Assembly (NCBI GenBank): GCA_021735655.1
Contig: JAIPGM010000001.1
Span: 160,001-224,000 of the forward strand
Origin: Candidatus Omnitrophota bacterium
GTDB lineage: Bacteria; Omnitrophota; Gorgyraeia; Duberdicusellales; 4484-171
Length of the DNA: 64,000 nucleotides
Reading direction: 5' to 3'
The notes below the pieces were generated by a model. It was not told where the DNA came from. It made no database searches and was given only the letters and a program-made list of their open reading frames with translations. Positions 1 to 64,000 of this stretch are shown here, piece by piece. How positions within the stretch are numbered: the stretch's first letter is position 1; each line of letters begins with the position of its first letter. Both the position numbers and the translations under genes were made by a program.

Positions 1-63
1 ACTAATACTTTACTTGGGCAATGGCGAGCTCAAGGAGCCACAGTTAGTGAGCTTTCAGTAGGG

Positions 64-1035
64 GTGGCCAATCTTAAAGAAAGCTGGTATGTAGTAAATC
101 GAGAAAGTGGTGTCACCTATGTTTTAAGACGAGTCCAAGGCAAGACTCGCCTTAATCATTATTTGGCGATGTTGAAATATTTGGGTGTGCCGCGTGAAAA
201 AATATTTGTCCGAGATTTTAAAACTGCTTACCGAACTATTTATCAGAATAATTTAGCTGATTTAGCCGGCAAGCTCACCCAGTGTGTATTTAGTTTTAAT
301 CTCACTGAACGCTTGGAAGATCTTCAGGCAGTTTATCCGGCAGCAACCGTAAGGGAAGTTCAGGTTGATGGTTTTCATCATGCGGTTATTACCTTTAGCC
401 GAGATAACCAAATTCTTTTAATTGATCTTAGTGATGCCTACGGAAGTCAAATTGCTCAAGTTCTTGACTTTGTAGTTAGCCCTCTCGAACAAGGTGGCTT
501 AGCTATAGAAAGAGTTTTATTTTTAGGAGCCTGTGGAGCAGTAGCTGATAATATTGCTTTAAATGATGCAGTTATAATGCAGGGTTTAATTGATGATGAT
601 CCTCAGGCAGTTGGTTTTCCGGTTAACCAAGTTGACGCTGATCGACTTTTTAGCTATTTAAATTTAAGTTATGAAGATTTTAACGACATGATTCATACAG
701 TAGGCGCTCGGGGAGCGCATTCTGAAGGTTTATGTTGTCAGACCACTGCTAATCTTGCTGATTGGCAAGCTCGCGGAGCTGATTTTGTTGAAATGGAGCT
801 ATTGCCTATTATTGAAGTATTAAGAAATTACTGGCATGTTCAGTTGGAAGTAATTCTCCAAGTTACCGATCTTTTAGGCCGTGAGAAAGAATATCAATTG
901 GGTCAAGGGGTGCCAGCTGCCGCTGAAGCTAGGAGAGCAGCTCGTTTCCGAAAGGCGATTGCTTTATATTTAGTTGGTAATTTAAAGCCAAAAGTTACTG
1001 TAAATGCTAGTCGAAACTTTAGCCTTGACGCTGTT
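64..1035 (+). other. Module 0: nucleoside phosphorylase / MTA-nucleosidase-like (PNP_UDP_1 fold) domain
   Basis: RVLFLGACGAV...NDAVI resembles the Gly-rich loop of the family. ADFVEMELLPIIEV resembles the conserved EME motif of MTA/SAH nucleosidases. Confidence 0.4.
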
Positions 1036-4000
1036 CCTTTGGATAACGGAAAAAGCGAAAAAACTAGTCCAATCGTGCGAGCTCCGCCTTTAGATAATGG
1101 CAAGCAAAGCAAATCTCACCCGGCAGTAATTAGCGAATATGAGGTTTCACGGTTTGTGGCTAAAATAGCTCAAACCCGTCGTCAGGAGATGAGGGTAAAT
1201 ATTCGCTCTAGCTTAGGCCTTGAGTCTTTTATTAGTTTAGTTAAGGGGGAGCGTCTTGAAGCCCTTAGAGAAAAAGTTATAAATTTACATCAATCCGGTG
1301 TTAGGAAGATAGTTTTGATGAACGCTACTGAATCTGGTGGTGGCGTTGCCGAGATGATGCATGATATTGTTTCAGTTATGTGCAGCGCTGGAATGGCTGC
1401 TGAGTGGGTTGTTATGGATGGCCACAGTGCTTTCTTTAATGTAACTGTGCATATTCATGAAGGACTTCAGTCGCCAGCCAAGGAAGATATTTCTTTAGAG
1501 GAAATAGCTTTGTTTGACGAAGCCAGTATCGGAAATTTTGAACGCCTTGAGCAGGATGGTTACTTTGATGGACTTGATTTATTTTTTGCCGAAGACCCTC
1601 AGATAGTCGGTCTAATACCATTGATCAGGGCTTTTTATCCAGAGGTTCATCTTGCTTGGCGTTGTCATATTGACACCTCTACTCCTAATCGTCAAATTGC
1701 CGAATTTGTTAGCGATATGGTTAGCGGCCGTCTTGATCCAGTACGGGATAAATTACTCTATGACTATCTTTTAAAGCGTTTAATGAGAGAGGGTATGATT
1801 GGAGCAGCAGTTGATTTTGAACAAATGATGCAGGCTAATTCCCTTTCGGTTAATCTTGCCCAAGTTGCGACTAGAAGATTGTTGGCCGATATAGCTATTT
1901 ATCACACCGAAGAATTTGCTTTAGGATTACATCTCCAAACTAAAGGCGTGCCAACCTTTATTATGCCTCCGGCAATTAACCCTTTTAGTTATAAAAATAT
2001 TCCCCTAGCTGATAATTTTATTCGGGCAACTATGGTTAAATATGGTTTAGATCCCAATAAATTTACGGTTGTTGAAATATCACGTTTCGATCCTTTTAAG
2101 GGGCCGCTGGAGGCCATTCAGGCTTTTGTGCGTTTATTTTTGGATAATCCGGGATTGCAGAATGATTTACAATTTGTTTATGCCGGAAATATGGCTGACG
2201 ATAACCCTAAGGGAAAACGCGATTTTGAAAAGATCGATGCCTATTCTCGCTATCTTAGAAAGAAATTTCCTAAACTTAGGAAAGCCTTGTTTTTGCTCGG
2301 TCTTGGGAATAAACCCGGGACAGTAGCCTTAAATTGGGCCCAGAGACGCAGCTTGCGTGTTGGTGGTCAGTTTGCTCGGCCATTTTCTCGGAAAGAGATA
2401 GGTCGACTCAACGGTGTTGAGATAAATGCTCTTGAGGTTAATGCTTTACAGCAACAACTTGAGATGGAAAAAAGAGACGGTAGGTTAGTTATTTCTTTAC
2501 CGCGTAAAATAGCAATACAGCCTTCATCAAAAGAAGGTTTTGGCTTAGTGGCGGCTGAGGCTACCGGAAAAGGTACTCTGGTTATCGCTTCTTTGATCGG
2601 TGGCCTTAAAGCGCAATTAAAGGATTTGCTTGCGCAAGCTTCTTGGTTGGGCATTAACTATACGCCGGAGGAAATTAGTCAATCTTTAGAGGTGTATGAC
2701 TCAATGGATTCTGATCAGCATAGAGGTGTTGTTTTCGATGTGGCTTATTTGGAAAGAATTAATTTATATCAACGGCTTAATCAACGAGAATTCGTTTTGG
2801 GTTTAGCTACCTCTCTGCGGGTGGCTTACGAACTGGCTCATAAAAATCCAGATGTCTATCGAGAGCTCGGTTTAGCTGCACGTTGCCAGACTTTAGATAA
2901 GTTTATTACTCTAGCTAATGTTGAGAACCGCTTAGCCGCCGCTTCCTTGATTGTTGATAATCAGCAGCCCTTGGATAATGGTAAGCCAGAAGTTCCGATG
3001 CCTTCTTCTTATTGGATCGATCATAGCCTTCTTCATGAAATTGATAATGTTTGGGCTAACTTGGATTGGATTAATCCCGGGCCAAGTTTAAGCATAGCTC
3101 GCCAGATTGAGAAAAATTTTAAGCCAGCACAAGAGCCAGGTTTTTTAAGAGTTAGCATAGATGCCTTTGGTCCGCTTAACGGATTTAAAAATCAAGTATT
3201 AGCTGAACATGAGCAGTATTTTGATTCCGAGGTTTATAAAGATTATCGAGCTGGCATAATTCATGCTATTGATAATCTTTGGCAACACGGCGGAAAGTAC
3301 GGTGCCTTATTTTTGATGGCTCAGCTTAGAGGACGAACCGTACGCTTTACTTATTGTTTGCTAGATCGCGGTGATGGTTTTATTAATGACGATTACAACC
3401 ATGTTCGTTTAGAAGAAGCCGTTCAGGCACATAGAACATTTAAACGAGCCGGCAAGAATGGTATGGGCCTTTATTATATGGCGATAAAGCCGGATTATTT
3501 TTCAATCACCGCGGTTAATTGCTACCGGGCTGTTGCCACAACTCAAGCTCACTATTGGGAAACTGGCTACACTAAAGAATGGCCGTTTTGCCCGCAACAA
3601 ACTCCGGTTAACAAGGGGGTGCGGGTGATTTCGGTAAAGGATGTAGCTTTAGGCCTTTTGCCATTTTCGAATATGCAGCCGTTAGATAATGGCCGTCGAA
3701 CTGATGAAGAACGCCTGGATTTTATCGGATTTTTAGTTGAGTCATATTTAGAGGCTTTATTTACTTTCCGGAGGTTAAGAGCAAATAACAGCGAAGTAGC
3801 CGAGATGTATCTGCCAGCAATTTCCGAAACTGCCGTTAGAAAGAAACGAGCCAAATGGGTAGTTACAGCTGTTGAGGTTGCCCGTGAGGCATTTCAGGTT
3901 ATGGCTCGAGCTGATTTTCGACATTCATCCGGCTTAACCATTCGTTCAATCTTTGATTCAATTTTGGCTTCTGGCGGTCGCAACCAAGCAGCTAATGATC

Positions 4001-7000
4001 TAGGAGTCGATCGCGCTAGCCTTACTCGCTGGATGCATAGCTTACCTAATGATTTATTAGGTGGGTTAGATCCAGAATTAGCAGTCTTCAAACAAAGAAT
4101 CCTTGATTTATTTGATGAAAACAATACTCGACCCCTAGACAACGGTAAAGAAAATATAGATTTATTAGCGGTTACAGCAGTTAAAAGAGAGGACACCTCA
4201 CCGTGGCTGGCGGGCCCTCTCTCTGCTGTAGCCCCTATATATATAGGTAAACAGCAGGGGCCGCTAGATAACGGCCGAGCGCCTTTGGATAATGGCCAGC
4301 CAGCTAACTTTTGGAAAGTTTTGCATTCTGGTATATACGTACTTCCGATATATTACACTCGACTTTTCGATACAGCTAAAGACGCAGGAATTGGAAAATA
4401 TACTTATGTAGTGCCGTTTGTTCGTGATCATGTATTGTCTTTAGGCCATCAAGCGATACTTTTCTTACCGTTTTCTTTGCAGTTACCTTGGTCGCAATCT
4501 CCTTATGATGCGGCTGATTGGCGTTATTTTAATACTGATTATATTGATTGGGGGCTTATCCCTGAGGCTCAACCTTTTCTAGGTAAGTTCGATTATTACG
4601 GTCATTCACAGCGTAGCGTTGATTTTCGATCAATCCGGCCACGTGAATTATTAATCGGAAAGGCCGCCTTTCTTAATCTCAGAGACAATCGAGAAAAACA
4701 ATACCGCCAGCGCTGGGAAGATTTTCAAAGGTTTGTTAACAATCAGCGAAGTAGAGGGCCGGAGTGGGATTTAACCCATCTTGGTCATTACCGGGCCTTC
4801 AATGATGTCTTGGGTAATGATTTTGGTTTATGGGTTCATGAAGGGATGTATTGCCCTAGGCAGGATACCCATCCAGATGTTATCAAGTACAACGTTGCTG
4901 AGCAAAATAAAAATATGCAATATTCAGATTTAATTCAGTTCTATCAATACCAGCAATGGATTGCTTTCGGCCAGGCTCGCGATATGCTTGAAGGTTTGCG
5001 CAATATTGGTGTCTTTTATCTTTTAGATAATCCTTTCTTTCATGCTAAGGGTGGTATTAATTTTTGGACCCAAAACATCATTTCAAGAGATAGGCATTAT
5101 GAATTTTTTGATCGTTCACCCGGTGTACCCGGAATCGGTAGTGACCCTGAACAATTCTGGACATCTTTGGTTCCTTGGAATTGGCCTAGATTAAGAGAGT
5201 TGGACTATGAACCTTTCTTAAACCCTTATCATTATTATTTAGGTGATTTGGGCGCTCAGGGAGTTCGGGCTGATGCTATTCATTTTCTTTTTCCTTGGAT
5301 TCATTGGGAACGCGGTCCTTATGCTGCTAATTTTCAGAGTTGGGAGTCCCCGGGTCATGATTTACTTTGGAGATTAGACAACGTTTTTAATTCTTATGGA
5401 GCTTTCAGGCTTGGCGAGTTACTTGGCCCGGGTTTTGAAAGTATTCAGAGAATGGGCTTTGATAATTATCACTGGCATTTCTATCGGATGTGGAAATGGG
5501 GTGGCGGACCTGATTTAAATCCGGGTTGGAACGCAAAAGCTTTAGAGTTACATGATGGGCCGCGGGTTTGTGTTGACCATGAACACGGGTTCTATCCTTA
5601 TGCCGGACACGCTTATTTACGGCATCGTTTGGAGGGCCCGGGCGGTCTAAAAGAATTAAATAGTCGTTTCCTTTTAGGCAGTTCGGATATAGCTATGGTT
5701 TATGCCGGAGATGAAGTAGCCGACAACTGGTGGATAAATAACCCTAATCTGCCTGAGTGGATGATGGATCGTAATTGGGCCACTCGAATGCCAATGCAGG
5801 GCGATCAGGATTTTGATCTTTCAGTAGCCTTGTCCATGCTTGAGCATCGCCGTTGGATTGGCCAGCGTCTAATTGAGCGGACGCCTTTGGATAATGGTAA
5901 GCAAGAGTTTAATCATCTTAGCTTGGTTGAATCTAACGGTGAACAAAAGTTATACTCAGCCAGTAGTTTAGTAATATCTCAAAGGGGAGTCTATTTAAGC
6001 CCGACATCAACCGGGCCGAAAGAGGTAATTTCTCAGATTCAACTTAGCCCAAGCGGAATTAAAGTTTCCGGGGAGTTAACTAGCCAGGAGCCAAAATCCC
6101 GGCCAATAGATTATCGTCACTCTTATGAAATTAACTTTTATTTTGAAAAATTAGCTAAAGCCTATGGCCGCGGTTTGTTTGTCGGTATCAATGACGTACA
6201 GCTTTGGATTCGTCTTAGCCAGGCTTTGGGTGATTTTTTATGGGGCGTTTTGCGTCTTGAAACAGGGATTTTTGATATTCCCGATAGAAAATTACGACGC
6301 CTGGTGATTCAGGAAGCGCTTTATCATGAGGTGATGACTAGTGCCTTGGGGCTTTCAGTGGCTAATCGCGGCTTGCGTGAGTTTTTTGCAACCATTTTAA
6401 GTGTCAGCCATTTTTGCTATCTTAGCGAGATAGCTAAAGATCAGGATAAGCTTAATTATCGTTTAGGGATTCTGCAAGCTCTTGATCGGGGTTTAATCCA
6501 GATGAGTGATTCACTGGCTGGGCTATACCGTCAAATTGCCGAGTCTGGCAGTTTACCTGATCCAGCAACCTTGGTAAAAGCAGTTATAACCCATATTAAT
6601 GAAGAAGAACGATACCATAGTGACCGGCGTTCATTTAGGGATTATGTTCGAACTAAGTCCGAGAATTTTAGCGGACGCTTTACAGTCGGAAATCTTACCC
6701 AGGCGGTATTAAATGATTCAGCTTTACAGTTAGAGTTACAGGCAGAGTGGACAAATTTCTTGGGATTTTTAGCTAATTCACAAACCGTAGCCCGTGCCTG
6801 GCAGCCGAAAATTAAATTTATAAGAGGTCCGCGGGGCATAAAGGTTATTAATCCCCAAGGCGTACCGGATCAAGGCGGCTATCAATTCCAGCTGCAAAGT
6901 TTCCGGGCAATTTTTGACTGTTTGGGTTTGCCTAATCCGCTTAGTGAGCCAGCTGCCCTAAATAGATATTTAGGTTTTCTGCCTGAGCCTCCTGAGTATG

Positions 7001-10000
7001 ACTCCCAAGCCGTAAATTTACCGGAGTTAAACATCAGTCAAATTTTACCCGGAGTAGCTGTTGTTTATCCGGATAGTTTGGAAGCTAATCAATTAGCGGT
7101 AAGGCGAGCTTTGTATGAATTGATGAATTTTCGGGTTTGGAAGTTAGCCGTTGAAATACGTGGCGCCTTAGGTACAGAAGATGCTTTGTTTTTTGATCAG
7201 CATTGTCAGGTACATTCCTTTGTTGATGTAGCCCAAGGGTGGATGTTAGATTTAAATCCCCAAAGCCCGATAGTCTATGATGATGTTTTACCCGGCGGCC
7301 AAGCTTACGAAGCGCCGGAGCAGCCGGATTTAGCCGAACATGAGCGATTGCATCAAAAGGCTCAGGCAGTTTTTTCAAAAGTTTGGGCAATCACTATGAA
7401 CAGGTTCTTGCGGGATCAGCGGATGTTTGGCGGTGAAGCCGTGGGTTTAGTTGGCTTTACTACAACCGTACCAATATTATATCGTTACATACAGCAATGT
7501 AAGCATTCTGAGCCGGAATACTCACTACAGCGACCTTTGAATAATGGCCTAGGCATACTTCAATATTTACAATCTTTACGTCGTAGCCAGGAAACCGAGG
7601 CTGCTAGAAGGGTTAGTCTAGACCAAGGCTTTGGGCAATTAAAAAGTTTATTAGTTGAAAAATTACAGTCGATTGATTCAACCACTTTAAGCATTGCAAA
7701 TCTTGATCAGGCTTTGAATGAAGATAGCCAGGCGATATTTTTAACCTTAGAGCAATTAAGAGAGGCACGCTTTCAGGCTGAGAGCTTTCGTAATGGGCAG
7801 GTAAGTATGTGTGATCTTGCTAGCCTAGCTTTGGCCGCTGCCAGCGAAGAAGTTTTTGGCCAGAGACACTTAGTTAAAATAGTTGTTGGCTATTATCGGG
7901 TTGATGAGCAGCTATATAAAAAACATTATTGGGTTGTGATTGATGAAACATTGTTGATTGATATAACTTATGGTCAGTTTGATCCGGACCATCTCAATCG
8001 TATTTTAGTTGCTACAGTAGATGATTACTTGAGATTAAAATTAGAATATGGTACAGAGTTAGAGCCGCTTGATAATGGAAAACAAACTCAAGTTCAGCCT
8101 ACTTGTTTAGAGGCTAGGTGGTGGAATAATTATTATCCCGGGGTTATCGAAGGAACTGGAATAAGGCCGACTGCCCGCTCACTTAGCTTTGAGCAGATCG
8201 AAGAAGTGGTTTGTCTATTACTTCTCGATCAAGCCGGCCAGGAATTGGTAGCTAAAATAATAAATAGAGAACTGCCCGATGTATATCCTTCGGTTCGAAG
8301 AACCGCTCTTAAAGCTATGGTCAGGTTCGATCATTACGAACTTTTTGGCCCGAAGATAATTACTTGTTTGCAGGATGTAGTCAGAGATGGAGCTGAGATG
8401 TATCAGCCTTTTGCTCTTTATGCTTTGGCTCAGACCCCGGCTTTTAATGGCCCGGTTGCCAATAGATTTGCCGAGGAAGCACTTAAGGGGACCCTTAAAC
8501 CAAGCCCAAGAAAGCCTACCGCAGCCGAAAAAACTGCCTTACAGGAAGGGTTAGAGCCAAATACTCAAGCGATTAGATTTAAATCCCGGCTTGCTTCAGT
8601 TGAATATTTAAAAGGAGTTTTAGCTCAACGTCAAGGTTGGGCTCGGGTTTGCCTCGGAACAGTACCACATTTTAGTCGGGTTAGCAATCGCGCTTTAATC
8701 AATAAATTTGCTGCTCAGGTATTAGCAGCTGATAAAAAGCTTTCTTCTAGTTCAGCTCAGCGACGCCAGAAAGATAAGTCAGAATTTTGGGGTCTTGAGC
8801 AAGCTGAGTTTATTCATCCAGCTACTGGCCATGAAGCTTTGGTTGAGCTGGCCAATGATCCGGAGTTATCATCTAGTGATGAAAGTCCTTTGGTTGATCA
8901 AATACTACATCAGATGGAGGAATTAGGTTATGTGCCGATATTGCGACCCAGTAAATTTCAGCTTACTGAGCCAGCTCAAGGTCAGGAAGCTGAAATTGAT
9001 CGCGAGGCGCTTTGGACCAAGGATGCTGTTTTGATGATTTCTACTAAATTCGGAATAGTTCCGGTTTCTTCAGCATTAGCCAATCTTAAGGGCGGTGAGT
9101 TCGTCAGTGGCTATGGTAAGCGCGGCAGCTTTATGATTATTCCGGCAGCCGCTCTAAATTCAAAACAGCAGCTATCTGATATAATTCCCGAGGTTCCGAT
9201 TCATGTATTTCCTTCGGGATTTTTGGTGATCAATGATCAGGGCGTAATTCGTTTAAGAGGAACCTCGCATATTGACACTTCTTTAGGAGCAATTCCGATT
9301 ATGGCCCGGCCAGAATCAGGCCAGTTGATGTTAATCGATCCTTTGTTGCATCAGGTTGCCCGTACACACCCTCGCTATCGCGATCACTATCAATCAGTAG
9401 TTCAAGAAGATGGAGTGCGTTTTATTGATGTGCCCGAGCCTGAACGTCATTTAAATCCTGCTAATTTTGGTATTCTTCCCGGTGGAGAAATATTTATGCC
9501 TTATGCGCCGCGGACTAAACAAGTTTTAATTGAGGCTGGGGTTAATGAGCAGTATATAATAATGTTACCAAGTGAATTTAATAAGTATTTACCAACCCTT
9601 CATGTTTTGGCGGGGAGTATTGGCTGTTTAGTGGCCCAAGCTTTTCATCCGGTTGAGAAGCGAGAGCCGCTCGACAATGGCCATGAAAAAGAAAAACGGC
9701 AAACTAGATCCCGAGCAATAGATATATCAACCAAAGGTGCTGAAGATTTATTGTTTACTGAGCTTCAAACAGGGAGTTTAGTTAGTTTAGTGGTTGATGG
9801 CCTTGAGTATTGGCTTAGCCTTGACCAGGGCGATGAAGTTTGGTTTGATTTATATCGGCCTAAAGATGATATCATTGGCTATATTTATTTTCGAAATGAC
9901 GCAATGCCAGCCAGAAAAATAGCCAATTTTGGCGGCCCGAGCATTGTTCCGGCTTACCGGGGCAGGCATTTGTCGCGAGTTCTTTATTTTGTTTATTTTC

Positions 10001-13000
10001 GTTATCTTTGGCGCAATAATTATATCCCTGAAGAAGACTGTTTGACTATCGATGATCGATTGGCCCTAAAGCTTTATCATGAAGCTAAAAAGTTTTATTA
10101 CGATCAAGACCATACCTTTACTCCGTTTCAGATTATTCCCCGAGCCGAAAAGACTAAAGCTGCAAAACCTTTAGATAATGGCCACGATATGGTTCAAAAA
10201 CAATTATTTGAGTTAATTAAGCGTAAGTCAGATTCGATTAAAACTTTCTTAGAGCCGTTTGAAGCTTGCCTTGCTTACAATGGAGTGTTAGCTTTGCTGA
10301 TTCGAGGAAGGCCTGACTTGAGCGTTAAATTTTTGCTTAAGAAGATTGGCTCGGCTGAGCATTGGTTTTTACTGGCTGAAACTGTTTTAGGAAATCATCA
10401 GTTTGTGGTTGATATTTCGCCGCAAGGAAAGATGTTTACCGATATTGAGGTGCTGGTTGTAGATTGTGCTGAAGCCGGAAAAATAAATTATCTATATGAA
10501 GATTATACTGTAGTTAGCGATCAAGAAACCGAAAACTTATTGCGAGCCTTAGCAAGACAAAAAGGGATGAATGAGTTCTTGCATTTAGTTCATCAATTAC
10601 CAGAAGAAAAATGGATAGGTAGGTTACCGGATAGTGACCAGTCGATGCCACTTGATAATGGTAAATTAATCAATGAAGGTTCAGAAAGTTCTTTTTCCGA
10701 TATAACTAATTCGATGCGGGTGACTTTTGTTATGCCGATGTACAATGAACAGCAACGCTTACTTCCCAAGACTTCTGATAATCCCTATGGTGAAGATGCT
10801 TTAAGGGTTAAAGTAAGTCAATTTAGAGAACTCGAGCAAGAAAATCCTAATTTCCAGTGGCGGCTAATTGCCGTAGATGACGGAACTCCCGGGTTTGCTT
10901 CAGCCAAATGCCTTGAGCAGATTTTGGCTGAGATTGATGCCCAGAATCGGGAATTTAATATCTATTCTAAAGTTTTCGTAGTGGTGATAACTGAACAAGA
11001 AAAGAAACTCCTAGGCAGCCGAAAGGGTGGAGCGGTTTTGCGTGGCTTTCAAGAGGCCCTAAGCCACGGTTGGGCTGATTATATCGGGATTACTGATACT
11101 GATATTTCCAGTAATGTTAACCAAACTAAAGATTTGATTTTGGCTCTTCGCAAAGGTGCTGGAGTAGCCATTGGTTCACGCCGCCAAAGCGGGGCCGAAG
11201 CTCGCGGCATACCGCTTTTAGGGAGAGTTAGCACAGTTATTTATAATTGGTGCATTCGTTTGATTTTGTGGCCGCTTTTTTCAATTCGTGATACCCAGCG
11301 CGGTTTTAAACTTTTTCAAAAAGAAGTAATTGTCAGAATATTACCCTATGCTCGCGATCACCATCTTTCTTTTGATACTGAACTGTTACTTTTGTCGCGT
11401 TTAGCCGGATACCAAATAGCTGAGGTGCCGATTGTCTGGATTGATTCAGCTGAGGCAACTACTTTGGTTATGTCTAAAGATGCTCCAGCGATGCTCTGGC
11501 GAGTGATTAAACAAGCCCGCCATATTTTTAATAATCCTTTTCGCGGCCAAAAGCCGCTCGATAACGGCCGAAAAATAAATCTATCAGTTAGAATGCTCAG
11601 AAAAGCTAGATTAATTACTGTTCATGTTGATGCTGGAGATTGTCCAGCCGCCTTAGCTAGCGCGATTGATAAATTAGTTTCGGGTTTAGGGCAAATCCAA
11701 GTAAGCCGTAGTAATATTGTCTTAAACACCGCCCATCAGAATAGCCCTATGGATATTGTTTCGTCGGTAGGCTCTCTCTCAACTGAACAGATAACAACTT
11801 TATTTCCTGAAGCTGTTTTTCTGATTGCTGGCGGCAATGTGTTTAAATGCTTAAGAAATCTAGTTGAGTCATTGGCTGTCGGCTCAGTGAACAAGCGAAC
11901 TGTTAGGATTTTTGTTCTTTACGATTATACCTATGGCCAAGGCTCTAATTATAGCCCTGAGCAATTAGCCGGTGAATATTATGATTATTTTAGCGATATG
12001 CTTTCAGTCTATAGTGATAGGTTTAATCTAGCTGTATTTTATCTTGCTCAGAATCAATTCGAGCAGGAAATTTACGGTAAAAATTTATCCGGGCCCAATT
12101 TATCTTTAGCAATTATTGAAAAAGAAGCTTTAGCTAGTCAAGTACCTTTAGATAATGGGCGTAGTCTTGGGGAGTTAACTGCCGAAGGCTACAACTTAAA
12201 GTTTCTAGCCCGCAGTTCTGATTTAAGAATGACTGCCCATTGCCGAAGAGATGTAAGTTTTAATAGTTATCTTTATGATTATCGCCTGGATCCAGAGCAT
12301 ACTTATCGTCAAGCCCAATTAGTTCCTTTAGTTGCTCGATCGGTTAAGGAAAATGCTTTTAGAAAGTCTTCTGATTGGCAATACTTGCCGCAGCATTTGA
12401 AAGATTTATACGATTCCGGTAAAGTTTTGATGATTGCTTCCCGAGCCCAAGCTAAAGCTAAGCCTAGCCGGTATTCAGCCTTAGTAATTTCTGGCAGGAC
12501 TGAGGCTTTTAGCGGCCGGATGGGTATTTTACTCTATGACAATCGGCCGATCATTGTTTCAATTTTAGATAAGCCTTTTTTCATTGAAGCTAAAGGAATC
12601 GGGGTTGCTCAAGGAGGTTTTAGCTCAGTGCATCGGCGCTCGGGCCATAGATATGAAGTTACCGGGGCTCAGCGTTGGCAAGCTTCCTTAAAAGAATTTA
12701 CCAGTTTAGAGCTTGAGCGAAAAATCAGCCGATTTTTTGGAACAGCTGATACCCCACGCGCCTTAGCGGCGATAGTCTATAAATATCCTCAAATGGATCA
12801 GTTAATTAGTGATAGCCTAACTAGCCAGGCTGAGCGAAGAGAAGCTAAAGAGCAGTTAGGCGATAGTTTAGGGATAATGTTGCGGCTTTCGCCTTCGAGC
12901 CGCCGCTTTGCTTATAATTTAGAACAGCGTCACATTAGAATGCTTGGTGAAGCTTCAGCCCGCCTGCTTTGTTCTTATCTTCCCCGAGTGCATACTTCGC

Positions 13001-16000
13001 CGCATTTTGAAAATCTTCTGGAGTGGGCCGAAGGCAGTGAATTCTCTTGGTCAGACTATGGAGATATTGAAGTGTTATTTGCTCAAAGTAGTTATCACTG
13101 GTCAAGGTCACTGATTAATGCCCGTCGGATATTAATGTCTTATTTGGAAACTAGTATTAGCTGGAATGTAAATTTATTAAAAAAACTGGGAATAATCGAA
13201 ACCGAAGCAGAATTTATCAGCGAATACCTAGCTGGCTTTGTTGCTTATGCTGAAACTTTAGACTGGATAACTCCTGAGGCAATCGAACGTTTAGCCCGAG
13301 TCCGCTCGCCTAAGGAGTTTGTTGACGTAATGATTTTTGAAGTATTCGCTTTAAATGCTTACAACGTGTTTAAAAAACAAACTTATGAAACTATAGTTGA
13401 AGTTAATCAGAATAATTTAGTAGAAGAACTTTTAAGCTCGGCTTTAACTATTGCCCAGCGGCAAGAGAAAGCTCAACTTGTTGCTGAGTTAAGTGGACAT
13501 ATTGAAGCAGCTAAACAAGGAGAGGCTTTTTTAGGTTGTCGAATAAAAAAATCTCAAGCTAATCAAGGGGTGCTTACGCCGGTAGCTCAGCCGGTTAAAA
13601 ATAGTTCTTGGGCTAATCCCTTTTTTGATCAATTCGCTTATGATTTATGGCATGCGCTACTTTTTGATGATCATAACCTTTATGATTATGTTCAGGCTAA
13701 ATGGGATTATACTGTTGGTGAAGAAGGGGCTTTTAACGTGGCCGGATTTTATCTGCTTGATGCTCATTATCTTGGGTTGTTGCGTTCGCGCACCAGCATG
13801 CATAATATACCGGAAAAATTATATATGTGTTCAGCTGGATATGAAATGACTGCTAATATCAACAAATTATTGACTGCGATTAATCGAGTTAGTTTGTGCC
13901 CTCAGGAAAATACCTTGGTGCGTTCAACCGTACGTAACACCTTACAACATGCGATTTCCCAGCGCCTAAGTAAGTGGCGCCTGGCTCGGGCTTTAATATT
14001 AGTCGTTGAATCTAACGGCGAAGTTCTTGCCGGAGACGACAGCACTTATGTTTATATTATGGATTCTGGTCCGGGCATGCCGATTGATGCGGTAATGCAA
14101 GGCGATTGGCGAAGACATAGTACGATGTTTGGTACGGATTTAAAAGGTTTTCGTGAATATAGGGACGTTGAATGGATTCTTGATTCTTGGTCAAGCAAAG
14201 CCGGCGGACCGCAACGTTGGGATGGTCTAAGAGGGGGGCTGGTTGAGGGAGCTTTAGTACCGGACAACATGCCTTTATTTGGTACTTTATTCGGTATGCG
14301 GCTTAAGCATGGCTTAGAATCGAGTAGCAAACCTTTAGACAACGGTAGAGATTCTCGGTCAAAAGGACAAAATCTTGGTAGTTTAGGAACGGCTAATAAG
14401 GCCCCTCCGGTAAAAACTTACAATGTCGAGAGTCCTTTTAATCGGTTTTCGCTGCGCCTTTTAGATTTAATTCTAACCTTATCTTTCTTGCCTCTGATTA
14501 TTCTAGCTAGCCTACCCATAGCTATATTTGTTAAATATCAGATTTTTAAACACAAGACTGGACAGTCAGTTATTTTTAAAGAGCAGAGATTCGGCTATAA
14601 GGGTAAACCGTTTATCATGTATAAATTTCGTACTTATATCGGCGATAAAGATAATCCTAAGGCAGTTTTACTGAGCTTGCGTTGTTTGGGGCTAGATGAG
14701 TTACCGCAGTGGTGGAATATCTTAAAGGGCGATCTTTCAATTTGGGGAGTGCGCCCTAAGTTACAAGATGATCCCAGCTCTGACAGTGATTTCCAAGCAC
14801 ACCTGGATCAGATCAATGATTTACGCAAGCCGGGAATAATTAGTTTAGCTACGGCTGATGTGCACGCTGAGATGGAGCATGTTTCTTTTTCAGCCGAGCA
14901 TCGCGATCGTCAGATCGCCTTTGATCTTTATGAAGCAGAGTATTGGTCATTCTTTTTAGCTTTTAAAATTGTTGTTTTGAATATCTTTGCTCAATTTAAA
15001 GAAGCAGCCAGGATTGTATTCCGAAATAAAATTTTAGTTATTGTTGCCGTGCATATTCCGCAAGCCGAGCAGCCAAAAGCCGGCCCAATTTTAAATATTT
15101 TAGAATACTTAAGCCAAAGATTCCCTTCGAAATATTATAGTGTCTTTGTTGGTTTTCCGGATTCAGGAAATCCCAATTTAAATTTAGATTTAGCTATTCC
15201 TCAAGGCTTAACCATTGGCTTAGGTGAAGGCGATGAATACAACATAGTTAATTCTCAAGGCCTTAAACTTAAATTTAGCTGGCAGTTTGAGGGGCCAGAC
15301 GATTTAAGCCAAAGAACTTTAAAAATTGGACGCCACAAGTTATTAATGCCATTGTGCGCTGAAAGTTCTCTTCCGGTATTTTCCGGAGCTAAGAAAAAAA
15401 TTCCCCATAAGGCTATCTTCATTCCCTTTATTGCTTTTCGTCCATGTATTGTTACCTGTATGAATGATTTAATATTTCTCAATCTTCCGATAATTGGATT
15501 AGATACCGCTAATGGCATATTTTTGTTTGTTCCCGGCTCAACCCAGATTGATATAGTCGGTACAAACAAGCTTCTGGCCGTAGCAATTAATCATTCCGGC
15601 AGGGTGATGGGCAGTTCATTTAAAGATTTGGACCAAGTCGTTCCTTTAGATAATGGACGTCAAACCATTTCCCACTTCCGAAGTGGGGAAGGTCAGAGCC
15701 GGACCGGCCCGACATCCCGTAATTTCCCCCTGGATAACGGCGGCCGGAATAATGAAGCTATCGAAAACAATCGGTTTTCATTCGCTAATCGTCTAGGAAA
15801 AGTTTTAGTTGCTACTGTTATCGGTGGAATTTCTTTAGGGTTATTGTATTTATTCGGCGGCCTTGATTGGTATACAAATATAAAAAATAGTATTCCTTTA
15901 GGGGCAGTGATTTTCTGGCCGGGGGCTTTCCTGGATATGGTTACCGGTGTTTTGATCTGGTTAATTTCCGATATCGTCGGTCAATATCTTAATCAGGGTA

Positions 16001-19000
16001 GAAGCATTCGCTATCGGCAAAGTTTTAAAGTTGGTGCTTGGGGAGTATTTCAAGGGTTGGCTACTCACATTTTGTATAATTTAGTTGAACTGCTTCCGGT
16101 TGTGCCTTTACCTTTAGCGCAAGCAATGTTTCGAACTATTTTTACTCTTTTTGGCGGACTGACTATTAACATTTTCTATACCGTGGTTGTAGCCCGGGCT
16201 CGTAAAGCATCTAAGGCTGAAGGTTATAGCGGCCTAAAGGAGCGCCACAAGGCTTATGATGTTATTTTTAGTAAGTTTATCGTCGCCCCAATCAAAACTT
16301 ATTTTATAGTTAATCTATTACCTCCGGCAACGCGGGTTATTAGCGAGCAGGCTTGGGAATACTTAATGAAAGTTTTTGATGCTTATTTGATGAACCGTAA
16401 AGATTCACTTTTTTCTAGTTATATTCTAAATTTATTATCTAGAAAAAAACCTTTAGATAACGGCCGCTCCGGGCAGTCGGATGATCAAATAACTTTGGTT
16501 TCTGATAATCTGGTTGACTCATTTAGAAATGTTAGACAAAGGCTGGTAGTAACTGTTAGGCGCGCACAGATGTCTAGATTGGATTTTAAGCCGGGGATAG
16601 TGTCACTTCAGAATATGAGCCCAAAGGTAGATTATTTCTGCCTTTCTTCAATATCTGAACGCCAAGAAGATATCCAAGCCTATAGGCAAGTTCCTTTAGT
16701 ACAGGATGGTGCTAGTTTTGGAGAAAGTTACAGTGAAAAATATCTTATTGCTCAGGAACCGGATACCTTAGTTTTAGTTGAGGGTGATGAAGGGTTGATT
16801 GCCAGTTTTGATTATTCGCTTTGTGGTTGTCTAGTCATTCGGGCTAGAAATCTTTTTGGCATGGCCCACTTAAGTCCATTTATAGATTTTTCGGATGAAG
16901 AGATGGAAATTGAAAATGATCGGATTTATTATAAATATTTATCAGTTTTAGATTATTTCAAATTACAGGGATATAAAGATGTTCAAATTTTTCTCAGTTT
17001 GAATGAGCTGCTTCAGGGATTTAAAACTTTAAAAGCTAGGCTTTGGTCGGCTGGTGATAGCGATGCGACTAATCGTCAGAGAGTGGTAGATCTTCTTGGG
17101 ATTGAGGCTAGGCAACGCGGCATAGCTGTTGTTGATCGCCGCCTTCGACAAAAGTCTGAGGTTCTAGATGTCCTGGGTTTTCCGAGAAAAATGATTAGCC
17201 GTCAATGGCTTAATCGCGGCACAAAACCCGAAAGTTTTGAAATAATATTTATTGAGACTAGAGATGAGTTGCCAGTAGCCATAAACTCAGAGACTCAACA
17301 ACCCGAGATTGAATACTTTCAATTCGCTTGGCCTGTTGTGATACCTCTCGATAATGGCCGCCGGAAACTACCAAATGATGACTGGATTTGGGTTAATGGA
17401 GAGAGTTTGCAATTTGTTGGCCGGGACGGTTTATTGATAACAGGAATGGAGGGCCGGGGTAAAAGTTTTTTGGCCAGAAAAATATACGATAGCGATGATA
17501 GATGGAAAGTCGTATCCTGCGGAGCTACTCATGTATGTATAAGGAATGAATTAGCAGAAAGAGCGCTTTTAGGCAGACGTTTATCCGAAAATAATCTTTT
17601 ATATTCCCGGCTGTCAGGAACAATCCCGGTAGAACTATCGTTAGATGTAGTTGTTAGGTTGAACTGGGTTATGGCCTTAGACGATCTATACCGAGAAATT
17701 TTAGGGGGATTGTTGGCCGATGCCGGGCAAAGAGAGTCTTTGGGCCTCAAAATTATAGATATGAGCGATCTAGACGTAACTCGGCAATGGCCGAAAGTGT
17801 TGAAGTTCATCAATGCGTCTATTGTGAAACCAGAGACTTACGATAAAGGAAATAGTTTATTTCAAGTCCCTCTTGATAATGGTAGACGAGCTCAAGTTGA
17901 ACAGGAACGGGAATTTTTGATCCAGACAATCATAAATGTTTTTAGCCAAGGTGAAGGATTATGCCTGGAGCCGGCGCAGATAGAGGCAGCTATTGCTGTA
18001 GATACATCATTTGATGAATACAGGATAGCTAGAAACTTGCCGATAGTTATTGGCCTAAAGGGTAATATTTATGAAAATTGTCCTTTGGCTAGCAAGCCTC
18101 TTCTTCTTGTGTTTACCGGCAGAGGAAGCATAACTAAACCAGAGCTTATCTTCAATGCCTACACCCAGCAAGGTTTAGTCAGAGAAGCAAGCCGTTTAAG
18201 TCGTTCGATGGAAACTAAAAATGCAATTTGGGAGATACCTTATCATGGCAAGAAGACGGCTTTCATATTGGAAGATAAAAATAACTGGATTGCTTTGGCG
18301 GCAGTTTATGGTCCTGAAGATATTTACCAACAAGGACTATTGATCTGTAAGGGTGGAGATAGGATAACCAGGTTAGGTACAGAAATTTCTCAAGCCGCTG
18401 GTGAGGCAGATGAGGAAGCTATATTTTCTGATTATTCCCGGGCCTTAGTGGTTGCTCGTCTTTTAGGATTTTCTATCCTTGATGGTCCAGATATGATGCG
18501 CCGGGTTAACCGGCGGATGAGCGCTATGATCGCGGCAGCAAAAGAGACTGTGGCCGATATCAATGAGTTTGCTAAGGCATACCCTGGTTATGAGGCTGTT
18601 GATACACATCACATACTTAAACCTACTACCAGTAATCCGGTGGAAGAGGGAGGTTTCCCGCACACTGAATGGATGGTGACTAGTCGAGGGGTTGTTCAGG
18701 GGACGGTTACTGCTTTGCGTTGGCTTAGACAGGTTCTTGACGTTGGAGAGAATAGGTACCCTGAGGAAGTGGTAAGATTTGTTAAAAATTTGAATATATT
18801 TGGAAGTCCGATGAGCTATATTGTCCAAGGCTTTGGTGATGTTGGCAGCGGCATCACTAAGCTTTTTTTGACTATTTTTAAGATTTTTGGGTTTCAGGCC
18901 AGGGGTTTTAATAACCGTTACTTTGCAATTTATCGCCGCGAAGGATTACCTAAACCATTTTTAGTTGAGGCGCGGGAGATCGTTGAAGTTTCTCCTGATG

Positions 19001-22000
19001 CTTTAGATCTAGGGAGATTACTGGCAATGAAGAGTTTTGATGACCAATTACAGGGGGCGGTGGTTTGGATAGCTAATCCAATTAACCCGAAAACTAAAGA
19101 GCCAGTATTTGGTCCTGCTGATGTGGACAGAGTAAATCAAGCTCTTGCTGAAAGAGGTGTTACTGCTATTTGGGGTGATCAGACAGTAGTAAATGAACTA
19201 ATTTATCAAAAGGCAACCGTGCTTTTTCTGGCTGCAACCGCTAATGTTATTAGTGAACTTTCTCAGGTTGAAAGATTGCAGGTTAAGATTATTTCTGAGG
19301 GAGCTAATAATGCAGTTAAACCTGAGTTAAGAGAGCCTTTAAGAAAAGCTAATGTATTTTATATTCCTGGTGAGCTTCTTAACGGCGGGGGCATATATGC
19401 TTCTAAGGAAGATATTCGGCATAACCATACCGATGGATCAGAATTAATAAGGCAACATCGGCAATACTATTATATACATGTAACTGATGAGATCGACACA
19501 TTGGCTCTTCACCGAATGATTTCTTTCCTTGAGATTTGGGCTGAGTCAGCAGGAAATTTTTCTTTTGATTTAACCGTCCATGTAGAAAAAGTTGCCGGCC
19601 GGATTTTTGAAGCAGCTGATAATTTGGTAAGAACCAATAATACACGTTTGAGAAAATTTACCCAAATTGATCAAAAGAGAACCTTTGATCATCAAGCCGG
19701 CCGGCCGACTTTGCCTTGGCGTCATAGTCTTTATGAAATTGCCATTGAAATGGCACCAATGGGAATACTTTATCATTTGCGGGATGTCGGTAGACACTTA
19801 TCTTTACTTAATAGATTTAAGGTTGCAATAAAGGAAGATGGTCAGATAGATAATTATCATATATGTCGTCTGCGTTTTGCTTTATTTGAGTTGACCAAGC
19901 TAGGCTATTATTTAAAAAGTAACCAGCGCAGAAGGTTAATCGGCCTTCTTCCTGGAATAATTACCGATGAAAAGTGTGATGGCCTATTAAGGAAAGATGC
20001 CATGTTTTGTTTGGCAATGGCAATTAGGTGGCAGGAAGAAGAATCCTGTAAATCTGAGGTAGATCGGGCAAGAAAATTATATTTAGGCATATTACAAAAT
20101 CCCCTTGAAAGTGCTCAGCTGCATACCTGGGCTCAGCATTGTCTCTATAGGATTTTCGGAGAAAATTACTTCCGGCGGATAAGCGCTGATTTTGATCGCT
20201 TAAACGGAGTTAACTTACCCAAGCCGCTTGATAACGGTCGGGATAGTTCGGTCGGGATTACCTCAGAACCGTTAAGAATTTTAGCCGAGCTAATTTCGAA
20301 TAGTTATCGGACTAAGGCTTTAGTAGAATTTTTGCAGCCTTTCTTAGATTGTGAATCTGTTAATTATTTACAAGAAGAGATAGCAAAGCATTGCCAGCTA
20401 CCGGCCTGGGGTGTTGTTTCTTCTAGCCATTATCTTGATGAAGGGTATTTCTATTATGGTTTAAAATCCGGTATTGATCGCTGTCTCGAAAGAGGAGTTA
20501 TGGTTGAGAATGACGGTAACAGATTATACGTTACTAAAGATTCAGAGGATACCGTAAAATATAGCGGCCTTGACGAAACTCAAGAAAACCAGTGGGGAAT
20601 TTTTATTTTTCCAAGCGAGTATTTCAATCAGGCTATCAATTGCGGTTATGCCGAGGCCGGCTTAAGGCTTTCACATAACCGCTTAGGCATAACTACTTAT
20701 CCATACTTCAAAAGTTCTTTATCGCTTGCGCCGGCACGCTTTCTGATAATTGATAGATCTAAGGCAGATGAACATAGGCACCTGGAAGGCCAGCCGAAGC
20801 TAAAAGATAAACTTCAAGCCTTGACCGAAGCAGGATTGAAGGTTCTATGGTTGCCGGATTCTTCCGGCCCATTCTTTGACCCTGATTTCCAATATGCTTT
20901 CGGGGAGTTGTTGTTTAGTAATGATATTCCGGAAACCAATCGCTTTCTTTTTTATCCGTCCGCAGATACTCAAGATCTTACAAAAATCATCTGGTGGGTT
21001 TTACAGTCGTTAAGAATGAGTAGTATAAAAAATCGGCTATTACATAATATGGAGTTAGCTCGGCAATTTAAAAAAATCGGCCCCTTTGATAATGGGCGAG
21101 CTGATTTTACAACAGCAGACGAACAGATCGGTAATCTTTTTGCTGAGGCAGTTATTACAGGAGATAATGTTTTAATTGAGACTCATTGGGATGCTGTAGC
21201 GGCTAAGAGAGGCGGCAGTTTGAATATTTTAGAACATGCTGGCTTAAGGATTACAAGAAGTTTAGCTTTAGGAATTGTACCGCGGGCTGGTGAATGGCCG
21301 GATAGGGTTGAAACCGATCAAATCATTCTGAGTTCATCTCGCTATGGTTGGATCGATTCTGAAAGAGATATTGAGCATTTGTTAAGCGGCTTTGATCAAG
21401 CCAGATTGCTTAATTCGTTTAATCTTGGCCATTATTATCAGGGTTGTCACTATCGAAGTTTCCTAAGCTGGCTAGCGGTTTTAAAGAGTAGTCATTTCCC
21501 GGCAGTTATTTTTCATTTCATAGGTGAGCTAATTAATTCTTGGGGTATTAAGCCAGCTGCTAAGAGTGATTTTCCAGTTTTGGCCAGTCGAAGGGATATC
21601 TTTTCTTTCGTTAGCGTGCCTTATGTTTCAGATATAGAAAAATTAGATTTGCCAGTTGCAGTGTTTTTTGATGGTAAGCTTAGTTCGCTTAGGCGTGGCG
21701 ATAGCCGGAAACAGCCAACTTTAATATTAGCTTATTGGCAAGCTTTGAATGGTTTTATTGGTTTTAAAGAACAGATAGCTAGGGAAACAGCAGAATTTCA
21801 GAATACCCCTTTAGATAATGGCCGCAAAGAGCATGACATCTCTGATAGTACGGTAATCCAATGGCCGCTTAATGTAATTGTTAAAGATATGCGCGGTTTA
21901 TCCAAAGGCGAGATATTAGCTGTTGTTAAAACCGGTAAAATATTTTGGGGAAGGGAAATAGTAGGAGCTATTTTTTCTGACCGCAATATTGTTTTTGGTA

Positions 22001-25000
22001 AAGTGGTCGATGATAAGTTTATAGTATTTGATGATTGGTTAATTGAAAGAATTCCTGGAGGATTGTTAGAGGGGTTGCGGAGAAGCATTTTATTTTTGCC
22101 TTATTTAGGAAGTATTTTAAGAAACAAGACATCGTCAATAAATAAACCCCTGGATAATGGCAAGAAATATAATTATCGGCAAGTCCTAGAGATGGTTGAC
22201 TGTTTTGATAGTGCAAGGTTAGAGGCTCACTTATTTAGAGCTCTTGGCAGAGTTGAGACTGAAGCCGTATCTATAGCTGGTGATATTATTAGGGCGGCTA
22301 GAAAATTTGAACGGATAACTAAAGCAGTAAAATCTCTTTATAGGAAAACTTACGGCAAGCTACCTAATTTTACTCTTGCTTTCGATCCTTCCGGTCAAGG
22401 TATGTATGGGGCGTATCAGGAGGATGATACAGCCGGATTTTTTGATCATATTGGCGTAGCTCCAGAAGATGTGCTGCTTGAGGTAGGCAGCGGCGATGGA
22501 AGCATTTCGGATTTCATGGCCCATATGTTTGGGATTAAGGCAACTGGGATTGAGGTTTGGGAGCCATATTATCATTACGCAGTTTTCTTAAGAGATGAAG
22601 CAGTAAGAAGAAGATTCATTCCAGAAGGTAAAGTAGATTTTTTAAATAATAATTTAGTAGATGTTGATTTTTCAAAGTATTCTTTAGTGTACTACGCTGC
22701 TCTTGGCACAAGAAGAAAAAGTGAGCTGGCTGCTAGATTGCTTGGGGTAAGAGAAAAATCCAGGATATTAATTCGGGGTTCACCTGATGAGTTAGTGGAA
22801 GGGATTATCGCATCACATCCTGATTTTAGCTTAAGGAAGCTTGAGATAGAAGTTAATGAAAACCTTACTGGAATTAAGGCAAGGGTTTATACTCGAGAGA
22901 CAATTACCAGTTACCAGCCGGTTCTCGACGTTCCTCTAGATAATGGCCGAAAAAATAACCCTCAGATGGTCAGAGCGCGCTTAGCCGCATTTGAAAAATC
23001 AATCGAGGGCATCGTGCCTAGGGCAGATCCGCTTTATGACCATTTAATTCGTTTTTATCAATATCCTTTGAATAATTTGGGTGAACCTGACGAAGAGACC
23101 TATGTAAGGAATAATACCAAGGAGCAGGAGCGGGAGCTTCTTAGATTCTGGGCCGGCCATTTCGGCCTTCCTAAAAATTACGGCGGTCATGTGACTATCG
23201 GAATCGGTCAGGCTGAATATTATGCCATGTACGTGGCTAGCAATCGATTTCCCAAGGCTATATTTTATATTTCTAATCAGGTCGATAGCCTTCTTTATGA
23301 TACTTTACAGGTGTTGGGCATTGATCAAGGAAGAATAAAGTTAATTAGGTCTTTAGAGAATGGCGAGATCGACTATGGTGATTTAAAGAGAAAGATTAGG
23401 GAGAATTCATCATGGCCGGCGGTGGTCTGCTTGACTGCTGGCAGATTCCTGGGGGCGGTTGATGATTTAGGAAAAGTGGAAGGAATTTTAGGGAGCCTGG
23501 GCCTAAAGCATAAACATATTCATTGCAGCATGTCACCGTTAAGTATAGGCCAGTCGTTTTTGGAAGATGCGGCAAAGATAGATTTTCAACATGGCTTAGA
23601 TAGCATGAGTCTACCGTTGTATCATTTTGTAAGGTGTCCGATGCCAGGAGTCATCGTTCTTACCAGAAGGAAATACCTTCAGAACATTGCTTGTAGTCAA
23701 AAAGCAGCTGAGTATGTTAACTCTAACGACACCACTAATTCTGGATCACGTAGTGGTCATGCTCCGCTTTATCTTTGGTTTGCTACAAAAGTTATTGGGA
23801 CTAAAGGATTTAAGGCTCAGGCTGAGCGGGCCAGGGAAGTTTGTGTTTCTATTAAAGCTCTATTTGACCGTTACGGTTATCCTTGCCGGTTCACCGCGCA
23901 AAAAAATACAATAATCTTTGAGCCACCATTTTATGAGTTGCGTCAAAAATGGGGCTTATTATCACACGGGCAATGGTCCTGTTTTGAGATTGTACCTTAT
24001 TTGACCCCGGTTGAGATAGCCGAATTTGTAAGTGATCTTTTAGGTGATCATTCTCAAGCGGTAGCCGCCCCGGTAGAAACCGTATTTCCGGAACGGATTG
24101 TCTATGAACCGTCTCCGGAAGTCTTAGATGTTTTGGATCAATTAGAAGCAAGGATCCAAATTTTGATGGAAAGATTTTTAGGATTTCCGGCAAATATCGC
24201 CGGCAATGAGACATCTTTTGCTGCCTTGAGCAGCTTGTTTAAATACACCTTGAGAAAAAAGGATGTGGAAGGTTTTCGACACGAAGCCTTGAAATTTTTT
24301 ACTGATCTTTACGGTTTAAGGTACGAAGATTTTTACTGCGGCATAACTGCTGGAGGAACCTGGGGAAATCGGGTTGGCCTATTAGTTGGCCGGGAAAATT
24401 TTCCCGGCGGGATACTTTATTACAGTCAGGATTCGCACTACTCGATTGATAAAGTGGCCAGGAGCCTTAACATGGAAGTAAGAAAGGTCGCCTCTTTGTC
24501 TAACGGCCAAATTGATTATGATGAATTAGCCGAAGCCATAGAGGAAAATCGTGGCCGCCCGGTAATTGTAAATCTTAACATCGGCACAACTATGAAAGGC
24601 GCTATCGATAATCCCCAAAGAGTTATTGAAATATTAAGAGAACAGGATGTTACTGATTACTATATCCATTGTGATGCCGCGCTTTTTGGTATGATTTTAC
24701 CGTTTCTCGAGGCTGCGCCAAAAATTGATCTGGCTAACGGCGTCCATAGTATTGCCATATCCGGACATAAATTTCTCGGCCTACCGATGCCTTCGGGCAT
24801 ATTCATGGTTCGGAAAAATTGTGCTAGGGATAGATTGATAACTATTTCGGATCGATTATTGACTGCCCAAACTGGCCATGTCATTTTGTATTTTTGGCAG
24901 GCTGTTGCTAGCCGAGGGTATGAGGGTTGCAGAGAAGAAGCTATGGCTTGTGTGGATAATGCCCAATATCTTTATTACAGATTACAGGAAAGGGGATTGC

Positions 25001-28000
25001 CTTCGGAGGTAAACCCTTTTTCCAATATAACAATGTTTTCCCGGCCATCGGGTAGCCTAATTGACACTTGGCAGTTAGCGCCTTGCGGGGACCGCGTCCA
25101 CGTAGTGGCCATGCAGCATGTTACCAGAGATAAGATTGATGCTTTTGTCCAAGAGTTAACTAGGGATATGCAGCAAGGGCAGATAGAACTAGCTAGTTCT
25201 ATGCAGCCTCTTGATAATGGTAGACGGCGCAAAGCATCGCTAGTGCCAGAGGTAGGCCTTGATGAATTAGTTGAAAAACATTTAGGAAACTTGAAGTTGA
25301 TATCTTCTGAGTATGGAAAAAGCGTAGGCATGTTATCTACTATTTTAAGACGACCAGACAATGAGAGCCTTCAACAAAGAGCAGAGGAGTTGAGGAAGAT
25401 TGGTCCTGGCCGTCTGGCCTTAGCAGCTGACTTAGGCGAATTCGGAGTAGATAGTTTGAAAATTGGTCAGAAGTATGGCGTTGGCCGAAGAACAGCGGCT
25501 AGTTGGCTTGTTAATAATGGATTTGGCGATAGGGTTAATAGCGCTAGATATAGTCGAAGTAGAACATTAAGACGTCAAAAAATAGCTCAGGAATATGAGC
25601 CGATTGCTCGCTTATTAGATGGTGAAGGCAATCTTTTACAGACATTTTATACCCATATTTCTTGGAAAGAGGTATCTGCTTATCCTTTCGCTGTTTTAGA
25701 TGAATTAGAAATCCAAGCTACCGAAGTTTTAAGTTATGGTGGTAAGCAATGGGGTCAGTTTAAGGGGCATGCTGGCCATAGAGCTCGGATAACATTGGAG
25801 TGGGGCTATCCAATAGAAGTTGCTATGTCTAGCAAAAGAGGAGTTGATCAAGGTAGCTATAGAGCCATGCAGCTTAGGACCTATCAGTCAACTCTTTTTG
25901 ATAGAGAGGGGGAACTCTTAGATACTGCTTTTTTCGTTTTTGGTTACGATGAAGATTTATGTCGGGGAACAACAAAAGTTGTTAACTATCAATTAACCAA
26001 GGCTGGAAGAATTAGTATTTTTGGTGATGAACAAATACAGCTAATAAAACATAAACAAGCCTGGGCTAATTTAGTTGCAGTGGATGGAAAGGTGGTCAGG
26101 GCTACCATTCTTGATAGAGAGGGCGGGAATGAGGTTATTACTTATAATTTTTCTCGAGTGTATGATGAAAACAACCGAGTAATTTACACTTTTACTGGAG
26201 GTTTAGAGTTTAAGCAAAGCAGTGTGCCGCCTGCGTTGTTGAAATCTTTAGCTAGAGGAAGAATTGAAGGTATTTACCTAAAAGGTGGTCGTGGCAACTT
26301 AACTATTGGCGGCAGAACTTGGGTTGTTTTAAGTGACTATAAAAATTATCCATGTAGGGCTTATATTGAAGAAGGGCTTGTGGTCAGAGTAGAGGTTTTA
26401 GGTGAAGAAGGAGAGGCTGTTTTTACCAAGCATTCTCACCGCCTTTATGATAGAGAAGATAACTTTGTCGAAGTATTTTATGATTCTATTTCACCAGAGC
26501 GACTTAACCAGGTTGGTTTGTGTCGTAGCAGTCCACTTATTGTGACTCCTTCAGGAGAGTTATGCTTATCTGGAAATCGTTATACTTTTGAAAATGAAGG
26601 CGGCTCTAAGGCTATTGTTTGGATTGAACCCGGAGTTAAGTTCACCAGAAATAGAAAGCCGGATGGTAAAGCAGTTAGAATTGATTTTTATGATCAATAT
26701 ATGCATTATAAGCATACCCGTTATGCAGTCAGAATCTATGAAGATGAAGGAGTTTTAATTGATACTTTTTTTGGTCCAGGATATGCTGAGAAGCTAAAGA
26801 TTTTTGGTGATGTAATTGGCTTTGCTCAACTCGATACGTTAGGTTCTCTTAATATTGGCTACACAACCCATACCTTTACTAAATATGGTGACCCTCGACA
26901 TTTTGTTAGATTTAGTCTACACCAGGCTCAAGTTCTGGATGTAGATGTTCTTGGCCATGACTATTGTCATATCGATAGAGTTGGCTTTGACGCTTGGCCT
27001 GATATGGCTATCGATCACTTTGAAATGGCCCGAATTGTTGATGAGCAGGATCAGCTATTACACACTTTTTGGTACGGTGTTTATTCAGAACGGATTCCCA
27101 ATAGAGGTAGAGCTAGAATTTTAGGGGCGACTTTTACTGCCGGAGGTCACCTGCGACTTGGTAACGAAGATGTTTATCATGATGCGAACTTTCCCGAAGC
27201 TAGAGTAAATGTTACTTATATTGACGGAGAAGTAAGTGAGATATTAATTTATCAGGATGCTCAAGGCAACTCAGTAAATTATCATTATACTAAAAAGCAG
27301 ATAGATAATTATAAGCGCAGAGTGCAATATTATAATCTGCGCGGTCATGTATTCGAGCATGCTTTAAGAGTTGCCTTACCTTTTTTAAGCGACTGCCCTT
27401 TTGATTATCAAAAGCGCATTGGTGGTGAAGTTGATGGGTGGGTTGATGGTGAAGCTGAACCAAAGCCAGCTGATTCCAGATCACTTAAACGTCCAGATTT
27501 TACTAGTCCTTTTAGCTGGGCAATGAGTGAAGGGGTATTGTGCTATATTGATGCTAAATTCAATCTTAGAATTAAGTTTTTAATAGAATATCTAGAGGCA
27601 ATTAAAGAGACTTTAAGAACTGATTATTTTACTGATTGTGATGCCCCAGTTGAAACACATTTTGTAGGAAGAGTTATATTTGAGATAGTTTATTTAGGCA
27701 GAGTAAGTGAAGCTAATGTAGAGGCAAAGTTAGCTGGTCATCAGAGAAATTTTTCAGCTACCAATTCTGAGATGCTCACCTTGAAACCAGTTAGCTTTCT
27801 TGATGAGTACGGAGATAGGCTTAAGACCGCTGGTCAGGATACTTTAGTAAGGTTTCTGAGACATCTGAGAGTTTTTCATTATAAGCCAGGTCGCAAGAAA
27901 GCCTTAGATAGCTATTTAGCCCAATTAGAACAGGATAAAATTCCCGAGATAGCCGATGAGCAGACTAATCTTTTTTCAAGGCCGCTGGATAATGGCCGAG

Positions 28001-31000
28001 AAAGATTATTGGTTAGTAGCGGTAATAGTCATTTAAAAAGTTTTCGTGAGGCGAAAGGTTTATTAGCAAAATTAAAATGTACAGACATTTTTGGGGTTGT
28101 CATGGGTTATCGCGCTGCCTTAGCTGATAGAGATAATTATCAGAGAGTATTTGCTCGTGATTCTGTTTGGATGGGGTTAGCCGAAATGCTTTCCGGCTGT
28201 AAAGGTAGTTTAGCTTTAACATTAAGCGTATTAAAACATCATCAATGTCGGTACGGACAGAGACGCGGGGCTATTCCGAGTAACATTTCAAGGTATCATC
28301 GGGTAAGTTATGGGACAACTAGCCCAAGAATTGATCCAACCCTTCTTTATATTGTTAGTTCTGGCCAATATTATCGGTCCAGACCAGCCTATTTTCAAAA
28401 ACAGTTTCTCGTTGAAAATTTATCGCCGCTACAAAAAGCTATAGCATATTTAGAAAGACAATGGGTTATGGATAACGGTTTATTGTTTATTCCGATTGCC
28501 GGAGATTGGGCTGATGAATATTTTCAACAAGGCCTTGTTTTGTATGATGAAGTTTTATGGTATATGGCACTTTCAGAGTATGCCTACCTTTTAGCTGAAG
28601 ATAATAATTCTAATTCAGAAGTTTATCAAGCTAAGGCTGCTTGGGTAAAGAATATAGTCAGATCCAAATTTTGGATAAATAAAAATCCCGGTCAAGGCAA
28701 TTTGGGGCATTTCCGTCATTTTTTCAATCAATTACAAAGCCCGAATCAGGCAGCGACATTTGGCTGTCCCTATGATAGCTTTGATGCTTTTGGTAATATT
28801 TTGGCAATTCTTTCCGGCGTGGCTACAGAGGAGCAAACTGCTCAGATAATTAAATATATTGATGTAATTTCAGAAAATAATCAGCCATTACTGGTGCCGG
28901 CACATTATCCGGCAGAAGAAGTTGAACATTTTGTTCACACAGGTGCTCCGTATCGGTATCAATTTAAGAATAATCCCGGGTGTTATCATAATGCTGGTTT
29001 ATGGTCATGGTATACAGGTTTATATGTTGCGGCATTAGTGAAAGCCGGCCGATTAGACCGGGCGGCTAAATTTTTAGAAGGGGTACAGCTAGCCAATGAA
29101 GCTAAGGACTCAAATGGCCGGGGGTATCATGAGTACCATACTAATATTCCCGGTCAATTGAGTAGGCCGGGTGGAGTTAGCAATTTAGGTGTCAGCGCTG
29201 CTGGTTATATAATAGCTCACCAAGCATTTTTTAAAAATAAGATTGTTTTTGGTCAGAATCATCCTTTAGACAACGGCCGTCAGATGCCTGATTATTTTTC
29301 TCCGGTTGGAGACGTCAATGTAACTCTTAATAGTTCTTCAGAAAAAGCCCCCCTTGATAACGGAAGAAATTATTCCAGTTCGCCAATATTTCAAGAGACA
29401 ACCTTTACCTATTGGTTAAGAGTGAGTTTATATTTATTAAGATTTTTGCTTAGTGCACCTTATTATTTTATTATTACTTTAGTTGTATCAAGAATGATGA
29501 AAGGAAAAAACATTTTATTTGTATCTTACCGTATTAATGAATTTGCTTTAGATGGAGTATCTTTAGAAATAAAAGAGTGGCGAAATCTTTTATATCGATT
29601 GGGCGCACATATTTTTCTATTTTCTGGTCATAGCAAAATTGTTCAGGATGGAAGTATCACCGGTCAGGCTCCGGATTGCATTGAGAGTGATTTTCTTGCT
29701 GAACAGGCAACAAAAATAAGAGAGAAGATTGAAAGAGAGGGAAAGCTAGATGCTGAAGATTTTGAATTAATTCATAGAGCAAAAGAGATAATTAAACGCA
29801 ATCTGCGTAAGTGTATCTTGGAAAATAATATTCACTACATTGTTTCGGAAAATGTATTTTGTCTACCGGGAAACCTCGCTCTTGCCGAGGCACTTATAGA
29901 ACTTGCCGAAGAGTTTCCTCGGTTAGGTTTTATTTCTCATAACCATGATTTTTGGTGGGAACGATCCCGCTATTCAAAACATATTCGCACTGATTGTGCT
30001 AGTTACTTAGATAACCTTCATAATCGAATCCGTCGCCAAACAGTCGTTGTTATAAATCAAGGCCAGTTGAGAAATATTTCAGATCATCTCGATGCTGGTT
30101 TGCACAAAGTATTTATTGTTCCGAACGTAAGAGATTTTTCCCGAAAGCCAAAAGTAGATCATTCGTGCGTAGCTAGGCTTAAGACTTATCTAAGACAGAG
30201 GCACGGGATTACTGAAGATTGCCATGTATTTTTAGCACCGGTAAGGCCCGTTTATCGAAAGAATTTAGAACATGCTATTGATGGTTTGGCTAAAGTTCAG
30301 GAAGAAATGGGGGAACCTTTGCTATTTGTTGTAAGCCATAGCGCCCAAGATTCTCAACCAGGTTACGTTGACCAACTAAGAGCTCGGGCTGAAAGCCAGG
30401 GTCTTAAATTTGTTTATCTGGGTGAAGAAGTGCTTTCCGGTCAGTTTAGCTTAGAGACGATATATGCTTTTTGTGATATGGTCATTGTTACTTCTACCTG
30501 GGAGGGTTGGGGTAATGCCACGCTTGAAGCATTTTATTACCAGAGACCAGTTATTGTCTGGCCGTACCAGGCTTACCAAACCGAGATAAAGCCTGTAGGG
30601 CTAAGTTGCTTAGAGGCGCCTGAATTTTCTTCTGAGGTCATTACTTCGATAATTACGGTTTTACGATTTACTTGGTTGAGAAAAAGAATTGCTAGAGGGA
30701 ATTATTGGTTAGCTAAATTACATTTTTCTTACCGAAGGCTTACAAGAGTATTTTTTAAAGTATTTAATAATTTAGAATCTGCCGAAACCAAAACACAACA
30801 ATTTCCGCTTGATAATGGTAAAAAGGGTGAGGGTTCTAAACCAAAACAAAAATTATCTCCTTTCGAGAGATTTAAACAAGACATAGACGAGCTTCTTAGC
30901 AATCCCCAAATCAGGCAAGTAAGCGTAGACAGTATTCTTCAATTTTACGGCCCACGGCTGAAACGCGATGTTGTTGAGGCCCATCTTAAAAGTAAGGGTT

Positions 31001-31038
31001 TCCAACGCCGGGATAGAGACACCTATTTAATTCCCTGA
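64..31038 (+). CDS. Giant 10,324-aa multi-module fusion protein (polyprotein-like). Chain of ~30 enzyme-like modules separated by PLDNG[K/R/H] motifs. Frame is open upstream to nt 1, so the true start may lie outside the window.
   Basis: Continuous ORF, GTG at 64 to TGA 31036-31038, also stop-free from nt 1 to 63. No stop codon in 31 kb of AT-rich DNA. Family motifs are readable in many modules (listed as separate features). Confidence 0.85.
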   Translation: MANLKESWYVVNRESGVTYVLRRVQGKTRLNHYLAMLKYLGVPREKIFVRDFKTAYRTIYQNNLADLAGKLTQCVFSFNLTERLEDLQAVYPAATVREVQVDGFHHAVITFSRDNQILLIDLSDAYGSQIAQVLDFVVSPLEQGGLAIERVLFLGACGAVADNIALNDAVIMQGLIDDDPQAVGFPVNQVDADRLFSYLNLSYEDFNDMIHTVGARGAHSEGLCCQTTANLADWQARGADFVEMELLPIIEVLRNYWHVQLEVILQVTDLLGREKEYQLGQGVPAAAEARRAARFRKAIALYLVGNLKPKVTVNASRNFSLDAVPLDNGKSEKTSPIVRAPPLDNGKQSKSHPAVISEYEVSRFVAKIAQTRRQEMRVNIRSSLGLESFISLVKGERLEALREKVINLHQSGVRKIVLMNATESGGGVAEMMHDIVSVMCSAGMAAEWVVMDGHSAFFNVTVHIHEGLQSPAKEDISLEEIALFDEASIGNFERLEQDGYFDGLDLFFAEDPQIVGLIPLIRAFYPEVHLAWRCHIDTSTPNRQIAEFVSDMVSGRLDPVRDKLLYDYLLKRLMREGMIGAAVDFEQMMQANSLSVNLAQVATRRLLADIAIYHTEEFALGLHLQTKGVPTFIMPPAINPFSYKNIPLADNFIRATMVKYGLDPNKFTVVEISRFDPFKGPLEAIQAFVRLFLDNPGLQNDLQFVYAGNMADDNPKGKRDFEKIDAYSRYLRKKFPKLRKALFLLGLGNKPGTVALNWAQRRSLRVGGQFARPFSRKEIGRLNGVEINALEVNALQQQLEMEKRDGRLVISLPRKIAIQPSSKEGFGLVAAEATGKGTLVIASLIGGLKAQLKDLLAQASWLGINYTPEEISQSLEVYDSMDSDQHRGVVFDVAYLERINLYQRLNQREFVLGLATSLRVAYELAHKNPDVYRELGLAARCQTLDKFITLANVENRLAAASLIVDNQQPLDNGKPEVPMPSSYWIDHSLLHEIDNVWANLDWINPGPSLSIARQIEKNFKPAQEPGFLRVSIDAFGPLNGFKNQVLAEHEQYFDSEVYKDYRAGIIHAIDNLWQHGGKYGALFLMAQLRGRTVRFTYCLLDRGDGFINDDYNHVRLEEAVQAHRTFKRAGKNGMGLYYMAIKPDYFSITAVNCYRAVATTQAHYWETGYTKEWPFCPQQTPVNKGVRVISVKDVALGLLPFSNMQPLDNGRRTDEERLDFIGFLVESYLEALFTFRRLRANNSEVAEMYLPAISETAVRKKRAKWVVTAVEVAREAFQVMARADFRHSSGLTIRSIFDSILASGGRNQAANDLGVDRASLTRWMHSLPNDLLGGLDPELAVFKQRILDLFDENNTRPLDNGKENIDLLAVTAVKREDTSPWLAGPLSAVAPIYIGKQQGPLDNGRAPLDNGQPANFWKVLHSGIYVLPIYYTRLFDTAKDAGIGKYTYVVPFVRDHVLSLGHQAILFLPFSLQLPWSQSPYDAADWRYFNTDYIDWGLIPEAQPFLGKFDYYGHSQRSVDFRSIRPRELLIGKAAFLNLRDNREKQYRQRWEDFQRFVNNQRSRGPEWDLTHLGHYRAFNDVLGNDFGLWVHEGMYCPRQDTHPDVIKYNVAEQNKNMQYSDLIQFYQYQQWIAFGQARDMLEGLRNIGVFYLLDNPFFHAKGGINFWTQNIISRDRHYEFFDRSPGVPGIGSDPEQFWTSLVPWNWPRLRELDYEPFLNPYHYYLGDLGAQGVRADAIHFLFPWIHWERGPYAANFQSWESPGHDLLWRLDNVFNSYGAFRLGELLGPGFESIQRMGFDNYHWHFYRMWKWGGGPDLNPGWNAKALELHDGPRVCVDHEHGFYPYAGHAYLRHRLEGPGGLKELNSRFLLGSSDIAMVYAGDEVADNWWINNPNLPEWMMDRNWATRMPMQGDQDFDLSVALSMLEHRRWIGQRLIERTPLDNGKQEFNHLSLVESNGEQKLYSASSLVISQRGVYLSPTSTGPKEVISQIQLSPSGIKVSGELTSQEPKSRPIDYRHSYEINFYFEKLAKAYGRGLFVGINDVQLWIRLSQALGDFLWGVLRLETGIFDIPDRKLRRLVIQEALYHEVMTSALGLSVANRGLREFFATILSVSHFCYLSEIAKDQDKLNYRLGILQALDRGLIQMSDSLAGLYRQIAESGSLPDPATLVKAVITHINEEERYHSDRRSFRDYVRTKSENFSGRFTVGNLTQAVLNDSALQLELQAEWTNFLGFLANSQTVARAWQPKIKFIRGPRGIKVINPQGVPDQGGYQFQLQSFRAIFDCLGLPNPLSEPAALNRYLGFLPEPPEYDSQAVNLPELNISQILPGVAVVYPDSLEANQLAVRRALYELMNFRVWKLAVEIRGALGTEDALFFDQHCQVHSFVDVAQGWMLDLNPQSPIVYDDVLPGGQAYEAPEQPDLAEHERLHQKAQAVFSKVWAITMNRFLRDQRMFGGEAVGLVGFTTTVPILYRYIQQCKHSEPEYSLQRPLNNGLGILQYLQSLRRSQETEAARRVSLDQGFGQLKSLLVEKLQSIDSTTLSIANLDQALNEDSQAIFLTLEQLREARFQAESFRNGQVSMCDLASLALAAASEEVFGQRHLVKIVVGYYRVDEQLYKKHYWVVIDETLLIDITYGQFDPDHLNRILVATVDDYLRLKLEYGTELEPLDNGKQTQVQPTCLEARWWNNYYPGVIEGTGIRPTARSLSFEQIEEVVCLLLLDQAGQELVAKIINRELPDVYPSVRRTALKAMVRFDHYELFGPKIITCLQDVVRDGAEMYQPFALYALAQTPAFNGPVANRFAEEALKGTLKPSPRKPTAAEKTALQEGLEPNTQAIRFKSRLASVEYLKGVLAQRQGWARVCLGTVPHFSRVSNRALINKFAAQVLAADKKLSSSSAQRRQKDKSEFWGLEQAEFIHPATGHEALVELANDPELSSSDESPLVDQILHQMEELGYVPILRPSKFQLTEPAQGQEAEIDREALWTKDAVLMISTKFGIVPVSSALANLKGGEFVSGYGKRGSFMIIPAAALNSKQQLSDIIPEVPIHVFPSGFLVINDQGVIRLRGTSHIDTSLGAIPIMARPESGQLMLIDPLLHQVARTHPRYRDHYQSVVQEDGVRFIDVPEPERHLNPANFGILPGGEIFMPYAPRTKQVLIEAGVNEQYIIMLPSEFNKYLPTLHVLAGSIGCLVAQAFHPVEKREPLDNGHEKEKRQTRSRAIDISTKGAEDLLFTELQTGSLVSLVVDGLEYWLSLDQGDEVWFDLYRPKDDIIGYIYFRNDAMPARKIANFGGPSIVPAYRGRHLSRVLYFVYFRYLWRNNYIPEEDCLTIDDRLALKLYHEAKKFYYDQDHTFTPFQIIPRAEKTKAAKPLDNGHDMVQKQLFELIKRKSDSIKTFLEPFEACLAYNGVLALLIRGRPDLSVKFLLKKIGSAEHWFLLAETVLGNHQFVVDISPQGKMFTDIEVLVVDCAEAGKINYLYEDYTVVSDQETENLLRALARQKGMNEFLHLVHQLPEEKWIGRLPDSDQSMPLDNGKLINEGSESSFSDITNSMRVTFVMPMYNEQQRLLPKTSDNPYGEDALRVKVSQFRELEQENPNFQWRLIAVDDGTPGFASAKCLEQILAEIDAQNREFNIYSKVFVVVITEQEKKLLGSRKGGAVLRGFQEALSHGWADYIGITDTDISSNVNQTKDLILALRKGAGVAIGSRRQSGAEARGIPLLGRVSTVIYNWCIRLILWPLFSIRDTQRGFKLFQKEVIVRILPYARDHHLSFDTELLLLSRLAGYQIAEVPIVWIDSAEATTLVMSKDAPAMLWRVIKQARHIFNNPFRGQKPLDNGRKINLSVRMLRKARLITVHVDAGDCPAALASAIDKLVSGLGQIQVSRSNIVLNTAHQNSPMDIVSSVGSLSTEQITTLFPEAVFLIAGGNVFKCLRNLVESLAVGSVNKRTVRIFVLYDYTYGQGSNYSPEQLAGEYYDYFSDMLSVYSDRFNLAVFYLAQNQFEQEIYGKNLSGPNLSLAIIEKEALASQVPLDNGRSLGELTAEGYNLKFLARSSDLRMTAHCRRDVSFNSYLYDYRLDPEHTYRQAQLVPLVARSVKENAFRKSSDWQYLPQHLKDLYDSGKVLMIASRAQAKAKPSRYSALVISGRTEAFSGRMGILLYDNRPIIVSILDKPFFIEAKGIGVAQGGFSSVHRRSGHRYEVTGAQRWQASLKEFTSLELERKISRFFGTADTPRALAAIVYKYPQMDQLISDSLTSQAERREAKEQLGDSLGIMLRLSPSSRRFAYNLEQRHIRMLGEASARLLCSYLPRVHTSPHFENLLEWAEGSEFSWSDYGDIEVLFAQSSYHWSRSLINARRILMSYLETSISWNVNLLKKLGIIETEAEFISEYLAGFVAYAETLDWITPEAIERLARVRSPKEFVDVMIFEVFALNAYNVFKKQTYETIVEVNQNNLVEELLSSALTIAQRQEKAQLVAELSGHIEAAKQGEAFLGCRIKKSQANQGVLTPVAQPVKNSSWANPFFDQFAYDLWHALLFDDHNLYDYVQAKWDYTVGEEGAFNVAGFYLLDAHYLGLLRSRTSMHNIPEKLYMCSAGYEMTANINKLLTAINRVSLCPQENTLVRSTVRNTLQHAISQRLSKWRLARALILVVESNGEVLAGDDSTYVYIMDSGPGMPIDAVMQGDWRRHSTMFGTDLKGFREYRDVEWILDSWSSKAGGPQRWDGLRGGLVEGALVPDNMPLFGTLFGMRLKHGLESSSKPLDNGRDSRSKGQNLGSLGTANKAPPVKTYNVESPFNRFSLRLLDLILTLSFLPLIILASLPIAIFVKYQIFKHKTGQSVIFKEQRFGYKGKPFIMYKFRTYIGDKDNPKAVLLSLRCLGLDELPQWWNILKGDLSIWGVRPKLQDDPSSDSDFQAHLDQINDLRKPGIISLATADVHAEMEHVSFSAEHRDRQIAFDLYEAEYWSFFLAFKIVVLNIFAQFKEAARIVFRNKILVIVAVHIPQAEQPKAGPILNILEYLSQRFPSKYYSVFVGFPDSGNPNLNLDLAIPQGLTIGLGEGDEYNIVNSQGLKLKFSWQFEGPDDLSQRTLKIGRHKLLMPLCAESSLPVFSGAKKKIPHKAIFIPFIAFRPCIVTCMNDLIFLNLPIIGLDTANGIFLFVPGSTQIDIVGTNKLLAVAINHSGRVMGSSFKDLDQVVPLDNGRQTISHFRSGEGQSRTGPTSRNFPLDNGGRNNEAIENNRFSFANRLGKVLVATVIGGISLGLLYLFGGLDWYTNIKNSIPLGAVIFWPGAFLDMVTGVLIWLISDIVGQYLNQGRSIRYRQSFKVGAWGVFQGLATHILYNLVELLPVVPLPLAQAMFRTIFTLFGGLTINIFYTVVVARARKASKAEGYSGLKERHKAYDVIFSKFIVAPIKTYFIVNLLPPATRVISEQAWEYLMKVFDAYLMNRKDSLFSSYILNLLSRKKPLDNGRSGQSDDQITLVSDNLVDSFRNVRQRLVVTVRRAQMSRLDFKPGIVSLQNMSPKVDYFCLSSISERQEDIQAYRQVPLVQDGASFGESYSEKYLIAQEPDTLVLVEGDEGLIASFDYSLCGCLVIRARNLFGMAHLSPFIDFSDEEMEIENDRIYYKYLSVLDYFKLQGYKDVQIFLSLNELLQGFKTLKARLWSAGDSDATNRQRVVDLLGIEARQRGIAVVDRRLRQKSEVLDVLGFPRKMISRQWLNRGTKPESFEIIFIETRDELPVAINSETQQPEIEYFQFAWPVVIPLDNGRRKLPNDDWIWVNGESLQFVGRDGLLITGMEGRGKSFLARKIYDSDDRWKVVSCGATHVCIRNELAERALLGRRLSENNLLYSRLSGTIPVELSLDVVVRLNWVMALDDLYREILGGLLADAGQRESLGLKIIDMSDLDVTRQWPKVLKFINASIVKPETYDKGNSLFQVPLDNGRRAQVEQEREFLIQTIINVFSQGEGLCLEPAQIEAAIAVDTSFDEYRIARNLPIVIGLKGNIYENCPLASKPLLLVFTGRGSITKPELIFNAYTQQGLVREASRLSRSMETKNAIWEIPYHGKKTAFILEDKNNWIALAAVYGPEDIYQQGLLICKGGDRITRLGTEISQAAGEADEEAIFSDYSRALVVARLLGFSILDGPDMMRRVNRRMSAMIAAAKETVADINEFAKAYPGYEAVDTHHILKPTTSNPVEEGGFPHTEWMVTSRGVVQGTVTALRWLRQVLDVGENRYPEEVVRFVKNLNIFGSPMSYIVQGFGDVGSGITKLFLTIFKIFGFQARGFNNRYFAIYRREGLPKPFLVEAREIVEVSPDALDLGRLLAMKSFDDQLQGAVVWIANPINPKTKEPVFGPADVDRVNQALAERGVTAIWGDQTVVNELIYQKATVLFLAATANVISELSQVERLQVKIISEGANNAVKPELREPLRKANVFYIPGELLNGGGIYASKEDIRHNHTDGSELIRQHRQYYYIHVTDEIDTLALHRMISFLEIWAESAGNFSFDLTVHVEKVAGRIFEAADNLVRTNNTRLRKFTQIDQKRTFDHQAGRPTLPWRHSLYEIAIEMAPMGILYHLRDVGRHLSLLNRFKVAIKEDGQIDNYHICRLRFALFELTKLGYYLKSNQRRRLIGLLPGIITDEKCDGLLRKDAMFCLAMAIRWQEEESCKSEVDRARKLYLGILQNPLESAQLHTWAQHCLYRIFGENYFRRISADFDRLNGVNLPKPLDNGRDSSVGITSEPLRILAELISNSYRTKALVEFLQPFLDCESVNYLQEEIAKHCQLPAWGVVSSSHYLDEGYFYYGLKSGIDRCLERGVMVENDGNRLYVTKDSEDTVKYSGLDETQENQWGIFIFPSEYFNQAINCGYAEAGLRLSHNRLGITTYPYFKSSLSLAPARFLIIDRSKADEHRHLEGQPKLKDKLQALTEAGLKVLWLPDSSGPFFDPDFQYAFGELLFSNDIPETNRFLFYPSADTQDLTKIIWWVLQSLRMSSIKNRLLHNMELARQFKKIGPFDNGRADFTTADEQIGNLFAEAVITGDNVLIETHWDAVAAKRGGSLNILEHAGLRITRSLALGIVPRAGEWPDRVETDQIILSSSRYGWIDSERDIEHLLSGFDQARLLNSFNLGHYYQGCHYRSFLSWLAVLKSSHFPAVIFHFIGELINSWGIKPAAKSDFPVLASRRDIFSFVSVPYVSDIEKLDLPVAVFFDGKLSSLRRGDSRKQPTLILAYWQALNGFIGFKEQIARETAEFQNTPLDNGRKEHDISDSTVIQWPLNVIVKDMRGLSKGEILAVVKTGKIFWGREIVGAIFSDRNIVFGKVVDDKFIVFDDWLIERIPGGLLEGLRRSILFLPYLGSILRNKTSSINKPLDNGKKYNYRQVLEMVDCFDSARLEAHLFRALGRVETEAVSIAGDIIRAARKFERITKAVKSLYRKTYGKLPNFTLAFDPSGQGMYGAYQEDDTAGFFDHIGVAPEDVLLEVGSGDGSISDFMAHMFGIKATGIEVWEPYYHYAVFLRDEAVRRRFIPEGKVDFLNNNLVDVDFSKYSLVYYAALGTRRKSELAARLLGVREKSRILIRGSPDELVEGIIASHPDFSLRKLEIEVNENLTGIKARVYTRETITSYQPVLDVPLDNGRKNNPQMVRARLAAFEKSIEGIVPRADPLYDHLIRFYQYPLNNLGEPDEETYVRNNTKEQERELLRFWAGHFGLPKNYGGHVTIGIGQAEYYAMYVASNRFPKAIFYISNQVDSLLYDTLQVLGIDQGRIKLIRSLENGEIDYGDLKRKIRENSSWPAVVCLTAGRFLGAVDDLGKVEGILGSLGLKHKHIHCSMSPLSIGQSFLEDAAKIDFQHGLDSMSLPLYHFVRCPMPGVIVLTRRKYLQNIACSQKAAEYVNSNDTTNSGSRSGHAPLYLWFATKVIGTKGFKAQAERAREVCVSIKALFDRYGYPCRFTAQKNTIIFEPPFYELRQKWGLLSHGQWSCFEIVPYLTPVEIAEFVSDLLGDHSQAVAAPVETVFPERIVYEPSPEVLDVLDQLEARIQILMERFLGFPANIAGNETSFAALSSLFKYTLRKKDVEGFRHEALKFFTDLYGLRYEDFYCGITAGGTWGNRVGLLVGRENFPGGILYYSQDSHYSIDKVARSLNMEVRKVASLSNGQIDYDELAEAIEENRGRPVIVNLNIGTTMKGAIDNPQRVIEILREQDVTDYYIHCDAALFGMILPFLEAAPKIDLANGVHSIAISGHKFLGLPMPSGIFMVRKNCARDRLITISDRLLTAQTGHVILYFWQAVASRGYEGCREEAMACVDNAQYLYYRLQERGLPSEVNPFSNITMFSRPSGSLIDTWQLAPCGDRVHVVAMQHVTRDKIDAFVQELTRDMQQGQIELASSMQPLDNGRRRKASLVPEVGLDELVEKHLGNLKLISSEYGKSVGMLSTILRRPDNESLQQRAEELRKIGPGRLALAADLGEFGVDSLKIGQKYGVGRRTAASWLVNNGFGDRVNSARYSRSRTLRRQKIAQEYEPIARLLDGEGNLLQTFYTHISWKEVSAYPFAVLDELEIQATEVLSYGGKQWGQFKGHAGHRARITLEWGYPIEVAMSSKRGVDQGSYRAMQLRTYQSTLFDREGELLDTAFFVFGYDEDLCRGTTKVVNYQLTKAGRISIFGDEQIQLIKHKQAWANLVAVDGKVVRATILDREGGNEVITYNFSRVYDENNRVIYTFTGGLEFKQSSVPPALLKSLARGRIEGIYLKGGRGNLTIGGRTWVVLSDYKNYPCRAYIEEGLVVRVEVLGEEGEAVFTKHSHRLYDREDNFVEVFYDSISPERLNQVGLCRSSPLIVTPSGELCLSGNRYTFENEGGSKAIVWIEPGVKFTRNRKPDGKAVRIDFYDQYMHYKHTRYAVRIYEDEGVLIDTFFGPGYAEKLKIFGDVIGFAQLDTLGSLNIGYTTHTFTKYGDPRHFVRFSLHQAQVLDVDVLGHDYCHIDRVGFDAWPDMAIDHFEMARIVDEQDQLLHTFWYGVYSERIPNRGRARILGATFTAGGHLRLGNEDVYHDANFPEARVNVTYIDGEVSEILIYQDAQGNSVNYHYTKKQIDNYKRRVQYYNLRGHVFEHALRVALPFLSDCPFDYQKRIGGEVDGWVDGEAEPKPADSRSLKRPDFTSPFSWAMSEGVLCYIDAKFNLRIKFLIEYLEAIKETLRTDYFTDCDAPVETHFVGRVIFEIVYLGRVSEANVEAKLAGHQRNFSATNSEMLTLKPVSFLDEYGDRLKTAGQDTLVRFLRHLRVFHYKPGRKKALDSYLAQLEQDKIPEIADEQTNLFSRPLDNGRERLLVSSGNSHLKSFREAKGLLAKLKCTDIFGVVMGYRAALADRDNYQRVFARDSVWMGLAEMLSGCKGSLALTLSVLKHHQCRYGQRRGAIPSNISRYHRVSYGTTSPRIDPTLLYIVSSGQYYRSRPAYFQKQFLVENLSPLQKAIAYLERQWVMDNGLLFIPIAGDWADEYFQQGLVLYDEVLWYMALSEYAYLLAEDNNSNSEVYQAKAAWVKNIVRSKFWINKNPGQGNLGHFRHFFNQLQSPNQAATFGCPYDSFDAFGNILAILSGVATEEQTAQIIKYIDVISENNQPLLVPAHYPAEEVEHFVHTGAPYRYQFKNNPGCYHNAGLWSWYTGLYVAALVKAGRLDRAAKFLEGVQLANEAKDSNGRGYHEYHTNIPGQLSRPGGVSNLGVSAAGYIIAHQAFFKNKIVFGQNHPLDNGRQMPDYFSPVGDVNVTLNSSSEKAPLDNGRNYSSSPIFQETTFTYWLRVSLYLLRFLLSAPYYFIITLVVSRMMKGKNILFVSYRINEFALDGVSLEIKEWRNLLYRLGAHIFLFSGHSKIVQDGSITGQAPDCIESDFLAEQATKIREKIEREGKLDAEDFELIHRAKEIIKRNLRKCILENNIHYIVSENVFCLPGNLALAEALIELAEEFPRLGFISHNHDFWWERSRYSKHIRTDCASYLDNLHNRIRRQTVVVINQGQLRNISDHLDAGLHKVFIVPNVRDFSRKPKVDHSCVARLKTYLRQRHGITEDCHVFLAPVRPVYRKNLEHAIDGLAKVQEEMGEPLLFVVSHSAQDSQPGYVDQLRARAESQGLKFVYLGEEVLSGQFSLETIYAFCDMVIVTSTWEGWGNATLEAFYYQRPVIVWPYQAYQTEIKPVGLSCLEAPEFSSEVITSIITVLRFTWLRKRIARGNYWLAKLHFSYRRLTRVFFKVFNNLESAETKTQQFPLDNGKKGEGSKPKQKLSPFERFKQDIDELLSNPQIRQVSVDSILQFYGPRLKRDVVEAHLKSKGFQRRDRDTYLIP
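1036..1053 (+). repeat. PLDNGK punctuation motif (aa 325)
   Basis: In-frame codons cct ttg gat aac gga aaa. Confidence 0.9.
1087..1104 (+). repeat. PLDNGK punctuation motif (aa 342); tandem with the previous copy, 11-aa spacer
   Basis: cct tta gat aat ggc aag. Confidence 0.9.
1105..2967 (+). other. Module: GT4 glycosyltransferase, TreT / trehalose-synthase-like
   Basis: IVLMNATESGGGVAEMMHDI N-terminal motif and C-terminal EGFGLVAAEATGKG (E-x7-E of the GT4 / GT-B retaining family). Confidence 0.5.
2968..2985 (+). repeat. PLDNGK punctuation motif (aa 969)
   Basis: ccc ttg gat aat ggt aag. Confidence 0.9.
3679..3696 (+). repeat. PLDNGR punctuation motif (aa 1206)
   Basis: ccg tta gat aat ggc cgt. 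Confidence 0.9.
3694..4131 (+). other. Module: small domain containing a Fis-type helix-turn-helix
   Basis: GGRNQAANDLGVDRASLTRWMHSL matches the G-N-x-x-x-A-A-x-x-L-G-[IV]-x-R-x-[ST]-L pattern of Fis/NtrC C-terminal HTH_8. Confidence 0.4.
4132..4149 (+). repeat. PLDNGK punctuation motif (aa 1357)
   Basis: ccc cta gac aac ggt aaa. Confidence 0.9.
4261..4278 (+). repeat. PLDNGR punctuation motif (aa 1400)
   Basis: ccg cta gat aac ggc cga. Confidence 0.9.
4282..4299 (+). repeat. PLDNGQ punctuation motif (aa 1407); directly tandem with the previous copy, separated only by Ala
   Basis: cct ttg gat aat ggc cag. Confidence 0.9.
4300..5883 (+). other. Module: alpha-glucan-active glycoside hydrolase-like domain (GH13-like; tentative)
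   Basis: GVRADAIHFLF resembles GH13 region II (G-x-R-x-D-A) and CVDHEHG resembles region IV. The order is compatible with an alpha-amylase-family catalytic core. Confidence 0.3.
5884..5901 (+). repeat. PLDNGK punctuation motif (aa 1941)
   Basis: cct ttg gat aat ggt aag. Confidence 0.9.
7534..7551 (+). repeat. PLNNGL degenerate variant of the motif (aa 2491; D to N, no basic residue after G)
   Basis: cct ttg aat aat ggc cta. Confidence 0.5.
8065..8082 (+). repeat. PLDNGK punctuation motif (aa 2668)
   Basis: ccg ctt gat aat gga aaa. Confidence 0.9.
9667..9684 (+). repeat. PLDNGH punctuation motif (aa 3202)
   Basis: ccg ctc gac aat ggc cat. Confidence 0.9.
9685..10167 (+). other. Module: GNAT-family acetyltransferase-like (tentative)
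   Basis: About 160 aa with IGYIYF...AYRGRHLSRVLYF resembling GNAT motif A (R/Q-x-x-G-x-G/A). Confidence 0.25.
10168..10185 (+). repeat. PLDNGH punctuation motif (aa 3369)
   Basis: cct tta gat aat ggc cac. Confidence 0.9.
10648..10665 (+). repeat. PLDNGK punctuation motif (aa 3529)
   Basis: cca ctt gat aat ggt aaa. Confidence 0.9.
10666..11553 (+). other. Module: GT2 polyprenyl-phosphate glycosyltransferase (DPM1 / ArnC / GtrB-like)
   Basis: VTFVMPMYNEQ, IAVDDGTPG, ITDTDIS (DxD-like) and TQRGFKLF are arranged as in dolichyl/undecaprenyl-phosphate sugar synthases. Confidence 0.65.
11554..11571 (+). repeat. PLDNGR punctuation motif (aa 3831)
   Basis: ccg ctc gat aac ggc cga. Confidence 0.9.
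12145..12162 (+). repeat. PLDNGR punctuation motif (aa 4028)
   Basis: cct tta gat aat ggg cgt. Confidence 0.9.
13900..14331 (+). other. Module C-terminus: GHKL / histidine-kinase-like ATPase fold (HATPase_c-like)
   Basis: ILVVESNGEVLAGDDSTYVYIMDSGPGMP (D-x-G-x-G G1 box) followed by FGTDLKGF (G2-like). Confidence 0.35.
14332..14349 (+). repeat. PLDNGR punctuation motif (aa 4757)
   Basis: cct tta gac aac ggt aga. Confidence 0.9.
14430..14760 (+). other. Module: polyprenyl-phosphate phosphoglycosyltransferase (bacterial sugar transferase; WbaP/PglC-like)
   Basis: LLDLILTLSFLPLIILASLPIAIFVK membrane helix, QERFGYKGKPFIMYKFRTY, and LDELPQWWNILKGDLSIWGVRP, the hallmark C-terminal motif of this family. 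Confidence 0.75.
15643..15660 (+). repeat. PLDNGR punctuation motif (aa 5194)
   Basis: cct tta gat aat gga cgt. Confidence 0.9.
15727..15744 (+). repeat. PLDNGG punctuation motif (aa 5222); tandem with the previous copy, 22-aa spacer
   Basis: ccc ctg gat aac ggc ggc. Confidence 0.9.
15742..16449 (+). other. Module: polytopic membrane domain (several hydrophobic helices), function unknown
   Basis: Runs such as VLVATVIGGISLGLLYLFGG, GAVIFWPGAFLDMVTGVLIWLI and FTLFGGLTINIFYTVVV. Confidence 0.4.
16450..16467 (+). repeat. PLDNGR punctuation motif (aa 5463)
   Basis: cct tta gat aac ggc cgc. Confidence 0.9.
17344..17361 (+). repeat. PLDNGR punctuation motif (aa 5761)
   Basis: cct ctc gat aat ggc cgc. 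Confidence 0.9.
17359..17868 (+). other. Module: P-loop NTPase-like domain
   Basis: Walker A-like GMEGRGKSFLARK. Confidence 0.35.
17869..17886 (+). repeat. PLDNGR punctuation motif (aa 5936)
   Basis: cct ctt gat aat ggt aga. Confidence 0.9.
18250..19420 (+). other. Module segment: Glu/Leu/Phe/Val amino-acid dehydrogenase-like. The NAD-binding domain is clear; the N-terminal domain is tentative.
   Basis: IVQGFGDVGSG (GxGxxG) and KIISEGANNAVKPE...VFYIPGELLNGGGIYAS closely resemble the C-terminal domain of glutamate/leucine dehydrogenases. Confidence 0.55.
20224..20241 (+). repeat. PLDNGR punctuation motif (aa 6721)
   Basis: ccg ctt gat aac ggt cgg. Confidence 0.9.
21082..21099 (+). repeat. 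PFDNGR variant of the motif (aa 7007; L to F)
   Basis: ccc ttt gat aat ggg cga. Confidence 0.8.
21808..21825 (+). repeat. PLDNGR punctuation motif (aa 7249)
   Basis: cct tta gat aat ggc cgc. Confidence 0.9.
22147..22164 (+). repeat. PLDNGK punctuation motif (aa 7362)
   Basis: ccc ctg gat aat ggc aag. Confidence 0.9.
22162..22932 (+). other. Module: class I SAM-dependent methyltransferase
   Basis: VLLEVGSGDGSISDFMA (motif I, E/D-x-G-x-G-x-G) in a module of ~256 aa. Confidence 0.55.
22933..22950 (+). repeat. PLDNGR punctuation motif (aa 7624)
   Basis: cct cta gat aat ggc cga. Confidence 0.9.
22948..25206 (+). other. Module: tandem PLP-dependent group II decarboxylase-like domains (histidine-decarboxylase-like). 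The second copy is intact. The first lacks the PLP lysine.
   Basis: Second copy: ITAGGTWGNRVGLLVG, IHCDAALFG and SIAISGHKFLGLPMPSG (S-x-H-K). First copy has the cognate positions as IHCSMSPLSIG and PLYHFVRCPMPG (Asp and Lys replaced). Confidence 0.55.
25207..25224 (+). repeat. PLDNGR punctuation motif (aa 8382)
   Basis: cct ctt gat aat ggt aga. Confidence 0.9.
25222..27981 (+). other. Module: beta-rich repeat region with recurring G-x-x-x-x-Y-x-Y-D-like units (YD / RHS-like; tentative)
   Basis: Recurring units: EGELLDTAFFVFGYDED, GGNEVITYNFSRVYDENNRVIYTF, GEAVFTKHSHRLYDREDNFVEVFYD, EGVLIDTFFGPGY, GNSVNYHYT. Confidence 0.25.
27982..27999 (+). repeat. PLDNGR punctuation motif (aa 9307)
   Basis: ccg ctg gat aat ggc cga. 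Confidence 0.9.
27997..29262 (+). other. Module: (alpha/alpha)6-barrel glycoside hydrolase (GH63 / glycogen-debranching C-terminal domain-like; mannosyl- or glucosylglycerate hydrolase-like)
   Basis: DNGLLFIPIAGDWADEYFQQGLVLYDEVLWYMAL, GCPYDSFDAFGNILAIL and YHNAGLWSWYTGLYVAALVKAG are characteristic of this fold. Confidence 0.5.
29263..29280 (+). repeat. PLDNGR punctuation motif (aa 9734)
   Basis: cct tta gac aac ggc cgt. Confidence 0.9.
29350..29367 (+). repeat. PLDNGR punctuation motif (aa 9763); tandem with the previous copy, 23-aa spacer
   Basis: ccc ctt gat aac gga aga. Confidence 0.9.
29500..30700 (+). other. Module: GT4 glycosyltransferase preceded by a hydrophobic helix
   Basis: MKGKNILFVSYRINEF start typical of GT4. 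C-terminal TSTWEGWGNATLEAFYYQRPVIV (E-x7-E). An upstream hydrophobic stretch WLRVSLYLLRFLLSAPYYFIITLVV. Confidence 0.6.
30805..30822 (+). repeat. PLDNGK punctuation motif (aa 10248); last copy, followed by a 71-aa basic C-terminal tail
   Basis: ccg ctt gat aat ggt aaa. Confidence 0.9.
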
Positions 31039-31041
31039 AGG

Positions 31042-31070
31042 TTGCTTTAAGACAAGCCTTAAGGTATAAT
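31042..31070 (+). promoter_or_regulatory. Candidate sigma70-type promoter immediately upstream of the peptide-binding protein gene: TTGCTT, 17-bp spacer, TATAAT. The predicted start site is about 2 nt before the ATG, so the transcript would be leaderless.
   Basis: -35 TTGCTT at 31042-31047 and -10 TATAAT at 31065-31070. No Shine-Dalgarno before ATG 31079. Confidence 0.35.
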
Positions 31071-31078
31071 TACTTTCA

Positions 31079-32797
31079 ATGAAGGCAATTAATGGTTTTT
31101 TTCTTGTGCTTTTATTACTTTTTCAACCTTTCCTGACTTATGCCGAATGTCCCTGTGCAAAGAATAAGCCTAAGCATGGCGGAGATTTGGTGTTGTCTAC
31201 GATAACTGACCCTAAATCATTTAATCCGATAGTTTCTAAAGAGGCTAATGTTGGGGCGGTTATGGGGTTAGTTTTTGAAGGGCTAACCCGTACTAATGGT
31301 GTGACAACTGAAGTTGAACCTAATCTTGCTTTGAACTGGGAAGTAGATGAAACCGGCAAAGTTTGGACCTTTAAGTTACGTGAAGATGTAAGCTGGGTAG
31401 ATGGAGAACTATTTACTGCTGACGATGTTGTGTTTACCTTTAACCAGCTTATCTATAATCCGGATATCGATACCAGCGCTCGAGATATCTTTACTATTGA
31501 AGGGAAAATTTTTAAGGTTGAAAAAATCGATAAATTTACCGTAAGATTTACTTTGCCGGTTAAGTTTGCTCCCTTTTTGCGTTCAATGGGCCATGAGATT
31601 ATGCCAAAGCATCTCTTAGAAGATGTGGTTAAACAAGGAAAATTTAACTCTCATTGGGGCTTGGACGCTAAACTTGAAACTATTGTTGGGACCGGTCCCT
31701 ATATGCTTTCAAAGTACTTACCTAGTGAGCGGATAATTTTAATTAGGAATCCCAACTACTGGCGAAAGGATAAACAGAAAAAAAGATTGCCCTATATTGA
31801 AAAAATAACTTACTTAATCGTTCAAAATCAAGATGTAGCTCTCCTAAAGTTTCAGCAGGCTGAGATTGACTACTATGGCCTTCGTGGTCCTGATTATCCA
31901 ATTTTAAAGCCTCAGGAGAAGGAAGGTAATTTTACGGTTTATAATACTGGACTGGGCTTTAGTACTAATTTTTTAGTTTTTAATCAAAATCCTGGAAAAA
32001 ATCCAAAAACTAAACAGCCTTATCTTGCCCCGGATAAATTAAAATGGTTTAGTGATGTAAAGTTTAGAAGAGCGGTTGCACACGCTATTGATAAAGAGTC
32101 GATAGTTAATATTGTAATGAATGGCCTAGGCGCTCCTCAATATTCGGCGATGAGCCCATCAAGTGGATTTTTCCATAATCCTAATGTAGAAAAGTACGAT
32201 TATAGCTTGGCGAAAGCCAAAGAGTTACTTAAAGAAATCGGCATAGTAGACCGCGACGATGATGGTAAAGTTGAAGATTCAAAAGGTAATAAAATCCAGT
32301 TCAACCTCTTTACTAATGCCGAGAATACTCAAAGGATAACAATAGCTAATATTATCAAAAAAGATCTTGAGCAGCTTGGCTTTATAATAAATTTTGTACC
32401 GCTTAGTTTCAATCAGCTAGCTAGTAAATTTGATTCTACTTACGACTGGGATGCAATAATTTTAGGGTTTACCGGCGGAATCGAACCGCATTTTGGAAGT
32501 AATGTTTGGCAGTCAAGTGGGCATCTCCATGCTTGGTATCCAAAACAGAAAAAACCAGCTACAAAGTGGGAAGCTGAAATTGATGATATTTTTAATCAAG
32601 GGGTTCAGGAATTAGATCGGGAGAAACGAAAAGTTTTTTATGATCGCTGGCAGGAAATAGTTGCCGAGGAGTTACCGTTGATCTATACAGTACTACCTTC
32701 AAGCATATTTGCCGTAAGAAATAAGTTTGGCAATTTAAATCCTACTCCTTATGGAGGAGCTTTTCATAACTTAGAAGAAATCTATATAAAAAAATAA
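31079..32797 (+). CDS. ABC transporter substrate-binding protein, family 5 (OppA/DppA-like peptide-binding lipoprotein or secreted protein)
   Basis: N-terminal signal-like hydrophobic stretch FFLVLLLLFQPFL followed by Cys. Family-5 SBP architecture and length (572 aa). First gene of a five-gene Opp/Dpp-type operon. Confidence 0.8.
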   Translation: MKAINGFFLVLLLLFQPFLTYAECPCAKNKPKHGGDLVLSTITDPKSFNPIVSKEANVGAVMGLVFEGLTRTNGVTTEVEPNLALNWEVDETGKVWTFKLREDVSWVDGELFTADDVVFTFNQLIYNPDIDTSARDIFTIEGKIFKVEKIDKFTVRFTLPVKFAPFLRSMGHEIMPKHLLEDVVKQGKFNSHWGLDAKLETIVGTGPYMLSKYLPSERIILIRNPNYWRKDKQKKRLPYIEKITYLIVQNQDVALLKFQQAEIDYYGLRGPDYPILKPQEKEGNFTVYNTGLGFSTNFLVFNQNPGKNPKTKQPYLAPDKLKWFSDVKFRRAVAHAIDKESIVNIVMNGLGAPQYSAMSPSSGFFHNPNVEKYDYSLAKAKELLKEIGIVDRDDDGKVEDSKGNKIQFNLFTNAENTQRITIANIIKKDLEQLGFIINFVPLSFNQLASKFDSTYDWDAIILGFTGGIEPHFGSNVWQSSGHLHAWYPKQKKPATKWEAEIDDIFNQGVQELDREKRKVFYDRWQEIVAEELPLIYTVLPSSIFAVRNKFGNLNPTPYGGAFHNLEEIYIKK

Positions 32798-33763
32798 ATG
32801 ACTGCTTATATTATCCGTCGCCTGCTTCTATTTATCCCATTACTTTTAATAATTACCTTTATCGGCTTTGCTTGTATTAATCTTGCTCCCGGTAATTACT
32901 TTGATAGCTTAAAGCAAAATCCCCAAGTATCCGAAGATACAATTAAGCAGTATGAAGCTAAATATCATTTAGACAAGAATGTTTTTATTCAGTATTATTA
33001 TTGGTTAGCTAATGTAGCTCGGCTTGACTTTGGATACTCTTTTACTTATAAGATACCGGTTTTTAAGCTCTTGAAGCTACGGATGTTTAATACAATCATT
33101 TTGTCGCTCTCGGTGCTTATTTTCAGTTGGTTAATTGCTATACCTTTGGGAATTTATTGTGCGGTTAATCAATATAAGTTTAGCGATAAGTTTTTTTCTT
33201 TTCTTTCATTCATCGGTCTTTCAATTCCTAATTTTTTCTTTGCTCTCTTACTTTTATATCTAGCTTCGGTAACTGGAATATTACCTTCAGGCGGAATGCA
33301 TTCCTTGGGTTATGAAAATCTAAGTCGCCTCGGAAAGATTTTTGATGTACTTAAACATTTAATTATTCCAACCTTAGTTATTGGTACGTCAAGTATTGCC
33401 GGACTGCAGCGTCTTATGCGGGGAAATATGCTCGAAGTCCTTAGAGCTCAGTATATTACAACAGCCAGAGCTAAAGGCTTGCCAGAGCGCAGAGTCATCT
33501 ATGTCCATGCAGTAAGAAATGCTATTAATCCGATGGTTACTATGTTTGGCGGAACTTTAGCCGGGCTTTTAAGCGGTGCAGCCTTAACCGAGATAATCTG
33601 CAGCTGGCCGGGGTTGGGTCAGTTGATGCTTGAAGCAGTAAGGAGCCAGGATTTATTTTTATTCGTTGGGGATCTGTTGATGATTAGTTTTCTTTTGATT
33701 ACTGGATATTTAATTGCCGATATATTATTAGCCTGGGTAGATCCGCGAATTCAGTATCAATAG
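32798..33763 (+). CDS. ABC peptide transporter permease (OppB/DppB-like)
   Basis: Polytopic membrane protein with the conserved permease region TTARAKGLPERRVIYVHAVRNAINP. Start codon abuts the SBP stop. Confidence 0.8.
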   Translation: MTAYIIRRLLLFIPLLLIITFIGFACINLAPGNYFDSLKQNPQVSEDTIKQYEAKYHLDKNVFIQYYYWLANVARLDFGYSFTYKIPVFKLLKLRMFNTIILSLSVLIFSWLIAIPLGIYCAVNQYKFSDKFFSFLSFIGLSIPNFFFALLLLYLASVTGILPSGGMHSLGYENLSRLGKIFDVLKHLIIPTLVIGTSSIAGLQRLMRGNMLEVLRAQYITTARAKGLPERRVIYVHAVRNAINPMVTMFGGTLAGLLSGAALTEIICSWPGLGQLMLEAVRSQDLFLFVGDLLMISFLLITGYLIADILLAWVDPRIQYQ

Positions 33764-33791
33764 AACGATAAGTTAAGATTGAACAATAAAG

Positions 33792-34886
33792 ATGAAAAAA
33801 GAAAATTCCAGCAATTTAACTAAAGGAATTCGCAAATTAAAAAGACACGGCTTGGCCATGGTTGCCTTTTGGACCATAGTGGCTTTATATCTATCGGCTG
33901 TCTTTGCCGGGTTTATTGCTCCTTATCATTATGATAATGAGGAAAGAACTTTAAGCTATGCTCCGCCGGTAAAAATTCACATTATTGATCAAAGCGGTCG
34001 CTTGCAGAGACCGTTTGTCTATAAAAGAACTTTTGAGTTTGACGAGTTTTATAATCGTGTATATAAGGAAGATAGAGCTAAAATGTATCCGATTAAATTT
34101 TTTACCAAAGGAGATAAATATAGCATTCTTTGGTTAGTTAAGAGCAACCGGCATCTTTTTGGCGTTGAAAATGAGGCGAGAATTTATCTTTGGGGTGCTG
34201 ATTCACGCGGTCGGGATATTTTTTCACGCATATTCTACGGTGGACAAATCTCTCTTTCGATTGGTTTTGTCGGAGTGATCATCGCTTTATTATTGGGTTT
34301 GTTTTTTGGCGGAATTTCCGGTTACTTTAGGGGAAAGACCGATACGATTATCATGCGGGTCTGTGAAGTTATTATGATGATTCCGGGATTTTATTTGATG
34401 CTGTCTTTGCGGAGTATATTTTCCTATTCTTTGACTTCTCTACAGATTTACTTTGCTTTGGTTTGCATAATGTCCTTTATCGGCTGGCCGGGCTTAGCCC
34501 GGGTTATCCGGGGGATGAGTCTTTCTCTGCGTGAGCGGGAGTTTGTTTTGGCGGCTAGGGCTTTGGGAGTTTCTGACTTGAAAATTATTTGGCGCCATAT
34601 TATCCCGCATACCTTTTCTTATTTAGTAGTTGCAGTATCACTCTCAATACCAGGATATATTTTAGGTGAATCAGCGATAAGTTTATTAGGTTTGGGTATT
34701 CAAGATCCTTACGCCAGCTGGGGAAATATGTTAAGTGAGTCAATGGCTATTGCTCAGATTAAATTTCACCCTTGGATATTAATACCGGGTGTATTTATTT
34801 TTATTACCGTAATGGCCTTTAATCTTTTGGGTGATGGTTTGCGTGATGTTTTTGATCCGAAGATGACTATTGGTCGGAAATTTTAG
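33792..34886 (+). CDS. ABC peptide transporter permease (OppC/DppC-like)
   Basis: LAARALGVSDLKIIWRHIIPH permease signature and N-terminal extension typical of OppC. Confidence 0.8.
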   Translation: MKKENSSNLTKGIRKLKRHGLAMVAFWTIVALYLSAVFAGFIAPYHYDNEERTLSYAPPVKIHIIDQSGRLQRPFVYKRTFEFDEFYNRVYKEDRAKMYPIKFFTKGDKYSILWLVKSNRHLFGVENEARIYLWGADSRGRDIFSRIFYGGQISLSIGFVGVIIALLLGLFFGGISGYFRGKTDTIIMRVCEVIMMIPGFYLMLSLRSIFSYSLTSLQIYFALVCIMSFIGWPGLARVIRGMSLSLREREFVLAARALGVSDLKIIWRHIIPHTFSYLVVAVSLSIPGYILGESAISLLGLGIQDPYASWGNMLSESMAIAQIKFHPWILIPGVFIFITVMAFNLLGDGLRDVFDPKMTIGRKF

Positions 34887-34901
34887 CTTTTTAATTTTAA
34901 T

Positions 34902-35867
34902 ATGGAAAATATATTAGAGATCAAGAATCTGCACACTTATTTTTACACTGAAGACTCAGTCGTTAAGGCGGTAGAGGGGTTGAACCTTTCGGTGAAGAGG
35001 AACGAGGCTTTGGGCTTGGTCGGTGAATCAGCCTGCGGAAAAAGTGTTACCGCTAGTTCAGTGATGCGCTTGATTCAGCCACCGGGTAAGAGTGTTAACG
35101 GCGAAATTATTTTTGAAGGGAACGATATTCTAAAGCTATTTCAAAATCAGATGCAAAAAATTAGAGGTAAGGATATCGCGATTATCTTTCAAGAGCCGTT
35201 TATGGCATTGAATCCGGTATATCGAATTGGTTTTCAAATTGGCGAGGCTATTGGCTTTCATCAAAAAGGGGTATCAAAGGAGACCAAAGAGAAAAAAGTT
35301 ATTGATCTTTTGAACAAAGTTGGAATTCCTGATCCAAAGTCAAGGCTAAATGATTACCCGCATAATTTAAGTGGCGGCCAAGCTCAAAGAGTAGTAATCG
35401 CAATGAGCCTATCTTGTGAGCCTAAGTTAATTATTGCCGATGAACCAACTACCAGCCTAGATGTAACCATCCAGGCTCAAATAATGGAGCTTTTGCTTAA
35501 GTTAAAAAAAGAGAGTAATTTTACTTTTATTTTAATAACCCACAATCTAGCTCTTTGTTCAGAGGTAGTTGACCGGATAGCAATAATGTATGCTGGCCGG
35601 ATAGTTGAATTGGCTAAAACAGAAGAAATATTTAAAAATCCCTTACATCCTTACACTCAGGCTTTGTTTTCATCTATCCCCAGGGGTGATTGTATTAAAA
35701 AGAAACTAAAAGTTATTGAAGGTTCAGTGGCAGATCCGGCTAGTAAACCTTTAGGCTGTCATTTCAATCCGCGTTGTCCAAAGAAAAAAGATAATTGTCT
35801 AAGCCAGTATCCGGAATATAAAGAGATTAGTCCAGGGCATTGGGTGAGTTGTCACTATGTGAAGTAG
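34902..35867 (+). CDS. ABC peptide transporter ATP-binding protein (OppD/DppD-like)
   Basis: Walker A GESACGKS, signature LSGGQAQRV, C-terminal oligopeptide/dipeptide transporter Cys-rich tail. Confidence 0.8.
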   Translation: MENILEIKNLHTYFYTEDSVVKAVEGLNLSVKRNEALGLVGESACGKSVTASSVMRLIQPPGKSVNGEIIFEGNDILKLFQNQMQKIRGKDIAIIFQEPFMALNPVYRIGFQIGEAIGFHQKGVSKETKEKKVIDLLNKVGIPDPKSRLNDYPHNLSGGQAQRVVIAMSLSCEPKLIIADEPTTSLDVTIQAQIMELLLKLKKESNFTFILITHNLALCSEVVDRIAIMYAGRIVELAKTEEIFKNPLHPYTQALFSSIPRGDCIKKKLKVIEGSVADPASKPLGCHFNPRCPKKKDNCLSQYPEYKEISPGHWVSCHYVK

Positions 35868-35873
35868 TAGACT

Positions 35874-36842
35874 ATGAGTGCAATATTAGAAGTTAAAAAT
35901 TTAAAGAAATATTATCCGATCAAAAGAGGTTTGTTTTATAAGACGGTTGGTTGGCTGAAAGCAGTTGATCGGGTGAGTTTTTCTCTTGAGCGGGGGAAAA
36001 CTTTAGCTTTAGTCGGTGAGTCTGGTTGTGGAAAAACCACTCTGGCTAGATCAATAGCTAAGCTAATTGAGCTGGACTCAGGCGAGATTAACTTTCTCGG
36101 TCATCAAATAACTAATATGACCGCAAGCCAGATGAGGCCGTTGCGTCGAGATTTGCAGATTATTTTTCAAGATCCGTTTAACTCTTTAGATCCCCGTTTT
36201 ACGGTAGCTAAAATTATTCAGGAAGGGCTAGCTGCTTTACATAGCGTAAAATCAAAACAGGAGATACTTGATTTATCAAAGAAGATGCTTGATCGGGTGG
36301 GTTTACCAGAGAATTGTTTAACTCTTTATCCGCATGAGTTTAGTGGCGGACAGCGCCAAAGAATTAGTATTGCCCGTTCATTAATTCTTAATCCGCAACT
36401 ACTTATTCTTGATGAACCAGTTTCAAGTTTGGATGTTTCTATCCAGGCCCAGATCATTAATTTATTGCTAGAGTTACAGGAAAGGTTTAAACTTACTTAT
36501 TTATTTATTGCCCATGATTTAAATGTAGTTAGGTGCGTCAGCGATGAGGTATGTGTGATGTATTTAGGAAAAATAGTTGAGCGAGCTCAGTCAAAAGAGT
36601 TGTTTGGGAATCCACTACATCCCTACACTGAGACTTTGCTTGCGGCATCACCGCAGCTAGAGGTTAAGAAAATAAAAAGAGTTCATATTGCTAGTGACAC
36701 TAAGGATCAGCCAAGGTCAAAAGGGTGCTCATTTTATTCTCGTTGCAGTTTTCGTTCTGATGGCTGTCGCAAAAAGCCACCGGAGTTAAGAGAGGTAAGT
36801 AGCGGCCATTGGCTTAGTTGTTTTAGGTCAAGCTTGCCATAA
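35874..36842 (+). CDS. ABC peptide transporter ATP-binding protein (OppF/DppF-like)
   Basis: Walker A GESGCGKTT, signature FSGGQRQRISIARSL, Walker B LLILDEPVSSLD. Confidence 0.8.
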   Translation: MSAILEVKNLKKYYPIKRGLFYKTVGWLKAVDRVSFSLERGKTLALVGESGCGKTTLARSIAKLIELDSGEINFLGHQITNMTASQMRPLRRDLQIIFQDPFNSLDPRFTVAKIIQEGLAALHSVKSKQEILDLSKKMLDRVGLPENCLTLYPHEFSGGQRQRISIARSLILNPQLLILDEPVSSLDVSIQAQIINLLLELQERFKLTYLFIAHDLNVVRCVSDEVCVMYLGKIVERAQSKELFGNPLHPYTETLLAASPQLEVKKIKRVHIASDTKDQPRSKGCSFYSRCSFRSDGCRKKPPELREVSSGHWLSCFRSSLP

Positions 36843-36914
36843 AACCGCGCCTTTTTCAGGACTTTTCTTTTTATTCTATTGATTTTTTTCCTTCGCTATT
36901 GATTTGTAATTTGG

Positions 36915-36942
36915 TTGGAATTCATTGAATTTAATGTATAAT
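36915..36942 (+). promoter_or_regulatory. Candidate sigma70-type promoter for the FAD-oxidoreductase gene and possibly the downstream exporter/radical-SAM genes: TTGGAA, 16-bp spacer, TATAAT
   Basis: -35 TTGGAA at 36915-36920 and -10 TATAAT at 36937-36942, inside the only sizeable intergenic gap (36843-36985). Confidence 0.4.
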
Positions 36943-36985
36943 AATTAAGATAATATCAATAAGGCTTTCTAAAGGGGCCTTTGTC

Positions 36986-38293
36986 TTGAAATTACCAATG
37001 AAAAGAAAGAGAATCCTGATTGTCGGAGGCGGGTTAGCCGGCTTAAGTGCTGCCTATTTTTTGGGTAAGCAGGGCCAAGCGGTATCTGTCTTTGAAAGAG
37101 AGAAAGAATGTGGAGGATTGTGCCGTTCAATAAAAAAGAATGGCTTTACCTTTGATTTTGGAGGTCATCTTCTGCACTTCCGAAGAAAGGATATTTTTCT
37201 GCTGGTCAAGAGACTTCTTAAGGGCAATTTGCTAAAACATAAAAGAAGTGCCTGGGTTGATACTCATCAACGTTTATTGCCTTATCCGTTTCAGGCTAAT
37301 CTTTTCGGTCTGCCTAAAAATATAGCTGCAGAATGCCTTCAAAACTTTATTGAGGTTAATACTAATGGACAAAAAACTGCTAAAACCAATAATTTTCGGG
37401 ATTGGATAGATAGCAATTTTGGTAAAGGGATTGCCAGGCATTTTATGGTTCCTTATAACCTTAAATTTTGGAAAATGCCCTTAGAAAACCTTTCTTATGA
37501 ATGGGCAGAGCGATTCGTAGTTCTTCCTTCGCGTAAAGATGTTGTTGAGGGGGCCATTGGAAGCCGAAGTAATAATTTAGGGTATAATTCCTTTTTTTGG
37601 TACCCTAAGCAAGGCGGAATAGAAGAGTTGATAAAGTCTTTTTCCGGTAGGGTGGATGATATTTTTTTAAATTCCGAAGCAGCAGAAATCGACCTAAAGA
37701 ATAAAGCAGTAAGGTTTAAGAATGGTTCCAAAGAGAAATTTGACATTTTAGTTTCTACCATACCTTTACCCGAGCTTGGCAAAATTATTAAAGGATTGCC
37801 AAAAGATATTTTATCTGAATTTAGAAGATTAAACTGGCTATCTATTTATAATATAAATCTAGGGGTAAAAGGAAATATTAGGCCAGGACAACACTGGATT
37901 TACTTTCCGAGAAAAGATAGTTCCTTTTTTAGAGTCGGATTTTTTAATAACTTTTCATCGCAGCTTGCGCCACGAGGCATGAGCTCTTTATATGCCGAAG
38001 CTTCATATCTCGGTGGTTCTGCGATAAGTAAGTCAAGGCTTGCCACGGCGATAAAAAAAGATTTAGCCAGAGCCGGAATTCTCGGAAAGGATAATTCTAC
38101 TTGTTGCGAATACACGAATGATATAGATTACGCTTATCCGATTTATGATAAGAATTATAGGACAGCCAGGCATAGAATTTTTAAGTTTTTGTCGAAAAAC
38201 AAGGTTGTTTCGGTCGGCCGTTATGGCGGTTGGCAATACCTATCTATGGAGGATGTTATTTTGGAGGCCCAAGCTACGGCTAGGAGTATATAA
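36986..38293 (+). CDS. FAD-dependent oxidoreductase (amine-oxidase / UDP-galactopyranose-mutase-like Rossmann flavoprotein)
   Basis: N-terminal dinucleotide-binding motif KRILIVGGGLAGLSAAYFL...FEREKECGG. Probable TTG start preceded by AAGGGG. Confidence 0.65.
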   Translation: MKLPMKRKRILIVGGGLAGLSAAYFLGKQGQAVSVFEREKECGGLCRSIKKNGFTFDFGGHLLHFRRKDIFLLVKRLLKGNLLKHKRSAWVDTHQRLLPYPFQANLFGLPKNIAAECLQNFIEVNTNGQKTAKTNNFRDWIDSNFGKGIARHFMVPYNLKFWKMPLENLSYEWAERFVVLPSRKDVVEGAIGSRSNNLGYNSFFWYPKQGGIEELIKSFSGRVDDIFLNSEAAEIDLKNKAVRFKNGSKEKFDILVSTIPLPELGKIIKGLPKDILSEFRRLNWLSIYNINLGVKGNIRPGQHWIYFPRKDSSFFRVGFFNNFSSQLAPRGMSSLYAEASYLGGSAISKSRLATAIKKDLARAGILGKDNSTCCEYTNDIDYAYPIYDKNYRTARHRIFKFLSKNKVVSVGRYGGWQYLSMEDVILEAQATARSI

Positions 38294-39076
38294 ATGAAGT
38301 TTAGAAAAAGAATAAAAAATGTATTTTTCCATAAATCCATTTTGTGGGAGATGTCGATTAAGCAGCTTAAGGCAAAGTATTCTGGTTCTATGTTGGGTAT
38401 TTGGTGGGCAGTGGCGACCCCTCTTATTCTGGCTGTAAGTATTAATTTTATTTTTACTAATGTATTTAAGGTGGGTATTGAAAATTTTACCTTTTTTGTT
38501 TTATCAGGGATAGTCCCTTGGCTATTGTTCTCTAATGCTATAAACGAAGCCGCCGGGTCTTTTATTGCCAATTTTTCGGTATTAAGGCAGGCCATTTTTC
38601 CTCGAGAGTTTGTTCCAATGACTTCGATTATCTCTAATTTTTTAATTTTTCTGATCGGTTTATTGATTCTGCTTCCTTTTTTTATTGTTTCTAATCCGAG
38701 GGTAATTACGGTTTTGCCGTTTCTGTTGGTAGTTTTATTTTTTTATTTATTTTTTCTTGTCGGGCTTGCTATGATTTTTTCATCTTTAAATGTTTTCTTT
38801 CGTGATGTATCCCATCTTTTAGCTATCGGGTTAATGGTTTGGTTTTGGGTTACGCCTATTTTTTACTCTTTGGATATGTTACCGGCTTCATTTCGCTGGA
38901 TCTGCTTAAGTAATCCAGTTACTTACTATGTAGTTTCTTATAGATTAATTTTGTTTGAAGCGAAGCCGTTATCCCTTCCAATTTTGTTAACTTTATTTTT
39001 TATTTCCTTTACGTCATTCATCGTTGGTTATGCCTTTTTCCTTAAAAATGAAAATAGTTTATTAAAACGAGTATGA
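38294..39076 (+). CDS. ABC-2 type polysaccharide/polyol-phosphate exporter permease (Wzm/TagG/KpsM-like)
   Basis: 260-aa six-helix membrane protein with ABC-2 family layout. The next gene starts 4 nt before its stop (translational coupling). Confidence 0.7.
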   Translation: MKFRKRIKNVFFHKSILWEMSIKQLKAKYSGSMLGIWWAVATPLILAVSINFIFTNVFKVGIENFTFFVLSGIVPWLLFSNAINEAAGSFIANFSVLRQAIFPREFVPMTSIISNFLIFLIGLLILLPFFIVSNPRVITVLPFLLVVLFFYLFFLVGLAMIFSSLNVFFRDVSHLLAIGLMVWFWVTPIFYSLDMLPASFRWICLSNPVTYYVVSYRLILFEAKPLSLPILLTLFFISFTSFIVGYAFFLKNENSLLKRV

Positions 39077-42000
39077 GGATAATAGAATTTAATAATGTTT
39101 GGGAGAAGTACCGGATTAAATTTGTAAGGGACAGGAAAGTTTCTTGGGAAGAAATTTGGGCTTTAAGCAATATAGACTTTACAGTTAATAAGGGTGAAGT
39201 TATAGGAATAATTGGTGAAAATGGTGCCGGAAAAACTACTTTATTAAAATTAATCGCTGGCATGTTTGCTCCGGATAGAGGAGATATATCTGTTCGAGGA
39301 AAGGTATCGGTATTGATGGAGCTAGGGGCTGGTTTTAATCCTGAGTTTACCGGGAGGGAAAATGTTATTCTTAATGCCCGTATCTACGGGTTAGATACAG
39401 ACATAGTTGAACAGCAAATGGAGAAAATCGTCGAATTTGCTGATATTGGTAAATTTATCGATGCCCCGGTTAAATATTATTCACAGGGCATGTATACCCG
39501 TTTAGCATTTGCTTTGGCTATATTTGTAGAGCCGGATATTCTTTTAATTGATGATATTCTATCGGTAGGCGATGCTGACGCACAAAAGAAATGTATTGAT
39601 AAAGTATTCAAGTTAAAGGAATCGGGAAAGACTATTATTTTAGTAAGTCATGACATGCATATGATAAGTAGGCTGTGCGATCGAGTTATCCTTTTGGATA
39701 AAGGTAAACTTATCGACAGAGGTAATCCCGCTGAGATTATCTATCATTACCTAGAGACTGTTGGGGATAAAAGTGGTATTGCAGTTTTAGAAAAGGATAA
39801 ATTAAGATTAGTATTTAATAATGGGAGAATTACTTTTAGCTACGCAGGAGTGCCCCTTACTAAAGAATTTGGTGGTTATGTGGCTTATTTTGTTTCTTCC
39901 CTTGGTAGTTGGCTTTCTTCTTTTGATTTATTCTGGAAGATAAGCCATTTTTCAGCTAATAAAATTGTTGCTGAGGGAGAATATAAAGGTAGAGGGCCTT
40001 CTCAGGTTTGGGTTTTGGAATTTTCTGAAAGCAGATTATGTTGGCAGGTGAAGATAAAAGACAAAGATGTAAGAGATCCGCATATAGATTTATTGCTTAA
40101 CCCTCAATATAAAAAATGGTTAAATTTAGACCAAGGCGGGGGTTTTCCTTCCTTTATTTCTAAATCTACTTGGCAGAATTTGGGTTTAGCTAATTTTCCC
40201 CAAGCTATGGTCGGTTTAACCGCAGACTTGGAAGTTAAGAGTTGTCCTTCTTTTGTTTTGACCGCAGAGGATAAGGATACTCAGATTAGACTTTTCAATA
40301 CAGGTTATGACCAGGAAGGACGCATTATTCAGTTGGATTTAAAGTTAGCCGGAGACAATCTATTTTTTCTTAAAATATTTCCTGAGAAAAATATATTTGA
40401 AGAGTATATTAAAAAAGAGAAAGATATATTTGAAGAGAGCATTAAAAAAGTAAACCAGCAACTAGCTTTAGAGAAAGAAGCGCAACAGGTCAGATTGCGG
40501 GATTTATCAACTTTTGCTTGGGGCAATTTTAGTCTTTTTGCTGATAAGGAGGAAAAGTCTTTAAAGCTATACTTTAAGAATAAAGAAGTCACCAAAAAAG
40601 AAGGATTCCATATATCTTTTTTGATCAATAATATCTGGTACGATACTACTTCTGCGGATTGGCAGATAACTAAAGAAAAGGAAGTTTTCATAATTAAACT
40701 ATTTTGGAAAGTGTTTGATTTTAAACAAACTTGGAAATTTTCAGTTAAGAATGGGGGGCTTCTTTGGAATTTAAATTCCATCGTAAAGAAAACCTTCAAT
40801 CCAGAGATTATGAAAATCGGTTTACTATTAATAAGTGAGTACAAAACTTTCTTTTGCGGTTATCAGCAGGAAGATTTTCCAGATAAATTCAGCTCTTGGC
40901 AGGATATGTCTCTCAAAGACCCGAAAGCAAGATGTTTTGGTTTAAGAAAACAAACATCGTTACCGGCGATTGCTTTAGATAACAATGAAAGTTTTGATTG
41001 TATTGTACAGAACAGCGATGAAGAAAATTCCTGTCGGGTACTACAGCTAAGCCTTCCCAGGCAAAGTTTTATTCAAAAAAATACATCTTTTGGTGTTCAA
41101 CTTAGCCTGCTTGAAGAGGAAAGTCCCATTGATCATTACCTTAAACAAGAAAGACAGGACCATTTACTTAGGCAACAAGAAGCAAAAAGATTGCTTAGCG
41201 CTAAAAGTACTATATCAAAAGATAATTTTCGTTTTTTTGTTGATAAGGAAGAAAAATCTTTAAGGATATACTTTAAGGACAAAGAGATTACTAAAGGGGC
41301 CGGTCTACATAGTTCATTATGCGTTTTCGGGAAGTGGTTTCATAGGGAGGAAACTAGGTGGCAGACAAAAAAGATTTCCGATGAAGAAGTAGTTTTAATT
41401 TTAAGTTATGACTCACTACCGCTTTTACAAATTTTTTCTCTTAGTTTCAAAAGAAAGGGTATTCTAAGAGTTAAAGTCGAAATGGAAATAAGCGAGCAGA
41501 TTCATTTGTCTGATCATCATCTGAAGCTTGAGCTTCAAGATGACTATAATAATTGGGATACTGGCTATGAGCAAGGCAATTTTTTTATTGATCGATATGT
41601 GGATGAGATCGGTCCGATTAGACTAAAAGATAATAGAATTTCGAATATACTATTGAGATCAAACAATGAAAGTAAAATTCCAAAAATGCTTTTGAAAATT
41701 ATTTCCCAAATTGATAGACGAATTATAAACCTTTATAAGCGAAGAAGTGAAGATGGAGAATGCGTTGGCCTTTGCTCTCCTTTGATTGTATCTAAAAAAG
41801 AAGAACTGGTTAAACCTGGAAAGTATACTTATTTCGAAGGAGAAATCATATTTGGAAAAGAAGCTAAATTAGAAAGAGAAGCTTCTAGGGTAGATATTGT
41901 CGAGCTTAAAAAAGATGATATAAGATTTGTTTTTGATCGTGGCAGAGTTAAAATTTTCTGGAAGGAAGAAGAGTTAACTTCGGAATTAGGAATTTATACC

Positions 42001-42540
42001 TCATTGCGTTCAAAAGGAATCTGGCAGGATTCTTACCAGGCAGCTTGGGAAATAGAGCATAAAGCTAAGGAAAAAATTGTGGCAACTGGAGGTTGGCCTT
42101 ACCTTCCCATTTCTCAAACATGGAAATTAGAGTTGCTCGGCAAGAATTCAATATCTTGGCAAGTTGACATGGAGATTTACGGTGAAGTTAATTTAGAGAT
42201 AGAACAGGCTAGTGTAATGATTTCTTCTAAATACAGGAATTGGGAAATTCCCAGTTTTAACAGCGGTAAATTTCTTGATGTCTATGTTAAGAATCACGAT
42301 ATTCTACCTTTTAGATTTTGGTCTGGGGATGCAAACAAGATAGCTGCTGTTTCAGAATGTTTTCCCTCGATAATTTTTAAAAGCGAAAGACAAGATAAAG
42401 AAATGCAGGCGGTTATAGAAAATACAGGTATTTTATATAGGGCAAGGTTGTTGCAGTATCAAAGTACAAGTAATAATGCAATTTTGCCAGGTAAATATCC
42501 ATACTTTAGGGGGATGATAGAAATTGAGACTAGGAAGTAA
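39073..42540 (+). CDS. ABC-2 exporter ATP-binding protein (Wzt/TagH-like) with a ~900-aa C-terminal extension made of four copies of a ~115-aa domain
   Basis: Walker A GENGAGKTTLLKLIAG, signature YSQGMYTRLAFA, Walker B ILLIDDILSVGD in aa 1-230, then repeats (next feature entries). Confidence 0.8.
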   Translation: MRIIEFNNVWEKYRIKFVRDRKVSWEEIWALSNIDFTVNKGEVIGIIGENGAGKTTLLKLIAGMFAPDRGDISVRGKVSVLMELGAGFNPEFTGRENVILNARIYGLDTDIVEQQMEKIVEFADIGKFIDAPVKYYSQGMYTRLAFALAIFVEPDILLIDDILSVGDADAQKKCIDKVFKLKESGKTIILVSHDMHMISRLCDRVILLDKGKLIDRGNPAEIIYHYLETVGDKSGIAVLEKDKLRLVFNNGRITFSYAGVPLTKEFGGYVAYFVSSLGSWLSSFDLFWKISHFSANKIVAEGEYKGRGPSQVWVLEFSESRLCWQVKIKDKDVRDPHIDLLLNPQYKKWLNLDQGGGFPSFISKSTWQNLGLANFPQAMVGLTADLEVKSCPSFVLTAEDKDTQIRLFNTGYDQEGRIIQLDLKLAGDNLFFLKIFPEKNIFEEYIKKEKDIFEESIKKVNQQLALEKEAQQVRLRDLSTFAWGNFSLFADKEEKSLKLYFKNKEVTKKEGFHISFLINNIWYDTTSADWQITKEKEVFIIKLFWKVFDFKQTWKFSVKNGGLLWNLNSIVKKTFNPEIMKIGLLLISEYKTFFCGYQQEDFPDKFSSWQDMSLKDPKARCFGLRKQTSLPAIALDNNESFDCIVQNSDEENSCRVLQLSLPRQSFIQKNTSFGVQLSLLEEESPIDHYLKQERQDHLLRQQEAKRLLSAKSTISKDNFRFFVDKEEKSLRIYFKDKEITKGAGLHSSLCVFGKWFHREETRWQTKKISDEEVVLILSYDSLPLLQIFSLSFKRKGILRVKVEMEISEQIHLSDHHLKLELQDDYNNWDTGYEQGNFFIDRYVDEIGPIRLKDNRISNILLRSNNESKIPKMLLKIISQIDRRIINLYKRRSEDGECVGLCSPLIVSKKEELVKPGKYTYFEGEIIFGKEAKLEREASRVDIVELKKDDIRFVFDRGRVKIFWKEEELTSELGIYTSLRSKGIWQDSYQAAWEIEHKAKEKIVATGGWPYLPISQTWKLELLGKNSISWQVDMEIYGEVNLEIEQASVMISSKYRNWEIPSFNSGKFLDVYVKNHDILPFRFWSGDANKIAAVSECFPSIIFKSERQDKEMQAVIENTGILYRARLLQYQSTSNNAILPGKYPYFRGMIEIETRK
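39787..40146 (+). repeat. Wzt C-terminal repeat domain, copy 1
   Basis: LRLVFNNGRITFSYAGVPLTKEFGGYVAYFVSSLGSWLSSFDLFWKI...QVWVLEFSESRLCWQVKIKD shares the [LI]-x-[FY]...G...W..S...W.I...Q.W...W.V pattern with the other copies. Confidence 0.6.
40525..40872 (+). repeat. Wzt C-terminal repeat domain, copy 2
   Basis: DKEEKSLKLYFKNKEVTKKEGFHISFLINNIWYDTTSADWQITKEKE...KQTWKFSVKNGGLLWNLNS. Confidence 0.6.
41224..41592 (+). repeat. Wzt C-terminal repeat domain, copy 3
   Basis: DKEEKSLRIYFKDKEITKGAGLHSSLCVFGKWFHREETRWQTKK..., nearly identical opening to copy 2. Confidence 0.6.
41899..42267 (+). repeat. Wzt C-terminal repeat domain, copy 4
   Basis: IRFVFDRGRVKIFWKEEELTSELGIYTSLRSKGIWQDSYQAAWEIEHK...LPISQTWKLELLGKNSISWQVDMEIYGE. 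Confidence 0.6.
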
Positions 42541-44890
42541 TTATCAAAAGTTTCGAAATCATCTAAGCGCGGGGGGTTTGATTTATGCTGTCTATAGAGG
42601 TATAAAATATTTTATTTATTTGCCGCAGAGGAGAAATTGTAAGCGTAAACAAAAACAAATAATGCTTATTAACGGCAAGCTAAGAATAGATTATTTGGAT
42701 AAAGGGATTGGCATGTCTTGGAATAATTCCCCAATTACCGAAAATGTACACTTTAATGTCGGGCTTAATACTTTAGGATTATGGACAGATTCTTCAAAGG
42801 CTCATTGGCAAATTATGGATCAAGGAGAAGATTATCTCAAGGTCAAGGTAATTTTCCAGGAGTTACCTTTGAGCCAGAATTGGCTAATAAAGTTAGAGGG
42901 CGACCACCAAATATACTGGAAGATAGATTTAGAAATAGAAGAGCATCTTCATATTGATGAATTCCGGATGGTTTGCGGAGTTAACCGTAAGTATAAAACT
43001 TGGATTAATAGCTTTCAGGAGAAAGTTTTTCCCCGGCTTAATCAATATTGGCAAGATTTATGTCTAGATAATGTTTTTACTTCTTTTGTGGGAGTAAGGT
43101 TTCCTACTGGAAACACTCTCTTGCCTTCATTGGTATTTGAATCTTGCGATGATAGCAGAGTTTTTTCCCCCCTTGTTCAAAATACCCCTTTAGATATTAA
43201 TACCCATATTATAGGATTTAGAAAGATTAATCACGAAGATGAAAGGGATTATCCGCCGGGTTGTTATCAGCTTTTTGCTGGCAGAATAAAATTATACGAA
43301 GACAATTATCTGTTAGATAAGAAAATAGAAGATGTGCGTCAAGATTACTTTAAGTCTACAATGAAACGAGTAAGTGCTATTTCCGAAGCCAAAGAATTAA
43401 AAGTTATGCTAGTAAATCTACCTTGGCAGAATAACGGGGTAGGGGGAGTAAGGGCTGGCTCTCGTTGGCCGCACATGAAAGATTTAAGCGAAGGAAATTA
43501 CTTACCATTTCCTTTTTTTCTTGCTTACGCCACCTCTCTTTTAGAAAAAAACGGTATCAAGGCTGACTTAGTTGATGCTATCGCAGAATGTTTATCCGAA
43601 GATAAGTTTATCGAGCGGCTTTTAGGAGCTAATTGTAATGTTTTAGTTGTTGAGACCTCTGTGCCTTCATTTTACCATGATCTGCAGCTATTAAGGAAGT
43701 TATCAAATTTTGGTTTTACAATAATTTTATGCGGTCCAAATTCTGAAATTTATAAATTTGAATTTTTAAAAGAAAATAGATTCATTAATTATGTTTTATT
43801 CGGAGAATATGAATTTACGCTTTTGGAATTGACGAAGATTATTTCTAAGGGCAAAAAAGATCTTACTTTTGTAAAAGGCCTTATTTGGAGAGATGAAAAA
43901 GGTAATATTATTAAGAATCATCCTCGGGAGCCTTTTGATATAAATTGTTTACCTTGGCCTCACAGGGATAAGCTTCCGATGGAAAAATATTGGGATTTAC
44001 CTGGTGATATTCCTCATCCTTCGGTTCAAATAGTTGCCTCGCGGGGTTGTCCTTTTGGTTGCAGTTTTTGCCTTTGGCCTCAGATTCTTTTTGGCGGAAA
44101 GACCTATAGAGTGAGGGACGTAACTGATTGCATTGATGAAATGGAGTACTTAGTAAGAGAAAAAGGCTTTAAATCAGTCTATTTCGATGATGATACTTTT
44201 AATGTCGGAAAAGCTAGGATGCTTGATTTTTGCAATGAGATTATAAAGAGAAAGCTAGATAATGTCCCCTGGGCAATTATGGCTAAAGCCGACCTTATGG
44301 ATGAGGAGATTTTAGATAAGATGAAGGAGGCTGGGTTACATGCGGTAAAGTATGGAGTAGAGAGTGCTTCGCAAGAGTTAGTGGATAGGTGTGGAAAATG
44401 TCTAGACCTTAAAAAAGCAGAGCAGATGATTAAATATAGCCAACATTTAGGCATAAAGGTTCATTTGACTTTTTCCTTTGGTCTTCCTGGAGAAACTAAG
44501 GAGACAATTAAAAAAACAGTTGATTATGCTTTAAAATTAGATCCACAGTCAGTTCAATTTTCAATTATTACACCTTTTCCAGGCACAACTCTTTTTGAAG
44601 AGCTAGATAAAAAGGAAAAAATTCTTACTAAGAATTGGTCTTTGTATGATGGTCATTATAGTTGTGTTTTCCAGCCGGATAACCTTTCTTTGGGAGATTT
44701 AGAAGAATCAAAACAACATGCTTACAGGTTGTGGCTAGATTATCAAAGGAAAAAAAGAGGATTGCTGGGTGATCTAAAAAGGTTCTATAATTATGCACAA
44801 AAAGATGGTTTAGGCAATGCAGTTAAGAAGACTAAAGATTACTTGAATTATTCTATTTTTCATAGAAAGAAGTTTATCGGTAAGATATGA
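42524..44890 (+). CDS. B12-binding radical SAM enzyme with an N-terminal Wzt-C-like ~115-aa domain
   Basis: N-terminal domain (nt ~42663-43030) IDYLDKGIGMSWNNSPITENVHFNVGLNTLGLWTDSSKAHWQIM...LPLSQNWLIKLEGDHQIYWKIDLEIEE parallels Wzt repeat 4. The radical-SAM cluster is SRGCPFGCSFC (nt ~44044-44075). B12-binding-like region precedes it. Confidence 0.75.
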   Translation: MRLGSNYQKFRNHLSAGGLIYAVYRGIKYFIYLPQRRNCKRKQKQIMLINGKLRIDYLDKGIGMSWNNSPITENVHFNVGLNTLGLWTDSSKAHWQIMDQGEDYLKVKVIFQELPLSQNWLIKLEGDHQIYWKIDLEIEEHLHIDEFRMVCGVNRKYKTWINSFQEKVFPRLNQYWQDLCLDNVFTSFVGVRFPTGNTLLPSLVFESCDDSRVFSPLVQNTPLDINTHIIGFRKINHEDERDYPPGCYQLFAGRIKLYEDNYLLDKKIEDVRQDYFKSTMKRVSAISEAKELKVMLVNLPWQNNGVGGVRAGSRWPHMKDLSEGNYLPFPFFLAYATSLLEKNGIKADLVDAIAECLSEDKFIERLLGANCNVLVVETSVPSFYHDLQLLRKLSNFGFTIILCGPNSEIYKFEFLKENRFINYVLFGEYEFTLLELTKIISKGKKDLTFVKGLIWRDEKGNIIKNHPREPFDINCLPWPHRDKLPMEKYWDLPGDIPHPSVQIVASRGCPFGCSFCLWPQILFGGKTYRVRDVTDCIDEMEYLVREKGFKSVYFDDDTFNVGKARMLDFCNEIIKRKLDNVPWAIMAKADLMDEEILDKMKEAGLHAVKYGVESASQELVDRCGKCLDLKKAEQMIKYSQHLGIKVHLTFSFGLPGETKETIKKTVDYALKLDPQSVQFSIITPFPGTTLFEELDKKEKILTKNWSLYDGHYSCVFQPDNLSLGDLEESKQHAYRLWLDYQRKKRGLLGDLKRFYNYAQKDGLGNAVKKTKDYLNYSIFHRKKFIGKI

Positions 44891-47800
44891 AGAATTATCT
44901 AGTCACCTGGGATAAAATATGTAAGGGTATAACTAAGCAAAAGAAGATATTTTGTGGCCCACACACTGTCCAAATAGATTTAACCGACAAATGCAATAGT
45001 AGCTGCGTTGCTTGTTGGATTCACTCACCTTTAGTTGAGGAAAAAAAATCATTTCCAGAAGGCAAAAAACAACTTTCTTTCGAATTAGTTAAAAGTTTGA
45101 TTAATGATTTGTCTGATTTAGGAACTCAGGAGGTAATTTTATCCGGATCAGGGGAGCCATTTTTATATCCAGAAATAAAAGAGGTTATAAAAAATATAAA
45201 GTCAAAAAATATGTATCTAAATATAATTACCAATGCTTCTCTTATCGATGAGGAAATGGCAGAGCTGTTAGTAAAATGCAAAGTCGATTTAATTACTGCC
45301 AGCATATGGGCCGGTGATGCTGAAACTTACAGCTTAACTCATCCAGGAAAAAGCGAAGCTGATTTCGAAAAAATAAAGAGTAACTTAAAGAAATTGGCTT
45401 TTTATAAGAAGCGGTATGGTTCATTGGAGCCGCATTTAAAATTATATAATGTAATTTGCAGTAAAAATTATAGAAATATTGAGGAAATGGTTGATTTTGC
45501 TAAATCAATGGATGCCGATTCTTTAGAGTTTCAGGTTGTTGATATAATTTCTGGGAAAACAGATCATTTGGCCCTGAAAGATGCCTATAAGAGCGAGATA
45601 GTAAATCAATTGGACAATATAAGAAAGCGAAAAGATTTAATATCTTTTAATACGCCTAAAGAAATGCCGATAGATAGTTTTATTGATGAGGAATTTTTTG
45701 ATTTTGGAAAGATTTGGAAAAATTACAAAAACGGCTTTTGCGTTTCTCAGTGTAGCAGTTCTTTGGTTTGCAAAAAAGATCACGAGATAAAAGATAAGAG
45801 AATTATTGTTTCAGAGTCGACATCAACCAGAGGGACTCGTCCGGTTGCATTTTGGTATAAATTTGAAAATAATATATGTAAAACTTGCGAGGAAAATATT
45901 GAGTGCGTTGACGATGAAAATGCAGTGAGCATAAAATTGTTGAATATGTTGGGTATTGGTTCATTTTTGAGGAGATTATTGCGCTCTGATTTAGAGAGAG
46001 GGATATATGAAAAGCAAATAAATAGCATCCCATGTTATATAGGGTGGTATTATTCTCGTATTTTAGCTAATGGTGATGTTATCCCTTGTTGCAAGGCAGG
46101 TAAGTTATCTTTAGGTAATATTAAGAAAAGAACTTTTTCTAAAATTTGGCATTCCTATCGATATAAAAAGTTTCGGCTTAACGCTAAGAATTTAACTAAG
46201 CATCATAAGTATTTTTCTAACATCAATTGCATCAAGAGTTGCGATAATTGGGGAGTAAATTTAGAAATCGACGGGAGATTGAAGGAATTTGAAAATAAAG
46301 AGAAAAAAAAGGAGCCTTACCTTTTAACTATCAAGAATAGCATTATAAAGGGTAGGGTTGAGGATACGCTTGCAAAAATTACTCGTAATATTAAACCGAA
46401 TAATTTAAAAAAGAGATATTCAGAAATTTTAGGTGTATTTGATGGTGAACATGGTTATAAAGGTCCATTCCACGTTCAGATAGACTTGACTAATGATTGC
46501 AATAACACTTGCATTGCTTGTTGGTGCAATTCACCTCTTTTGAAAGAGAAACGATTATCGGCTGATAAAAAAAATCAATATTTACCTTTAGGAATGGTAA
46601 AGGAATTATTGGATGAGATTACTAATATGGGTGCTACTGAGGTCTATTATTCAGGAAGTGGTGAACCATTTATGCATCCAGCGATTATGGAGATTCTCGA
46701 TTATTCAAAAAAGAAAGGTTTAATCTGTCACGTAAATACTAATTTTACTCTTCTTAATCAAGAAAAGATAGATTGCTTAATCGATATGGAGGTTGACCAT
46801 CTTACGGTGAGTGTTTGGGCGGCTACGGCCGAAACTTATGCAAAAACTCATCCTAATAAAACCGAGGCTGACTTTCAACGGATAAAAGAGAATTTACTAT
46901 ATCTGAACTTACGAAAGAAAAGTAAGCCCTGTATAAAAATTTATAACGTTATTTTTAACATGAATTACCTTGAAGTTGAGAAGATGCTTGATTTTGCCGT
47001 TGAGACTAAATCTGAATCTTTAGAATTTACCCTTGTAGATACTATGCCTGGGGCTACTGATATGCTTGCTTTAAATCAAGGACAGTTGGATGAGCTTAAT
47101 GATTTATGCAGGAAAATAAAATTAAAATTAGATAAAAATTACATAATTAGGAGTAAAAAGGTATTGCTTTTTCAGTTTGAGCAGTTTTTGAGAAGGATTT
47201 CTGTTTCTCAAGATGTCCAGGAGGCAAAATACGATAGAGGTGTTATTGATAGTATGCCTTGTTATATTGGTTGGCTTTTTGCACGAATAATTCCTAACGG
47301 GGAAGTTCATTCTTGTCTTAAGGCGCATAGAATTCCGACCGGTTCTTTGTATAAAGATAGATTTTTCGAAATTTGGAATAGTGCTAAACAGGCACATTTT
47401 CGTAAAAAGACTTTAGTTTGCAGAAAAGATGATCCTTTCTTTAGGTTGATTGGCAACGATCCCAATACAAAGGAGGCCGGTTGTTACAAGAGTTGCGATG
47501 ATATCGGGAGGAACACTTGGATGCATAACAAGATGAATATGTTGACGCCACTGGGAAGGCTGACACTTAAGTACGTAGCTAAAGCCATGAAGCCTCTAAG
47601 GAGGCTTAGGTCCAAAAACGATAATTTTAAGAATTACCACAGTGACCCTTTAATTGCCGGGGTCATCCATGGCCGGAAGGCTTTTTTGGGACCCGAACAA
47701 GTAGTAATTGATCCGACCAATAAGTGTAATTTGCAATGCATTTCTTGTTGGATGTATTCGCCATTATTGAAAAAAAATAAACCAGCTTTGGATTTATTGA

Positions 47801-48741
47801 AACAAGAATTATCTAAAGAGGTACTTATTAAATTAATCGATGATTTAGCTGATTTAGGAACAAAGCGTATTAGGTTCACTGGTGGCGGAGAGCCTTTTAT
47901 GCATAAAGATTTGATGACAGTAATAGAGCATGCCCGAAAAAAGAATATTTTAGTTGCGGTAACTACGAACTTTGGTTTGGTCTCTAGACAGGATATTCTT
48001 AGATTGTGTGATTTGGGATTGGAGGAGTTATGCATAAGCATTTGGGGTTCTTCATCGAGAGTCTACAATTTGGTTCATCCTGGTACCGGTGAGGATTATT
48101 TTAAGAAATTAAAAGAAAATCTTTCTTATTTGAAAGGGCTAAATAAGTATAAACCGCGGACTACCTTTGCTAATGTAATCATGAATAATAATTTCACTGA
48201 TTTTGAAGCAATGTATGATTTTGCTTTAGATCATGGAGCTGATGCAGCCTATTTTACCTTGGTTGATATTATTTCCGGTCAAACCGATAAGTTCTTGTTG
48301 AATAAAGATGAACGAAGCGAATTGCTAAAGAGAGCTCTTATGGTTCAGCAACGAAATAAAGATAACAAGCTGCAGCTTGAATTTTTTGAGAATTTTCTAA
48401 AAAGAGTATCTAGTTTCCAAGGAGACTTTGAAAAAGGAGAATATGATAAATCGAGCATTGATCAATTGCCTTGTTATGCCGGCTGGATTTTTTCAAGAGT
48501 TTTGGCAGACGGAAGCGTTGCGCCCTGCTGCCGGGGGGTTAAAAAAATAATCGGCAACATCAAGACTAAATCTTTTAAAGATATTTGGTTTTCGCCCGAA
48601 TACAATGAGTTTAGAGTTAAAGCAAAGTATTTATCGAAAAGCAACGCTTACTTTAAGGATATAGGCTGTATAAAAGAATGTGATAATTTGATGCATAATC
48701 AGGAGTTTCATAAAAGAATAAATCTAAAAGAAGGAGGTTGA
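44887..48741 (+). CDS. Triple-module radical SAM / SPASM-domain protein (three tandem radical-SAM + Cys-rich auxiliary-cluster units in one 1284-aa polypeptide)
   Basis: Three C-x3-C-x2-C cores: DKCNSSCVACW (nt ~44991-45015), NDCNNTCIACW (~46498-46524), NKCNLQCISCW (~47722-47750). Each is followed by SGSGEPF/TGGGEPF and a C-terminal PCY[IA]GW...CC...GC[IY]K[SE]CD SPASM/twitch-like Cys cluster. Confidence 0.8.
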   Translation: MKNYLVTWDKICKGITKQKKIFCGPHTVQIDLTDKCNSSCVACWIHSPLVEEKKSFPEGKKQLSFELVKSLINDLSDLGTQEVILSGSGEPFLYPEIKEVIKNIKSKNMYLNIITNASLIDEEMAELLVKCKVDLITASIWAGDAETYSLTHPGKSEADFEKIKSNLKKLAFYKKRYGSLEPHLKLYNVICSKNYRNIEEMVDFAKSMDADSLEFQVVDIISGKTDHLALKDAYKSEIVNQLDNIRKRKDLISFNTPKEMPIDSFIDEEFFDFGKIWKNYKNGFCVSQCSSSLVCKKDHEIKDKRIIVSESTSTRGTRPVAFWYKFENNICKTCEENIECVDDENAVSIKLLNMLGIGSFLRRLLRSDLERGIYEKQINSIPCYIGWYYSRILANGDVIPCCKAGKLSLGNIKKRTFSKIWHSYRYKKFRLNAKNLTKHHKYFSNINCIKSCDNWGVNLEIDGRLKEFENKEKKKEPYLLTIKNSIIKGRVEDTLAKITRNIKPNNLKKRYSEILGVFDGEHGYKGPFHVQIDLTNDCNNTCIACWCNSPLLKEKRLSADKKNQYLPLGMVKELLDEITNMGATEVYYSGSGEPFMHPAIMEILDYSKKKGLICHVNTNFTLLNQEKIDCLIDMEVDHLTVSVWAATAETYAKTHPNKTEADFQRIKENLLYLNLRKKSKPCIKIYNVIFNMNYLEVEKMLDFAVETKSESLEFTLVDTMPGATDMLALNQGQLDELNDLCRKIKLKLDKNYIIRSKKVLLFQFEQFLRRISVSQDVQEAKYDRGVIDSMPCYIGWLFARIIPNGEVHSCLKAHRIPTGSLYKDRFFEIWNSAKQAHFRKKTLVCRKDDPFFRLIGNDPNTKEAGCYKSCDDIGRNTWMHNKMNMLTPLGRLTLKYVAKAMKPLRRLRSKNDNFKNYHSDPLIAGVIHGRKAFLGPEQVVIDPTNKCNLQCISCWMYSPLLKKNKPALDLLKQELSKEVLIKLIDDLADLGTKRIRFTGGGEPFMHKDLMTVIEHARKKNILVAVTTNFGLVSRQDILRLCDLGLEELCISIWGSSSRVYNLVHPGTGEDYFKKLKENLSYLKGLNKYKPRTTFANVIMNNNFTDFEAMYDFALDHGADAAYFTLVDIISGQTDKFLLNKDERSELLKRALMVQQRNKDNKLQLEFFENFLKRVSSFQGDFEKGEYDKSSIDQLPCYAGWIFSRVLADGSVAPCCRGVKKIIGNIKTKSFKDIWFSPEYNEFRVKAKYLSKSNAYFKDIGCIKECDNLMHNQEFHKRINLKEGG

Positions 48742-48747
48742 AGTTAA

Positions 48748-49566
48748 TTGAATATGGCGGGTAAAGTGGGTGCTATCGATTTTCAATTATTTTTAAGAAA
48801 AATCAGCCTTGAGCGTTTTTTTCAAAGTTTTTATTATTTTAAATGGTTGGAATACCCTTTAGTCTACAATAACCTTGAACTAAAAGCAGGTGAACAGTAT
48901 CTCGATATCGGTAGTGGAAAGTCCATTTTTCCTCTATTTGTCGTAGCGAAAAATAACTGTAACGTGCACGTATTTGATGATCAGTCCATTATAAAAGACA
49001 GTATTACTTATTATCAGAGCAATATTAGAAAGATGGGGTTATGCAATATTTCTGGAAAAAATTTCTTGATTCACGAAGCTACAGAGAAAGGACAGCTCGA
49101 TTTTCCTGATAATTACTTTGATAGAGTTTCTTGTATTTCGGTATTAGAGCATATTAAGGGCAATGGTGATAGTGTAATGATGCAGGAAATATCAAGAATT
49201 TTAAAAAAAGGCGGGAGGGCTGTGATAACTTTTCCGTTTAATGGCAAGGATTATATAGAAGAAGATAACCCAGAAGGGGTAGGATATTTCCAGCGGAAGT
49301 ATAGTGTAGCGGCGATTAAAGAGCGGATAATTGATCCAGCCAATTTAAAGGTTAAGAAGGTTATATATTTTGGAGAACGTTATATAAGTTTTGGGGAACA
49401 ATACTTGCAGAATAAATTTAGAAAAATAAATTGGCTCATACCTTTATTCGCGCCTATTTTATGGAGGGTGTGCCATTATTATGAAGGTGAATATCGCAAT
49501 TTTTATGAGCGAGCAATAGATAAAAAAGGTACTGGCGTAGCGTGTATTGTTTTTGATAAGATTTGA
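48748..49566 (+). CDS. Class I SAM-dependent methyltransferase (Methyltransf_11-like)
   Basis: YLDIGSGKSIFPLFVVAKNNCNVHVFD (motif I and the acidic residue at the end of beta-2). Strong RBS AAGGAGG at 48731-48737 before the TTG start. Confidence 0.7.
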   Translation: MNMAGKVGAIDFQLFLRKISLERFFQSFYYFKWLEYPLVYNNLELKAGEQYLDIGSGKSIFPLFVVAKNNCNVHVFDDQSIIKDSITYYQSNIRKMGLCNISGKNFLIHEATEKGQLDFPDNYFDRVSCISVLEHIKGNGDSVMMQEISRILKKGGRAVITFPFNGKDYIEEDNPEGVGYFQRKYSVAAIKERIIDPANLKVKKVIYFGERYISFGEQYLQNKFRKINWLIPLFAPILWRVCHYYEGEYRNFYERAIDKKGTGVACIVFDKI

Positions 49567-49591
49567 ATAAGCAAAATTGTGAAAATTTAAG

Positions 49592-50464
49592 ATGCTGACT
49601 TTTCCTAAATATCTTTCAATCCAAACTACTTCTCTATGCAATGCTTCTTGTGTATTTTGTCCCTATAAAGATATAAAAGATGTAAGGTTCAAGACAATAA
49701 TGGATAGAGGCCTTTATGAAAAAGTTATTAATGAATGCAGTAACCATAAAGATATTGAATGCATTATAGTTTACATGAATAACGAGCCCTTAACTGATCC
49801 TTGCATAGTTGAGAGAATAAATTATGCCAAAGATAAAGTTCCTTGGGCTAGTGTGCATATCTTGACCAATGGAGCCTTACTTAGCGATGACCTGGCTGAT
49901 AAACTTATTGATTCTCGTCTAGACTGGATCGGGGTAAGCTTTCATGGGATCAGAAAAGAAACTATAGAGCGGGCAATGGGCATTCCTTATGAGATCAGCT
50001 TGAAGAGAATAACCAATTTTATCGAAAAAGCAAAAGCGAAGAAAAATATAAAGAACTATTTTATGCTAACTTTTTTGCGCCATGTATATTTGACTCCTCA
50101 AGAGCGGGAAGAGGCTATTAGTTTTTGGAGAAAACTGGGGATAGAAAGAATAAGCTATTTTGACGGGCCCATATCTCGGGCCAGCAATGTAACTAATTTA
50201 CCAAAAGTCTACCATCAAGGCAAGATCAGTGGATGTAATTCTATCTGGGCTGATGAGATGCTTCATGTGGTAGAGGATGGTAAGGTTATTTTGTGCTGCA
50301 TGGATTGGCGAAGAGAAGTAATTTTAGGCGACCTAAACAAACAAAGCATCCATGAAATATGGAATGGCAAAAGAAGAAAGATTTGGGATATGATTCGTGG
50401 AACAGGAGAGGTTCCTGAAGGATTTTTGTGCCGCAGGTGCGAAGAGGCTAAGCAAGAGATTTAA
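49592..50464 (+). CDS. Radical SAM / SPASM-domain protein (single module, 290 aa)
   Basis: TTSLCNASCVFCPY (C-x3-C-x2-C, nt ~49631-49665). C-terminal CCMDW...GFLCRRCEE Cys cluster. Confidence 0.7.
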   Translation: MLTFPKYLSIQTTSLCNASCVFCPYKDIKDVRFKTIMDRGLYEKVINECSNHKDIECIIVYMNNEPLTDPCIVERINYAKDKVPWASVHILTNGALLSDDLADKLIDSRLDWIGVSFHGIRKETIERAMGIPYEISLKRITNFIEKAKAKKNIKNYFMLTFLRHVYLTPQEREEAISFWRKLGIERISYFDGPISRASNVTNLPKVYHQGKISGCNSIWADEMLHVVEDGKVILCCMDWRREVILGDLNKQSIHEIWNGKRRKIWDMIRGTGEVPEGFLCRRCEEAKQEI

Positions 50465-50467
50465 AGG

Positions 50468-52636
50468 ATGCTCATGAAAAATGAAAATTGCGAATTAATT
50501 TTTGTAATGACTCCGCCTTGGCAGACAAAGATGCCGCCTTTAGGCTTGGCCTATTTAGCCAGTTTTTTGAAGTCAAACAATATTAACGTAGATGTCATAG
50601 ATTTGAATGTGGATCTTTTTAATAATGCTCAAGAATGCCATAAATATTTTTGGGATATAGAAACAATAAGTAATTTTGGTTCGCTTCGGATTGCCCAAGA
50701 TTTTATTAAGGCATTCAATAAAGAACTTGAAAATTTTGTTGATCGAATCTGTAGTCATCCTGCAAAGTTGGTCGGTTTTTCTACTACGGTAGCTAGTATA
50801 AATATCGCCACCTACCTTACTCATCGGATAAAATCAAAAGATCCTTCGAAAATAATTATTTTAGGCGGGCCAGGATGTTTTTTGGATACTTGCAATATAG
50901 ATCCTGAAAGGGTGGTAGATATTTTTGTCATTGGCGACGGAGAGCTGCCTTTATTGGATATAGTTAAAAGATTTAAAGATAAACAGTCTTTGTCTGATTT
51001 GTTGGAGGTTCCTGGGACAATAATTTGTCTAGATAAGAAATATCATGACTTTTCACCGGCGAATCCTGTTAAGCAGATAAACGATATTCCTTTTCCTACT
51101 TTTTCGGAGTTCGAGCTGGATGAATACCATAAAGAACATGTTTACAAACCAATTCCAATTATTACCAGCAGAGGCTGTATAAATAAATGCAGTTTTTGCG
51201 TAGACCATAAGCTCAGTAATCCTTTTAGATTTCGAAATCCGCACAAAATATTTGAAGAGATAAAATACCATGTAGAAAATAATTGTAAAAAAGAGTTTGA
51301 GTATAACGATCTACTATGTAATGGAAATTTAAAGCAATTGGAGCAGCTTTGCGACCTGATCATTGAAAGCGGCCTGTCTATAAAATGGACAAGCTATGCG
51401 GCCATAAGGAAAGGTATGAGTTTAGAGTTATTTCAGAAGATGCAGAAGGCGGGATGCAGATTTTTATGTTATGGTATGGAGTCAGCTTCAGATTTAGTTT
51501 TAGATAAGATGAATAAAAGATATAATTCTCATACGGCAGAGGATGTTATTAGAAAAACCCATTCCTCAGGTATCGAGACAGGAATCAACATTATAGTTGG
51601 CCACCCCGGTGAGTCGAATAAAGAATTTAACCAAACTTATAGATTTATCAAAAGAAACAAAGACTACATTGATCAAATCACAAACCTGTCTACTTGTTTT
51701 TTAATACCGACTTCGGATTTAGCTGAGAATATGAGCAATTTCGGTATTTATTTTTATTCTCCTTTGAAAAGGATGCCAAAATTCTTATTTCGAAATAAAG
51801 AGCTTGAGCCTAATTATGAAAATTTCTGCGCCTATCCTCATAATACTCCTGCGATTAGAGCAAAACGAGCCAGAAAAATTATAACTCTTGCTTCAAAGAT
51901 AGCTATACCGATTACTATTTTGAACTATCAAAAGCAGCACGATATGGGTATGGGGGATTTTCTAGTCCAAACTCAAGAAGCGGAAAAAGTTTTTCGTTGT
52001 AAGAAGTTAAAGATAGACTTTAGTCAAAAAGGAAGCGGTAGGTTATATTATGACAATAAGGCCTTAACTAAAGACGTAGGCCTAAATGCTTCCTTTCATG
52101 CCAATGGGCGATGGTTTGATTCTTCTTCGGCAAAGTGTCGGGTAGCCAGATCCAACAGAGGCTTGGAAATAAGAATGAGTTGGCCGGAGATTTCTTTGTT
52201 TCAATGCTGGACGATAAAAACAGAAGGTGATTCTTCTGTCGAATGGCGGGTAAAAACAGAGTTTAAAAGGTCTTTGGAGCTATCTCAATATAAGATCGGC
52301 ATTATCTTGTCACAGGAATACGATAGTTGCCAAGTTAATGGTGAAGAACACCGATTCTCCGATAATTTTACCGAGAACTGGGAGGAAGCATTGTTTTTGA
52401 AGCTTGATTCGATAAGCATCGGCTCTAAGGGATTTTTACCGATGATGACCCTGAAGGAAGAATCCAAGGGTGGTGTGTTCGTGCAGGTCCATAATACCCC
52501 GCTTCACTTGCATACTCGAATGATTAATTTTTGCCGTTTTGGCGAGAACCTTAAAGATGACCACAGCACTGAATCTTTATTGATCAAAAAAGGTGATGTT
52601 TGGAAAAATAAGCTAAAAATAAAATTAAAGGTTTAA
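50468..52636 (+). CDS. B12-binding radical SAM enzyme with a C-terminal Wzt-C-like domain
   Basis: B12-domain start IFVMTPPWQTKMPPLGLAYLASFL. Radical-SAM cluster TSRGCINKCSFC (nt ~51171-51206). C-terminal domain (nt ~52001-52400) GRLYYDNKALTKDVGLNASFHANGRWFDSSSAKCRVA...ISLFQCWTIKTEGDSSVEWRVKTE matches the Wzt repeat pattern. Confidence 0.75.
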   Translation: MLMKNENCELIFVMTPPWQTKMPPLGLAYLASFLKSNNINVDVIDLNVDLFNNAQECHKYFWDIETISNFGSLRIAQDFIKAFNKELENFVDRICSHPAKLVGFSTTVASINIATYLTHRIKSKDPSKIIILGGPGCFLDTCNIDPERVVDIFVIGDGELPLLDIVKRFKDKQSLSDLLEVPGTIICLDKKYHDFSPANPVKQINDIPFPTFSEFELDEYHKEHVYKPIPIITSRGCINKCSFCVDHKLSNPFRFRNPHKIFEEIKYHVENNCKKEFEYNDLLCNGNLKQLEQLCDLIIESGLSIKWTSYAAIRKGMSLELFQKMQKAGCRFLCYGMESASDLVLDKMNKRYNSHTAEDVIRKTHSSGIETGINIIVGHPGESNKEFNQTYRFIKRNKDYIDQITNLSTCFLIPTSDLAENMSNFGIYFYSPLKRMPKFLFRNKELEPNYENFCAYPHNTPAIRAKRARKIITLASKIAIPITILNYQKQHDMGMGDFLVQTQEAEKVFRCKKLKIDFSQKGSGRLYYDNKALTKDVGLNASFHANGRWFDSSSAKCRVARSNRGLEIRMSWPEISLFQCWTIKTEGDSSVEWRVKTEFKRSLELSQYKIGIILSQEYDSCQVNGEEHRFSDNFTENWEEALFLKLDSISIGSKGFLPMMTLKEESKGGVFVQVHNTPLHLHTRMINFCRFGENLKDDHSTESLLIKKGDVWKNKLKIKLKV

Positions 52637-52646
52637 AAATTTACAT

Positions 52647-55600
52647 ATGAATCTAACAGATAAAATTTTATTAGTGGGTCTTGCTCCTTGGGGAGTAGAT
52701 ACGCCACCCCTAGCCTTAGCTTGTTTAAGTACCTCTTTGAGGAATGCAAATATTAGCACTGAAGTATTTGATATGAATATTGAGCTTTACAATGCCGTTA
52801 ATGAGCAAAGTAAATATTTGTGGAGTATGAATTATTCTCATTGGTGGCGAGAGCCAGAAAGATATTCTGATATTAGAAAGGAATTAGATGTTTACATAGA
52901 ACCTTTAATAAAGAAAATTTTAAGTTTTAAGCATAAGATAGTTGGCTTTTCACTTTCTACTAATTGCTCTGACCTTTTGTTGGAGGAGATAGTAAAAAGA
53001 ATAAAAACTAGCGATCCCGATAAGGTAATAATTCTAGGTGGTGTTTCAATTTCAATAAATGAGCAGAGAAATGATTTAATTAGGAAGTTAAGGACGCAGA
53101 TAGATTACTGTGTGATTGGAGAAGGAGAAGAGGTACTTGTCGAATTGGTAAAGAAAATAGCTAGCAATAAGCTAGAAGATATAGGTCGATTGCCAGGCAT
53201 AATTAAGAAGGGTGAGTTTGAAGGAGTTAAACAGAGGGCAGAGATCAAAGATTTTAATTCGCTGCCATTTCCTACATTTGAAGAATTCAATTTAAAAAAA
53301 TATAAAGCACCCGTGAGCTTACCTATGGAATTTTCTCGTGGCTGCGTAGGTAGTTGTCCTTTCTGCGATTTTAAAAGCGTTTCTTCTGCCTTTAAGTCAA
53401 AAGCACCTTATTATATTATAAGCCAGATAAAATTCTATAAAGAAAAATACAATATTATTCATATGAGCCTATCTGACCCAGCAGTAAATGGAGATATTAG
53501 GGTTCTTGAGCAAATATGTGATTTATTAATCGAAGCTAACCTTTCTGTAAATATAAATTCTCTGGCAATTCCCCGCAAGGAAATGACCTTAGAACTATTA
53601 GAGAGAATGAAGAAAGCAGGTTTTTATCGTTTGGAGTATGGTCTAGAGAGCGGTTCGAATAAGATTCTCAAAGCAATGAGGAAAATATTTACTGTCGAAA
53701 TTGCCGAGAAAGTTATCCGAGATACTTATCAAGCAGGGATAAAAACATATCTCTATTTAATTGTGGGTTATCCACAGGAGACAGAGGATGATCTCAATCA
53801 GACCAAAGATTTTTTGAATAGAAACCGTCAGTATATTTCCATGATAAAGTCTATCAACCCTCTTTATGTAATGGCCGGTTCAGAGATATTTTGCAATCCC
53901 GATAAATATCAAGTCACATTACCGGCTAAAGATAGTGACAAGAGATGGTTTATTGGTGATAAGAATACATATTCTTTGCGAAAAGCCCGGATATTTGAAC
54001 TTAAAAAAGTAGTTGCTAGTTTAAATATTCCCTTTACCGAAGAGGCGGAATCTTTAGAGTTTACTGGAAACTCTTTAAATAAACAACAAGGAATCGTTGT
54101 AGGTGGAGGCAATCCATACGATAAAGATGAGTCAACTACAGAAAATAAAATTATGTCTAGAGGATATGCAGAACAAAAAACAGATAAATATAGAGATAGT
54201 TTTTTATTAATTAATTTGCCCCCTTGGGGTCAAGAAAATCCTCATATCGGAGTAGGCTATGTGTGTAGCTATCTTCGTCATAAAGGCTTTAAGCCATCGG
54301 TCTTAGACTTGAATAAGAAATTTTATTTGAGTCAGCCAAATTTTCAAATGCTCTGGCATGTAGAAAATAAAAACTTTTGGTCAAATCAAGATTCTTTTCC
54401 TTTGATTTTAAAATTATTTAAGAAGGAAATAGATAAGGCAATAAATGATATTTTGTCTTCAGGTTGCAGCCTATTAGGTTTCTCGGTAGTTGACCCTAAA
54501 GAAAAAATAACTATAGAGTTCATTAGGAGAATAAAACGTAGGGATAAAAGTAAAAAGATAATTTTAGGTGGTCCGGCAACTTCTACTTATGAGCAGAGAA
54601 AGATATTTTTGGATAATGTTGAGGAAGAGATAGATACTTTTGTGATCGGCGAAGGCGAGCAAACTTTGTTTAAGGTAGTAGACCGAATTTTAAAGAAAAA
54701 AGAGCTTAAAGGTATCGAGGGTTGTTGCAGCCGGGATAATGGTAAGTGGGTTTGTCGAGAAAGCGGTGAGATTGTTTCTTTAGATAAGATTCCTTTCCCG
54801 ACCTATGAGGAATTTGATTTGAGTCTATACGGTAAATCTTTCCTTGTTGAATGGTCAAGAGGCTGTAGGAGTAAATGCGCTTTTTGCAAAAATTATCGGC
54901 TTTTTTCTTCTTATCGGTCAAAGTCAGCTGAATCGGTTATGAAGGAATTGAGATATCATAAGCAAAAGTATAATGTAGATGAATTCACTGTAGTCGATAA
55001 TATTTTGAATGGTGATCTAAATACCTTGAATGATATTTGCGACAGGATAATAAAGGAAAATCTTCAAATTAGATGGACTGGGCAAATTGCCCCCCGCAAA
55101 GATATGAATTTTGAATATTTCCAAAAAATGAAGCAGGCCGGATGTTTTAAACTTCAAATTGGCCTTGAGTCTGGTTCGAACAAGGTGTTAAAGTTAATGC
55201 ATAAGAGCTTTACGGCAGAGATTTCTGAAAAAAATATAATTTTTGCTAAGAAAGCAGGCATTGAGACAGAAATTTTTACAATGATTGGTTTTCCCGGGGA
55301 GGCTGAGAAAGATTTTCAAGAAACTTACGATTTTATAAAAAGAAATGCAAAATATCTGGATACCATAAAATCGATAAACACCTTACATCTAATAGCCGGA
55401 ACTGAAATCTATGAGCAGAGAGAGCGTTTTAAAATAAAGCCTTTACCTCAAGAAAACTGGCATTATTTATGGGAAACTTATGAGGGAAATACATACAAGG
55501 TACGGGAAGAAAGAGCTAAGCGTATTCTAGGGTTAGCTTGCGATCTTAAGATTAAAGTTATGGAGACTAATATTATAGAGGGAAAAGAGCAAAAAGTTTT

Positions 55601-55805
55601 GCTTGAAAATCTCGGCTTATTGGAAAAATCCCTGAATTCTTTGCAAGAGTTACCAGAAAAAGAAGAATTTAAGCTAAAAAGAAGAAATATTAATAAATGG
55701 TTAATCCTGATTTTTGTTTCTTTTTACACATTTTTTTATATTATTTATTTTTGGGTATTTATGATTTTTAGAAATAAAGTTCTCTTGGGGGGAAGAAAAA
55801 AGTGA
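52647..55805 (+). CDS. Double-module B12-binding radical SAM protein (two complete B12-rSAM units fused) with a C-terminal transmembrane helix
   Basis: Unit 1: LVGLAPWGVDTPPLALACL then SRGCVGSCPFC (nt ~53335-53370). Unit 2: LINLPPWGQENPHIGVGYV then SRGCRSKCAFC (nt ~54855-54893). C-terminal WLILIFVSFYTFFYIIYFWVFMIF. Confidence 0.8.
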   Translation: MNLTDKILLVGLAPWGVDTPPLALACLSTSLRNANISTEVFDMNIELYNAVNEQSKYLWSMNYSHWWREPERYSDIRKELDVYIEPLIKKILSFKHKIVGFSLSTNCSDLLLEEIVKRIKTSDPDKVIILGGVSISINEQRNDLIRKLRTQIDYCVIGEGEEVLVELVKKIASNKLEDIGRLPGIIKKGEFEGVKQRAEIKDFNSLPFPTFEEFNLKKYKAPVSLPMEFSRGCVGSCPFCDFKSVSSAFKSKAPYYIISQIKFYKEKYNIIHMSLSDPAVNGDIRVLEQICDLLIEANLSVNINSLAIPRKEMTLELLERMKKAGFYRLEYGLESGSNKILKAMRKIFTVEIAEKVIRDTYQAGIKTYLYLIVGYPQETEDDLNQTKDFLNRNRQYISMIKSINPLYVMAGSEIFCNPDKYQVTLPAKDSDKRWFIGDKNTYSLRKARIFELKKVVASLNIPFTEEAESLEFTGNSLNKQQGIVVGGGNPYDKDESTTENKIMSRGYAEQKTDKYRDSFLLINLPPWGQENPHIGVGYVCSYLRHKGFKPSVLDLNKKFYLSQPNFQMLWHVENKNFWSNQDSFPLILKLFKKEIDKAINDILSSGCSLLGFSVVDPKEKITIEFIRRIKRRDKSKKIILGGPATSTYEQRKIFLDNVEEEIDTFVIGEGEQTLFKVVDRILKKKELKGIEGCCSRDNGKWVCRESGEIVSLDKIPFPTYEEFDLSLYGKSFLVEWSRGCRSKCAFCKNYRLFSSYRSKSAESVMKELRYHKQKYNVDEFTVVDNILNGDLNTLNDICDRIIKENLQIRWTGQIAPRKDMNFEYFQKMKQAGCFKLQIGLESGSNKVLKLMHKSFTAEISEKNIIFAKKAGIETEIFTMIGFPGEAEKDFQETYDFIKRNAKYLDTIKSINTLHLIAGTEIYEQRERFKIKPLPQENWHYLWETYEGNTYKVREERAKRILGLACDLKIKVMETNIIEGKEQKVLLENLGLLEKSLNSLQELPEKEEFKLKRRNINKWLILIFVSFYTFFYIIYFWVFMIFRNKVLLGGRKK

Positions 55806-56962
55806 AAATACTAATGGTGCACCCCCATGATTTATTTGATCGGTCTGAACCTTGGACGATAAGAATTAAGAGTATAGCCAGAGAATTTGAGAAAAAGGAT
55901 CACAAGGTTAAATTGTGTTATTTCCCTTTAACTATAAATGAAAAACATTATCCTAAAAATATGGGATCTATAGAACTGATCCCCTTAGATCGAACACCTT
56001 CTCCGAAAGCTTTTATTATAAATATAATTAAACTTATAAAATTGTGTAAATGGGCGAATATCGTCCACTTGCAGAAATGTCATCATTACTCTTCAATCCC
56101 TACGGTAATTGCTGCCTATATTGCCGCTAAGCCTCTTCATTATGACTGGGATGATTGGGAGGAGAAAATTTGGTATGAATCCTGCGGTAGAGGTTTACAT
56201 TCCCGTTTCATCGGTTTTTCATTTAAAGTATTAGAGAGATGGCTTCCGGTTTTAGCTGATTCAACTTCTTGTGCTAGCAAGTGTTTGAGAAACTTAACTT
56301 ATAAGTTTGGAGTAAAAAAAGAATACATATTTGATACTCCGGTAGGAGCTGATCTAGATAAATTTAAGCCTAGCCTAAATGGTCAATGGGTTAAGAAAAA
56401 ATTCAATATTAGTTCAGATTTAGTTTTATATATTGGTCAGTTACACGGAGCCCAATACGTAGATATATTTATAAAAGCGGCCAATATCCTTTCTTCTGAG
56501 CGGCCGGATGTCAAATTTATGATTGTTGGTGAAGGTTTTTCGGAACATTCATTGAAACAGCTTACTTATGATTTAGGCTTAAAAGATAAAGTTATTTTTA
56601 CCGGGAGCATACCTTATGGTGATATTCCCGATTATGTTAATGCTGCATCAGTATGCGTGGCACCCTTTAAAGATACTGAGGTAACTCGTTGCAAGAGTCC
56701 TTTAAAAATTGCAGAGTATTTAGCCAGCGGTAAACCAATAGTGGCAAGTTTAGTAGGTGAAGTAAGAAATATGATCGGCGGCTGTGGAGTTTTAGTCAAG
56801 CCGGGGGATCATCATTCTTTAGCTGAAGGAATTCTGCGCCTAGTTGAAGATAAAGAATTAAGAGGTAAATTATCTAAGCATGCACGTAAGCGGGCTGAGA
56901 GAAAGTATAACTGGACCAACACGGCAGATTCCTTAATTTGCGCCTACAAAAAGATACTGTAA
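55802..56962 (+). CDS. GT4-family glycosyltransferase
   Basis: 386 aa. GT-B C-terminal half with VVASLVGEVRNMIGGCGVLVKPGD. 4-nt overlap with the upstream gene. Confidence 0.75.
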   Translation: MKILMVHPHDLFDRSEPWTIRIKSIAREFEKKDHKVKLCYFPLTINEKHYPKNMGSIELIPLDRTPSPKAFIINIIKLIKLCKWANIVHLQKCHHYSSIPTVIAAYIAAKPLHYDWDDWEEKIWYESCGRGLHSRFIGFSFKVLERWLPVLADSTSCASKCLRNLTYKFGVKKEYIFDTPVGADLDKFKPSLNGQWVKKKFNISSDLVLYIGQLHGAQYVDIFIKAANILSSERPDVKFMIVGEGFSEHSLKQLTYDLGLKDKVIFTGSIPYGDIPDYVNAASVCVAPFKDTEVTRCKSPLKIAEYLASGKPIVASLVGEVRNMIGGCGVLVKPGDHHSLAEGILRLVEDKELRGKLSKHARKRAERKYNWTNTADSLICAYKKIL

Positions 56963-58062
56963 TGAAGTTTGTATTTATAACTCGAGAAGGCCTTGAGAAT
57001 CCGGGAGCCAGAACCCGTTGTTATAGTTTATCGGCTAAACTAAGGCAAAAAGGACTAAGGGCTGATGTTTTTTCTTTTTCCGATAGGTTGGGTGCTAAAT
57101 CAGGAAAAGATGAAATTGATTTTACTTTTTTTGAGAAGTTTAAGCATATTTATAAGGGATTTAAGTTACTCTCAAAAGAAAAAGATAAGCCGATCTTTAT
57201 CGTAAATCGCTTTAATTATCATACAATTCCGGCATGGCTAGTTTCTAAGCTTAAAAAGATACCTTTGGTGTTTGATATGGATGATTGGGAGGCAAGAGAA
57301 GATATAGGGTATTATTTTGGACTATTCCCTAAGTCAAAAGCCGAATACCTTGCTGGTTTATTTGCAAAGAACAGCATGTTTTGTATTGCGGCTAGTAATT
57401 ATTTAAGAGATTATCTTTTGCAGTTTAACAAGAAGGTTTATTATCTGCCCACCGGAGTAGATACTGATAAATTTAAGTCCCTTGGTCGTAAAGACAAGAA
57501 AGATTTTATTTTTTCATGGCATGGTTCGGTGAATAGGATAGAGGTTTTAAAATATATAAAATTTATCATTGATTGCTTTTTGGCTATTCGTAAAAAATAT
57601 CCTTTTATTAAGCTGGTTATTGCCGGAGACGGTATTTTCGGAAATGAATTGCGAAAATTAGTCAAAGCTTCGAGTTCTAACAGTATAATATATGCTGGGT
57701 GGATTAATTATCGGAGTATTCCCAGTCATCTAGATAGTATTGATGTTGGATTGGTACCGCTTTTGGATAAGACCCGGTTTAATTTATCAAAAAGCCCGGT
57801 TAAATTATTTGAATATATGGCTATGGCCAAGCCAACCATCTCTAGTAATATCGGAGAAGCAGCCAGTATTATTGATAATGGCGAGAATGGATTTTTAGCT
57901 GGAACCGAGGAAGAATTTTTAGAAAGGATGGAAGCTCTGATTAAAGATAAAGATTTGGGTAAAAAGATAGGGGATAATGCTCGTAAAACAGTAGAGAAGC
58001 AATACTCTTTAGATGTCGTTAGTGAATCAGCCTATGAAATATTGGCTGGTATCAATGCTTAG
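56938..58062 (+). CDS. GT4-family glycosyltransferase
   Basis: 374 aa. FEYMAMAKPTISSNIGEAASII (E-x7-E region) and NGENGFLA. Confidence 0.75.
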   Translation: MRLQKDTVMKFVFITREGLENPGARTRCYSLSAKLRQKGLRADVFSFSDRLGAKSGKDEIDFTFFEKFKHIYKGFKLLSKEKDKPIFIVNRFNYHTIPAWLVSKLKKIPLVFDMDDWEAREDIGYYFGLFPKSKAEYLAGLFAKNSMFCIAASNYLRDYLLQFNKKVYYLPTGVDTDKFKSLGRKDKKDFIFSWHGSVNRIEVLKYIKFIIDCFLAIRKKYPFIKLVIAGDGIFGNELRKLVKASSSNSIIYAGWINYRSIPSHLDSIDVGLVPLLDKTRFNLSKSPVKLFEYMAMAKPTISSNIGEAASIIDNGENGFLAGTEEEFLERMEALIKDKDLGKKIGDNARKTVEKQYSLDVVSESAYEILAGINA

Positions 58063-58107
58063 AATTTTCACAGTTGCTATAACTTAAGGAATAAAGGAGA
58101 ATTTGAT

Positions 58108-58785
58108 TTGGGTTATCTTGTTGAGACGCATCAACTAACTAAAATATTTAAGCCACACAAAGGCATTGGTGAGAAGCTTAGAGGCTCAGCAGCTCGAACC
58201 GAGGTAAAGGCTGTAGATAGAGTTAGTTTTTCTTTAGAAGCAGGTTCCACCATGGCTATTATGGGTCCTAATGCTGCCGGAAAAACAACTCTTTTAAAAC
58301 TAATCGCTTCTTTAATTATTCCAACCAGTGGTCGGATTTCGGTTAAAGGTACAATTGGTTTGGTTACCGGGGAAGAGAGGAGTTTTTACTGGCGCTTGAG
58401 CGGTCAGCAGAATTTAGAGTTTTTTGCTGCTTTGTACGGTTTGGGAAAATCCGAAGCCAAGAGGCGAATCCAGCAGTTGGTTGAATTGCTGGGCATCGAG
58501 GATATGAGTGATGTTCTGGTTCAAGAGTATTCCTCGGGATACAAACAGAGGCTGGCTATTGCTAGAGGATTATTGCATGATCCGGATATCTTGCTTTTAG
58601 ATGAACCCACTAAAAATTTGGATTCTTCTCACGCTGAACATTTAAGAATTTTTATAAGAGAAAACTTAGGTAAAGAAAGCAAAAAGACAGTTATTTTTAC
58701 TAGTCATAACTTAGAGGAAGCTTCGTTTTTAGCGAATAAATTAGCAGTAATGGATAAGGGTTGCCTAAGGCAACAGGATAGTTGA
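58108..58785 (+). CDS. ABC transporter ATP-binding protein (second ABC-2-type exporter ATPase)
   Basis: Walker A GPNAAGKTTLLKLIAS, signature YSSGYKQRLAIARGL, Walker B LLLDEPTKNLD. RBS AAGGAG at 58095-58100. TTG start. Confidence 0.8.
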   Translation: MGYLVETHQLTKIFKPHKGIGEKLRGSAARTEVKAVDRVSFSLEAGSTMAIMGPNAAGKTTLLKLIASLIIPTSGRISVKGTIGLVTGEERSFYWRLSGQQNLEFFAALYGLGKSEAKRRIQQLVELLGIEDMSDVLVQEYSSGYKQRLAIARGLLHDPDILLLDEPTKNLDSSHAEHLRIFIRENLGKESKKTVIFTSHNLEEASFLANKLAVMDKGCLRQQDS

Positions 58786-58786
58786 T

Positions 58787-59590
58787 ATGGGAAAAATTAT
58801 AGCATTTATTAAGAAAGATTTTCAAATTTTTTTAAGTTATAAGCTATTTTTCATGTTGCGTTGGGCGGGTATTGTTATACCGGTTGTTACTTTTTATTTT
58901 ATATCTAAGTTTATCGACCAGCAGGGGAATATTGCCTTCAGCGAATATCGAGGAGGGTACTTCCCTTTTGTGGTTATAGGCTTGTCAGTATACGGCTATC
59001 TTCTTGTCTTGTTGCGTTCAGCTTCTGAAGGTATGCGGCAGGAGCAGATGTACGGAACTTTAGAGGTTATTTTTGCTACCCCGGTAAAAAGTAGTATCGT
59101 AGCAATTTCGGCAGGTTTGTGGAATAGTCTTATTGCTTTAGTTGCTATGGTGGTATGTTTGGTAACCGGAATTTTATTGTTTAAGGAGGGCATTGTTGCT
59201 TTGGATTGGTTTGCCTTATTTTTAACTTTAATTATGATTGTCGTTAATTTTTTAAGCATAGGTATATTGGCTGCTGCAGTAATAGTGGTTTGTAAAAGAG
59301 GTGATCCGATTGCTTGGTTTGCTAGTACATTCTTTGCTTTTTTTGGCGGAGTTTATTATCCAGTGAGTGTTTTGCCTAAAGGGTTTCAGAAAATATCTCA
59401 GTTTTTACCGATCACTTATGCTGTCAGGGCTTTGCGTAAAGTTATACTTGCCGGGGCAACATCTGTCGAGATAACTAACGAGTTAGTTGTGTTGTTTATT
59501 TGTGCAGTATGTTTGTTGCCTTTATCTTTAATTATTTTTAGTTATGCTGTGCGGCGAGCTAAGATGAGCGGTAGCTTATCTTATTATTAG
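58787..59590 (+). CDS. ABC-2 type exporter permease
   Basis: 267-aa six-helix membrane protein immediately after the ATPase. Confidence 0.7.
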   Translation: MGKIIAFIKKDFQIFLSYKLFFMLRWAGIVIPVVTFYFISKFIDQQGNIAFSEYRGGYFPFVVIGLSVYGYLLVLLRSASEGMRQEQMYGTLEVIFATPVKSSIVAISAGLWNSLIALVAMVVCLVTGILLFKEGIVALDWFALFLTLIMIVVNFLSIGILAAAVIVVCKRGDPIAWFASTFFAFFGGVYYPVSVLPKGFQKISQFLPITYAVRALRKVILAGATSVEITNELVVLFICAVCLLPLSLIIFSYAVRRAKMSGSLSYY

Positions 59591-59597
59591 GTAATGA

Positions 59598-60944
59598 TTA
59601 TTCACTTAAATTGTTGGTAATATTTTGCTGGGCATAAACTTCATTAACATAAATTCCTAGCCCTTCTGGGGAGAATCGCTTTTTTGGAACAATGCGTATA
59701 CACCCTTTATATTTTTCAATTACATCTTTTCGAATCATTTTTTTAAATGTTTTTAAACTTTTGTTGTAGTCGTGGCTCGGCCAGAAATTGTATTTTTTAT
59801 TTAGGCGGGAGTAATTTAAAAAACGATCCGGGTTAGATATTATTTTTTCCAGATCGCAGTTAAACCGGTCATTGAAATAATCTATATTTATTCCCTCGGG
59901 TAATAGAAGCTGTAGGTAGATAGCACGTAGAAGGCTCCAGTAAAATGGTTTGTCGTTAGAGAGAAGCGCTTTGGTTTGGCTGAGAGGATTTTTGATGTAC
60001 TCTTTGATATTTATTGAATTCATGCCGTCCCAGCCTATGGCTCCGGCGCCAAGGCCCATAAAGGGAACGCAGAAAACAAAGATTAGTTCTGATAGAAACT
60101 CTTTTCCTTTTTTGGCAAAATAAGTATGAAAATAATTAGGATATCCATTGTTAGATAAATAGTCGTAGGCATGGAGGATTAAATCTAAATTGCCCGCTAT
60201 CAAGTTCATTCGGTATGGGTTGAATATTTTTTTTTCGATTATGTTCGTTGATTTATCAAATAAGGGGCCAGGCACCGGGAGTAAGGTGGCATAAGACATG
60301 TGGTCTGGTTCCATGCTAACAGCAATTTTTAAGTCATCTTTGCATTCGGAAAACGTCTGGCCTGGAAAGTTGCATAGCAAGTCAAGGTTTACGTTTTTAA
60401 AACCAACCTTACGTATGCGATCGTAACTAGAATAAATATCCTTTGCTCGGTGGTCGCGGTTTAAGCCTGAGAGGATTTTGTTATTAAAAGTTTGCACCCC
60501 GATACTTATTCGGTTAAACCCTATAGATTTTAAGCCGCGGACTTTTTGGTCAGTTAAAGAATCAGGAGTTGCTTCTATGCTTATTTCTACGATGTCGCTT
60601 CTATTTTGTCCGGAGCAGGAAAGTATTGAAGAAATTATCTTATCCAGTTCTTTTACCGAGAGTAAAGACGGAGTTCCTCCGCCAAAATAAATTGCTTTTA
60701 GCTTTGTTTTTCGGTTTTTTTCGGAACAAAAGCTTTTTACCGCGAGCTCTTTTAAGAGAGCTTTGATGTAAGGGGTTTTTAGTTCTTTTAAGGCTAGAAA
60801 ATCATTATTATACCTGCGGCAGAAACAACAGAAGTGACATTTGTATTTACAAAAAGGGATGTGGACATATACTAGTGATAAGTCATTGGATTGTCGTAAC
60901 TGCGGTATGGTAAGAGTTGCTTTGGATTTTTGTAGATTGCCCAT
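59598..60944 (-). CDS. Radical SAM protein, HemN / HemW-like (oxygen-independent coproporphyrinogen-oxidase family)
   Basis: VYVHIPFCKYKCHFCCF (C-x3-C-x2-C, nt ~60810-60870 on the minus strand) and the GGGTPS motif YFGGGTPSLL of the HemN family. Confidence 0.7.
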   Translation of the reverse strand: MGNLQKSKATLTIPQLRQSNDLSLVYVHIPFCKYKCHFCCFCRRYNNDFLALKELKTPYIKALLKELAVKSFCSEKNRKTKLKAIYFGGGTPSLLSVKELDKIISSILSCSGQNRSDIVEISIEATPDSLTDQKVRGLKSIGFNRISIGVQTFNNKILSGLNRDHRAKDIYSSYDRIRKVGFKNVNLDLLCNFPGQTFSECKDDLKIAVSMEPDHMSYATLLPVPGPLFDKSTNIIEKKIFNPYRMNLIAGNLDLILHAYDYLSNNGYPNYFHTYFAKKGKEFLSELIFVFCVPFMGLGAGAIGWDGMNSINIKEYIKNPLSQTKALLSNDKPFYWSLLRAIYLQLLLPEGINIDYFNDRFNCDLEKIISNPDRFLNYSRLNKKYNFWPSHDYNKSLKTFKKMIRKDVIEKYKGCIRIVPKKRFSPEGLGIYVNEVYAQQNITNNLSE

Positions 60945-61064
60945 GATTGGAAGTTATTATATCTCTTGTAACTAAACCGGGCAATGCTTTTCTTGGTGGT
61001 GTTTTACTGATTGGAAGCAAATTCGTGCGATAATTCATGATTTTAGATAATAAACAGCGTATAT

Positions 61065-62204
61065 ATGAGTTGGAAAAAGCTAAATCATAAGACGGTTCCC
61101 GGCAACAAAGACTTAAACCTGACAACATGGAAATTTAGTCCGGTTTCGGGAGACAAACATGGGGTTATTTCTTTGGAGCGAATCAGAGATAAAGCAAGCA
61201 CAAAGGCAAAATCTACTCTTCTTTATTTACCGGGAACCTGGGGAAATTCTACTTTAATTGATTATCGGGAGAACTACGAGTTTCGTATTTATCTTGCTCG
61301 GAACCAGGTAGACATTTTTAGCTTAGATTATCGGACCCACAGTGCTGATATCCAAGACCAAGATAATTTATCGTTTATGGCCGATTGGACTTATGGGGTA
61401 TTTTTGGAAGATATTAAAAAAAGCGTCGATTTTATCAAGAAAATTACCAAAACAGATAAAATATTTATTGCTGGGATGAGCAGAGGTGGGACTCTGGCTT
61501 ATTATTATGCTTGTCGTAATTGGTTTAGCGATCTTGCCGGTTTGATTATCCTCGACGGCTCTCTTTGGTGGGATTATTTTTCCTTTGATCACAAAATTAC
61601 CTTAAAAGAGGCCTTAGATTCTTTTCGTATTCAGGCAGCTTTTCAAGAAGAGACAGCTTCCCGAGAACAATTAATGAATGTTGGACGGTACTCTATTAAT
61701 CTTAATTTTACTAAGCAGCTAATACAGCAAGCGATTGATAACCCCAATGCTCCTAGTCCAGTTGAGGGGCCTAAGAATTTAGCGGAATATATGGCCGAAA
61801 GGATACATAACAGTCGAGGGCCTTGCTGGGGGTCTAAAGGTATAGCTAATCTATTTGAAGGGTATAATAATATTGAAATTTTGCTAGCTTGGCTGCTGTC
61901 TAAGGATCCTTACTGGCCTATTGTTCAGATTGCTGAATCAATATCTTTGCACAGCCAAGGTATAGGGTCTTCTGAGATAACTTATGCAAATCAAATAAAT
62001 GAGGTAGATGTGCCAGTAATTGCTTTTTTCTCTCAATGGTACTATTCTTTAGATGAAAAACTAAAGGCAACAAAATATATAGGCAGTCGCGATGTTACAA
62101 CGCAGATATTAAATAACTGGGGGCATGCTGATATTCTTTTTGGTGAATATGCACATAAAAAAGTCTTTAAGCCAATGTGTAGATGGTTAAAAGAAAAGGT
62201 ATAG
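61065..62204 (+). CDS. Alpha/beta-hydrolase fold protein
   Basis: Nucleophile elbow IAGMSRGGTLA (G-x-S-x-G) and a downstream His-containing region NNWGHADILF. Confidence 0.55.
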   Translation: MSWKKLNHKTVPGNKDLNLTTWKFSPVSGDKHGVISLERIRDKASTKAKSTLLYLPGTWGNSTLIDYRENYEFRIYLARNQVDIFSLDYRTHSADIQDQDNLSFMADWTYGVFLEDIKKSVDFIKKITKTDKIFIAGMSRGGTLAYYYACRNWFSDLAGLIILDGSLWWDYFSFDHKITLKEALDSFRIQAAFQEETASREQLMNVGRYSINLNFTKQLIQQAIDNPNAPSPVEGPKNLAEYMAERIHNSRGPCWGSKGIANLFEGYNNIEILLAWLLSKDPYWPIVQIAESISLHSQGIGSSEITYANQINEVDVPVIAFFSQWYYSLDEKLKATKYIGSRDVTTQILNNWGHADILFGEYAHKKVFKPMCRWLKEKV

Positions 62205-62271
62205 ATGTTAAACTGTATTCATGATAAAATAGTTTTCATTTTACTGGAAAGGAAGGGATTAAGGGCAAACA

Positions 62272-63510
62272 ATGAATATATGTATATTAGGTAAATATCC
62301 TCCGATACAAGGAGGGGTTTCAACTTGCAATTATTGGTTGAGCAAGGCTTTAGGGCAACGTGGACATAAGGTTTTTGTTGTAACCAATGCTGAAGAAGCT
62401 GGTTTTGAATATAGAGAGCAGATTTATCCTTCTGATGCCCGTCAGCTTGAGCCAAAAAATGTAAGAGTATTCAGTACGCAGCCTTTGAGTAGGCGTTTTA
62501 TCCCTCAGTATCAGCCGTTTATTGCTAAGCTTGCCAGCATGGCAATAGAAATTGTGAAAAAGAATAAAATAGATGTGCTTTACTCAAATTATCTGCTTCC
62601 TTATGGGGTTGCTGGTCTTTTGGTTAAGCAAGCTACGGGTGTGCCTTGGTTTTTAGATCATGCTGGCAGTGACATTACTAATTTATTTGATGAGCCAGAG
62701 CTTAGGCCTATTTTTCTTGAGCTGTTTAAAAATGCAGATTTGGTAGTTAATTCGCCCCAGGTCAAAAGCCGGTTGGTAGATTCAGGGGTTATCCCTGAAG
62801 ATAAACTATCACCTTCTATTGGAAAGATGTCTTACACTAGGGCTCTAGACGATAGTTTTCACCCTCAAGCAAAACCTTTTGATTTAAGTGATTATTTTGA
62901 TCGGTTTAACAGACGCTTACCAGTTTTTACTTTTCTAGGAAAGATTTCTCCCCTCAAAAAAACTTTTGCCTTTGTTGAAGCTGCAGCTAAATTGCCTAAA
63001 GGTAAGTTTTATCTTTTGTTTGTTACCGAAAAAGGGCGGATGCGGATTCATTTGAGGAATTTAATAAGAGAAAAGGGTTTGTTGCCTTACACTTGCCTGT
63101 TGGATTTTAAGCCGCCTTGGCTGGTACCTTCTATCATTACCGCTTCTACGGCAGTGGTTGCCCCAGAAAGCGAAGAGACTCCTTATTTGCCTGAAGGCAC
63201 TCACGGATCCAAAATAGGTTTAGAGGCAATGCTTTGTGGGCGTTGTGCGGTAATCGGAAAAGGAATGAGTAAGAAAGCTTTTTATTATGGTTGTAAAGAT
63301 AAAGAACACTTTTTGGTGGTTGATCCTCATAATATTAATACTTTTGCTAAAAAACTTAAGCTTATTGTAGATGATCCTGGTTTAGCTTATAAAATTGGAA
63401 AAAAAGCCAGGGCTGTTTGGACTGCCAGACGGAATTTTTTTGAGGCTTCCCTAGACTTGTTTGTTAAAAATTTCAAAATAGCTATCCTAAAGAATTCATG
63501 CCTAAGGTAA
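62272..63510 (+). CDS. Glycosyltransferase (GT4-like GT-B fold)
   Basis: MNICILGKYPPIQGGVSTCNYWLSKALGQRGHKVFVVTN N-terminal GT4-style sugar-donor-binding start. Confidence 0.6.
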   Translation: MNICILGKYPPIQGGVSTCNYWLSKALGQRGHKVFVVTNAEEAGFEYREQIYPSDARQLEPKNVRVFSTQPLSRRFIPQYQPFIAKLASMAIEIVKKNKIDVLYSNYLLPYGVAGLLVKQATGVPWFLDHAGSDITNLFDEPELRPIFLELFKNADLVVNSPQVKSRLVDSGVIPEDKLSPSIGKMSYTRALDDSFHPQAKPFDLSDYFDRFNRRLPVFTFLGKISPLKKTFAFVEAAAKLPKGKFYLLFVTEKGRMRIHLRNLIREKGLLPYTCLLDFKPPWLVPSIITASTAVVAPESEETPYLPEGTHGSKIGLEAMLCGRCAVIGKGMSKKAFYYGCKDKEHFLVVDPHNINTFAKKLKLIVDDPGLAYKIGKKARAVWTARRNFFEASLDLFVKNFKIAILKNSCLR

Positions 63511-64000
63511 TACTTATAAGTATTGATGGGGCTTGTTGGCCGGCAATGAATCACTTGTTTAAGAAAGGTGATTTACCGGTTTTAAGCCGCTTAGTAGACC
63601 AAGGGGTCAGCGGGACTCTTAATAATATTAATATGCTTGAGGCTGATCTTTGGGAGATTTTTGATATATACCGAGAGTATATCAAGAAGATCCCTCGTTT
63701 AGGGAGCCATTCGGATTTATCGGATTGGTTGACTTCAATGACTGGTTTTTTACCTAAGGTTCATGGAGTTATTTCCTCAACCGAAAAAGATTCACGTGGC
63801 AGAGAAATACCAGCTTCTCGAAGGACCAGGAAACGTCCGGTAGCATGGGAGATCTTGGCAAATAAAGGCAAAACAATAGGGGTAATTGGCTGTATGGGTG
63901 ATTGGCCCCCGATAGCTTTGCCTCATTATAATGTATCTAGATTTTACAATGTTGATGATATTTATTTTCGCAAAGCTAATAAGGATGCTGACAGTGGCTG
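63498..64000 (+). CDS. Alkaline-phosphatase-superfamily enzyme (type I phosphodiesterase / nucleotide pyrophosphatase-like), 3'-truncated by the window edge
   Basis: ATG at 63498 overlapping the upstream stop by 13 nt. MPKVILISIDGACWPAMNHL matches the metal-binding ISIDG start of ENPP / phosphonate-ester-hydrolase AlkP-core proteins. The frame is open to nt 64000. Confidence 0.5.
   Translation, partial: MPKVILISIDGACWPAMNHLFKKGDLPVLSRLVDQGVSGTLNNINMLEADLWEIFDIYREYIKKIPRLGSHSDLSDWLTSMTGFLPKVHGVISSTEKDSRGREIPASRRTRKRPVAWEILANKGKTIGVIGCMGDWPPIALPHYNVSRFYNVDDIYFRKANKDADSG

Follow-up and report, generated by a model that had tools for sequence, protein, structure and literature searches.

Judging from its sequence, the hexapeptide PLDNG[K/R] appears to be a lineage-specific junction peptide, kept by selection on the peptide, in a giant open reading frame (ORF) that joins ~26 unrelated enzyme-sized modules in one reading frame. 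Giant ORFs are a hallmark of Omnitrophota. Multi-enzyme representatives have been published as 'Archaeovorin'-type ORFs (West-Roberts et al. 2023, bioRxiv 10.1101/2023.11.21.568195) and as class 1 'multi-enzyme metabolic clusters' (Nielsen & Lui 2026, bioRxiv 10.64898/2026.06.07.730766), and their post-translational cleavage has already been proposed; the organisation, of which the original prediction knew no description for bacterial metabolic enzymes, is therefore a published one. What appears to be new in this known type of gene is the junction peptide, which is reported in neither preprint. In the literature searched, the string 'PLDNG' was found solely in unrelated papers, and neither a natural bacterial enzyme polyprotein nor a junction motif in giant proteins was encountered.

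West-Roberts et al. (2023) noted protease domains and probable cleavage in Omnitrophota giants, left open whether these giants work as intact chains or after cutting, and named the missing known cleavage points as an obstacle to dissecting structure and function. The PLDNG[K/R] junctions are the first concrete candidate sites for testing the cleavage of these giants. They also allow such ORFs to be divided objectively into modules, for annotation and for the prediction of structures, and they supply precise termini for the inspection of metaproteomes and a short reporter substrate for finding the protein that reads them. If the polyprotein reading is true, a cellular 'operon as polyprotein' strategy of gene expression would have its first example here, with a cleavage map of Omnitrophota giants; if the chain is uncut, the motif would represent a novel type of linker element, found in the largest proteins known.

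The giant ORF and its modules

Frame +1 of the window (the whole 64-kb stretch of DNA that was analysed) is free of stops from nt 1 to the TGA at 31036-31038 (10,345 codons by frame analysis), and its first in-frame start, GTG at 64, yields 10,324 aa, which reproduces the coordinates given earlier. The five other frames contain 684-2063 stops each (one every ~10-31 codons), with longest open stretches of 115-1058 codons. Because the left window edge cuts the ORF, the real one is longer than seen. Its sequence recurs identically in an independent assembly, on Logan contig SRR12088349_9023. The identity extends over the 21,719 nt of the L001 locus, with the final 9,960 nt of the ORF among them, and the Logan gene call of 8,937 residues reaches the contig end, which cuts the gene. 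Self-BLAST (E<1e-3) revealed no internal repeats, in line with the claim that this is not a repetitive, adhesin-type protein. A scan of the GTDB species set with aa 1-350 gave no match, a homologue search with aa 985-1440, which span three junctions, was likewise without matches, and a protein search with aa 1-994 found a stand-alone TreT-like protein as sole homologue. The 64-kb window is devoid of marker genes, and Rfam and tRNA scans of it were empty. The features are as follows (L007 is a related giant ORF, see below):

1..31038 (+): giant ORF, 5'-truncated at the window edge; stop-free frame, identical sequence on Logan contig SRR12088349_9023
1..1035 (+): module 0 (partial), PNP_UDP_1-like phosphorylase (E=3e-7)
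1036..1053 (+): junction PLDNGK
1087..1104 (+): junction PLDNGK, doublet with 1036..1053 (11 residues between)
1102..2967 (+): TreT-type GT4 glycosyltransferase (homology to stand-alone P0001, aa 384-985)
2968..2985 (+): junction PLDNGK; homologous L007 boundary SLDNDGGRASSP
2983..3678 (+): GHKL-ATPase-like module (DxGxG, GxxGxGL), common to L007; no Pfam match
3679..3696 (+): junction PLDNGR; homologous L007 boundary GRASSP
3694..4131 (+): dark module common to L007 (37% identity)
4132..4149 (+): junction PLDNGK
4261..4278 (+): junction PLDNGR
4282..4299 (+): junction PLDNGQ, one residue after hexapeptide 4261..4278
4297..5883 (+): GH77 4-alpha-glucanotransferase-like module
5884..5901 (+): junction PLDNGK
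7534..7551 (+): variant PLNNGL, uncertain junction between dark segments
8065..8082 (+): junction PLDNGK
9667..9684 (+): junction PLDNGH
10168..10185 (+): junction PLDNGH
10648..10665 (+): junction PLDNGK
10663..11553 (+): GT2 (DPM1-like) module
11554..11571 (+): junction PLDNGR
12145..12162 (+): junction PLDNGR
14332..14349 (+): junction PLDNGR
14347..15642 (+): PglC/WbaP-type phosphoglycosyltransferase with membrane helix and LDELPQ dyad, then ~195 aa without assigned function
15643..15660 (+): junction PLDNGR
15727..15744 (+): junction PLDNGG, 22 residues past hexapeptide 15643..15660
15742..16449 (+): polytopic membrane module, 4-5 hydrophobic helices (hydropathy)
16450..16467 (+): junction PLDNGR
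17344..17361 (+): junction PLDNGR
17869..17886 (+): junction PLDNGR
17884..20223 (+): module with Glu/Leu/Phe/Val-dehydrogenase NAD domain
20224..20241 (+): junction PLDNGR
21082..21099 (+): junction variant PFDNGR
21808..21825 (+): junction PLDNGR
22147..22164 (+): junction PLDNGK
22162..22932 (+): SAM methyltransferase-like module (DOT1 match just under the Pfam cutoff)
22933..22950 (+): junction PLDNGR, in pLDDT<50 coil, 4 residues upstream of the fold's first helix; homologous L007 boundary SSSPGASADNG
22948..25206 (+): tandem (pseudo-dimeric) group II PLP decarboxylase
25207..25224 (+): junction PLDNGR, in pLDDT<50 coil right after the last helix of the fold; homologous L007 boundary VSSPSP
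27982..27999 (+): junction PLDNGR
27997..29262 (+): (alpha/alpha)6 glycosidase, GH100 / GDE_C-like
29263..29280 (+): junction PLDNGR
29350..29367 (+): junction PLDNGR, 23 residues past hexapeptide 29263..29280
29365..30804 (+): GT4 glycosyltransferase, single hydrophobic helix
30805..30822 (+): last junction PLDNGK, then a 71-aa basic C-terminal tail
31079..59590 (+): downstream genes, co-oriented, tightly packed, all without the motif

At least 10 different families occur in the chain, each once or twice and none dominating, with glycosyltransferases (GT), glycoside hydrolases (GH) and methyltransferases among them. Recognised domains cover 26% of its length; ~15 segments are dark, and several long ones (729-925 aa) could each contain two or more domains, so that the original statement that every boundary carries the motif may hold but goes beyond what the recognised domains show. 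That the ORF strings together complete folds of unrelated enzymes is supported, and catalytic motifs are kept in them, such as the Asp-Glu dyad (LDELPQ) of the phosphoglycosyltransferase (PGT) and the SGHK of the decarboxylase. Most of the identities proposed beforehand stood, namely the PNP-like module, both GT4, the GH13-like module (a GH77, which belongs to the GH13 clan), the DPM1-like GT2, the PglC/WbaP-type enzyme, the Glu/Leu-dehydrogenase NAD domain, the PLP decarboxylase and the (alpha/alpha)6 glycosidase, whereas the GNAT-like and Fis-type HTH modules found no support. The SAM methyltransferase, whose DOT1 match scores 22.3 bits where the cutoff is 23, and the P-loop module (E=0.006) are weakly supported, and the GHKL-like module lacks a Pfam match but shows DxGxG and GxxGxGL boxes in the P0014 alignment. 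The decarboxylase, which matches a serine decarboxylase in the PDB (1e-70), is a tandem group II pseudo-dimer in which the PLP lysine is absent from the N-terminal half and SGHK is kept in the C-terminal half.

By a Kyte-Doolittle scan only, membrane-like helices are limited to modules 16, 18 and 30 and the rest of the chain is soluble; crude hydropathy places a single hydrophobic helix in the last GT4 module, ~17-24 aa past its junction and with a positive flank on the GT side. The co-oriented genes downstream encode an Opp-type ABC importer, an amine oxidase, ABC-2 exporters, fused radical-SAM/SPASM (triple) and B12-radical-SAM (double) proteins, a methyltransferase and two GT4. Taken by its domains, the giant ORF appears to be in effect a sugar/glycoconjugate pathway gene cluster in one reading frame.

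Number, conservation and position of the junction peptide

The junction peptide occurs 31 times, as 29 PLDNG, one PFDNG (aa 7028) and one PLNNG (aa 2512), exactly at the coordinates of the original prediction, while residue composition alone would give 0.0086 copies. The last of these variants, PLNNGL, is uncertain as a junction because it is flanked by two dark segments. The residue that follows the motif is R in 17 cases, K in 9, H in 2, and Q, L and G once each; beyond it the flanks have no conserved position. Five doublets occur, with 1 to 37 residues between the paired hexapeptides. In all six frames of the 64 kb, neither extra copies nor one-mismatch variants were found, except for the reverse-strand reading of one junction. 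The codons of the motif track ORF-wide usage, with all six Leu, four Pro and four Gly codons in use, and since synonymous codons are thus free to vary, the conservation lies on the peptide and not on the DNA. A DNA repeat or mobile element as source of the motif in the window was rejected for the same degeneracy, which extends to all synonymous positions.

A 16-position profile of the junction, which scored each motif at ~13 bits when tried locally, returned four weak and unrelated matches (FN3 repeats of the form 'TPLDNGT[DE]Y' plus three small proteins) among 1.84 billion representatives; this library and a set of 5.8 billion proteins are without the giant protein itself, and giant or truncated ORFs may be under-represented in them.

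The claim that the motif lies between folds held in each comparison made. Not one of the 31 motifs falls inside a recognised domain (P=7e-5, with 26% of the chain covered), and their flanks are disorder-prone (z=5.1). For example, homology to the stand-alone TreT-like protein P0001 begins 16 aa after one motif and ends 5 aa before the next. Similarly, in an AlphaFold (AF2) model of the decarboxylase (pTM 0.77) both adjoining junctions lie in coil of pLDDT<50 at the edges of the fold; a model of the two-module fragment aa 985-1386, made from a 2-sequence alignment, had a mean pLDDT of 33, too low to be informative. In linkers outside the folds, the sites would lie open to a protease.

Related multi-enzyme proteins

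The giant ORF L007 has three modules in common with that of the window, in a different order. At the boundaries of the shared modules it carries [G/R]ASSP and not PLDNG, with 16 ASSP in total against 0.16 expected, and four composite junctions place [LFA]DN[GD]G close to [A/S]SSP. Between the two ORFs, modules have been gained, lost and reordered while a junction motif stays at homologous boundaries, in support of the original prediction. L007 further includes an embedded Trypsin_2 domain (a trypsin-like protease) with H/D/GFSGAP. Its junctions are conserved at the nucleotide level too: the 12-mer GCCAGCTCGCCG occurs in 14 copies at <=1 mismatch, all on the same strand and in the same frame, against 0.11 expected, and the choice of Ser codons is non-random. 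That homologous boundaries carry different motifs in different lineages suggests, on sequence grounds, that a recognition system is co-evolving, which would be unusual among cellular metabolic enzymes.

The gene probably belongs to an Omnitrophota nanobacterium. At 56-62% identity, the proteins nearest to the decarboxylase module come without exception from Omnitrophota metagenome-assembled genomes (MAGs) or metagenome contigs. The same module occurs in L008 and L009, multi-enzyme proteins of 4.4-4.7 kaa, and in P0007, none of which has a repeated motif. Modules joined without the motif had been named in advance as an observation against the prediction, and for the decarboxylase this is partly the case; fused modules therefore evidently can function motif-free. 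Upstream of the decarboxylase module L008 and L009 have a TM helix, and the stand-alone P0006 and P0007 each possess an N-terminal membrane anchor of their own.

The ORF of the window resembles the published Omnitrophota giants in its length (>10 kaa), in the GTs, GHs, methyltransferases and GHKL-like ATPase that tile one polypeptide, in its few membrane helices, highly divergent domains and abundant dark matter, in the import system next door and in having Omnitrophota MAGs as nearest homologues. By contrast, SecA_DEAD, C39, S8 and NUDIX domains are absent from the 10,345 aa seen of this 5'-truncated ORF, whose N-terminus lies outside the window.

Cleavage and alternative roles of the junctions

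The best-supported reading, which we consider plausible though short of probable, is that the chain is cleaved at PLDNG[K/R]. The peptide, lying in flexible linkers, would be the recognition site of a dedicated and highly specific endopeptidase, for which either the N-terminal portion of the ORF beyond the window edge or another locus of the genome would code. Its action would release individual enzymes and short spacer peptides from the chain, in the manner of a viral polyprotein. Thirty-one hexapeptides against ~0.009 expected, with free flanks and ordinary codons, are best explained by a common trans-acting reader. The completeness of the modules with their catalytic motifs (PGT dyad, SGHK) likewise counts for cleavage, the doublets resemble the spacer peptides of polyproteins and are hard to explain as hinges, and a site code that differs by lineage, as in L007, is expected from co-evolution of protease and site. 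A weaker hint comes from the single helix of the last GT4, which, with ~4,300 aa of cofactor-dependent soluble enzymes attached upstream, may be topologically awkward unless the chain is cut. If the reading extends beyond this gene, some Omnitrophota might express whole pathways as cellular polyproteins with a lineage-specific junction code and a co-evolving protease, their cassettes being gained, lost and reordered in frame, a generalisation that we hold as tentative and rather doubtful.

Several observations speak against cleavage. The dedicated protease whose search had been recommended did not appear within the window: searches with Pfam (to E=5), NCBIfam (E<=0.1) and PDB phmmer gave no peptidase domain for either the 10,345 aa or the 33 kb downstream, and neither regular expressions for catalytic motifs nor phmmer with the L007 protease revealed one in the dark modules. 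The decarboxylase pseudo-dimer fits an enzyme unable to dimerise freely, i.e. a tethered one, and the identity of 29 of 31 sites is stricter than is usual for polyprotein cleavage sites. Lys and Arg at N-termini are secondary destabilising residues of the N-degron pathway in E. coli, and a G|K/R cut, which would expose them, is thus counted against the reading. Finally, the nucleotide conservation of the L007 junctions is not predicted by a purely proteolytic role.

Among known systems, viral polyproteins (picornavirus 3C, potyvirus NIa/TEV, coronavirus 3CL) are similar in joining unrelated proteins with a short site per joint in exposed linkers, in the small spacer peptides between some sites, in their lineage-specific site code and, as far as the relative L007 is concerned, in an embedded protease of chymotrypsin fold. 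They differ in that the present ORF is a cellular gene for metabolic enzymes, its sites are far more uniform and its seen part is without protease; cleavage itself, the protease and the bond cut are here what we infer. MARTX toxins and gingipain/HagA polyproteins are bacterial precursors with several domains, which cysteine proteases of their own process at sites of low specificity (after Leu, or Arg/Lys), and their toxin or adhesin modules act outside the cell. Cleavage between the functional modules of such giant bacterial precursors is a precedent, but neither CPD, C25 nor glycine-rich repeat regions were detected in the part of the ORF seen here (Pfam, self-BLAST). AROM, CAD, FAS and the PKS/NRPS megasynthases are uncleaved multifunctional enzymes that similarly unite several catalytic folds of one pathway per chain, their modules being related or using carrier domains. 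We know of no conserved hexapeptide at every joint of these enzymes, and unlike PKS/NRPS-type enzymes the chain of the window is without carrier, KS and condensation domains.

Three further peptide signals were compared and rejected. Ribosome-skipping 2A / StopGo peptides (consensus D[V/I]ExNPG|P), which to our knowledge are not functional on bacterial ribosomes, likewise place a short peptide with Asn and Gly between the proteins of one ORF, but NPGP is lacking here and PLDNG is followed by R, K, H, Q, L or G, never by P. The double-glycine leader of C39 peptidases requires G-G/A/S at -2/-1 and hydrophobic residues at -4, -7 and -12, while the junctions, if cut after G, have Asn at -2, Leu at -4, Q/N/A/R/S at -7 and an unconserved -12. 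Nor does the motif fit the sortase signal LPXTG.

A serious rival to cleavage, although in our judgement somewhat unlikely, is an uncleaved, tethered mega-enzyme in which PLDNG[K/R] would be a structural or docking element of the linkers, either as a tight D-N-G-K/R type I' beta-turn or as a short linear motif to which a scaffold, chaperone or insertion factor would bind and so arrange the modules. The motif has the character of xNGK, a classic hairpin turn, the fused pseudo-dimeric decarboxylase suits tethering, and the anchors of P0006 and P0007 and the TM helix of L008/L009 suggest membrane-tethered enzymes whose anchor the chain could replace. Agreeing with this are the restriction of membrane-like helices to modules 16, 18 and 30 and the class of membrane-anchored proteins with cytoplasmic domains that makes up 46% of long Omnitrophota proteins (Nielsen & Lui 2026). 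A hinge or turn, however, needs no 29 identical hexapeptides out of 31 within fully variable flanks, and the doublets have no obvious structural role. Moreover, the neighbouring triple radical-SAM/SPASM and double B12-radical-SAM fusions, as well as L008/L009, do without any such motif, and no partner protein for it has been identified.

Improbable, in our view, is that PLDNG[K/R] and the [G/R]ASSP of L007 mark sites of post-translational modification in the linkers, by glycosylation, phosphorylation, radical-SAM chemistry or Asn deamidation, with the enzyme possibly encoded by the giant gene itself or by one of its neighbours. Of all dipeptides, Asn-Gly deamidates most readily, the ASSP of L007 resembles a Ser-Pro modification site, and the same operon-like array holds many maturase folds of the peptide type (triple radical-SAM/SPASM, B12-radical-SAM, methyltransferase, GT4s). 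Yet the motif, which has neither Cys nor an aromatic residue, fits no N-glycosylation sequon (D/E-x-N-x-S/T, N-x-S/T) or SPASM substrate known to us, radical-SAM domains have been listed among the usual sugar-metabolism domains of Omnitrophota giants, and nothing links the neighbouring genes directly to the motif.

Still less credible is an origin as footprint of in-frame cassette joining or shuffling at the DNA level, with the peptide as a by-product. The 12-mer of L007 with its non-random Ser codons and the differing module order of the two giant ORFs would agree with it. In the window, however, all synonymous positions of the 15 nt vary and the encoded residues stay constant, which points to selection on the peptide. 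A functionless scar would have decayed, and neither a repeat nor a recombinase is associated with the junctions. Practically negligible, finally, is an artefact, whether from faulty assembly, from a chimeric contig or from a decaying array of pseudogenes that is open by chance, for which nothing speaks beyond the metagenomic origin of the sequence, and against which stand 10,345 stop-free codons at 38.6% GC beside the frequent stops of the other frames, the identity of the independent Logan assembly, the catalytic motifs kept in the modules and a stop-free frame of >21 kb in a relative.

A giant reading frame of dissimilar modules

The 31-kb stop-free frame announced by the original prediction is confirmed: frame +1 stays open for 10,345 codons, from nt 1 to a TGA at 31036-31038, with GTG 64 as the first in-frame start codon, and its translation contains, as predicted in number and position, 29 copies of PLDNG, one PFDNG and one PLNNG. 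Each of the remaining five frames holds between 684 and 2063 stops and the GC content of the window is 38.6%, so that the ORF cannot be attributed to chance; since it continues past the left edge, the real gene is longer than its visible part. The window matches an independently assembled Logan contig (SRR12088349 contig 9023, 129,842 bp) at 100% identity across the 21,719 nt compared, and there the giant gene is interrupted by the contig end at window nt 4225. The window reaches 4,224 nt further 5' (1-4224) than this contig, the sole public one found with the same sequence; no match was found in GTDB species-representative genomes or in the protein collections searched.

The 31 motifs divide the chain into 32 segments (26 of 113-925 aa, five of 7-43 aa and a C-terminal tail of 72 aa), among which self-BLAST detected no similarity. 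Pfam and PDB searches identified the modules listed below, and about 15 segments gave zero matches even with permissive thresholds.

Modules identified in the window ORF (1-31038, + strand)
PNP_UDP_1-like module
TreT-type GT4 module
GH77 module
GT2 (DPM1-like) module
PglC/WbaP-type phosphoglycosyltransferase module
Glu/Leu-dehydrogenase NAD domain
DOT1-like methyltransferase module (score slightly below cutoff)
22948-25206: group II PLP decarboxylase module (serine decarboxylase match, 1e-70)
GH100/GDE_C (alpha/alpha)6 module
Second GT4 module

The phosphoglycosyltransferase module retains its Asp-Glu dyad (LDELPQ), and segment 3 shows DxGxG and GxxGxGL boxes of GHKL type. Two halves make up the decarboxylase module, a tandem pseudo-dimer: the C-terminal half possesses the SGHK (SGHKF) lysine and the N-terminal half has lost the PLP lysine, with DSMxLP at the equivalent site; this arrangement is kept in the aligned Omnitrophota homologues P0006, P0007 and P0008. 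Only three places in the chain have hydrophobic helices: the phosphoglycosyltransferase module, a polytopic module of 241 aa and the beginning of the last GT4. In the last of these, a Kyte-Doolittle scan reveals one hydrophobic helix, WLRVSLYLLRFLLSAPYYFIITLVVS, which continues into RMMKGK (window 29365-29460, aa 9789-9830); it lies directly after a junction (about 17-24 residues) and upstream of a cytoplasmic-type GT4 domain, with its positive flank toward the GT. Judged from the sequence, the module content reads like a sugar/glycoconjugate biosynthesis cluster in single-ORF form.

Omnitrophota are known from the literature for their giant ORFs (West-Roberts et al. 2023; Nielsen & Lui 2026). 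Described forms include 'Archaeovorin'-type giants with glycosyltransferases, methyltransferases, glycoside hydrolases and peptidases (West-Roberts et al. 2023, bioRxiv 10.1101/2023.11.21.568195) and 'multi-enzyme metabolic clusters', in which one polypeptide is tiled by many distinct Pfams (Nielsen & Lui 2026, bioRxiv 10.64898/2026.06.07.730766). The window ORF belongs to this known kind, and the original impression that its organisation was undescribed has to be given up, as giant multi-enzyme ORFs of Omnitrophota were already described in these two papers. The closest relatives of its decarboxylase module (56-62% identity over the entire tandem) come only from Candidatus Omnitrophota MAGs and metagenome contigs.

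The junction peptide and its place between folds

From residue composition, 0.0086 copies of PLDNG would be expected. The residue directly after the pentapeptide is mostly R (17 times) or K (9), followed by H (2) and by Q, L and G (once each), and none of the positions flanking the hexapeptide exceeds ~0.9 bit. The other 33 kb of the window, read in all frames, contain zero further copies of PLDNG and no one-mismatch variant except one junction read on the reverse strand. The motif codons track the usage of the whole ORF, with six of six Leu, four of four Pro and four of four Gly codons present, which indicates that conservation acts on the peptide; the randomised synonymous sites imply, in addition, that the motif copies are old. 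The residue after PLDNG is position-dependent (window 1036-30822): before aa 3800 it is K seven times and R twice (plus H), beyond this point K twice and R 15 times (p = 0.004, permutation over all split points). This suggests either two blocks with separate histories or junctions that evolve in concert locally.

The predicted placement of junctions between complete folds was confirmed in every case open to testing. None of the 31 motifs falls inside the recognised domains or stand-alone-homology regions that make up 26% of the chain (P=7e-5), and disorder propensity in the 10 residues on each side is above that of random positions (z=5.1). Homology to P0001, a stand-alone TreT-like protein (47% identity), starts 16 residues past one motif and stops 5 residues short of the next. 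Similarly, in an AlphaFold2 model of aa 7600-8460 (alignment of 13 sequences, pTM 0.77), residues 55-801 of the fragment are folded, and both decarboxylase-flanking motifs (46-51 and 804-809) form coil of pLDDT<50, one at each fold edge.

When 1.84 billion representatives were searched with a junction profile, no further protein turned up with PLDNG[K/R] in multiple copies, a negative weakened by the fact that the library lacked the window protein itself. The library did contain P0005, an unrelated, secreted-looking protein of 265 aa from a high-GC source, with three motif-like stretches, ALDNGRD, VPLDNGRG and APLDNGRS, in a low-complexity region (E=8e-4); this could be chance or independent use of the same peptide. 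PLDNG has no relevant occurrence in the searchable literature, and the motif is absent from the texts of West-Roberts et al. 2023 and Nielsen & Lui 2026, the latter nowhere mentioning linkers, motifs or cleavage. The feature new to that literature is a lineage-specific junction peptide marking off modules.

Relatives with and without a junction motif

A related giant ORF, L007, is open over all 7,058 codons of its 21,176-nt locus, which lies on an Omnitrophota MAG contig (JBDRAN010000035.1, 107 kb). It has three modules in common with the window ORF, in changed order.

Common modules (aa)
L007 2849-3077 = window ORF 987-1217
L007 3325-4109 = window ORF 7647-8403
L007 6932-7052 = window ORF 1233-1350

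The enriched motif of L007 is [G/R]ASSP[A/S] (16 ASSP versus 0.16 expected, plus five SSSP). Its flanks are also disorder-prone (z=5.3), and at every common module boundary it stands at the place of PLDNG[K/R] in the window ORF. Four junctions in L007 are composite, e.g. SLDNDGGRASSP and PFDNGGRASSP, and because of these the two motifs look, at the sequence level, like diverged halves of a single ancestral junction element. For the L007 junction, conservation extends to the DNA: GCCAGCTCGCCG is present in 14 copies with <=1 mismatch, all on the + strand and in a single frame (0.11 expected), and AGC-TCG is strongly favoured for its Ser codons, whereas the synonymous codons of PLDNG in the window are random. 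Between two ASSP junctions lies a 1,073-aa segment with a Trypsin_2 serine-protease domain (aa 910-1066, nt about 2729-3199) that has His, Asp and GFSGAP (VVTAGHAF ... GFSGAP) and is a candidate cis protease of that lineage.

The multi-enzyme proteins of loci L008 and L009 (4.4-4.7 kaa; PRK, GNAT, PALP, decarboxylase) contain the same decarboxylase module as the window ORF, preceded by a TM helix, and show no enriched k-mer. P0006 (923 aa) and P0007 (1,213 aa) are membrane-anchored and likewise carry this module without the motif. Stand-alone and mid-size multi-enzyme Omnitrophota homologues have in common a signal-anchor-like N-terminal leader, R/KxxILFK[AS]IA[IL].L......DI[STA]WA....ATLA (P0001 aa 6-44; P0007 aa 5-47; L008 nt about 3020-3200; L009), conserved far above an ordinary signal peptide. 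On the two JGI contigs with P0006, the upstream gene (L004:1231-5664, L005:1386-5819) encodes a protein of 1,477 aa that contains an intein splicing domain, and it overlaps the P0006 start by 23 nt.

Proposed cleavage and its alternatives

The hexapeptide is identical in 29 of the 31 joints although flanks and codons vary freely; it sits in exposed linkers and changes as a set between lineages. A single trans-acting reader is the best explanation for this pattern. We tentatively prefer, at somewhat less than even chances, that a dedicated endopeptidase would process the chain as a polyprotein at the junction peptide. This is favoured by the closely spaced motif doublets (1 to 37 residues from one hexapeptide to the next), which resemble spacer peptides, by the protease embedded in L007, and by protease domains being reported as ubiquitous in Omnitrophota giants (West-Roberts et al. 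2023). Hydropathy hints weakly in the same direction, as thousands of residues still attached upstream would prevent the last-GT4 helix from inserting in that orientation. The polyprotein interpretation of the original prediction thus survives in part: the junction peptide is real and lies between the folds that could be recognised, but the organisation was already known, no protease was detected in the window and some relatives lack the motif. Moreover, the sites are unusually uniform, a G|K/R cut would expose Lys or Arg N-termini, and the pseudo-dimeric decarboxylase fits a tethered enzyme. An uncleaved, tethered mega-enzyme of this sort, with the motif as a turn or docking element, is the main alternative and only somewhat less probable. 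The junction peptide makes the question of whether Omnitrophota giants are cut directly testable.

We consider it improbable that the motif is a modification site, possibly for the adjacent radical-SAM, GT or methyltransferase enzymes. A footprint of cassette joining at the DNA level, at which the conserved 12-mer of L007 hints, has very little probability given the degenerate codons of the window ORF, and that of an artefact is negligible. Sites of 2A/StopGo and double-glycine/C39 type were rejected, as they do not fit PLDNG[K/R]; to our knowledge, neither do the LPXTG signal and N-glycosylation sequons.

The next gene starts 40 nt after the window ORF on the same strand, and the junction motif occurs in none of the downstream genes.

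Genes downstream of the window ORF (same strand)
Opp-type ABC importer
Amine oxidase
ABC-2 exporters
Fused radical-SAM/SPASM proteins and fused B12-radical-SAM proteins
Methyltransferase
Two GT4 genes

Three of the downstream products are fusions: 39073-42540 (1,155 aa) joins an ABC ATPase domain to ~1,000 aa without assigned function, 44887-48741 (1,284 aa) comprises three radical-SAM/SPASM units, and 52647-55805 (1,052 aa) two B12-binding radical-SAM units.

Follow-up and report, generated by a model that had tools for sequence, protein, structure and literature searches.

A giant ORF punctuated by a recurrent peptide

The locus studied here raises the question of why a short peptide, PLDNG[K/R], should recur along one gene that exceeds 31,000 bases and codes for about 30 unrelated modules in a single chain. 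The sequence comes from a Candidatus Omnitrophota MAG, and the giant ORF covers nt 1-31038 of the + strand of the window (the whole stretch analysed, 64,000 nucleotides); it encodes at least 10,324 aa, its 5' end being clipped by the window start, with a stop codon at 31036-31038 and a GTG (nt 64) as the first start codon listed. Over 21.7 kb of the region, an independently made Logan assembly (run SRR12088349) has the identical sequence. The product is composed of essentially complete enzymes and membrane modules, among which no paralogous pair was detected (blastp, E 1e-3), and it belongs to the known "multi-enzyme" giant proteins of Omnitrophota. Directly downstream, on the same strand, lies a dense set of radical SAM/SPASM, B12-rSAM, methyltransferase and glycosyltransferase ORFs, and the adjoining multi-domain radical-SAM ORFs are fusions without any delimiter. 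The assigned modules were:

505..897 (+), module 0, phosphorylase-superfamily (PNP_UDP_1) domain (domain search)
1216..2682 (+), module 2, TreT-like GT4 trehalose synthase (domain/homology search)
4384..5382 (+), module 7, GH77 4-alpha-glucanotransferase (domain search)
10960..11466 (+), module 13, GT2, polyprenyl-phosphate hexose synthase-like (domain/homology search)
14425..15003 (+), module 16, polyprenyl glycosylphosphotransferase (Bac_transf, PglC-like), including its membrane helix
15742..16449 (+), module 18, integral membrane, 236 aa, at least 3 hydrophobic helices (0 matches in family search)
18817..19437 (+), module 21, Glu/Leu/Phe/Val dehydrogenase domain (domain/homology search)
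24163..25179 (+), module 26, C-terminal half, PLP-dependent histidine decarboxylase (NCBIfam equivalog, 498 bits)
27997..29262 (+), module 28, GH100 alkaline/neutral invertase (domain/homology search)
29521..30612 (+), module 30, GT4, mannosylglucosylglycerate-synthase-like (domain search)

A six-frame search of the whole window retrieved 29 exact PLDNG sequences between nt 1036 and 30805, all of them in frame 0 of the + strand, and none outside the frame of the giant ORF. Two one-mismatch forms, PLNNG (nt 7534) and PFDNG (nt 21082), brought the total to 31, as had been counted in the preliminary description; since the reading frame is still open at the window start, this number is a lower bound. 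The copies, from the six-frame search unless indicated, were:

1036..1053 (+), PLDNG-K, copy 1
1087..1104 (+), PLDNG-K, copy 2, tandem, spacer 12 aa
2968..2985 (+), PLDNG-K, copy 3
3679..3696 (+), PLDNG-R, copy 4
4132..4149 (+), PLDNG-K, copy 5
4261..4278 (+), PLDNG-R, copy 6
4282..4299 (+), PLDNG-Q, copy 7, tandem, spacer 2 aa
5884..5901 (+), PLDNG-K, copy 8
7534..7551 (+), PLNNG-L variant, doubtful, two deviations (one-mismatch search)
8065..8082 (+), PLDNG-K
9667..9684 (+), PLDNG-H
10168..10185 (+), PLDNG-H
10648..10665 (+), PLDNG-K
11554..11571 (+), PLDNG-R
12145..12162 (+), PLDNG-R
14332..14349 (+), PLDNG-R
15643..15660 (+), PLDNG-R
15727..15744 (+), PLDNG-G, tandem, spacer 23 aa
16450..16467 (+), PLDNG-R
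17344..17361 (+), PLDNG-R
17869..17886 (+), PLDNG-R
20224..20241 (+), PLDNG-R
21082..21099 (+), PFDNG-R variant (one-mismatch search)
21808..21825 (+), PLDNG-R
22147..22164 (+), PLDNG-K
22933..22950 (+), PLDNG-R
25207..25224 (+), PLDNG-R, after histidine decarboxylase
27982..27999 (+), PLDNG-R
29263..29280 (+), PLDNG-R, after GH100 module
29350..29367 (+), PLDNG-R, tandem, spacer 24 aa
30805..30822 (+), PLDNG-K, last copy

Amino-acid composition predicted 0.01 PLDNG by chance, with a maximum of 2 in any of 2000 shuffles, and the degenerate DNA pattern CCNYTNGAYAAYGG gave 30 matches against 0.05 in dinucleotide-preserving shuffles. PFDNG-R, with its basic follower and polar flanks, is probably a genuine copy. 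PLNNG-L is doubtful and could have arisen by chance, because about 0.7 one-mismatch variants are expected (by arithmetic from residue frequencies) and hydrophobic residues follow it.

Selection acts on the peptide

Conservation was confined to P (100%), L (97%), D (97%), N (100%), G (100%) and the following K/R (84%), with nothing beyond. At the DNA level, proline was encoded by CCT (16), CCG (8), CCC (6) and CCA (1), leucine by all six of its codons, aspartate by GAT (26) and GAC (4), asparagine by AAT (21) and AAC (10), glycine by GGC (16), GGT (9), GGA (4) and GGG (2), and the basic residue by AAA, AAG, CGA, CGT, CGC, CGG and AGA, never AGG. The 15-nt sequence took 28 different forms in the 31 copies, and pairs of exact copies shared on average 0.784 of their nucleotides, as much as synonymous draws from the gene's own codon usage would give (0.789±0.011). 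The flanks were 27% identical in DNA and 6.8% in protein, both at random level. With synonymous sites at codon-usage equilibrium, random flanks and no paralogous modules, selection therefore acts on the peptide PLDNG[K/R] and not on a DNA repeat.

The preliminary description had proposed this same selection on an amino-acid string, together with free use of synonymous codons, unconserved flanks and the absence of a DNA repeat, assembly artefact or recent duplication, and the tabulation bears it out; the near-identity of copies in DNA that would have spoken for duplication was absent. It had also described a basic residue after the motif, which holds for 26 of the 31 copies (R 17, K 9) and fails in five (H 2, Q 1, L 1, G 1), and distances of 2 to about 790 aa between copies, of which the lower end is right and the upper end is 920.

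The motif lies at module junctions

PLDNG[K/R] is a delimiter peptide found at almost every module junction. None of the 31 copies fell inside a Pfam, NCBIfam or PDB-homology interval; these intervals make up 21% of the chain, and 31 random sites would miss them all with a probability of about 6e-4. The motif begins 0-11 residues past the point where free-standing homologues stop. Thus, PLDNG-R at 29263..29280 starts 2-8 alignment columns past the natural C-termini of free-standing GH100 homologues, histidine decarboxylase homology stops about 11 aa ahead of PLDNG-R at 25207..25224, and the invertase and mannosylglucosylglycerate (MGG)-synthase homologies end about 0 aa ahead of their motifs; the last PLDNG-K (30805..30822) is located at the predicted C-terminus of the MGG-synthase-like module, with a tail of 72 aa after it. 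Downstream enzymes begin 15-47 aa past the motif. Linker residues from -10 to +14 were polar (0.67 vs 0.536), a value reached in 0 of 2000 random site sets, and in a low-confidence AF2 model a two-copy stretch formed coil (pLDDT <50) between a GH100 helix and the helix of the next module. Segments between motifs ranged from 2 to 920 aa, and the large modules of 753, 780 and 920 aa each comprise at least two domains that no motif separates, which leaves some domain boundaries unmarked. The preliminary description had overlooked this context, namely a giant multi-enzyme protein of Omnitrophota with the motif exactly at its module boundaries.

A second giant-protein lineage uses another delimiter

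No protein with several PLDNG copies was found among 1.84 billion representatives, and DNA probes of genome and metagenome collections did not find a second case. The distant giant proteins P0003 and P0004 form a second lineage whose delimiter is R[SA]ExR instead, present in 19-22 copies by one count and in 19 and 17 copies, respectively, by another, and following the same grammar (RSE.R: 14 vs 0.17 expected, p 1.6e-22). Each of their Pfam domains is contained in one module, and where these two orthologues differ by a gained or lost module, the breakpoint coincides with a motif position or lies no more than about 12 aa from one. Delimiters differ by lineage, as they do in viral polyproteins, which speaks for processing. 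West-Roberts et al. (bioRxiv 10.1101/2023.11.21.568195) suspected that Omnitrophota giant proteins are cleaved, citing C39 and subtilisin domains as hints of processing, and lacked the cleavage points, which blocked module-wise analysis.

Proposed proteolytic processing

PLDNG[K/R] may represent the sites of one sequence-specific endopeptidase that processes a bacterial polyprotein, the best explanation found, which we favour tentatively and at slightly under even chances. More than 30 unrelated enzymes and membrane modules would be made as a single chain, each junction running from the upstream enzyme's C-terminus through 0-11 residues, PLDNG[K/R] and a polar leader of about 10-45 residues to the next enzyme; the endopeptidase would recognise the motif in trans and cut the chain into individual enzymes, putatively at Asn|Gly or, alternatively, at Gly|Lys/Arg. 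The conservation footprint matches the classic S4-S2' span of an endopeptidase, and a legumain-type cut after Asn would fit it (P4-P2' = P-L-D-N|G-K/R). GH100 invertases and Glu/Leu dehydrogenases are hexamers and PLP decarboxylases are dimers; more than 30 units including such homo-oligomers are hard to reconcile with one tether, which favours cleavage. The preliminary description had suggested that cleavage or a chemically labile junction may be the motif's function; its interpretation as a whole is partly supported, namely in its core of selection on the peptide.

Several observations argue against cleavage. Five consecutive near-invariant residues are stricter than many protease sites, the adjoining radical-SAM ORFs are fused without a delimiter, and the modules of 753, 780 and 920 aa keep unmarked domain boundaries. 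Moreover, no peptidase domain, C13 or other, was found in the visible 10,324 aa (including about 5,100 "dark" residues at E<=1), in 20 neighbouring ORFs, in the precomputed Pfam hits of P0003/P0004, or in a scan of P0003 residues 1-3178 and 4556-7873.

Comparison with known systems

The giant protein shares with the class 1 "multi-enzyme metabolic clusters" of Omnitrophota (bioRxiv 10.64898/2026.06.07.730766) its phylum, a length above 10,000 aa, the tiling of many different Pfam families along one polypeptide, an emphasis on sugar metabolism (GT4, GT2, glucanotransferase, radical SAM nearby), a few membrane helices and mostly unique sequence with only distant relatives. Neither that paper nor 10.1101/2023.11.21.568195 gives a junction motif that recurs, a linker or a cleavage site, and the C39 and subtilisin domains of West-Roberts et al. 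were not found in the visible part of the ORF.

Viral polyproteins (potyvirus NIa/TEV, E-x-x-Y-x-Q|G/S; picornavirus 3C, Q|G) likewise consist of a long ORF of unrelated units whose junctions carry a recurrent consensus of 5-7 residues amid linkers that are not otherwise conserved; the consensus varies by lineage (as PLDNG[KR] vs R[SA]ExR here), and short "spacer" products lie between tandem sites. Here, however, the host is cellular, the modules are metabolic enzymes, junctions are about threefold more numerous, the search for a protease module found none and cleavage is only proposed. MARTX and clostridial glucosylating toxins are also bacterial multi-module giant proteins cut between modules at short sites, but their CPD is built in, cuts after Leu at loose sites and is switched on by InsP6 inside the host, whereas our protein contains no C80 domain and its cargo is housekeeping-type metabolism rather than effectors. 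Precursors processed by legumain or asparaginyl endopeptidase (cyclotide, seed-storage) share the invariant Asn-Gly at unit junctions, the analogy drawn in the preliminary description, but they are eukaryotic, vacuolar and yield small peptides; C13 was not found in the window, and four further positions that legumain does not need are conserved here. Finally, in multi-core RiPP precursors (cyanobactin PatE: G(L/V)E(A/P)S ... AYDG) invariant peptides also bracket hypervariable cassettes and modifying enzymes are also encoded nearby, but those cassettes have 6-8 residues, in contrast to whole enzymes of 100-900 aa, and neither a leader peptide nor an RRE domain was identified here.

Alternative readings

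If the chain stayed intact, the motif might be read in trans, either docking a common partner (scaffold, chaperone, or membrane or cytoskeletal anchor) to give a tethered enzyme array or directing modification of the linker at Asn, Asp or Lys/Arg, which we consider unlikely though worth keeping in mind. A strict linear motif within variable, polar, unstructured linkers suits this reading as it does cleavage, no protease was found in the searches, membrane modules could anchor the array and a dense modifying-enzyme set is encoded directly downstream. Nevertheless, neither a reader nor a writer emerged as a candidate, the motif matches no known sequon (the bacterial N-glycosylation sequon is D/E-x-N-x-S/T), its position flush with the upstream C-terminus is left unexplained, and homo-oligomeric enzymes would stay tethered.

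A purely structural hinge, in which Pro ends secondary structure and D-N-G-K/R turns the chain so that neighbours fold insulated without any partner, seems clearly unlikely. D-N-G-K/R is a classic type I' beta-turn sequence, xNGK being the turn of designed beta-hairpins such as the ENGK of trpzip peptides, and the motif does sit in linkers. Any flexible polar linker would suffice, however, so five residues near-invariant at 29 junctions while their surroundings drift freely are unexpected; besides, the polar flanks lack the alternating hydrophobic pattern of hairpin strands, R[SA]ExR is no turn motif, and the neighbouring fused ORFs manage without one.

Spontaneous Asn-Gly chemistry, acting as a deamidation clock or kink or as protease-free Asn cyclisation with a chain break, like that of asparagine peptide lyases, is improbable. 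This is the chemically labile junction of the preliminary description. Asn and Gly are invariant (31/31), all 31 DNG tripeptides of the giant protein fall in the motif, and elsewhere in it NG is mildly depleted (19 vs 29.4 expected, P=0.027), unlike in the neighbouring ORFs (30 vs 33.2). Asn-Gly is the fastest deamidating dipeptide, yet its succinimide forms via the backbone nitrogen and yields Asp/isoAsp with the chain unbroken; Asn tends to break the chain without an enzyme where deamidation cannot proceed (Asn-Pro) or where a catalytic fold surrounds it, and the known Asn lyases (FlhB/YscU N|PTH, nodavirus coat, inteins) require a folded catalytic context, unlike the variable linkers here. 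Such chemistry would also leave the conserved Pro, Leu, Asp and basic residue unexplained, and R[SA]ExR contains no Asn.

Very improbable is a co-translational event, be it a ribosome pause, a 2A-like "stop-carry on" skip or internal initiation after each motif. The motif is appended to the upstream protein's C-terminus and superficially resembles the 2A end D-x-E-x-N-P-G|P (D, N and G present), but it lacks both N-P-G and the Pro after Gly, Lys/Arg as next residue is a good nucleophile, and 2A is not known to act on bacterial ribosomes. Shine-Dalgarno-like sequences were not enriched after the motif (55 vs 49.6±8.3), and the next Met did not lie nearer than it does after random positions (medians 37 aa and 49).

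A DNA-level repeat, mobile-element scar, adapter, assembly artefact or composition by-product deserves practically no credence, refuted as it is by the 28 distinct versions of 31, identity at synonymous expectation, flanks at 27%, restriction to one frame and one strand, shuffles giving at most 0.05 and the identical independent assembly, and nothing in its support was found beyond mild codon preferences.

Those preferences concerned glycine and proline: within the motif, GGC was used in 16 of 31 copies, compared with 30% gene-wide, and CCA in 1 of 31, compared with 22%.

A delimiter recurs along the giant ORF

On the + strand, in frame 0, the giant ORF runs open from nt 1 up to its stop at 31036-31038; counted from the first listed start codon (nt 64), it encodes 10,324 aa. 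A six-frame search of the 64-kb window (G+C 38.6%) found 29 exact copies of the pentapeptide PLDNG, all in this frame and strand, between nt 1036 and 30805; none lay outside the giant ORF in any of the six frames, and the window's remaining 10,649 codons are free of the motif. Only 0.01 exact copies were expected from composition, with a maximum of 2 in any of 2000 shuffles, and a degenerate DNA pattern matched 30 times, compared with 0.05 times in shuffles that preserve dinucleotides. PLNNG at nt 7534 and PFDNG at nt 21082 were the only one-mismatch variants and bring the total to the 31 copies given in the preliminary description. About 0.7 such variants should arise by chance (arithmetic from residue frequencies), and hydrophobic residues follow the PLNNG-L copy, which is for these reasons doubtful; PFDNG-R is probably a genuine copy.

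Conservation reaches 97-100% at each of the positions P-L-D-N-G and 84% at the following K/R, and nothing is conserved outside. That following residue, described earlier as basic, was indeed R in 17 copies and K in 9, but H (2), Q (1), L (1) or G (1) in the others. All 31 DNG tripeptides of the giant protein are part of the motif. Segments between motifs span 2-920 aa, a wider range than the 2 to ~790 aa first reported, and five motif pairs lie only 2-38 residues apart. Gln or Asn is weakly preferred 2-3 residues before the motif Pro (Q.P..NG, 8 vs 0.06 expected), as is a second basic or polar residue after the K/R.

About 11 enzyme families are present in the chain, each once or twice, and its modules show no paralogy; about half of the chain gave no family match even at E ≤ 1.

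Enzymes encoded in the giant ORF
Phosphorylase-superfamily domain
TreT-like trehalose synthase
GH77 4-alpha-glucanotransferase
GT2
PglC-like polyprenyl glycosylphosphotransferase
Glu/Leu-type dehydrogenase
Methyltransferase-like stretch
Histidine decarboxylase (NCBIfam equivalog, 498 bits)
GH100 invertase
Mannosylglucosylglycerate-synthase-like GT4

Hydrophobic helices are confined to the phosphotransferase module and to module 18 (15742-16449, + strand), which has 236 aa, at least 3 strongly hydrophobic helices and no family match, and which sits among soluble enzymes, adjoining the PglC-like module. If the chain is uncut, module 18 would tether the whole protein to the membrane.

The motif is conserved at the peptide level only

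According to the preliminary description, the motif is conserved only as a peptide, with all synonymous codons in use, and every one of its codon claims was confirmed on tabulation across the copies. The 31 copies comprise 28 distinct 15-nt versions; compared in pairs, the exact copies have a mean nucleotide identity of 0.784, no more than random synonymous draws from the gene's own usage give (0.789 ± 0.011). The flanks, also said to vary freely, are 27% identical over thirty bases on each side and 6.8% identical over ten residues on each side (6.1% expected). No similarity was found by blastp (E 1e-3) between any two motif-bounded segments, indicating that the motif is not the passenger of a duplicated unit, and the Logan assembly of run SRR12088349 shows zero mismatches to the window over 21.7 kb. 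A DNA repeat, an adapter, an artefact and a recent duplication are thus excluded by the synonymous level of identity, the dissimilar flanks and the agreement of a separate assembly. Both the original observation and its main inference are therefore correct. Among the motif codons, GGC is over-used for Gly (16/31 vs 30% gene-wide) and CCA under-used for Pro (1/31 vs 22%).

The motif lies at the C-terminal edge of modules

Domain and homology intervals account for 21% of the chain, and every motif copy lies outside them, an outcome with a probability of ~6e-4 for 31 sites placed at random. Free-standing GH100 proteins have their natural C-termini 2-8 alignment columns before PLDNG, homology to the solved histidine decarboxylase stops ~11 residues upstream of the motif, and the alkaline invertase and MGG-synthase model homologies stop at the motif, within a couple of residues. 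These alignments place the motif at the C-terminal edge of modules. The next enzyme starts 15-47 residues past it (TreT ~24, GH77 ~20, GT2 ~26, PglC ~25, MGG synthase ~47). Residues -10 to +14 around the motif are markedly polar (0.67 vs 0.536; none of 2000 random site sets was as polar), and outside this stretch hydropathy is back at baseline. In a low-confidence AF2 model of the GH100 junction, the final helix of GH100 and the opening helix of the module that follows are joined by 49 residues of coil, which hold two motif copies and score a pLDDT below 50; at a mean pLDDT of 52.8 and from a six-sequence alignment, the model lends weak support to a coil linker. Modules of 753, 780 and 920 aa each hold two or more domains and no internal motif, which indicates that the delimited units are protein-sized and that not every domain is set apart. 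As in a polyprotein, a recurrent consensus is found at junctions between independently folding units. In practical terms, structure prediction and annotation of giant proteins can use the delimiter as a rational place to split them.

Relatives of the giant ORF and occurrence of the motif

Omnitrophota giant genes were first reported in 2023 (bioRxiv 10.1101/2023.11.21.568195), and a 2026 preprint describes a 'multi-enzyme metabolic cluster' class of Omnitrophota giant proteins (bioRxiv 10.64898/2026.06.07.730766). With at least 10,000 aa, many Pfam families of which none dominates and an Omnitrophota host, the ORF corresponds to class 1, the multi-enzyme giant proteins of that preprint. Neither work mentions a junction motif, a linker or a cleavage site, and a literature search found no occurrence of 'PLDNG' in any relevant paper and nothing relevant on Omnitrophota polyproteins or bacterial polyprotein processing. 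The junction delimiter is a new element within a recently recognised protein class.

Six distant giant proteins (P0001-P0006) were recovered with the first half of the giant ORF and none with the second half, for which candidate selection was probably swamped, as happens with long queries; the GH100 and GT4 region gave 5 matches, all restricted to the GH100 part. The relatives of the ORF are giant proteins only, several named Omnitrophota by source, with at most 38% identity across less than 10% of the query. Nine neighbouring proteins are exact matches within MCF7907298.1-MCF7907315.1, from a 341,261-nt contig of a Candidatus Omnitrophica/Omnitrophota bacterium MAG; clustered at 90% identity, each of them is a singleton.

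When 1.84 billion representative proteins were searched with a profile built from the 31 copies, none matched at E ≤ 1e-3. The giant protein itself, used as a positive control, scored 455 bits with this profile, ~15 bits per copy, indicating that the library contains no protein with roughly four to five or more copies. The Logan contig SRR12088349_9023 (129,842 nt) breaks off within the giant ORF, at nt 4224 of the window, beside the tandem copies at 4261 and 4282, and its gene call is consequently a truncated 8,937-aa product; neither this product nor the full giant protein is in the protein libraries searched, which indicates that protein databases under-represent such giant ORFs. We also used a DNA probe for two motif copies within 34 bases, GATAAYGGNMRN{4,34}CCNYTNGAYAAYGGNMR, which has 2 matches in the window. 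It gave 29 single matches in genome_contigs (185,579 species genomes) and 54 in metagenome_contigs (JGI), all of them chance or DNA tandem repeats, and no second punctuated ORF was found in these two collections, outside which the source genome lies. Among the probe matches, one locus in a Bathyarchaeia MAG (L011, genome_contigs) and two in metagenomes (L035 and L083) carry a short tandem repeat, present at the DNA level, that encodes (V)EPLDNGRPYS(I/T)(L/Q)P and is unrelated to the giant-protein delimiter.

A second delimiter in two giant relatives

The orthologous relatives P0003 (7,873 aa) and P0004 (7,830 aa) contain no PLDNG. They carry 19 and 17 copies, respectively, of R[SA]E[small or aliphatic]R, that is, R[SA]E[A/V/T/L/M/I/S]R, with RSE.R alone reaching 14 copies where 0.17 are expected (p 1.6e-22), and three additional R[FP]ExR variants (RFEVR, RPEMR). 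Spacing ranges from 96 to 1,372 aa, tandem pairs lie 5 and 21 residues apart and the flanks are variable; on these features, the grammar is the same as that of PLDNG. Each of the Pfam matches in the two proteins (GT2, DUF218, two HPr, ThiG, methyltransferase) falls within one motif-bounded module, and the HPr domains begin 3-8 residues past a motif. Where whole modules have been replaced or lost between P0003 and P0004, the breakpoints lie at or within ~12 residues of motif positions (769, 944, 6062, 6384, 6888 and 7142). The N-terminus of P0003 is hydrophobic and signal-peptide-like. No strict delimiter was found in P0001, P0002, P0005 or P0006, the last of which has only Pro/Ala-rich linkers, indicating that delimiters are not universal in these giant proteins.

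Possible functions of the delimiter

That a linear hexapeptide is strictly kept while the exposed linkers around it drift freely points to its recognition in trans by another protein, and its conservation profile matches an endopeptidase footprint in size and shape, from P4 to P2'. A sequence-specific endopeptidase would cut the chain into separate enzymes, with the putative scissile bond between Asn and Gly or, alternatively, between Gly and Lys/Arg. Such processing is the explanation that we tentatively favour, given the placement of the motif at natural C-termini, the lineage-specific consensus sequences, the short spacer peptides between tandem sites and the known homo-oligomeric action of several of these enzyme families. 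Legumain (C13) substrates have Asn at P1 and a small P1' residue, both matched here (N 31/31, G 31/31), a likeness of sequence compatibility only; no C13 peptidase was found in the 64-kb window. No peptidase domain was found in the visible ORF or the neighbouring ORFs by Pfam, NCBIfam and PDB sequence searches, which included a Pfam scan at E ≤ 1 of 16 'dark' modules, nor in the P0003 family among its Pfam matches and in a scan of P0003 residues 1-3178 and 4556-7873. Catalytic-motif regexes gave chance-level matches only, one HExxH (module 8) and one HG...AC (module 26). Cleavage, proposed in the preliminary description, is a reasonable but unproven idea, weakly supported by the chemistry invoked.

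We consider it possible, with still more reserve, that some Omnitrophota giant genes encode true bacterial polyproteins cut at lineage-specific delimiters by co-evolving site-specific proteases. Translation would yield an operon's worth of enzymes in a single chain, to be cut afterwards at PLDNG[K/R] here and at R[SA]ExR in the P0003 family, and the delimiters would also mark cassette boundaries for module gain and loss. To our knowledge, this mode of gene expression has so far been described essentially in viruses. Confirmed cleavage would reveal a bacterial polyprotein strategy for ~30 metabolic enzymes and lineage-specific site/enzyme pairs of possible biotechnological use, while an uncut chain would make the motif a new short linear motif organising a tethered enzyme array of more than 1 megadalton. 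A strict delimiter makes the question of whether Omnitrophota giant proteins are cut testable, since it predicts the termini or intact junction peptides expected in metaproteomics, and a PLDNGK/R peptide could serve as bait for a reader or a protease.

Non-proteolytic docking or modification at the motif seems rather unlikely, even with a gene cluster of radical-SAM, B12-rSAM, methyltransferase and glycosyltransferase functions following on the same strand. Slightly less probable still is a bare structural turn: although DNGK/R forms a classic type I' turn, a turn alone would account for neither the invariance of the motif nor its R[SA]ExR analogue. We give little credence to spontaneous Asn-Gly chemistry at the junction. 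NG is mildly depleted outside the motif in the giant protein (window 64-31035; 19 vs 29.4 expected, P=0.027) and not in the window's other ORFs (30 vs 33.2 expected); however, the known reaction is deamidation, not scission, and P, L, D and K/R would be left unexplained. Asparagine peptide lyases cleave at an Asn set in a conserved folded catalytic context; here the Asn is invariant, and its surroundings are unconserved and predicted to be coil. Finally, 2A-like skipping or re-initiation is most improbable, as the 2A consensus D-x-E-x-N-P-G then Pro differs from P-L-D-N-G then K/R, with no N-P-G and no Pro after the motif, and neither SD-like sequences nor Met are enriched after it, which speaks against internal initiation.

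Genes downstream of the giant ORF

Downstream of the giant ORF and on the same strand, window 39073-58062 is dense in fused radical-SAM genes with overlapping stops and starts, and also holds two GT4 genes.

Features of the downstream region
39073-42540, + strand, ABC-ATPase fusion of 1,155 aa
42524-44890, + strand, further rSAM ORF
44887-48741, + strand, 1,284-aa ORF with three rSAM-SPASM units
48748-49566, + strand, methyltransferase
49592-50464, + strand, further rSAM ORF
50468-52636, + strand, B12-binding rSAM ORF
52647-55805, + strand, B12-binding rSAM ORF with two rSAM domains

The set resembles a gene cluster for peptide or glycan modification. Its ORFs contain neither PLDNG nor an enriched k-mer of their own, and multi-domain fusions among the neighbouring ORFs, such as the 1,284-aa protein, are likewise without PLDNG. 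Closer to the giant ORF, 40 nt past its stop, begins a complete Opp/Dpp-type oligopeptide ABC importer (31079-36842, + strand; SBP_bac_5, two permeases and two ATPases). If the giant protein is cut and its spacers are released, the adjacent peptide transporter may be no coincidence, although this is pure speculation.

Follow-up and report, generated by a model that had tools for sequence, protein, structure and literature searches.

A recurrent PLDNG junction peptide in a giant multi-enzyme open reading frame of a Candidatus Omnitrophota bacterium: candidate polyprotein cleavage sites and short bracketed spacers

A giant ORF in a predicted glycan cluster

The window, that is, the whole 64,000-nt stretch of DNA that was analysed, comes from the MAG of an uncultured Candidatus Omnitrophota bacterium and carries one giant ORF (Table 1). 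The flanking proteins have exact matches among the NCBI Candidatus Omnitrophota MAG proteins (MCF7907298.1 and others), and the closest relatives are likewise Omnitrophota MAGs; no orthologous ORF was found in any collection searched. Positions 21079-42797 of the window, doublet 4 included, were 100% identical in an independent Logan assembly, which indicates that the giant ORF is not an assembly artefact.

Per-module Pfam searches assigned PNP_UDP, TreT-like GT4, GH77, GT2, Bac_transf, ELFV dehydrogenase, PLP decarboxylase, GH100, GT1 and other families. At least 12 different families are present, each once or twice and none of them dominant; 13 modules have no family annotation, and a search for paralogy among the modules found none. 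Module lengths between sites are mainly 100-920 aa. The giant ORF fuses, head to tail, some 25 complete and mutually unrelated enzymes that belong to a glycan-biosynthesis pathway. No signal peptide or hydrophobic N-terminus was detected in it, its four TM candidates are confined to M16 and M18, and no matches to C39, S8 or SecA domains were obtained. In the parts of the two preprints that were searched, the Omnitrophota 'multi-enzyme metabolic cluster' giants (bioRxiv 10.64898/2026.06.07.730766) and the Archaeovorins (bioRxiv 10.1101/2023.11.21.568195) resemble this ORF in phylum, in size (>10 kaa) and in their many glycosyltransferase/sugar-metabolism domains; however, those giants mostly have a signal peptide or are TM-rich, with C39 or S8 peptidase or SecA-like domains as reported typical features, and no junction motifs or cleavage points are reported in the text searched.

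The earlier note had placed an oligopeptide ABC importer immediately downstream, and this holds, the importer being of the Opp type. ABC-2 exporters, glycosyltransferases and sugar-modifying enzymes are also found nearby, and the neighbourhood is a predicted glycan biosynthesis/export cluster. Within 30 kb lie six radical-SAM genes with about ten radical-SAM domains, of which three are combined with SPASM and three with B12-binding domains. No dedicated peptide exporter, C39-ABC or peptidase gene was found in the window, the transporters of which are the Opp importer and the ABC-2 exporters.

Table 1. Features of the giant ORF and its downstream neighbour (window coordinates)
Feature	Position (nt)	Strand	Content and context
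Giant ORF	64-31038	+	10,324 aa; ~25 unrelated enzyme-sized modules with 29 PLDNG junction peptides between them
PLDNG motif starts, first 15	1036, 1087, 2968, 3679, 4132, 4261, 4282, 5884, 8065, 9667, 10168, 10648, 11554, 12145, 14332	+	
PLDNG motif starts, last 14	15643, 15727, 16450, 17344, 17869, 20224, 21808, 22147, 22933, 25207, 27982, 29263, 29350, 30805	+	
Doublet 1	1036-1104	+	PLDNGK - SEKTSPIVRAP - PLDNGK; spacer nt 1051-1086; between M01 (phosphorylase-like) and M03 (TreT-like GT4)
Triple cluster	4132-4299	+	PLDNGK - 37 aa mini-module (4150-4260) - PLDNGR - A - PLDNGQ; doublet 2 at 4261-4299; between M05 and M08 (GH77-like)
Module M13	10663-11553	+	GT2, DPM-synthase-like; ruler for boundaries
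Doublet 3	15643-15744	+	PLDNGR - QTISHFRSGEGQSRTGPTSRNF - PLDNGG; between membrane modules M16 (PglC-like phosphoglycosyl transferase) and M18 (multi-TM)
Near-miss junction PFDNGR	21082-21099	+	inside M22
Doublet 4	29263-29367	+	PLDNGR - QMPDYFSPVGDVNVTLNSSSEKA - PLDNGR; between M27 (GH100 invertase-like) and M29 (GT1)
Opp/Dpp-type oligopeptide ABC importer	31079-36842	+	SBP_bac_5, two permeases, two ATPases; begins 41 nt downstream of the giant ORF

The PLDNG peptide at module boundaries

The exact peptide PLDNG occurs 29 times, always in the frame of the giant ORF, against 0.009 copies expected from composition, and it occurs neither in the other five frames nor in the rest of the window. 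The residue that follows it (+1) is Lys or Arg, rarely His, in 27 of the 29 copies, and for PLDNG[KRH] these 27 occurrences compare with 0.001 expected (P about 1e-108 to 6e-108). All six Leu, four Pro and four Gly codons are used across the copies, and their pairwise nucleotide identity (11.76 of 15) is close to the value predicted by codon usage (11.83). This free variation of synonymous codons indicates that selection acts on the peptide and, at the level of sequence comparison, demonstrates strong purifying selection on PLDNG and not on the DNA. Conservation in the flanks is below 1 bit, and structured, hydrophobic sequence is back within a few residues; this profile demonstrates that the junction hexapeptide makes up essentially the whole predicted linker between modules. 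The PFDNGR near-miss inside M22 could represent a variant site or one in decay.

The boundaries were compared with the ends of free-standing homologs. For M13, the C-terminal end is offset by 0 to -2 aa from those of the three most similar free-standing homologs (P0037, P0045 and P0046), and the offsets of more distant ones are scattered from -26 to +52 aa. In addition, M27 and a free-standing invertase end within about 3 aa of each other, and M16 starts about 25 aa before residue 1 of PglC. These comparisons demonstrate that the PLDNG motifs are located at the predicted native protein termini.

Paired sites, spacers and sister ORFs

The four places where the earlier note had described paired motifs around a very short peptide are exactly as it had translated them and in frame within the giant ORF, and the module that it had called tiny is indeed so: 4147/4150-4260 encodes 38 aa with the +1 Lys and 37 aa without it. 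The five bracketed pieces comprise 2, 12, 23, 24 and 38 aa, the shortest being 'RA'. They are polar and linker-like, differ in sequence and length, have no Cys/hydrophobic pattern in common and lack Cys and any other RiPP-type core feature. The second site of doublet 2 is followed by Gln and that of doublet 3 by Gly, both non-basic; a Gly-Gly pair thereby occurs at site 5222 (PLDNGG), and L002 carries LDNGG. A non-basic +1 residue was found in two of the four second doublet members and in none of the 25 other sites (Fisher p=0.015), and this confinement fits a partial redundancy of paired sites.

Slippage as the origin of the doublets, raised in the earlier note, did not survive comparison of the partners. 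Doublet partners are identical at 10-12 of 15 nt, against a mean of 11.8 for motif pairs, and thus resemble each other at the DNA level no more than motif pairs taken at random, which excludes recent slippage. The two 51-nt DNA units of doublet 1 are identical at only 23 positions, and the motif copies of doublet 2 differ at 4 of 15 positions, all synonymous. The sole M03 relative, in L002 (53% identity), has no doublet 1.

Sister giant ORFs have other junction peptides: RSE.R (8 ORFs, up to 22 sites, P down to 1e-37), KPGSSDME (nine copies), [SG]SP[VLIA], PPARSATVD and, in L002, LDNGG. Relative to the ends of M13, the sister peptides have N-side offsets of +14, +15, +15 and +37 and C-side offsets of -2, -3, -3 and +15. 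The alignments demonstrate that unrelated but equally recurrent junction peptides occur in sister ORFs at boundaries predicted to be homologous. The variable position of the sister motifs (M/V/T or M/I/L) looks like start codons. In the RSE.R motif of P0035, Ser is always encoded by TCN (0 of 14 AGY, p~0.003), and in most cases the codon at the variable position is one for Ala, Thr or Ser and not a start codon.

We pooled 130 motif-to-motif intervals from 11 motif-punctuated giant ORFs. Thirteen intervals measure 2-38 aa and the remaining 117 reach 100 aa or more, with none at 41-99 aa. Under an exponential model, 17.6 intervals of 41-99 aa would be expected (P=6e-9), whereas the 13 short intervals alone are not above random placement (13.4 expected). 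The non-randomness of the spacing is its strict bimodality, not the number of short intervals. Close doublets are present in 7 of the 11 ORFs, regardless of neighbours, and their spacers are polar and unrelated. Doublets are a regular architectural feature, their 2-38 aa spacers forming a separate size class. The two spacers of P0040 are an exception in having a 13-aa block in common, KAKPLPQSIGRVS, which indicates that not all spacers are sequence-free.

Proposed cleavage of the giant ORF product and its alternatives

We propose, with moderate confidence, that the giant ORF encodes a polyprotein, that its PLDNG sites are cut by a co-evolving protease and that the doublets excise by-product spacers. 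A sequence-specific, possibly lineage-specific, endopeptidase would recognise the junction peptide and separate the enzymes of the polyprotein from one another, in the manner of viral polyproteins. At the four doublets and the mini-module, with sites 2-38 aa apart, a double cut would free a short, polar, non-conserved spacer, possibly originating from translated ex-intergenic DNA or trimmed termini and having at most a steric or kinetic role, like Gag SP1/SP2. Several of the module enzyme families are normally oligomeric, and placing about 25 such diverse enzymes on 6-aa tethers argues for their separation. A cut between Gly and Lys/Arg would leave Arg or Lys at the new N-termini, where these residues have a destabilising effect in many bacteria.

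Several known systems offer partial parallels. Viral polyproteins (potyvirus NIa/TEV, ENLYFQ|G/S; picornavirus 3C) likewise derive many unrelated mature proteins from one ORF, with a short, lineage-specific peptide at each junction, and they leave small products between close sites (6K1/6K2, 3B, nsp11). However, the giant ORF is cellular and bacterial, comprises about 25 metabolic enzymes and has more invariant sites (29/29). In retroviral Gag, two sites 10-14 aa apart excise SP1 and SP2, peptides without free function that influence which cuts come first or how accessible they are; in Gag the spacers are conserved and play a structural part until they are cleaved, whereas those of the giant ORF show no conservation. 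Among bacteria, the Mycoplasma hyopneumoniae P97/P102 adhesins are multi-domain proteins that undergo endoproteolysis at a short recurring motif, S/T-X-F|X-D/E, but these proteins act at the cell surface as adhesins, have few and degenerate sites and are not strings of independent enzymes.

In contrast to viral polyproteins, no protease module was identified in the giant ORF, and the 33 kb downstream likewise yielded no protease domain, 13 of the ORF modules being without annotation. Two candidates, M19 and M04, gave single-sequence AlphaFold models of unusable quality, with pLDDT of 32-34, and the Cys..His lead in M19 is not common to the other ORFs. Double-glycine leader/C39 processing was considered and rejected: positions -2/-1 are Asn-Gly at 29/29 sites if the cut follows the motif Gly, not GG, GA or GS, and C39 was not matched.

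The empty protease search is also what would be expected of an intact mega-enzyme, in which PLDNG(K/R) would be a hinge or a docking motif for a chaperone, scaffold or membrane-targeting partner and the doublets would be longer linkers. Some homologous domain boundaries in relatives are fused without any motif, so that motif-free fusion is tolerated; the 2026 Omnitrophota preprint (bioRxiv 10.64898/2026.06.07.730766), in the text searched, treats its giants as intact and membrane-anchored; and doublet 3 is flanked by two membrane modules, a setting in which added linker length could matter. Nevertheless, we consider an uncleaved product unlikely. First, a plain linker does not need five residues that are invariant at 29 of 29 sites. 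Second, the motifs are exactly at native termini, with just 6 aa between full-length enzymes. Third, the full turnover of motifs between lineages at the same boundaries fits the co-evolution of a site and its reader, which a docking motif could also show, though less naturally. Fourth, a linker model predicts a continuum of spacing and not the bimodality observed.

The invariance of PLDNG is stricter than that of most viral protease sites and could reflect a chemical or ribosomal process in place of a protease. Asn-Gly is the most labile Asn-X bond, and the modules might be separated by Asn-Gly succinimide self-cleavage, assisted by the adjacent Asp, or by 2A/'StopGo'-like co-translational skipping on the ribosome, the doublets then providing two independent breaks. 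The short, absolutely invariant motif, conserved as a peptide only, and the lack of a detected protease are in keeping with this, but we regard it as improbable. The motifs of other lineages at the same boundaries (RSE.R, KPGSSDME, SSPV) lack Asn, which argues against a shared chemistry or ribosomal mechanism; PLDNG(K/R) does not match D[VI]ExNPGP and has no Pro at +1; no conserved upstream nascent-chain element was found at the PLDNG sites; and known Asn autocleavage requires a folded catalytic context. A more general version, in which a lineage-specific 'punctuation code' would yield the ~25 enzymes by such a skip or self-cleavage without a conventional trans-acting protease, with paired sites and spacers setting the order or efficiency of release, appears quite improbable to us.

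The earlier note had suggested that, if the motif is a processing site, the bracketed peptides would be released as a signalling or by-product output, and had pointed to the oligopeptide importer downstream. The motif does behave like a processing or junction site, but the signalling role is unsupported. The idea is modelled on multi-core precursors (cyanobactin PatE, yeast alpha-factor, prohormones), in which repeated recognition sequences bracket short protease-released peptides; those precursors are small and their related cores are the product, whereas the sites in the giant ORF mainly bracket enzymes, and its short pieces differ from one another. The importer 41 nt downstream, the six radical-SAM genes within 30 kb and the block common to the P0040 spacers could favour bioactive outputs, either re-imported signals or RiPP-type precursors for the radical-SAM/SPASM enzymes. 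This is very improbable, given five unrelated pieces of 2-38 aa, one of them just 'RA', that show no repeated core, conservation or Cys/RiPP features. There is neither an export signal nor a dedicated peptide exporter; without a signal peptide, any peptide set free would stay in the cytoplasm, whereas the Opp importer takes up peptides from outside the cell. Moreover, glycan biosynthesis accounts for the neighbourhood, and doublets in other giant ORFs are independent of context. We found no evidence linking the importer to the spacers, or for peptide signalling by the doublets, and treat the importer as context. The released spacers would most likely be by-products, in line with the alternative offered in the earlier note, that doubled motifs serve linker length or cleavage efficiency, which fits the data.

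An RNA- or DNA-level or trivial origin (internal starts, a repeat or recombination scar, slippage, chance) is scarcely credible and largely refuted for this ORF, for although the start-codon-like position of sister motifs and the all-TCN Ser of P0035 hint at common descent or nucleotide constraint there, the junctions in this window show neither SD enrichment nor a consistent in-frame start, motif identity equals the codon-usage expectation, doublet partners match at 10-12 of 15 nt against a mean of 11.8, the P0035 variable position is mostly Ala/Thr/Ser, and chance is opposed by a P of about 1e-108.

Whether huge bacterial proteins are cleaved is left open in the searched text of bioRxiv 10.64898/2026.06.07.730766, bioRxiv 10.1101/2023.11.21.568195 and PMC11573180; the latter two call cut points or protease motifs unknown, and the 2026 preprint is silent thereon. 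The junction code appears to be unreported so far. The polyprotein reading turns the junction peptides into explicit cut-site predictions, PLDNG(K/R) here and RSE.R, KPGSSDME, [SG]SP[VLIA] and PPARSATVD in sister ORFs, and a simple k-mer method can locate sites of this kind in any giant ORF. Confirmed cleavage would change the annotation of giant ORFs, which would be split at the junctions, and could make new, highly specific protease/site pairs available for biotechnology. Some bacteria would then make all the enzymes of a biosynthetic pathway from one virus-style polyprotein whose site code is lineage-specific, and a cell-encoded polyprotein with a dedicated protease would, if true, be a new bacterial way to organise a pathway.

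A recurrent peptide at the module boundaries of the giant ORF

The four paired motifs quoted in the earlier note matched the translation exactly, and all of them lie inside a single ORF of 10,324 aa. PLDNG occurs 29 times in this ORF, always in one common frame, compared with 0.009 copies expected from composition, and it is absent from the other five frames and from the rest of the 64-kb window. With K, R or H at the +1 position (the residue directly after the Gly), 27 copies were observed and 0.001 expected (P~6e-108); over all 29 sites, this residue is R in 16, K in 9, H in 2, and Q and G in one each. The motifs split the ORF into 30 pieces (M01-M30), comprising 24 protein-sized modules (108-920 aa), five short pieces and a C-terminal tail. 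The short pieces (2, 12, 23, 24 and 38 aa) correspond to the four doublets and the tiny module of the earlier note. The tail, which is basic and the sole piece of intermediate size, matched no family. An independent Logan assembly was identical over 21.7 kb, doublet 4 included. Two near-misses, PFDNGR and PLNNG, may be variant or decaying junctions; the former would divide M22 into 281 and 237 aa. The only two sites with His both border one module, the 162-aa M11, which has a GNAT-like look as judged by eye.

Coordinates of the features discussed (positions in the window unless another locus or protein is named)
Feature	Position	Remark
Giant ORF	64-31038 (+)	10,324 aa
Doublet 1	1036-1104	
Mini-module	4150-4260	
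Doublet 2	4261-4299	
Near-miss PLNNG	7534-7548	aa 2491, within M09
M11	9667-10185	with both PLDNG-His sites
M13	10663-11553	GT2, 297 aa
Doublet 3	15643-15744	
M18	15742-16449	multi-TM
M19	16465-17343	
Near-miss PFDNGR	21082-21099	aa 7007, within M22
Doublet 4	29263-29367	
C-terminal tail	30820-31035	72 aa, follows last junction
Opp-type importer	31079-36842	
Downstream fusions	39073-55805	3x rSAM-SPASM in 1,284-aa ORF; 2x B12-rSAM in 1,052-aa ORF; ABC ATPase with ~1,000-aa tail
P0035	L004 8001-22187	NCBI GCA_964562525.1
L003 giant ORFs	L003 1754-9916, 10001-24838, 24917-34441	ENA ERZ1758449 NODE_291
P0040 spacers	P0040 aa 2665-2689, 3216-3243	

The motif was selected as a peptide. All six Leu, four Pro and four Gly codons are in use, and the 29 copies, compared pairwise, agree on average at 11.76/15 nucleotides, close to the 11.83/15 that the codon usage of the ORF predicts. 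The partners within a doublet share 10-12 of 15 nucleotides and are no more alike than random motif pairs (mean 11.8), which excludes recent slippage or duplication; codon variety, codon-usage-level identity and partner divergence together ruled out an origin as a DNA repeat. Internal translation starts were also ruled out for the giant ORF, whose junctions showed neither Shine-Dalgarno enrichment nor a consistent in-frame start codon. The motif flanks carry <1 bit of information per position, and structured, hydrophobic sequence restarts a few residues to either side, so that the hexapeptide makes up virtually the entire linker.

The modules matched PNP/UDP phosphorylase, TreT-like GT4, GH77, GT2, DHFR-like (weak), PglC-like phosphoglycosyl transferase, Glu/Leu dehydrogenase, DOT1-like methyltransferase (weak), PLP decarboxylase, GH100 invertase and GT1 families, while 13 orphan modules had no match in Pfam and NCBIfam at permissive thresholds. 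Tandem module duplication was rejected, as no paralogous pair was found among the modules. Transmembrane candidates were confined to M16 (PglC-like) and M18, and no signal peptide was found in the giant ORF. The junction peptides are located at native protein termini. The C terminus of M27 (GH100) falls ~3 residues off the terminus of an alkaline invertase structure (461 aa), M16 starts ~25 aa ahead of PglC residue 1, and M13 ends 0 to -2 residues from the C termini of its three closest free-standing homologs (P0037, P0045 and P0046), with a scatter of -26 to +52 aa among more distant ones.

Junction peptides in other giant ORFs

No orthologous ORF was found by k-mer and HMMER searches with the two halves and the tail against 5.8 billion proteins, by GTDB genome and JGI metagenome scans, or by exhaustive HMMER against 1.84 billion representatives; the matches were single-module relatives only, nearly all of them within other giant ORFs. 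An unbiased k-mer screen covered 62 such proteins, each at least 1,500 aa long, and together with context inspection it showed that many contain a recurrent short peptide of their own kind. RSE.R recurs in eight ORFs (22 copies in P0017, 14 in P0035, 12 in P0004, and others; P down to 1e-37), KPGSSDME nine times in P0001, [SG]SP[VLIA] in P0016 (12 copies), P0031 (10) and P0040 (9), and PPARSATVD three times in P0005. The Omnitrophota contig L002 carries [GS]LDNGG twice; it holds the sole relative of M03 (53% identity) and is the sole other carrier of the LDNG core, for which no enrichment was found outside the giant ORF and this contig. Recurrences in P0123, P0041, P0060 and P0013 were set aside because they lie within longer repeated domains and do not count as junction peptides.

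Relative to the N-side boundary of M13, the sister peptides fall at +14 (KPGSSDME), +15 (RSE.R), and +15 and +37 (SSPx), and RSE.R falls at -2, -3, -3 and +15 relative to its C-side boundary. In P0035, an RSE.R-bracketed GT2 of 306 aa corresponds almost residue for residue to the PLDNG-bracketed M13. Analogous, unrelated peptides occupy the same boundaries in other lineages. Third codon positions are also variable in the RSE.R copies of P0035; however, the junction Ser is always encoded by TCN and never by AGY (0/14), which makes up 34% of Ser codons. This bias may reflect a shared ancestry of the junctions within one ORF or residual nucleotide-level constraint.

A motif does not mark every domain boundary: L002 lacks one at the position equivalent to M03/M04, and P0006, P0010 and P0026 join GT2 and M18-type transmembrane domains without one. 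In these three close relatives, the two domains form one contiguous protein ('HIFNNPF-NEFLQKLNKVLLF'), whereas in the window M13 and M18 are separate and 1,400 aa apart, both keeping the NNxF boundary segment. On L003, which carries four consecutive giant ORFs, a recurring ~100-aa mini-domain with HExxH ('NPNTLRGPP...RVIFEGHELFHLL') replaces the short junction peptide; it may be a junction-associated zincin. The 5-mer FEGHE occurs four times across the L003 ORFs, two of these copies being in P0002.

Doublets and their spacers

Closely paired sites recur in several sister ORFs, with spacers of 29 and 30 aa in P0017, 17 aa in P0075, 38 aa in P0036, 5 aa in P0065, 14 aa in P0016, and 25 and 28 aa in P0040; no close pairs were found in P0001, P0004, P0035 and P0062. 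Among 130 intervals pooled from 11 ORFs, 13 measure 2-38 aa, 117 measure 100 aa or more and none falls at 41-99 aa. Under exponential spacing, 13.4 intervals would be short and 17.6 would lie in the empty range (P=6e-9 for the latter); therefore, the non-randomness lies in the bimodality and not in the number of short intervals. The spacers exceed the protein average in polarity and are mutually unrelated, except that both P0040 spacers contain KAKPLPQSIGRVS, the sole apparently conserved bracketed peptide. In both GT2-containing SSP-type ORFs, a doublet lies directly upstream of the GT2; the two spacers (14 and 25 aa) are unrelated, as are the modules that precede the doublets. This hints that the paired sites rather than the peptide matter. 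In the window, the +1 residue is non-basic (Q or G) at two sites only, the second members of doublets 2 and 3 (Fisher p=0.015); partial redundancy of one member of an adjacent pair would produce this pattern. As a speculation, the spacers could plausibly be stretches of once intergenic DNA (6-114 nt), shortened at both ends and now translated; this origin would account for the upper limit of ~38 aa.

The earlier note proposed a processing site, which is plausible, and release of the bracketed peptides as signals tied to the Opp importer, for which no support was found. It is very improbable that these peptides are bioactive outputs, either Opp-reimported signals or, as the many radical-SAM/SPASM genes prompted us to consider, RiPP-type precursors: they are heterogeneous, one being only 'RA', neither an export signal nor a peptide exporter was found, Opp systems are common importers of nutrients, and doublets are arranged in the same way in ORFs whose contexts are unrelated. 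Genes for the Opp importer, two ABC-2 exporters, glycosyltransferases, a methyltransferase, an amine oxidase and many radical-SAM enzymes fill the 33 kb downstream, and the locus looks like a cluster for glycan biosynthesis and export. Several downstream genes are domain fusions, and none contains a junction peptide; gene fusion is pervasive in this genome, while junction punctuation is restricted to the giant ORF.

Proposed processing of the giant ORF

The junction peptides would serve as recognition sites at which a sequence-specific endopeptidase frees the individual enzymes, and cuts at both sites of a doublet would excise the short spacer. Cleavage is favoured because the motif is invariant and because only a 6-aa tether separates full-length enzymes; several of the module families are usually oligomeric. 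The turnover of the whole motif between lineages also counts for cleavage, suggesting that site and reader co-evolve. A cut after Asn would leave uniform Gly N termini; the K/R N termini left by a cut before K/R are destabilising in many bacteria. Against cleavage counts the fact that no protease was found in the giant ORF and the 33 kb downstream. Protease signatures (HExxH, GDSGG, GxCG, DTG and others) gave nothing convincing. M19 and P0001 (aa 861-883) have a common Cys...His pattern ('CGCLVIRARNLFGMAHLSP', 'CAALAIDDPSGNKHYLAHFTP') reminiscent of CheD-type hydrolases; M19 was rejected as a protease candidate, as regex and jackhmmer searches found the pattern in no giant ORF beyond P0001. 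Single-sequence modelling of M19 and M04 with AlphaFold2 gave confidence too low for use (pLDDT 32-34). M11 and M12 were rejected as proteases because their homologs (P0115 and P0094) are N-terminal accessory domains of SAM methyltransferases.

Nothing relevant to PLDNG, RSEMR or the other junction peptides was found in the searchable literature. The accessible part of a 2026 Omnitrophota preprint (bioRxiv 10.64898/2026.06.07.730766) defines a 'multi-enzyme metabolic cluster' class and there mentions no motifs, processing or cleavage, and a 2024 survey of huge proteins (PMC11573180) terms the proteases and their motifs unknown. The punctuation of Omnitrophota giant ORFs by junction peptides appears not to have been reported before. 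The doublets belong to this broader feature, in which lineage-specific junction peptides divide the giant multi-enzyme ORFs of Omnitrophota. For the giant ORF, the reading that fits best is a bacterial polyprotein from which the spacers would be excised.
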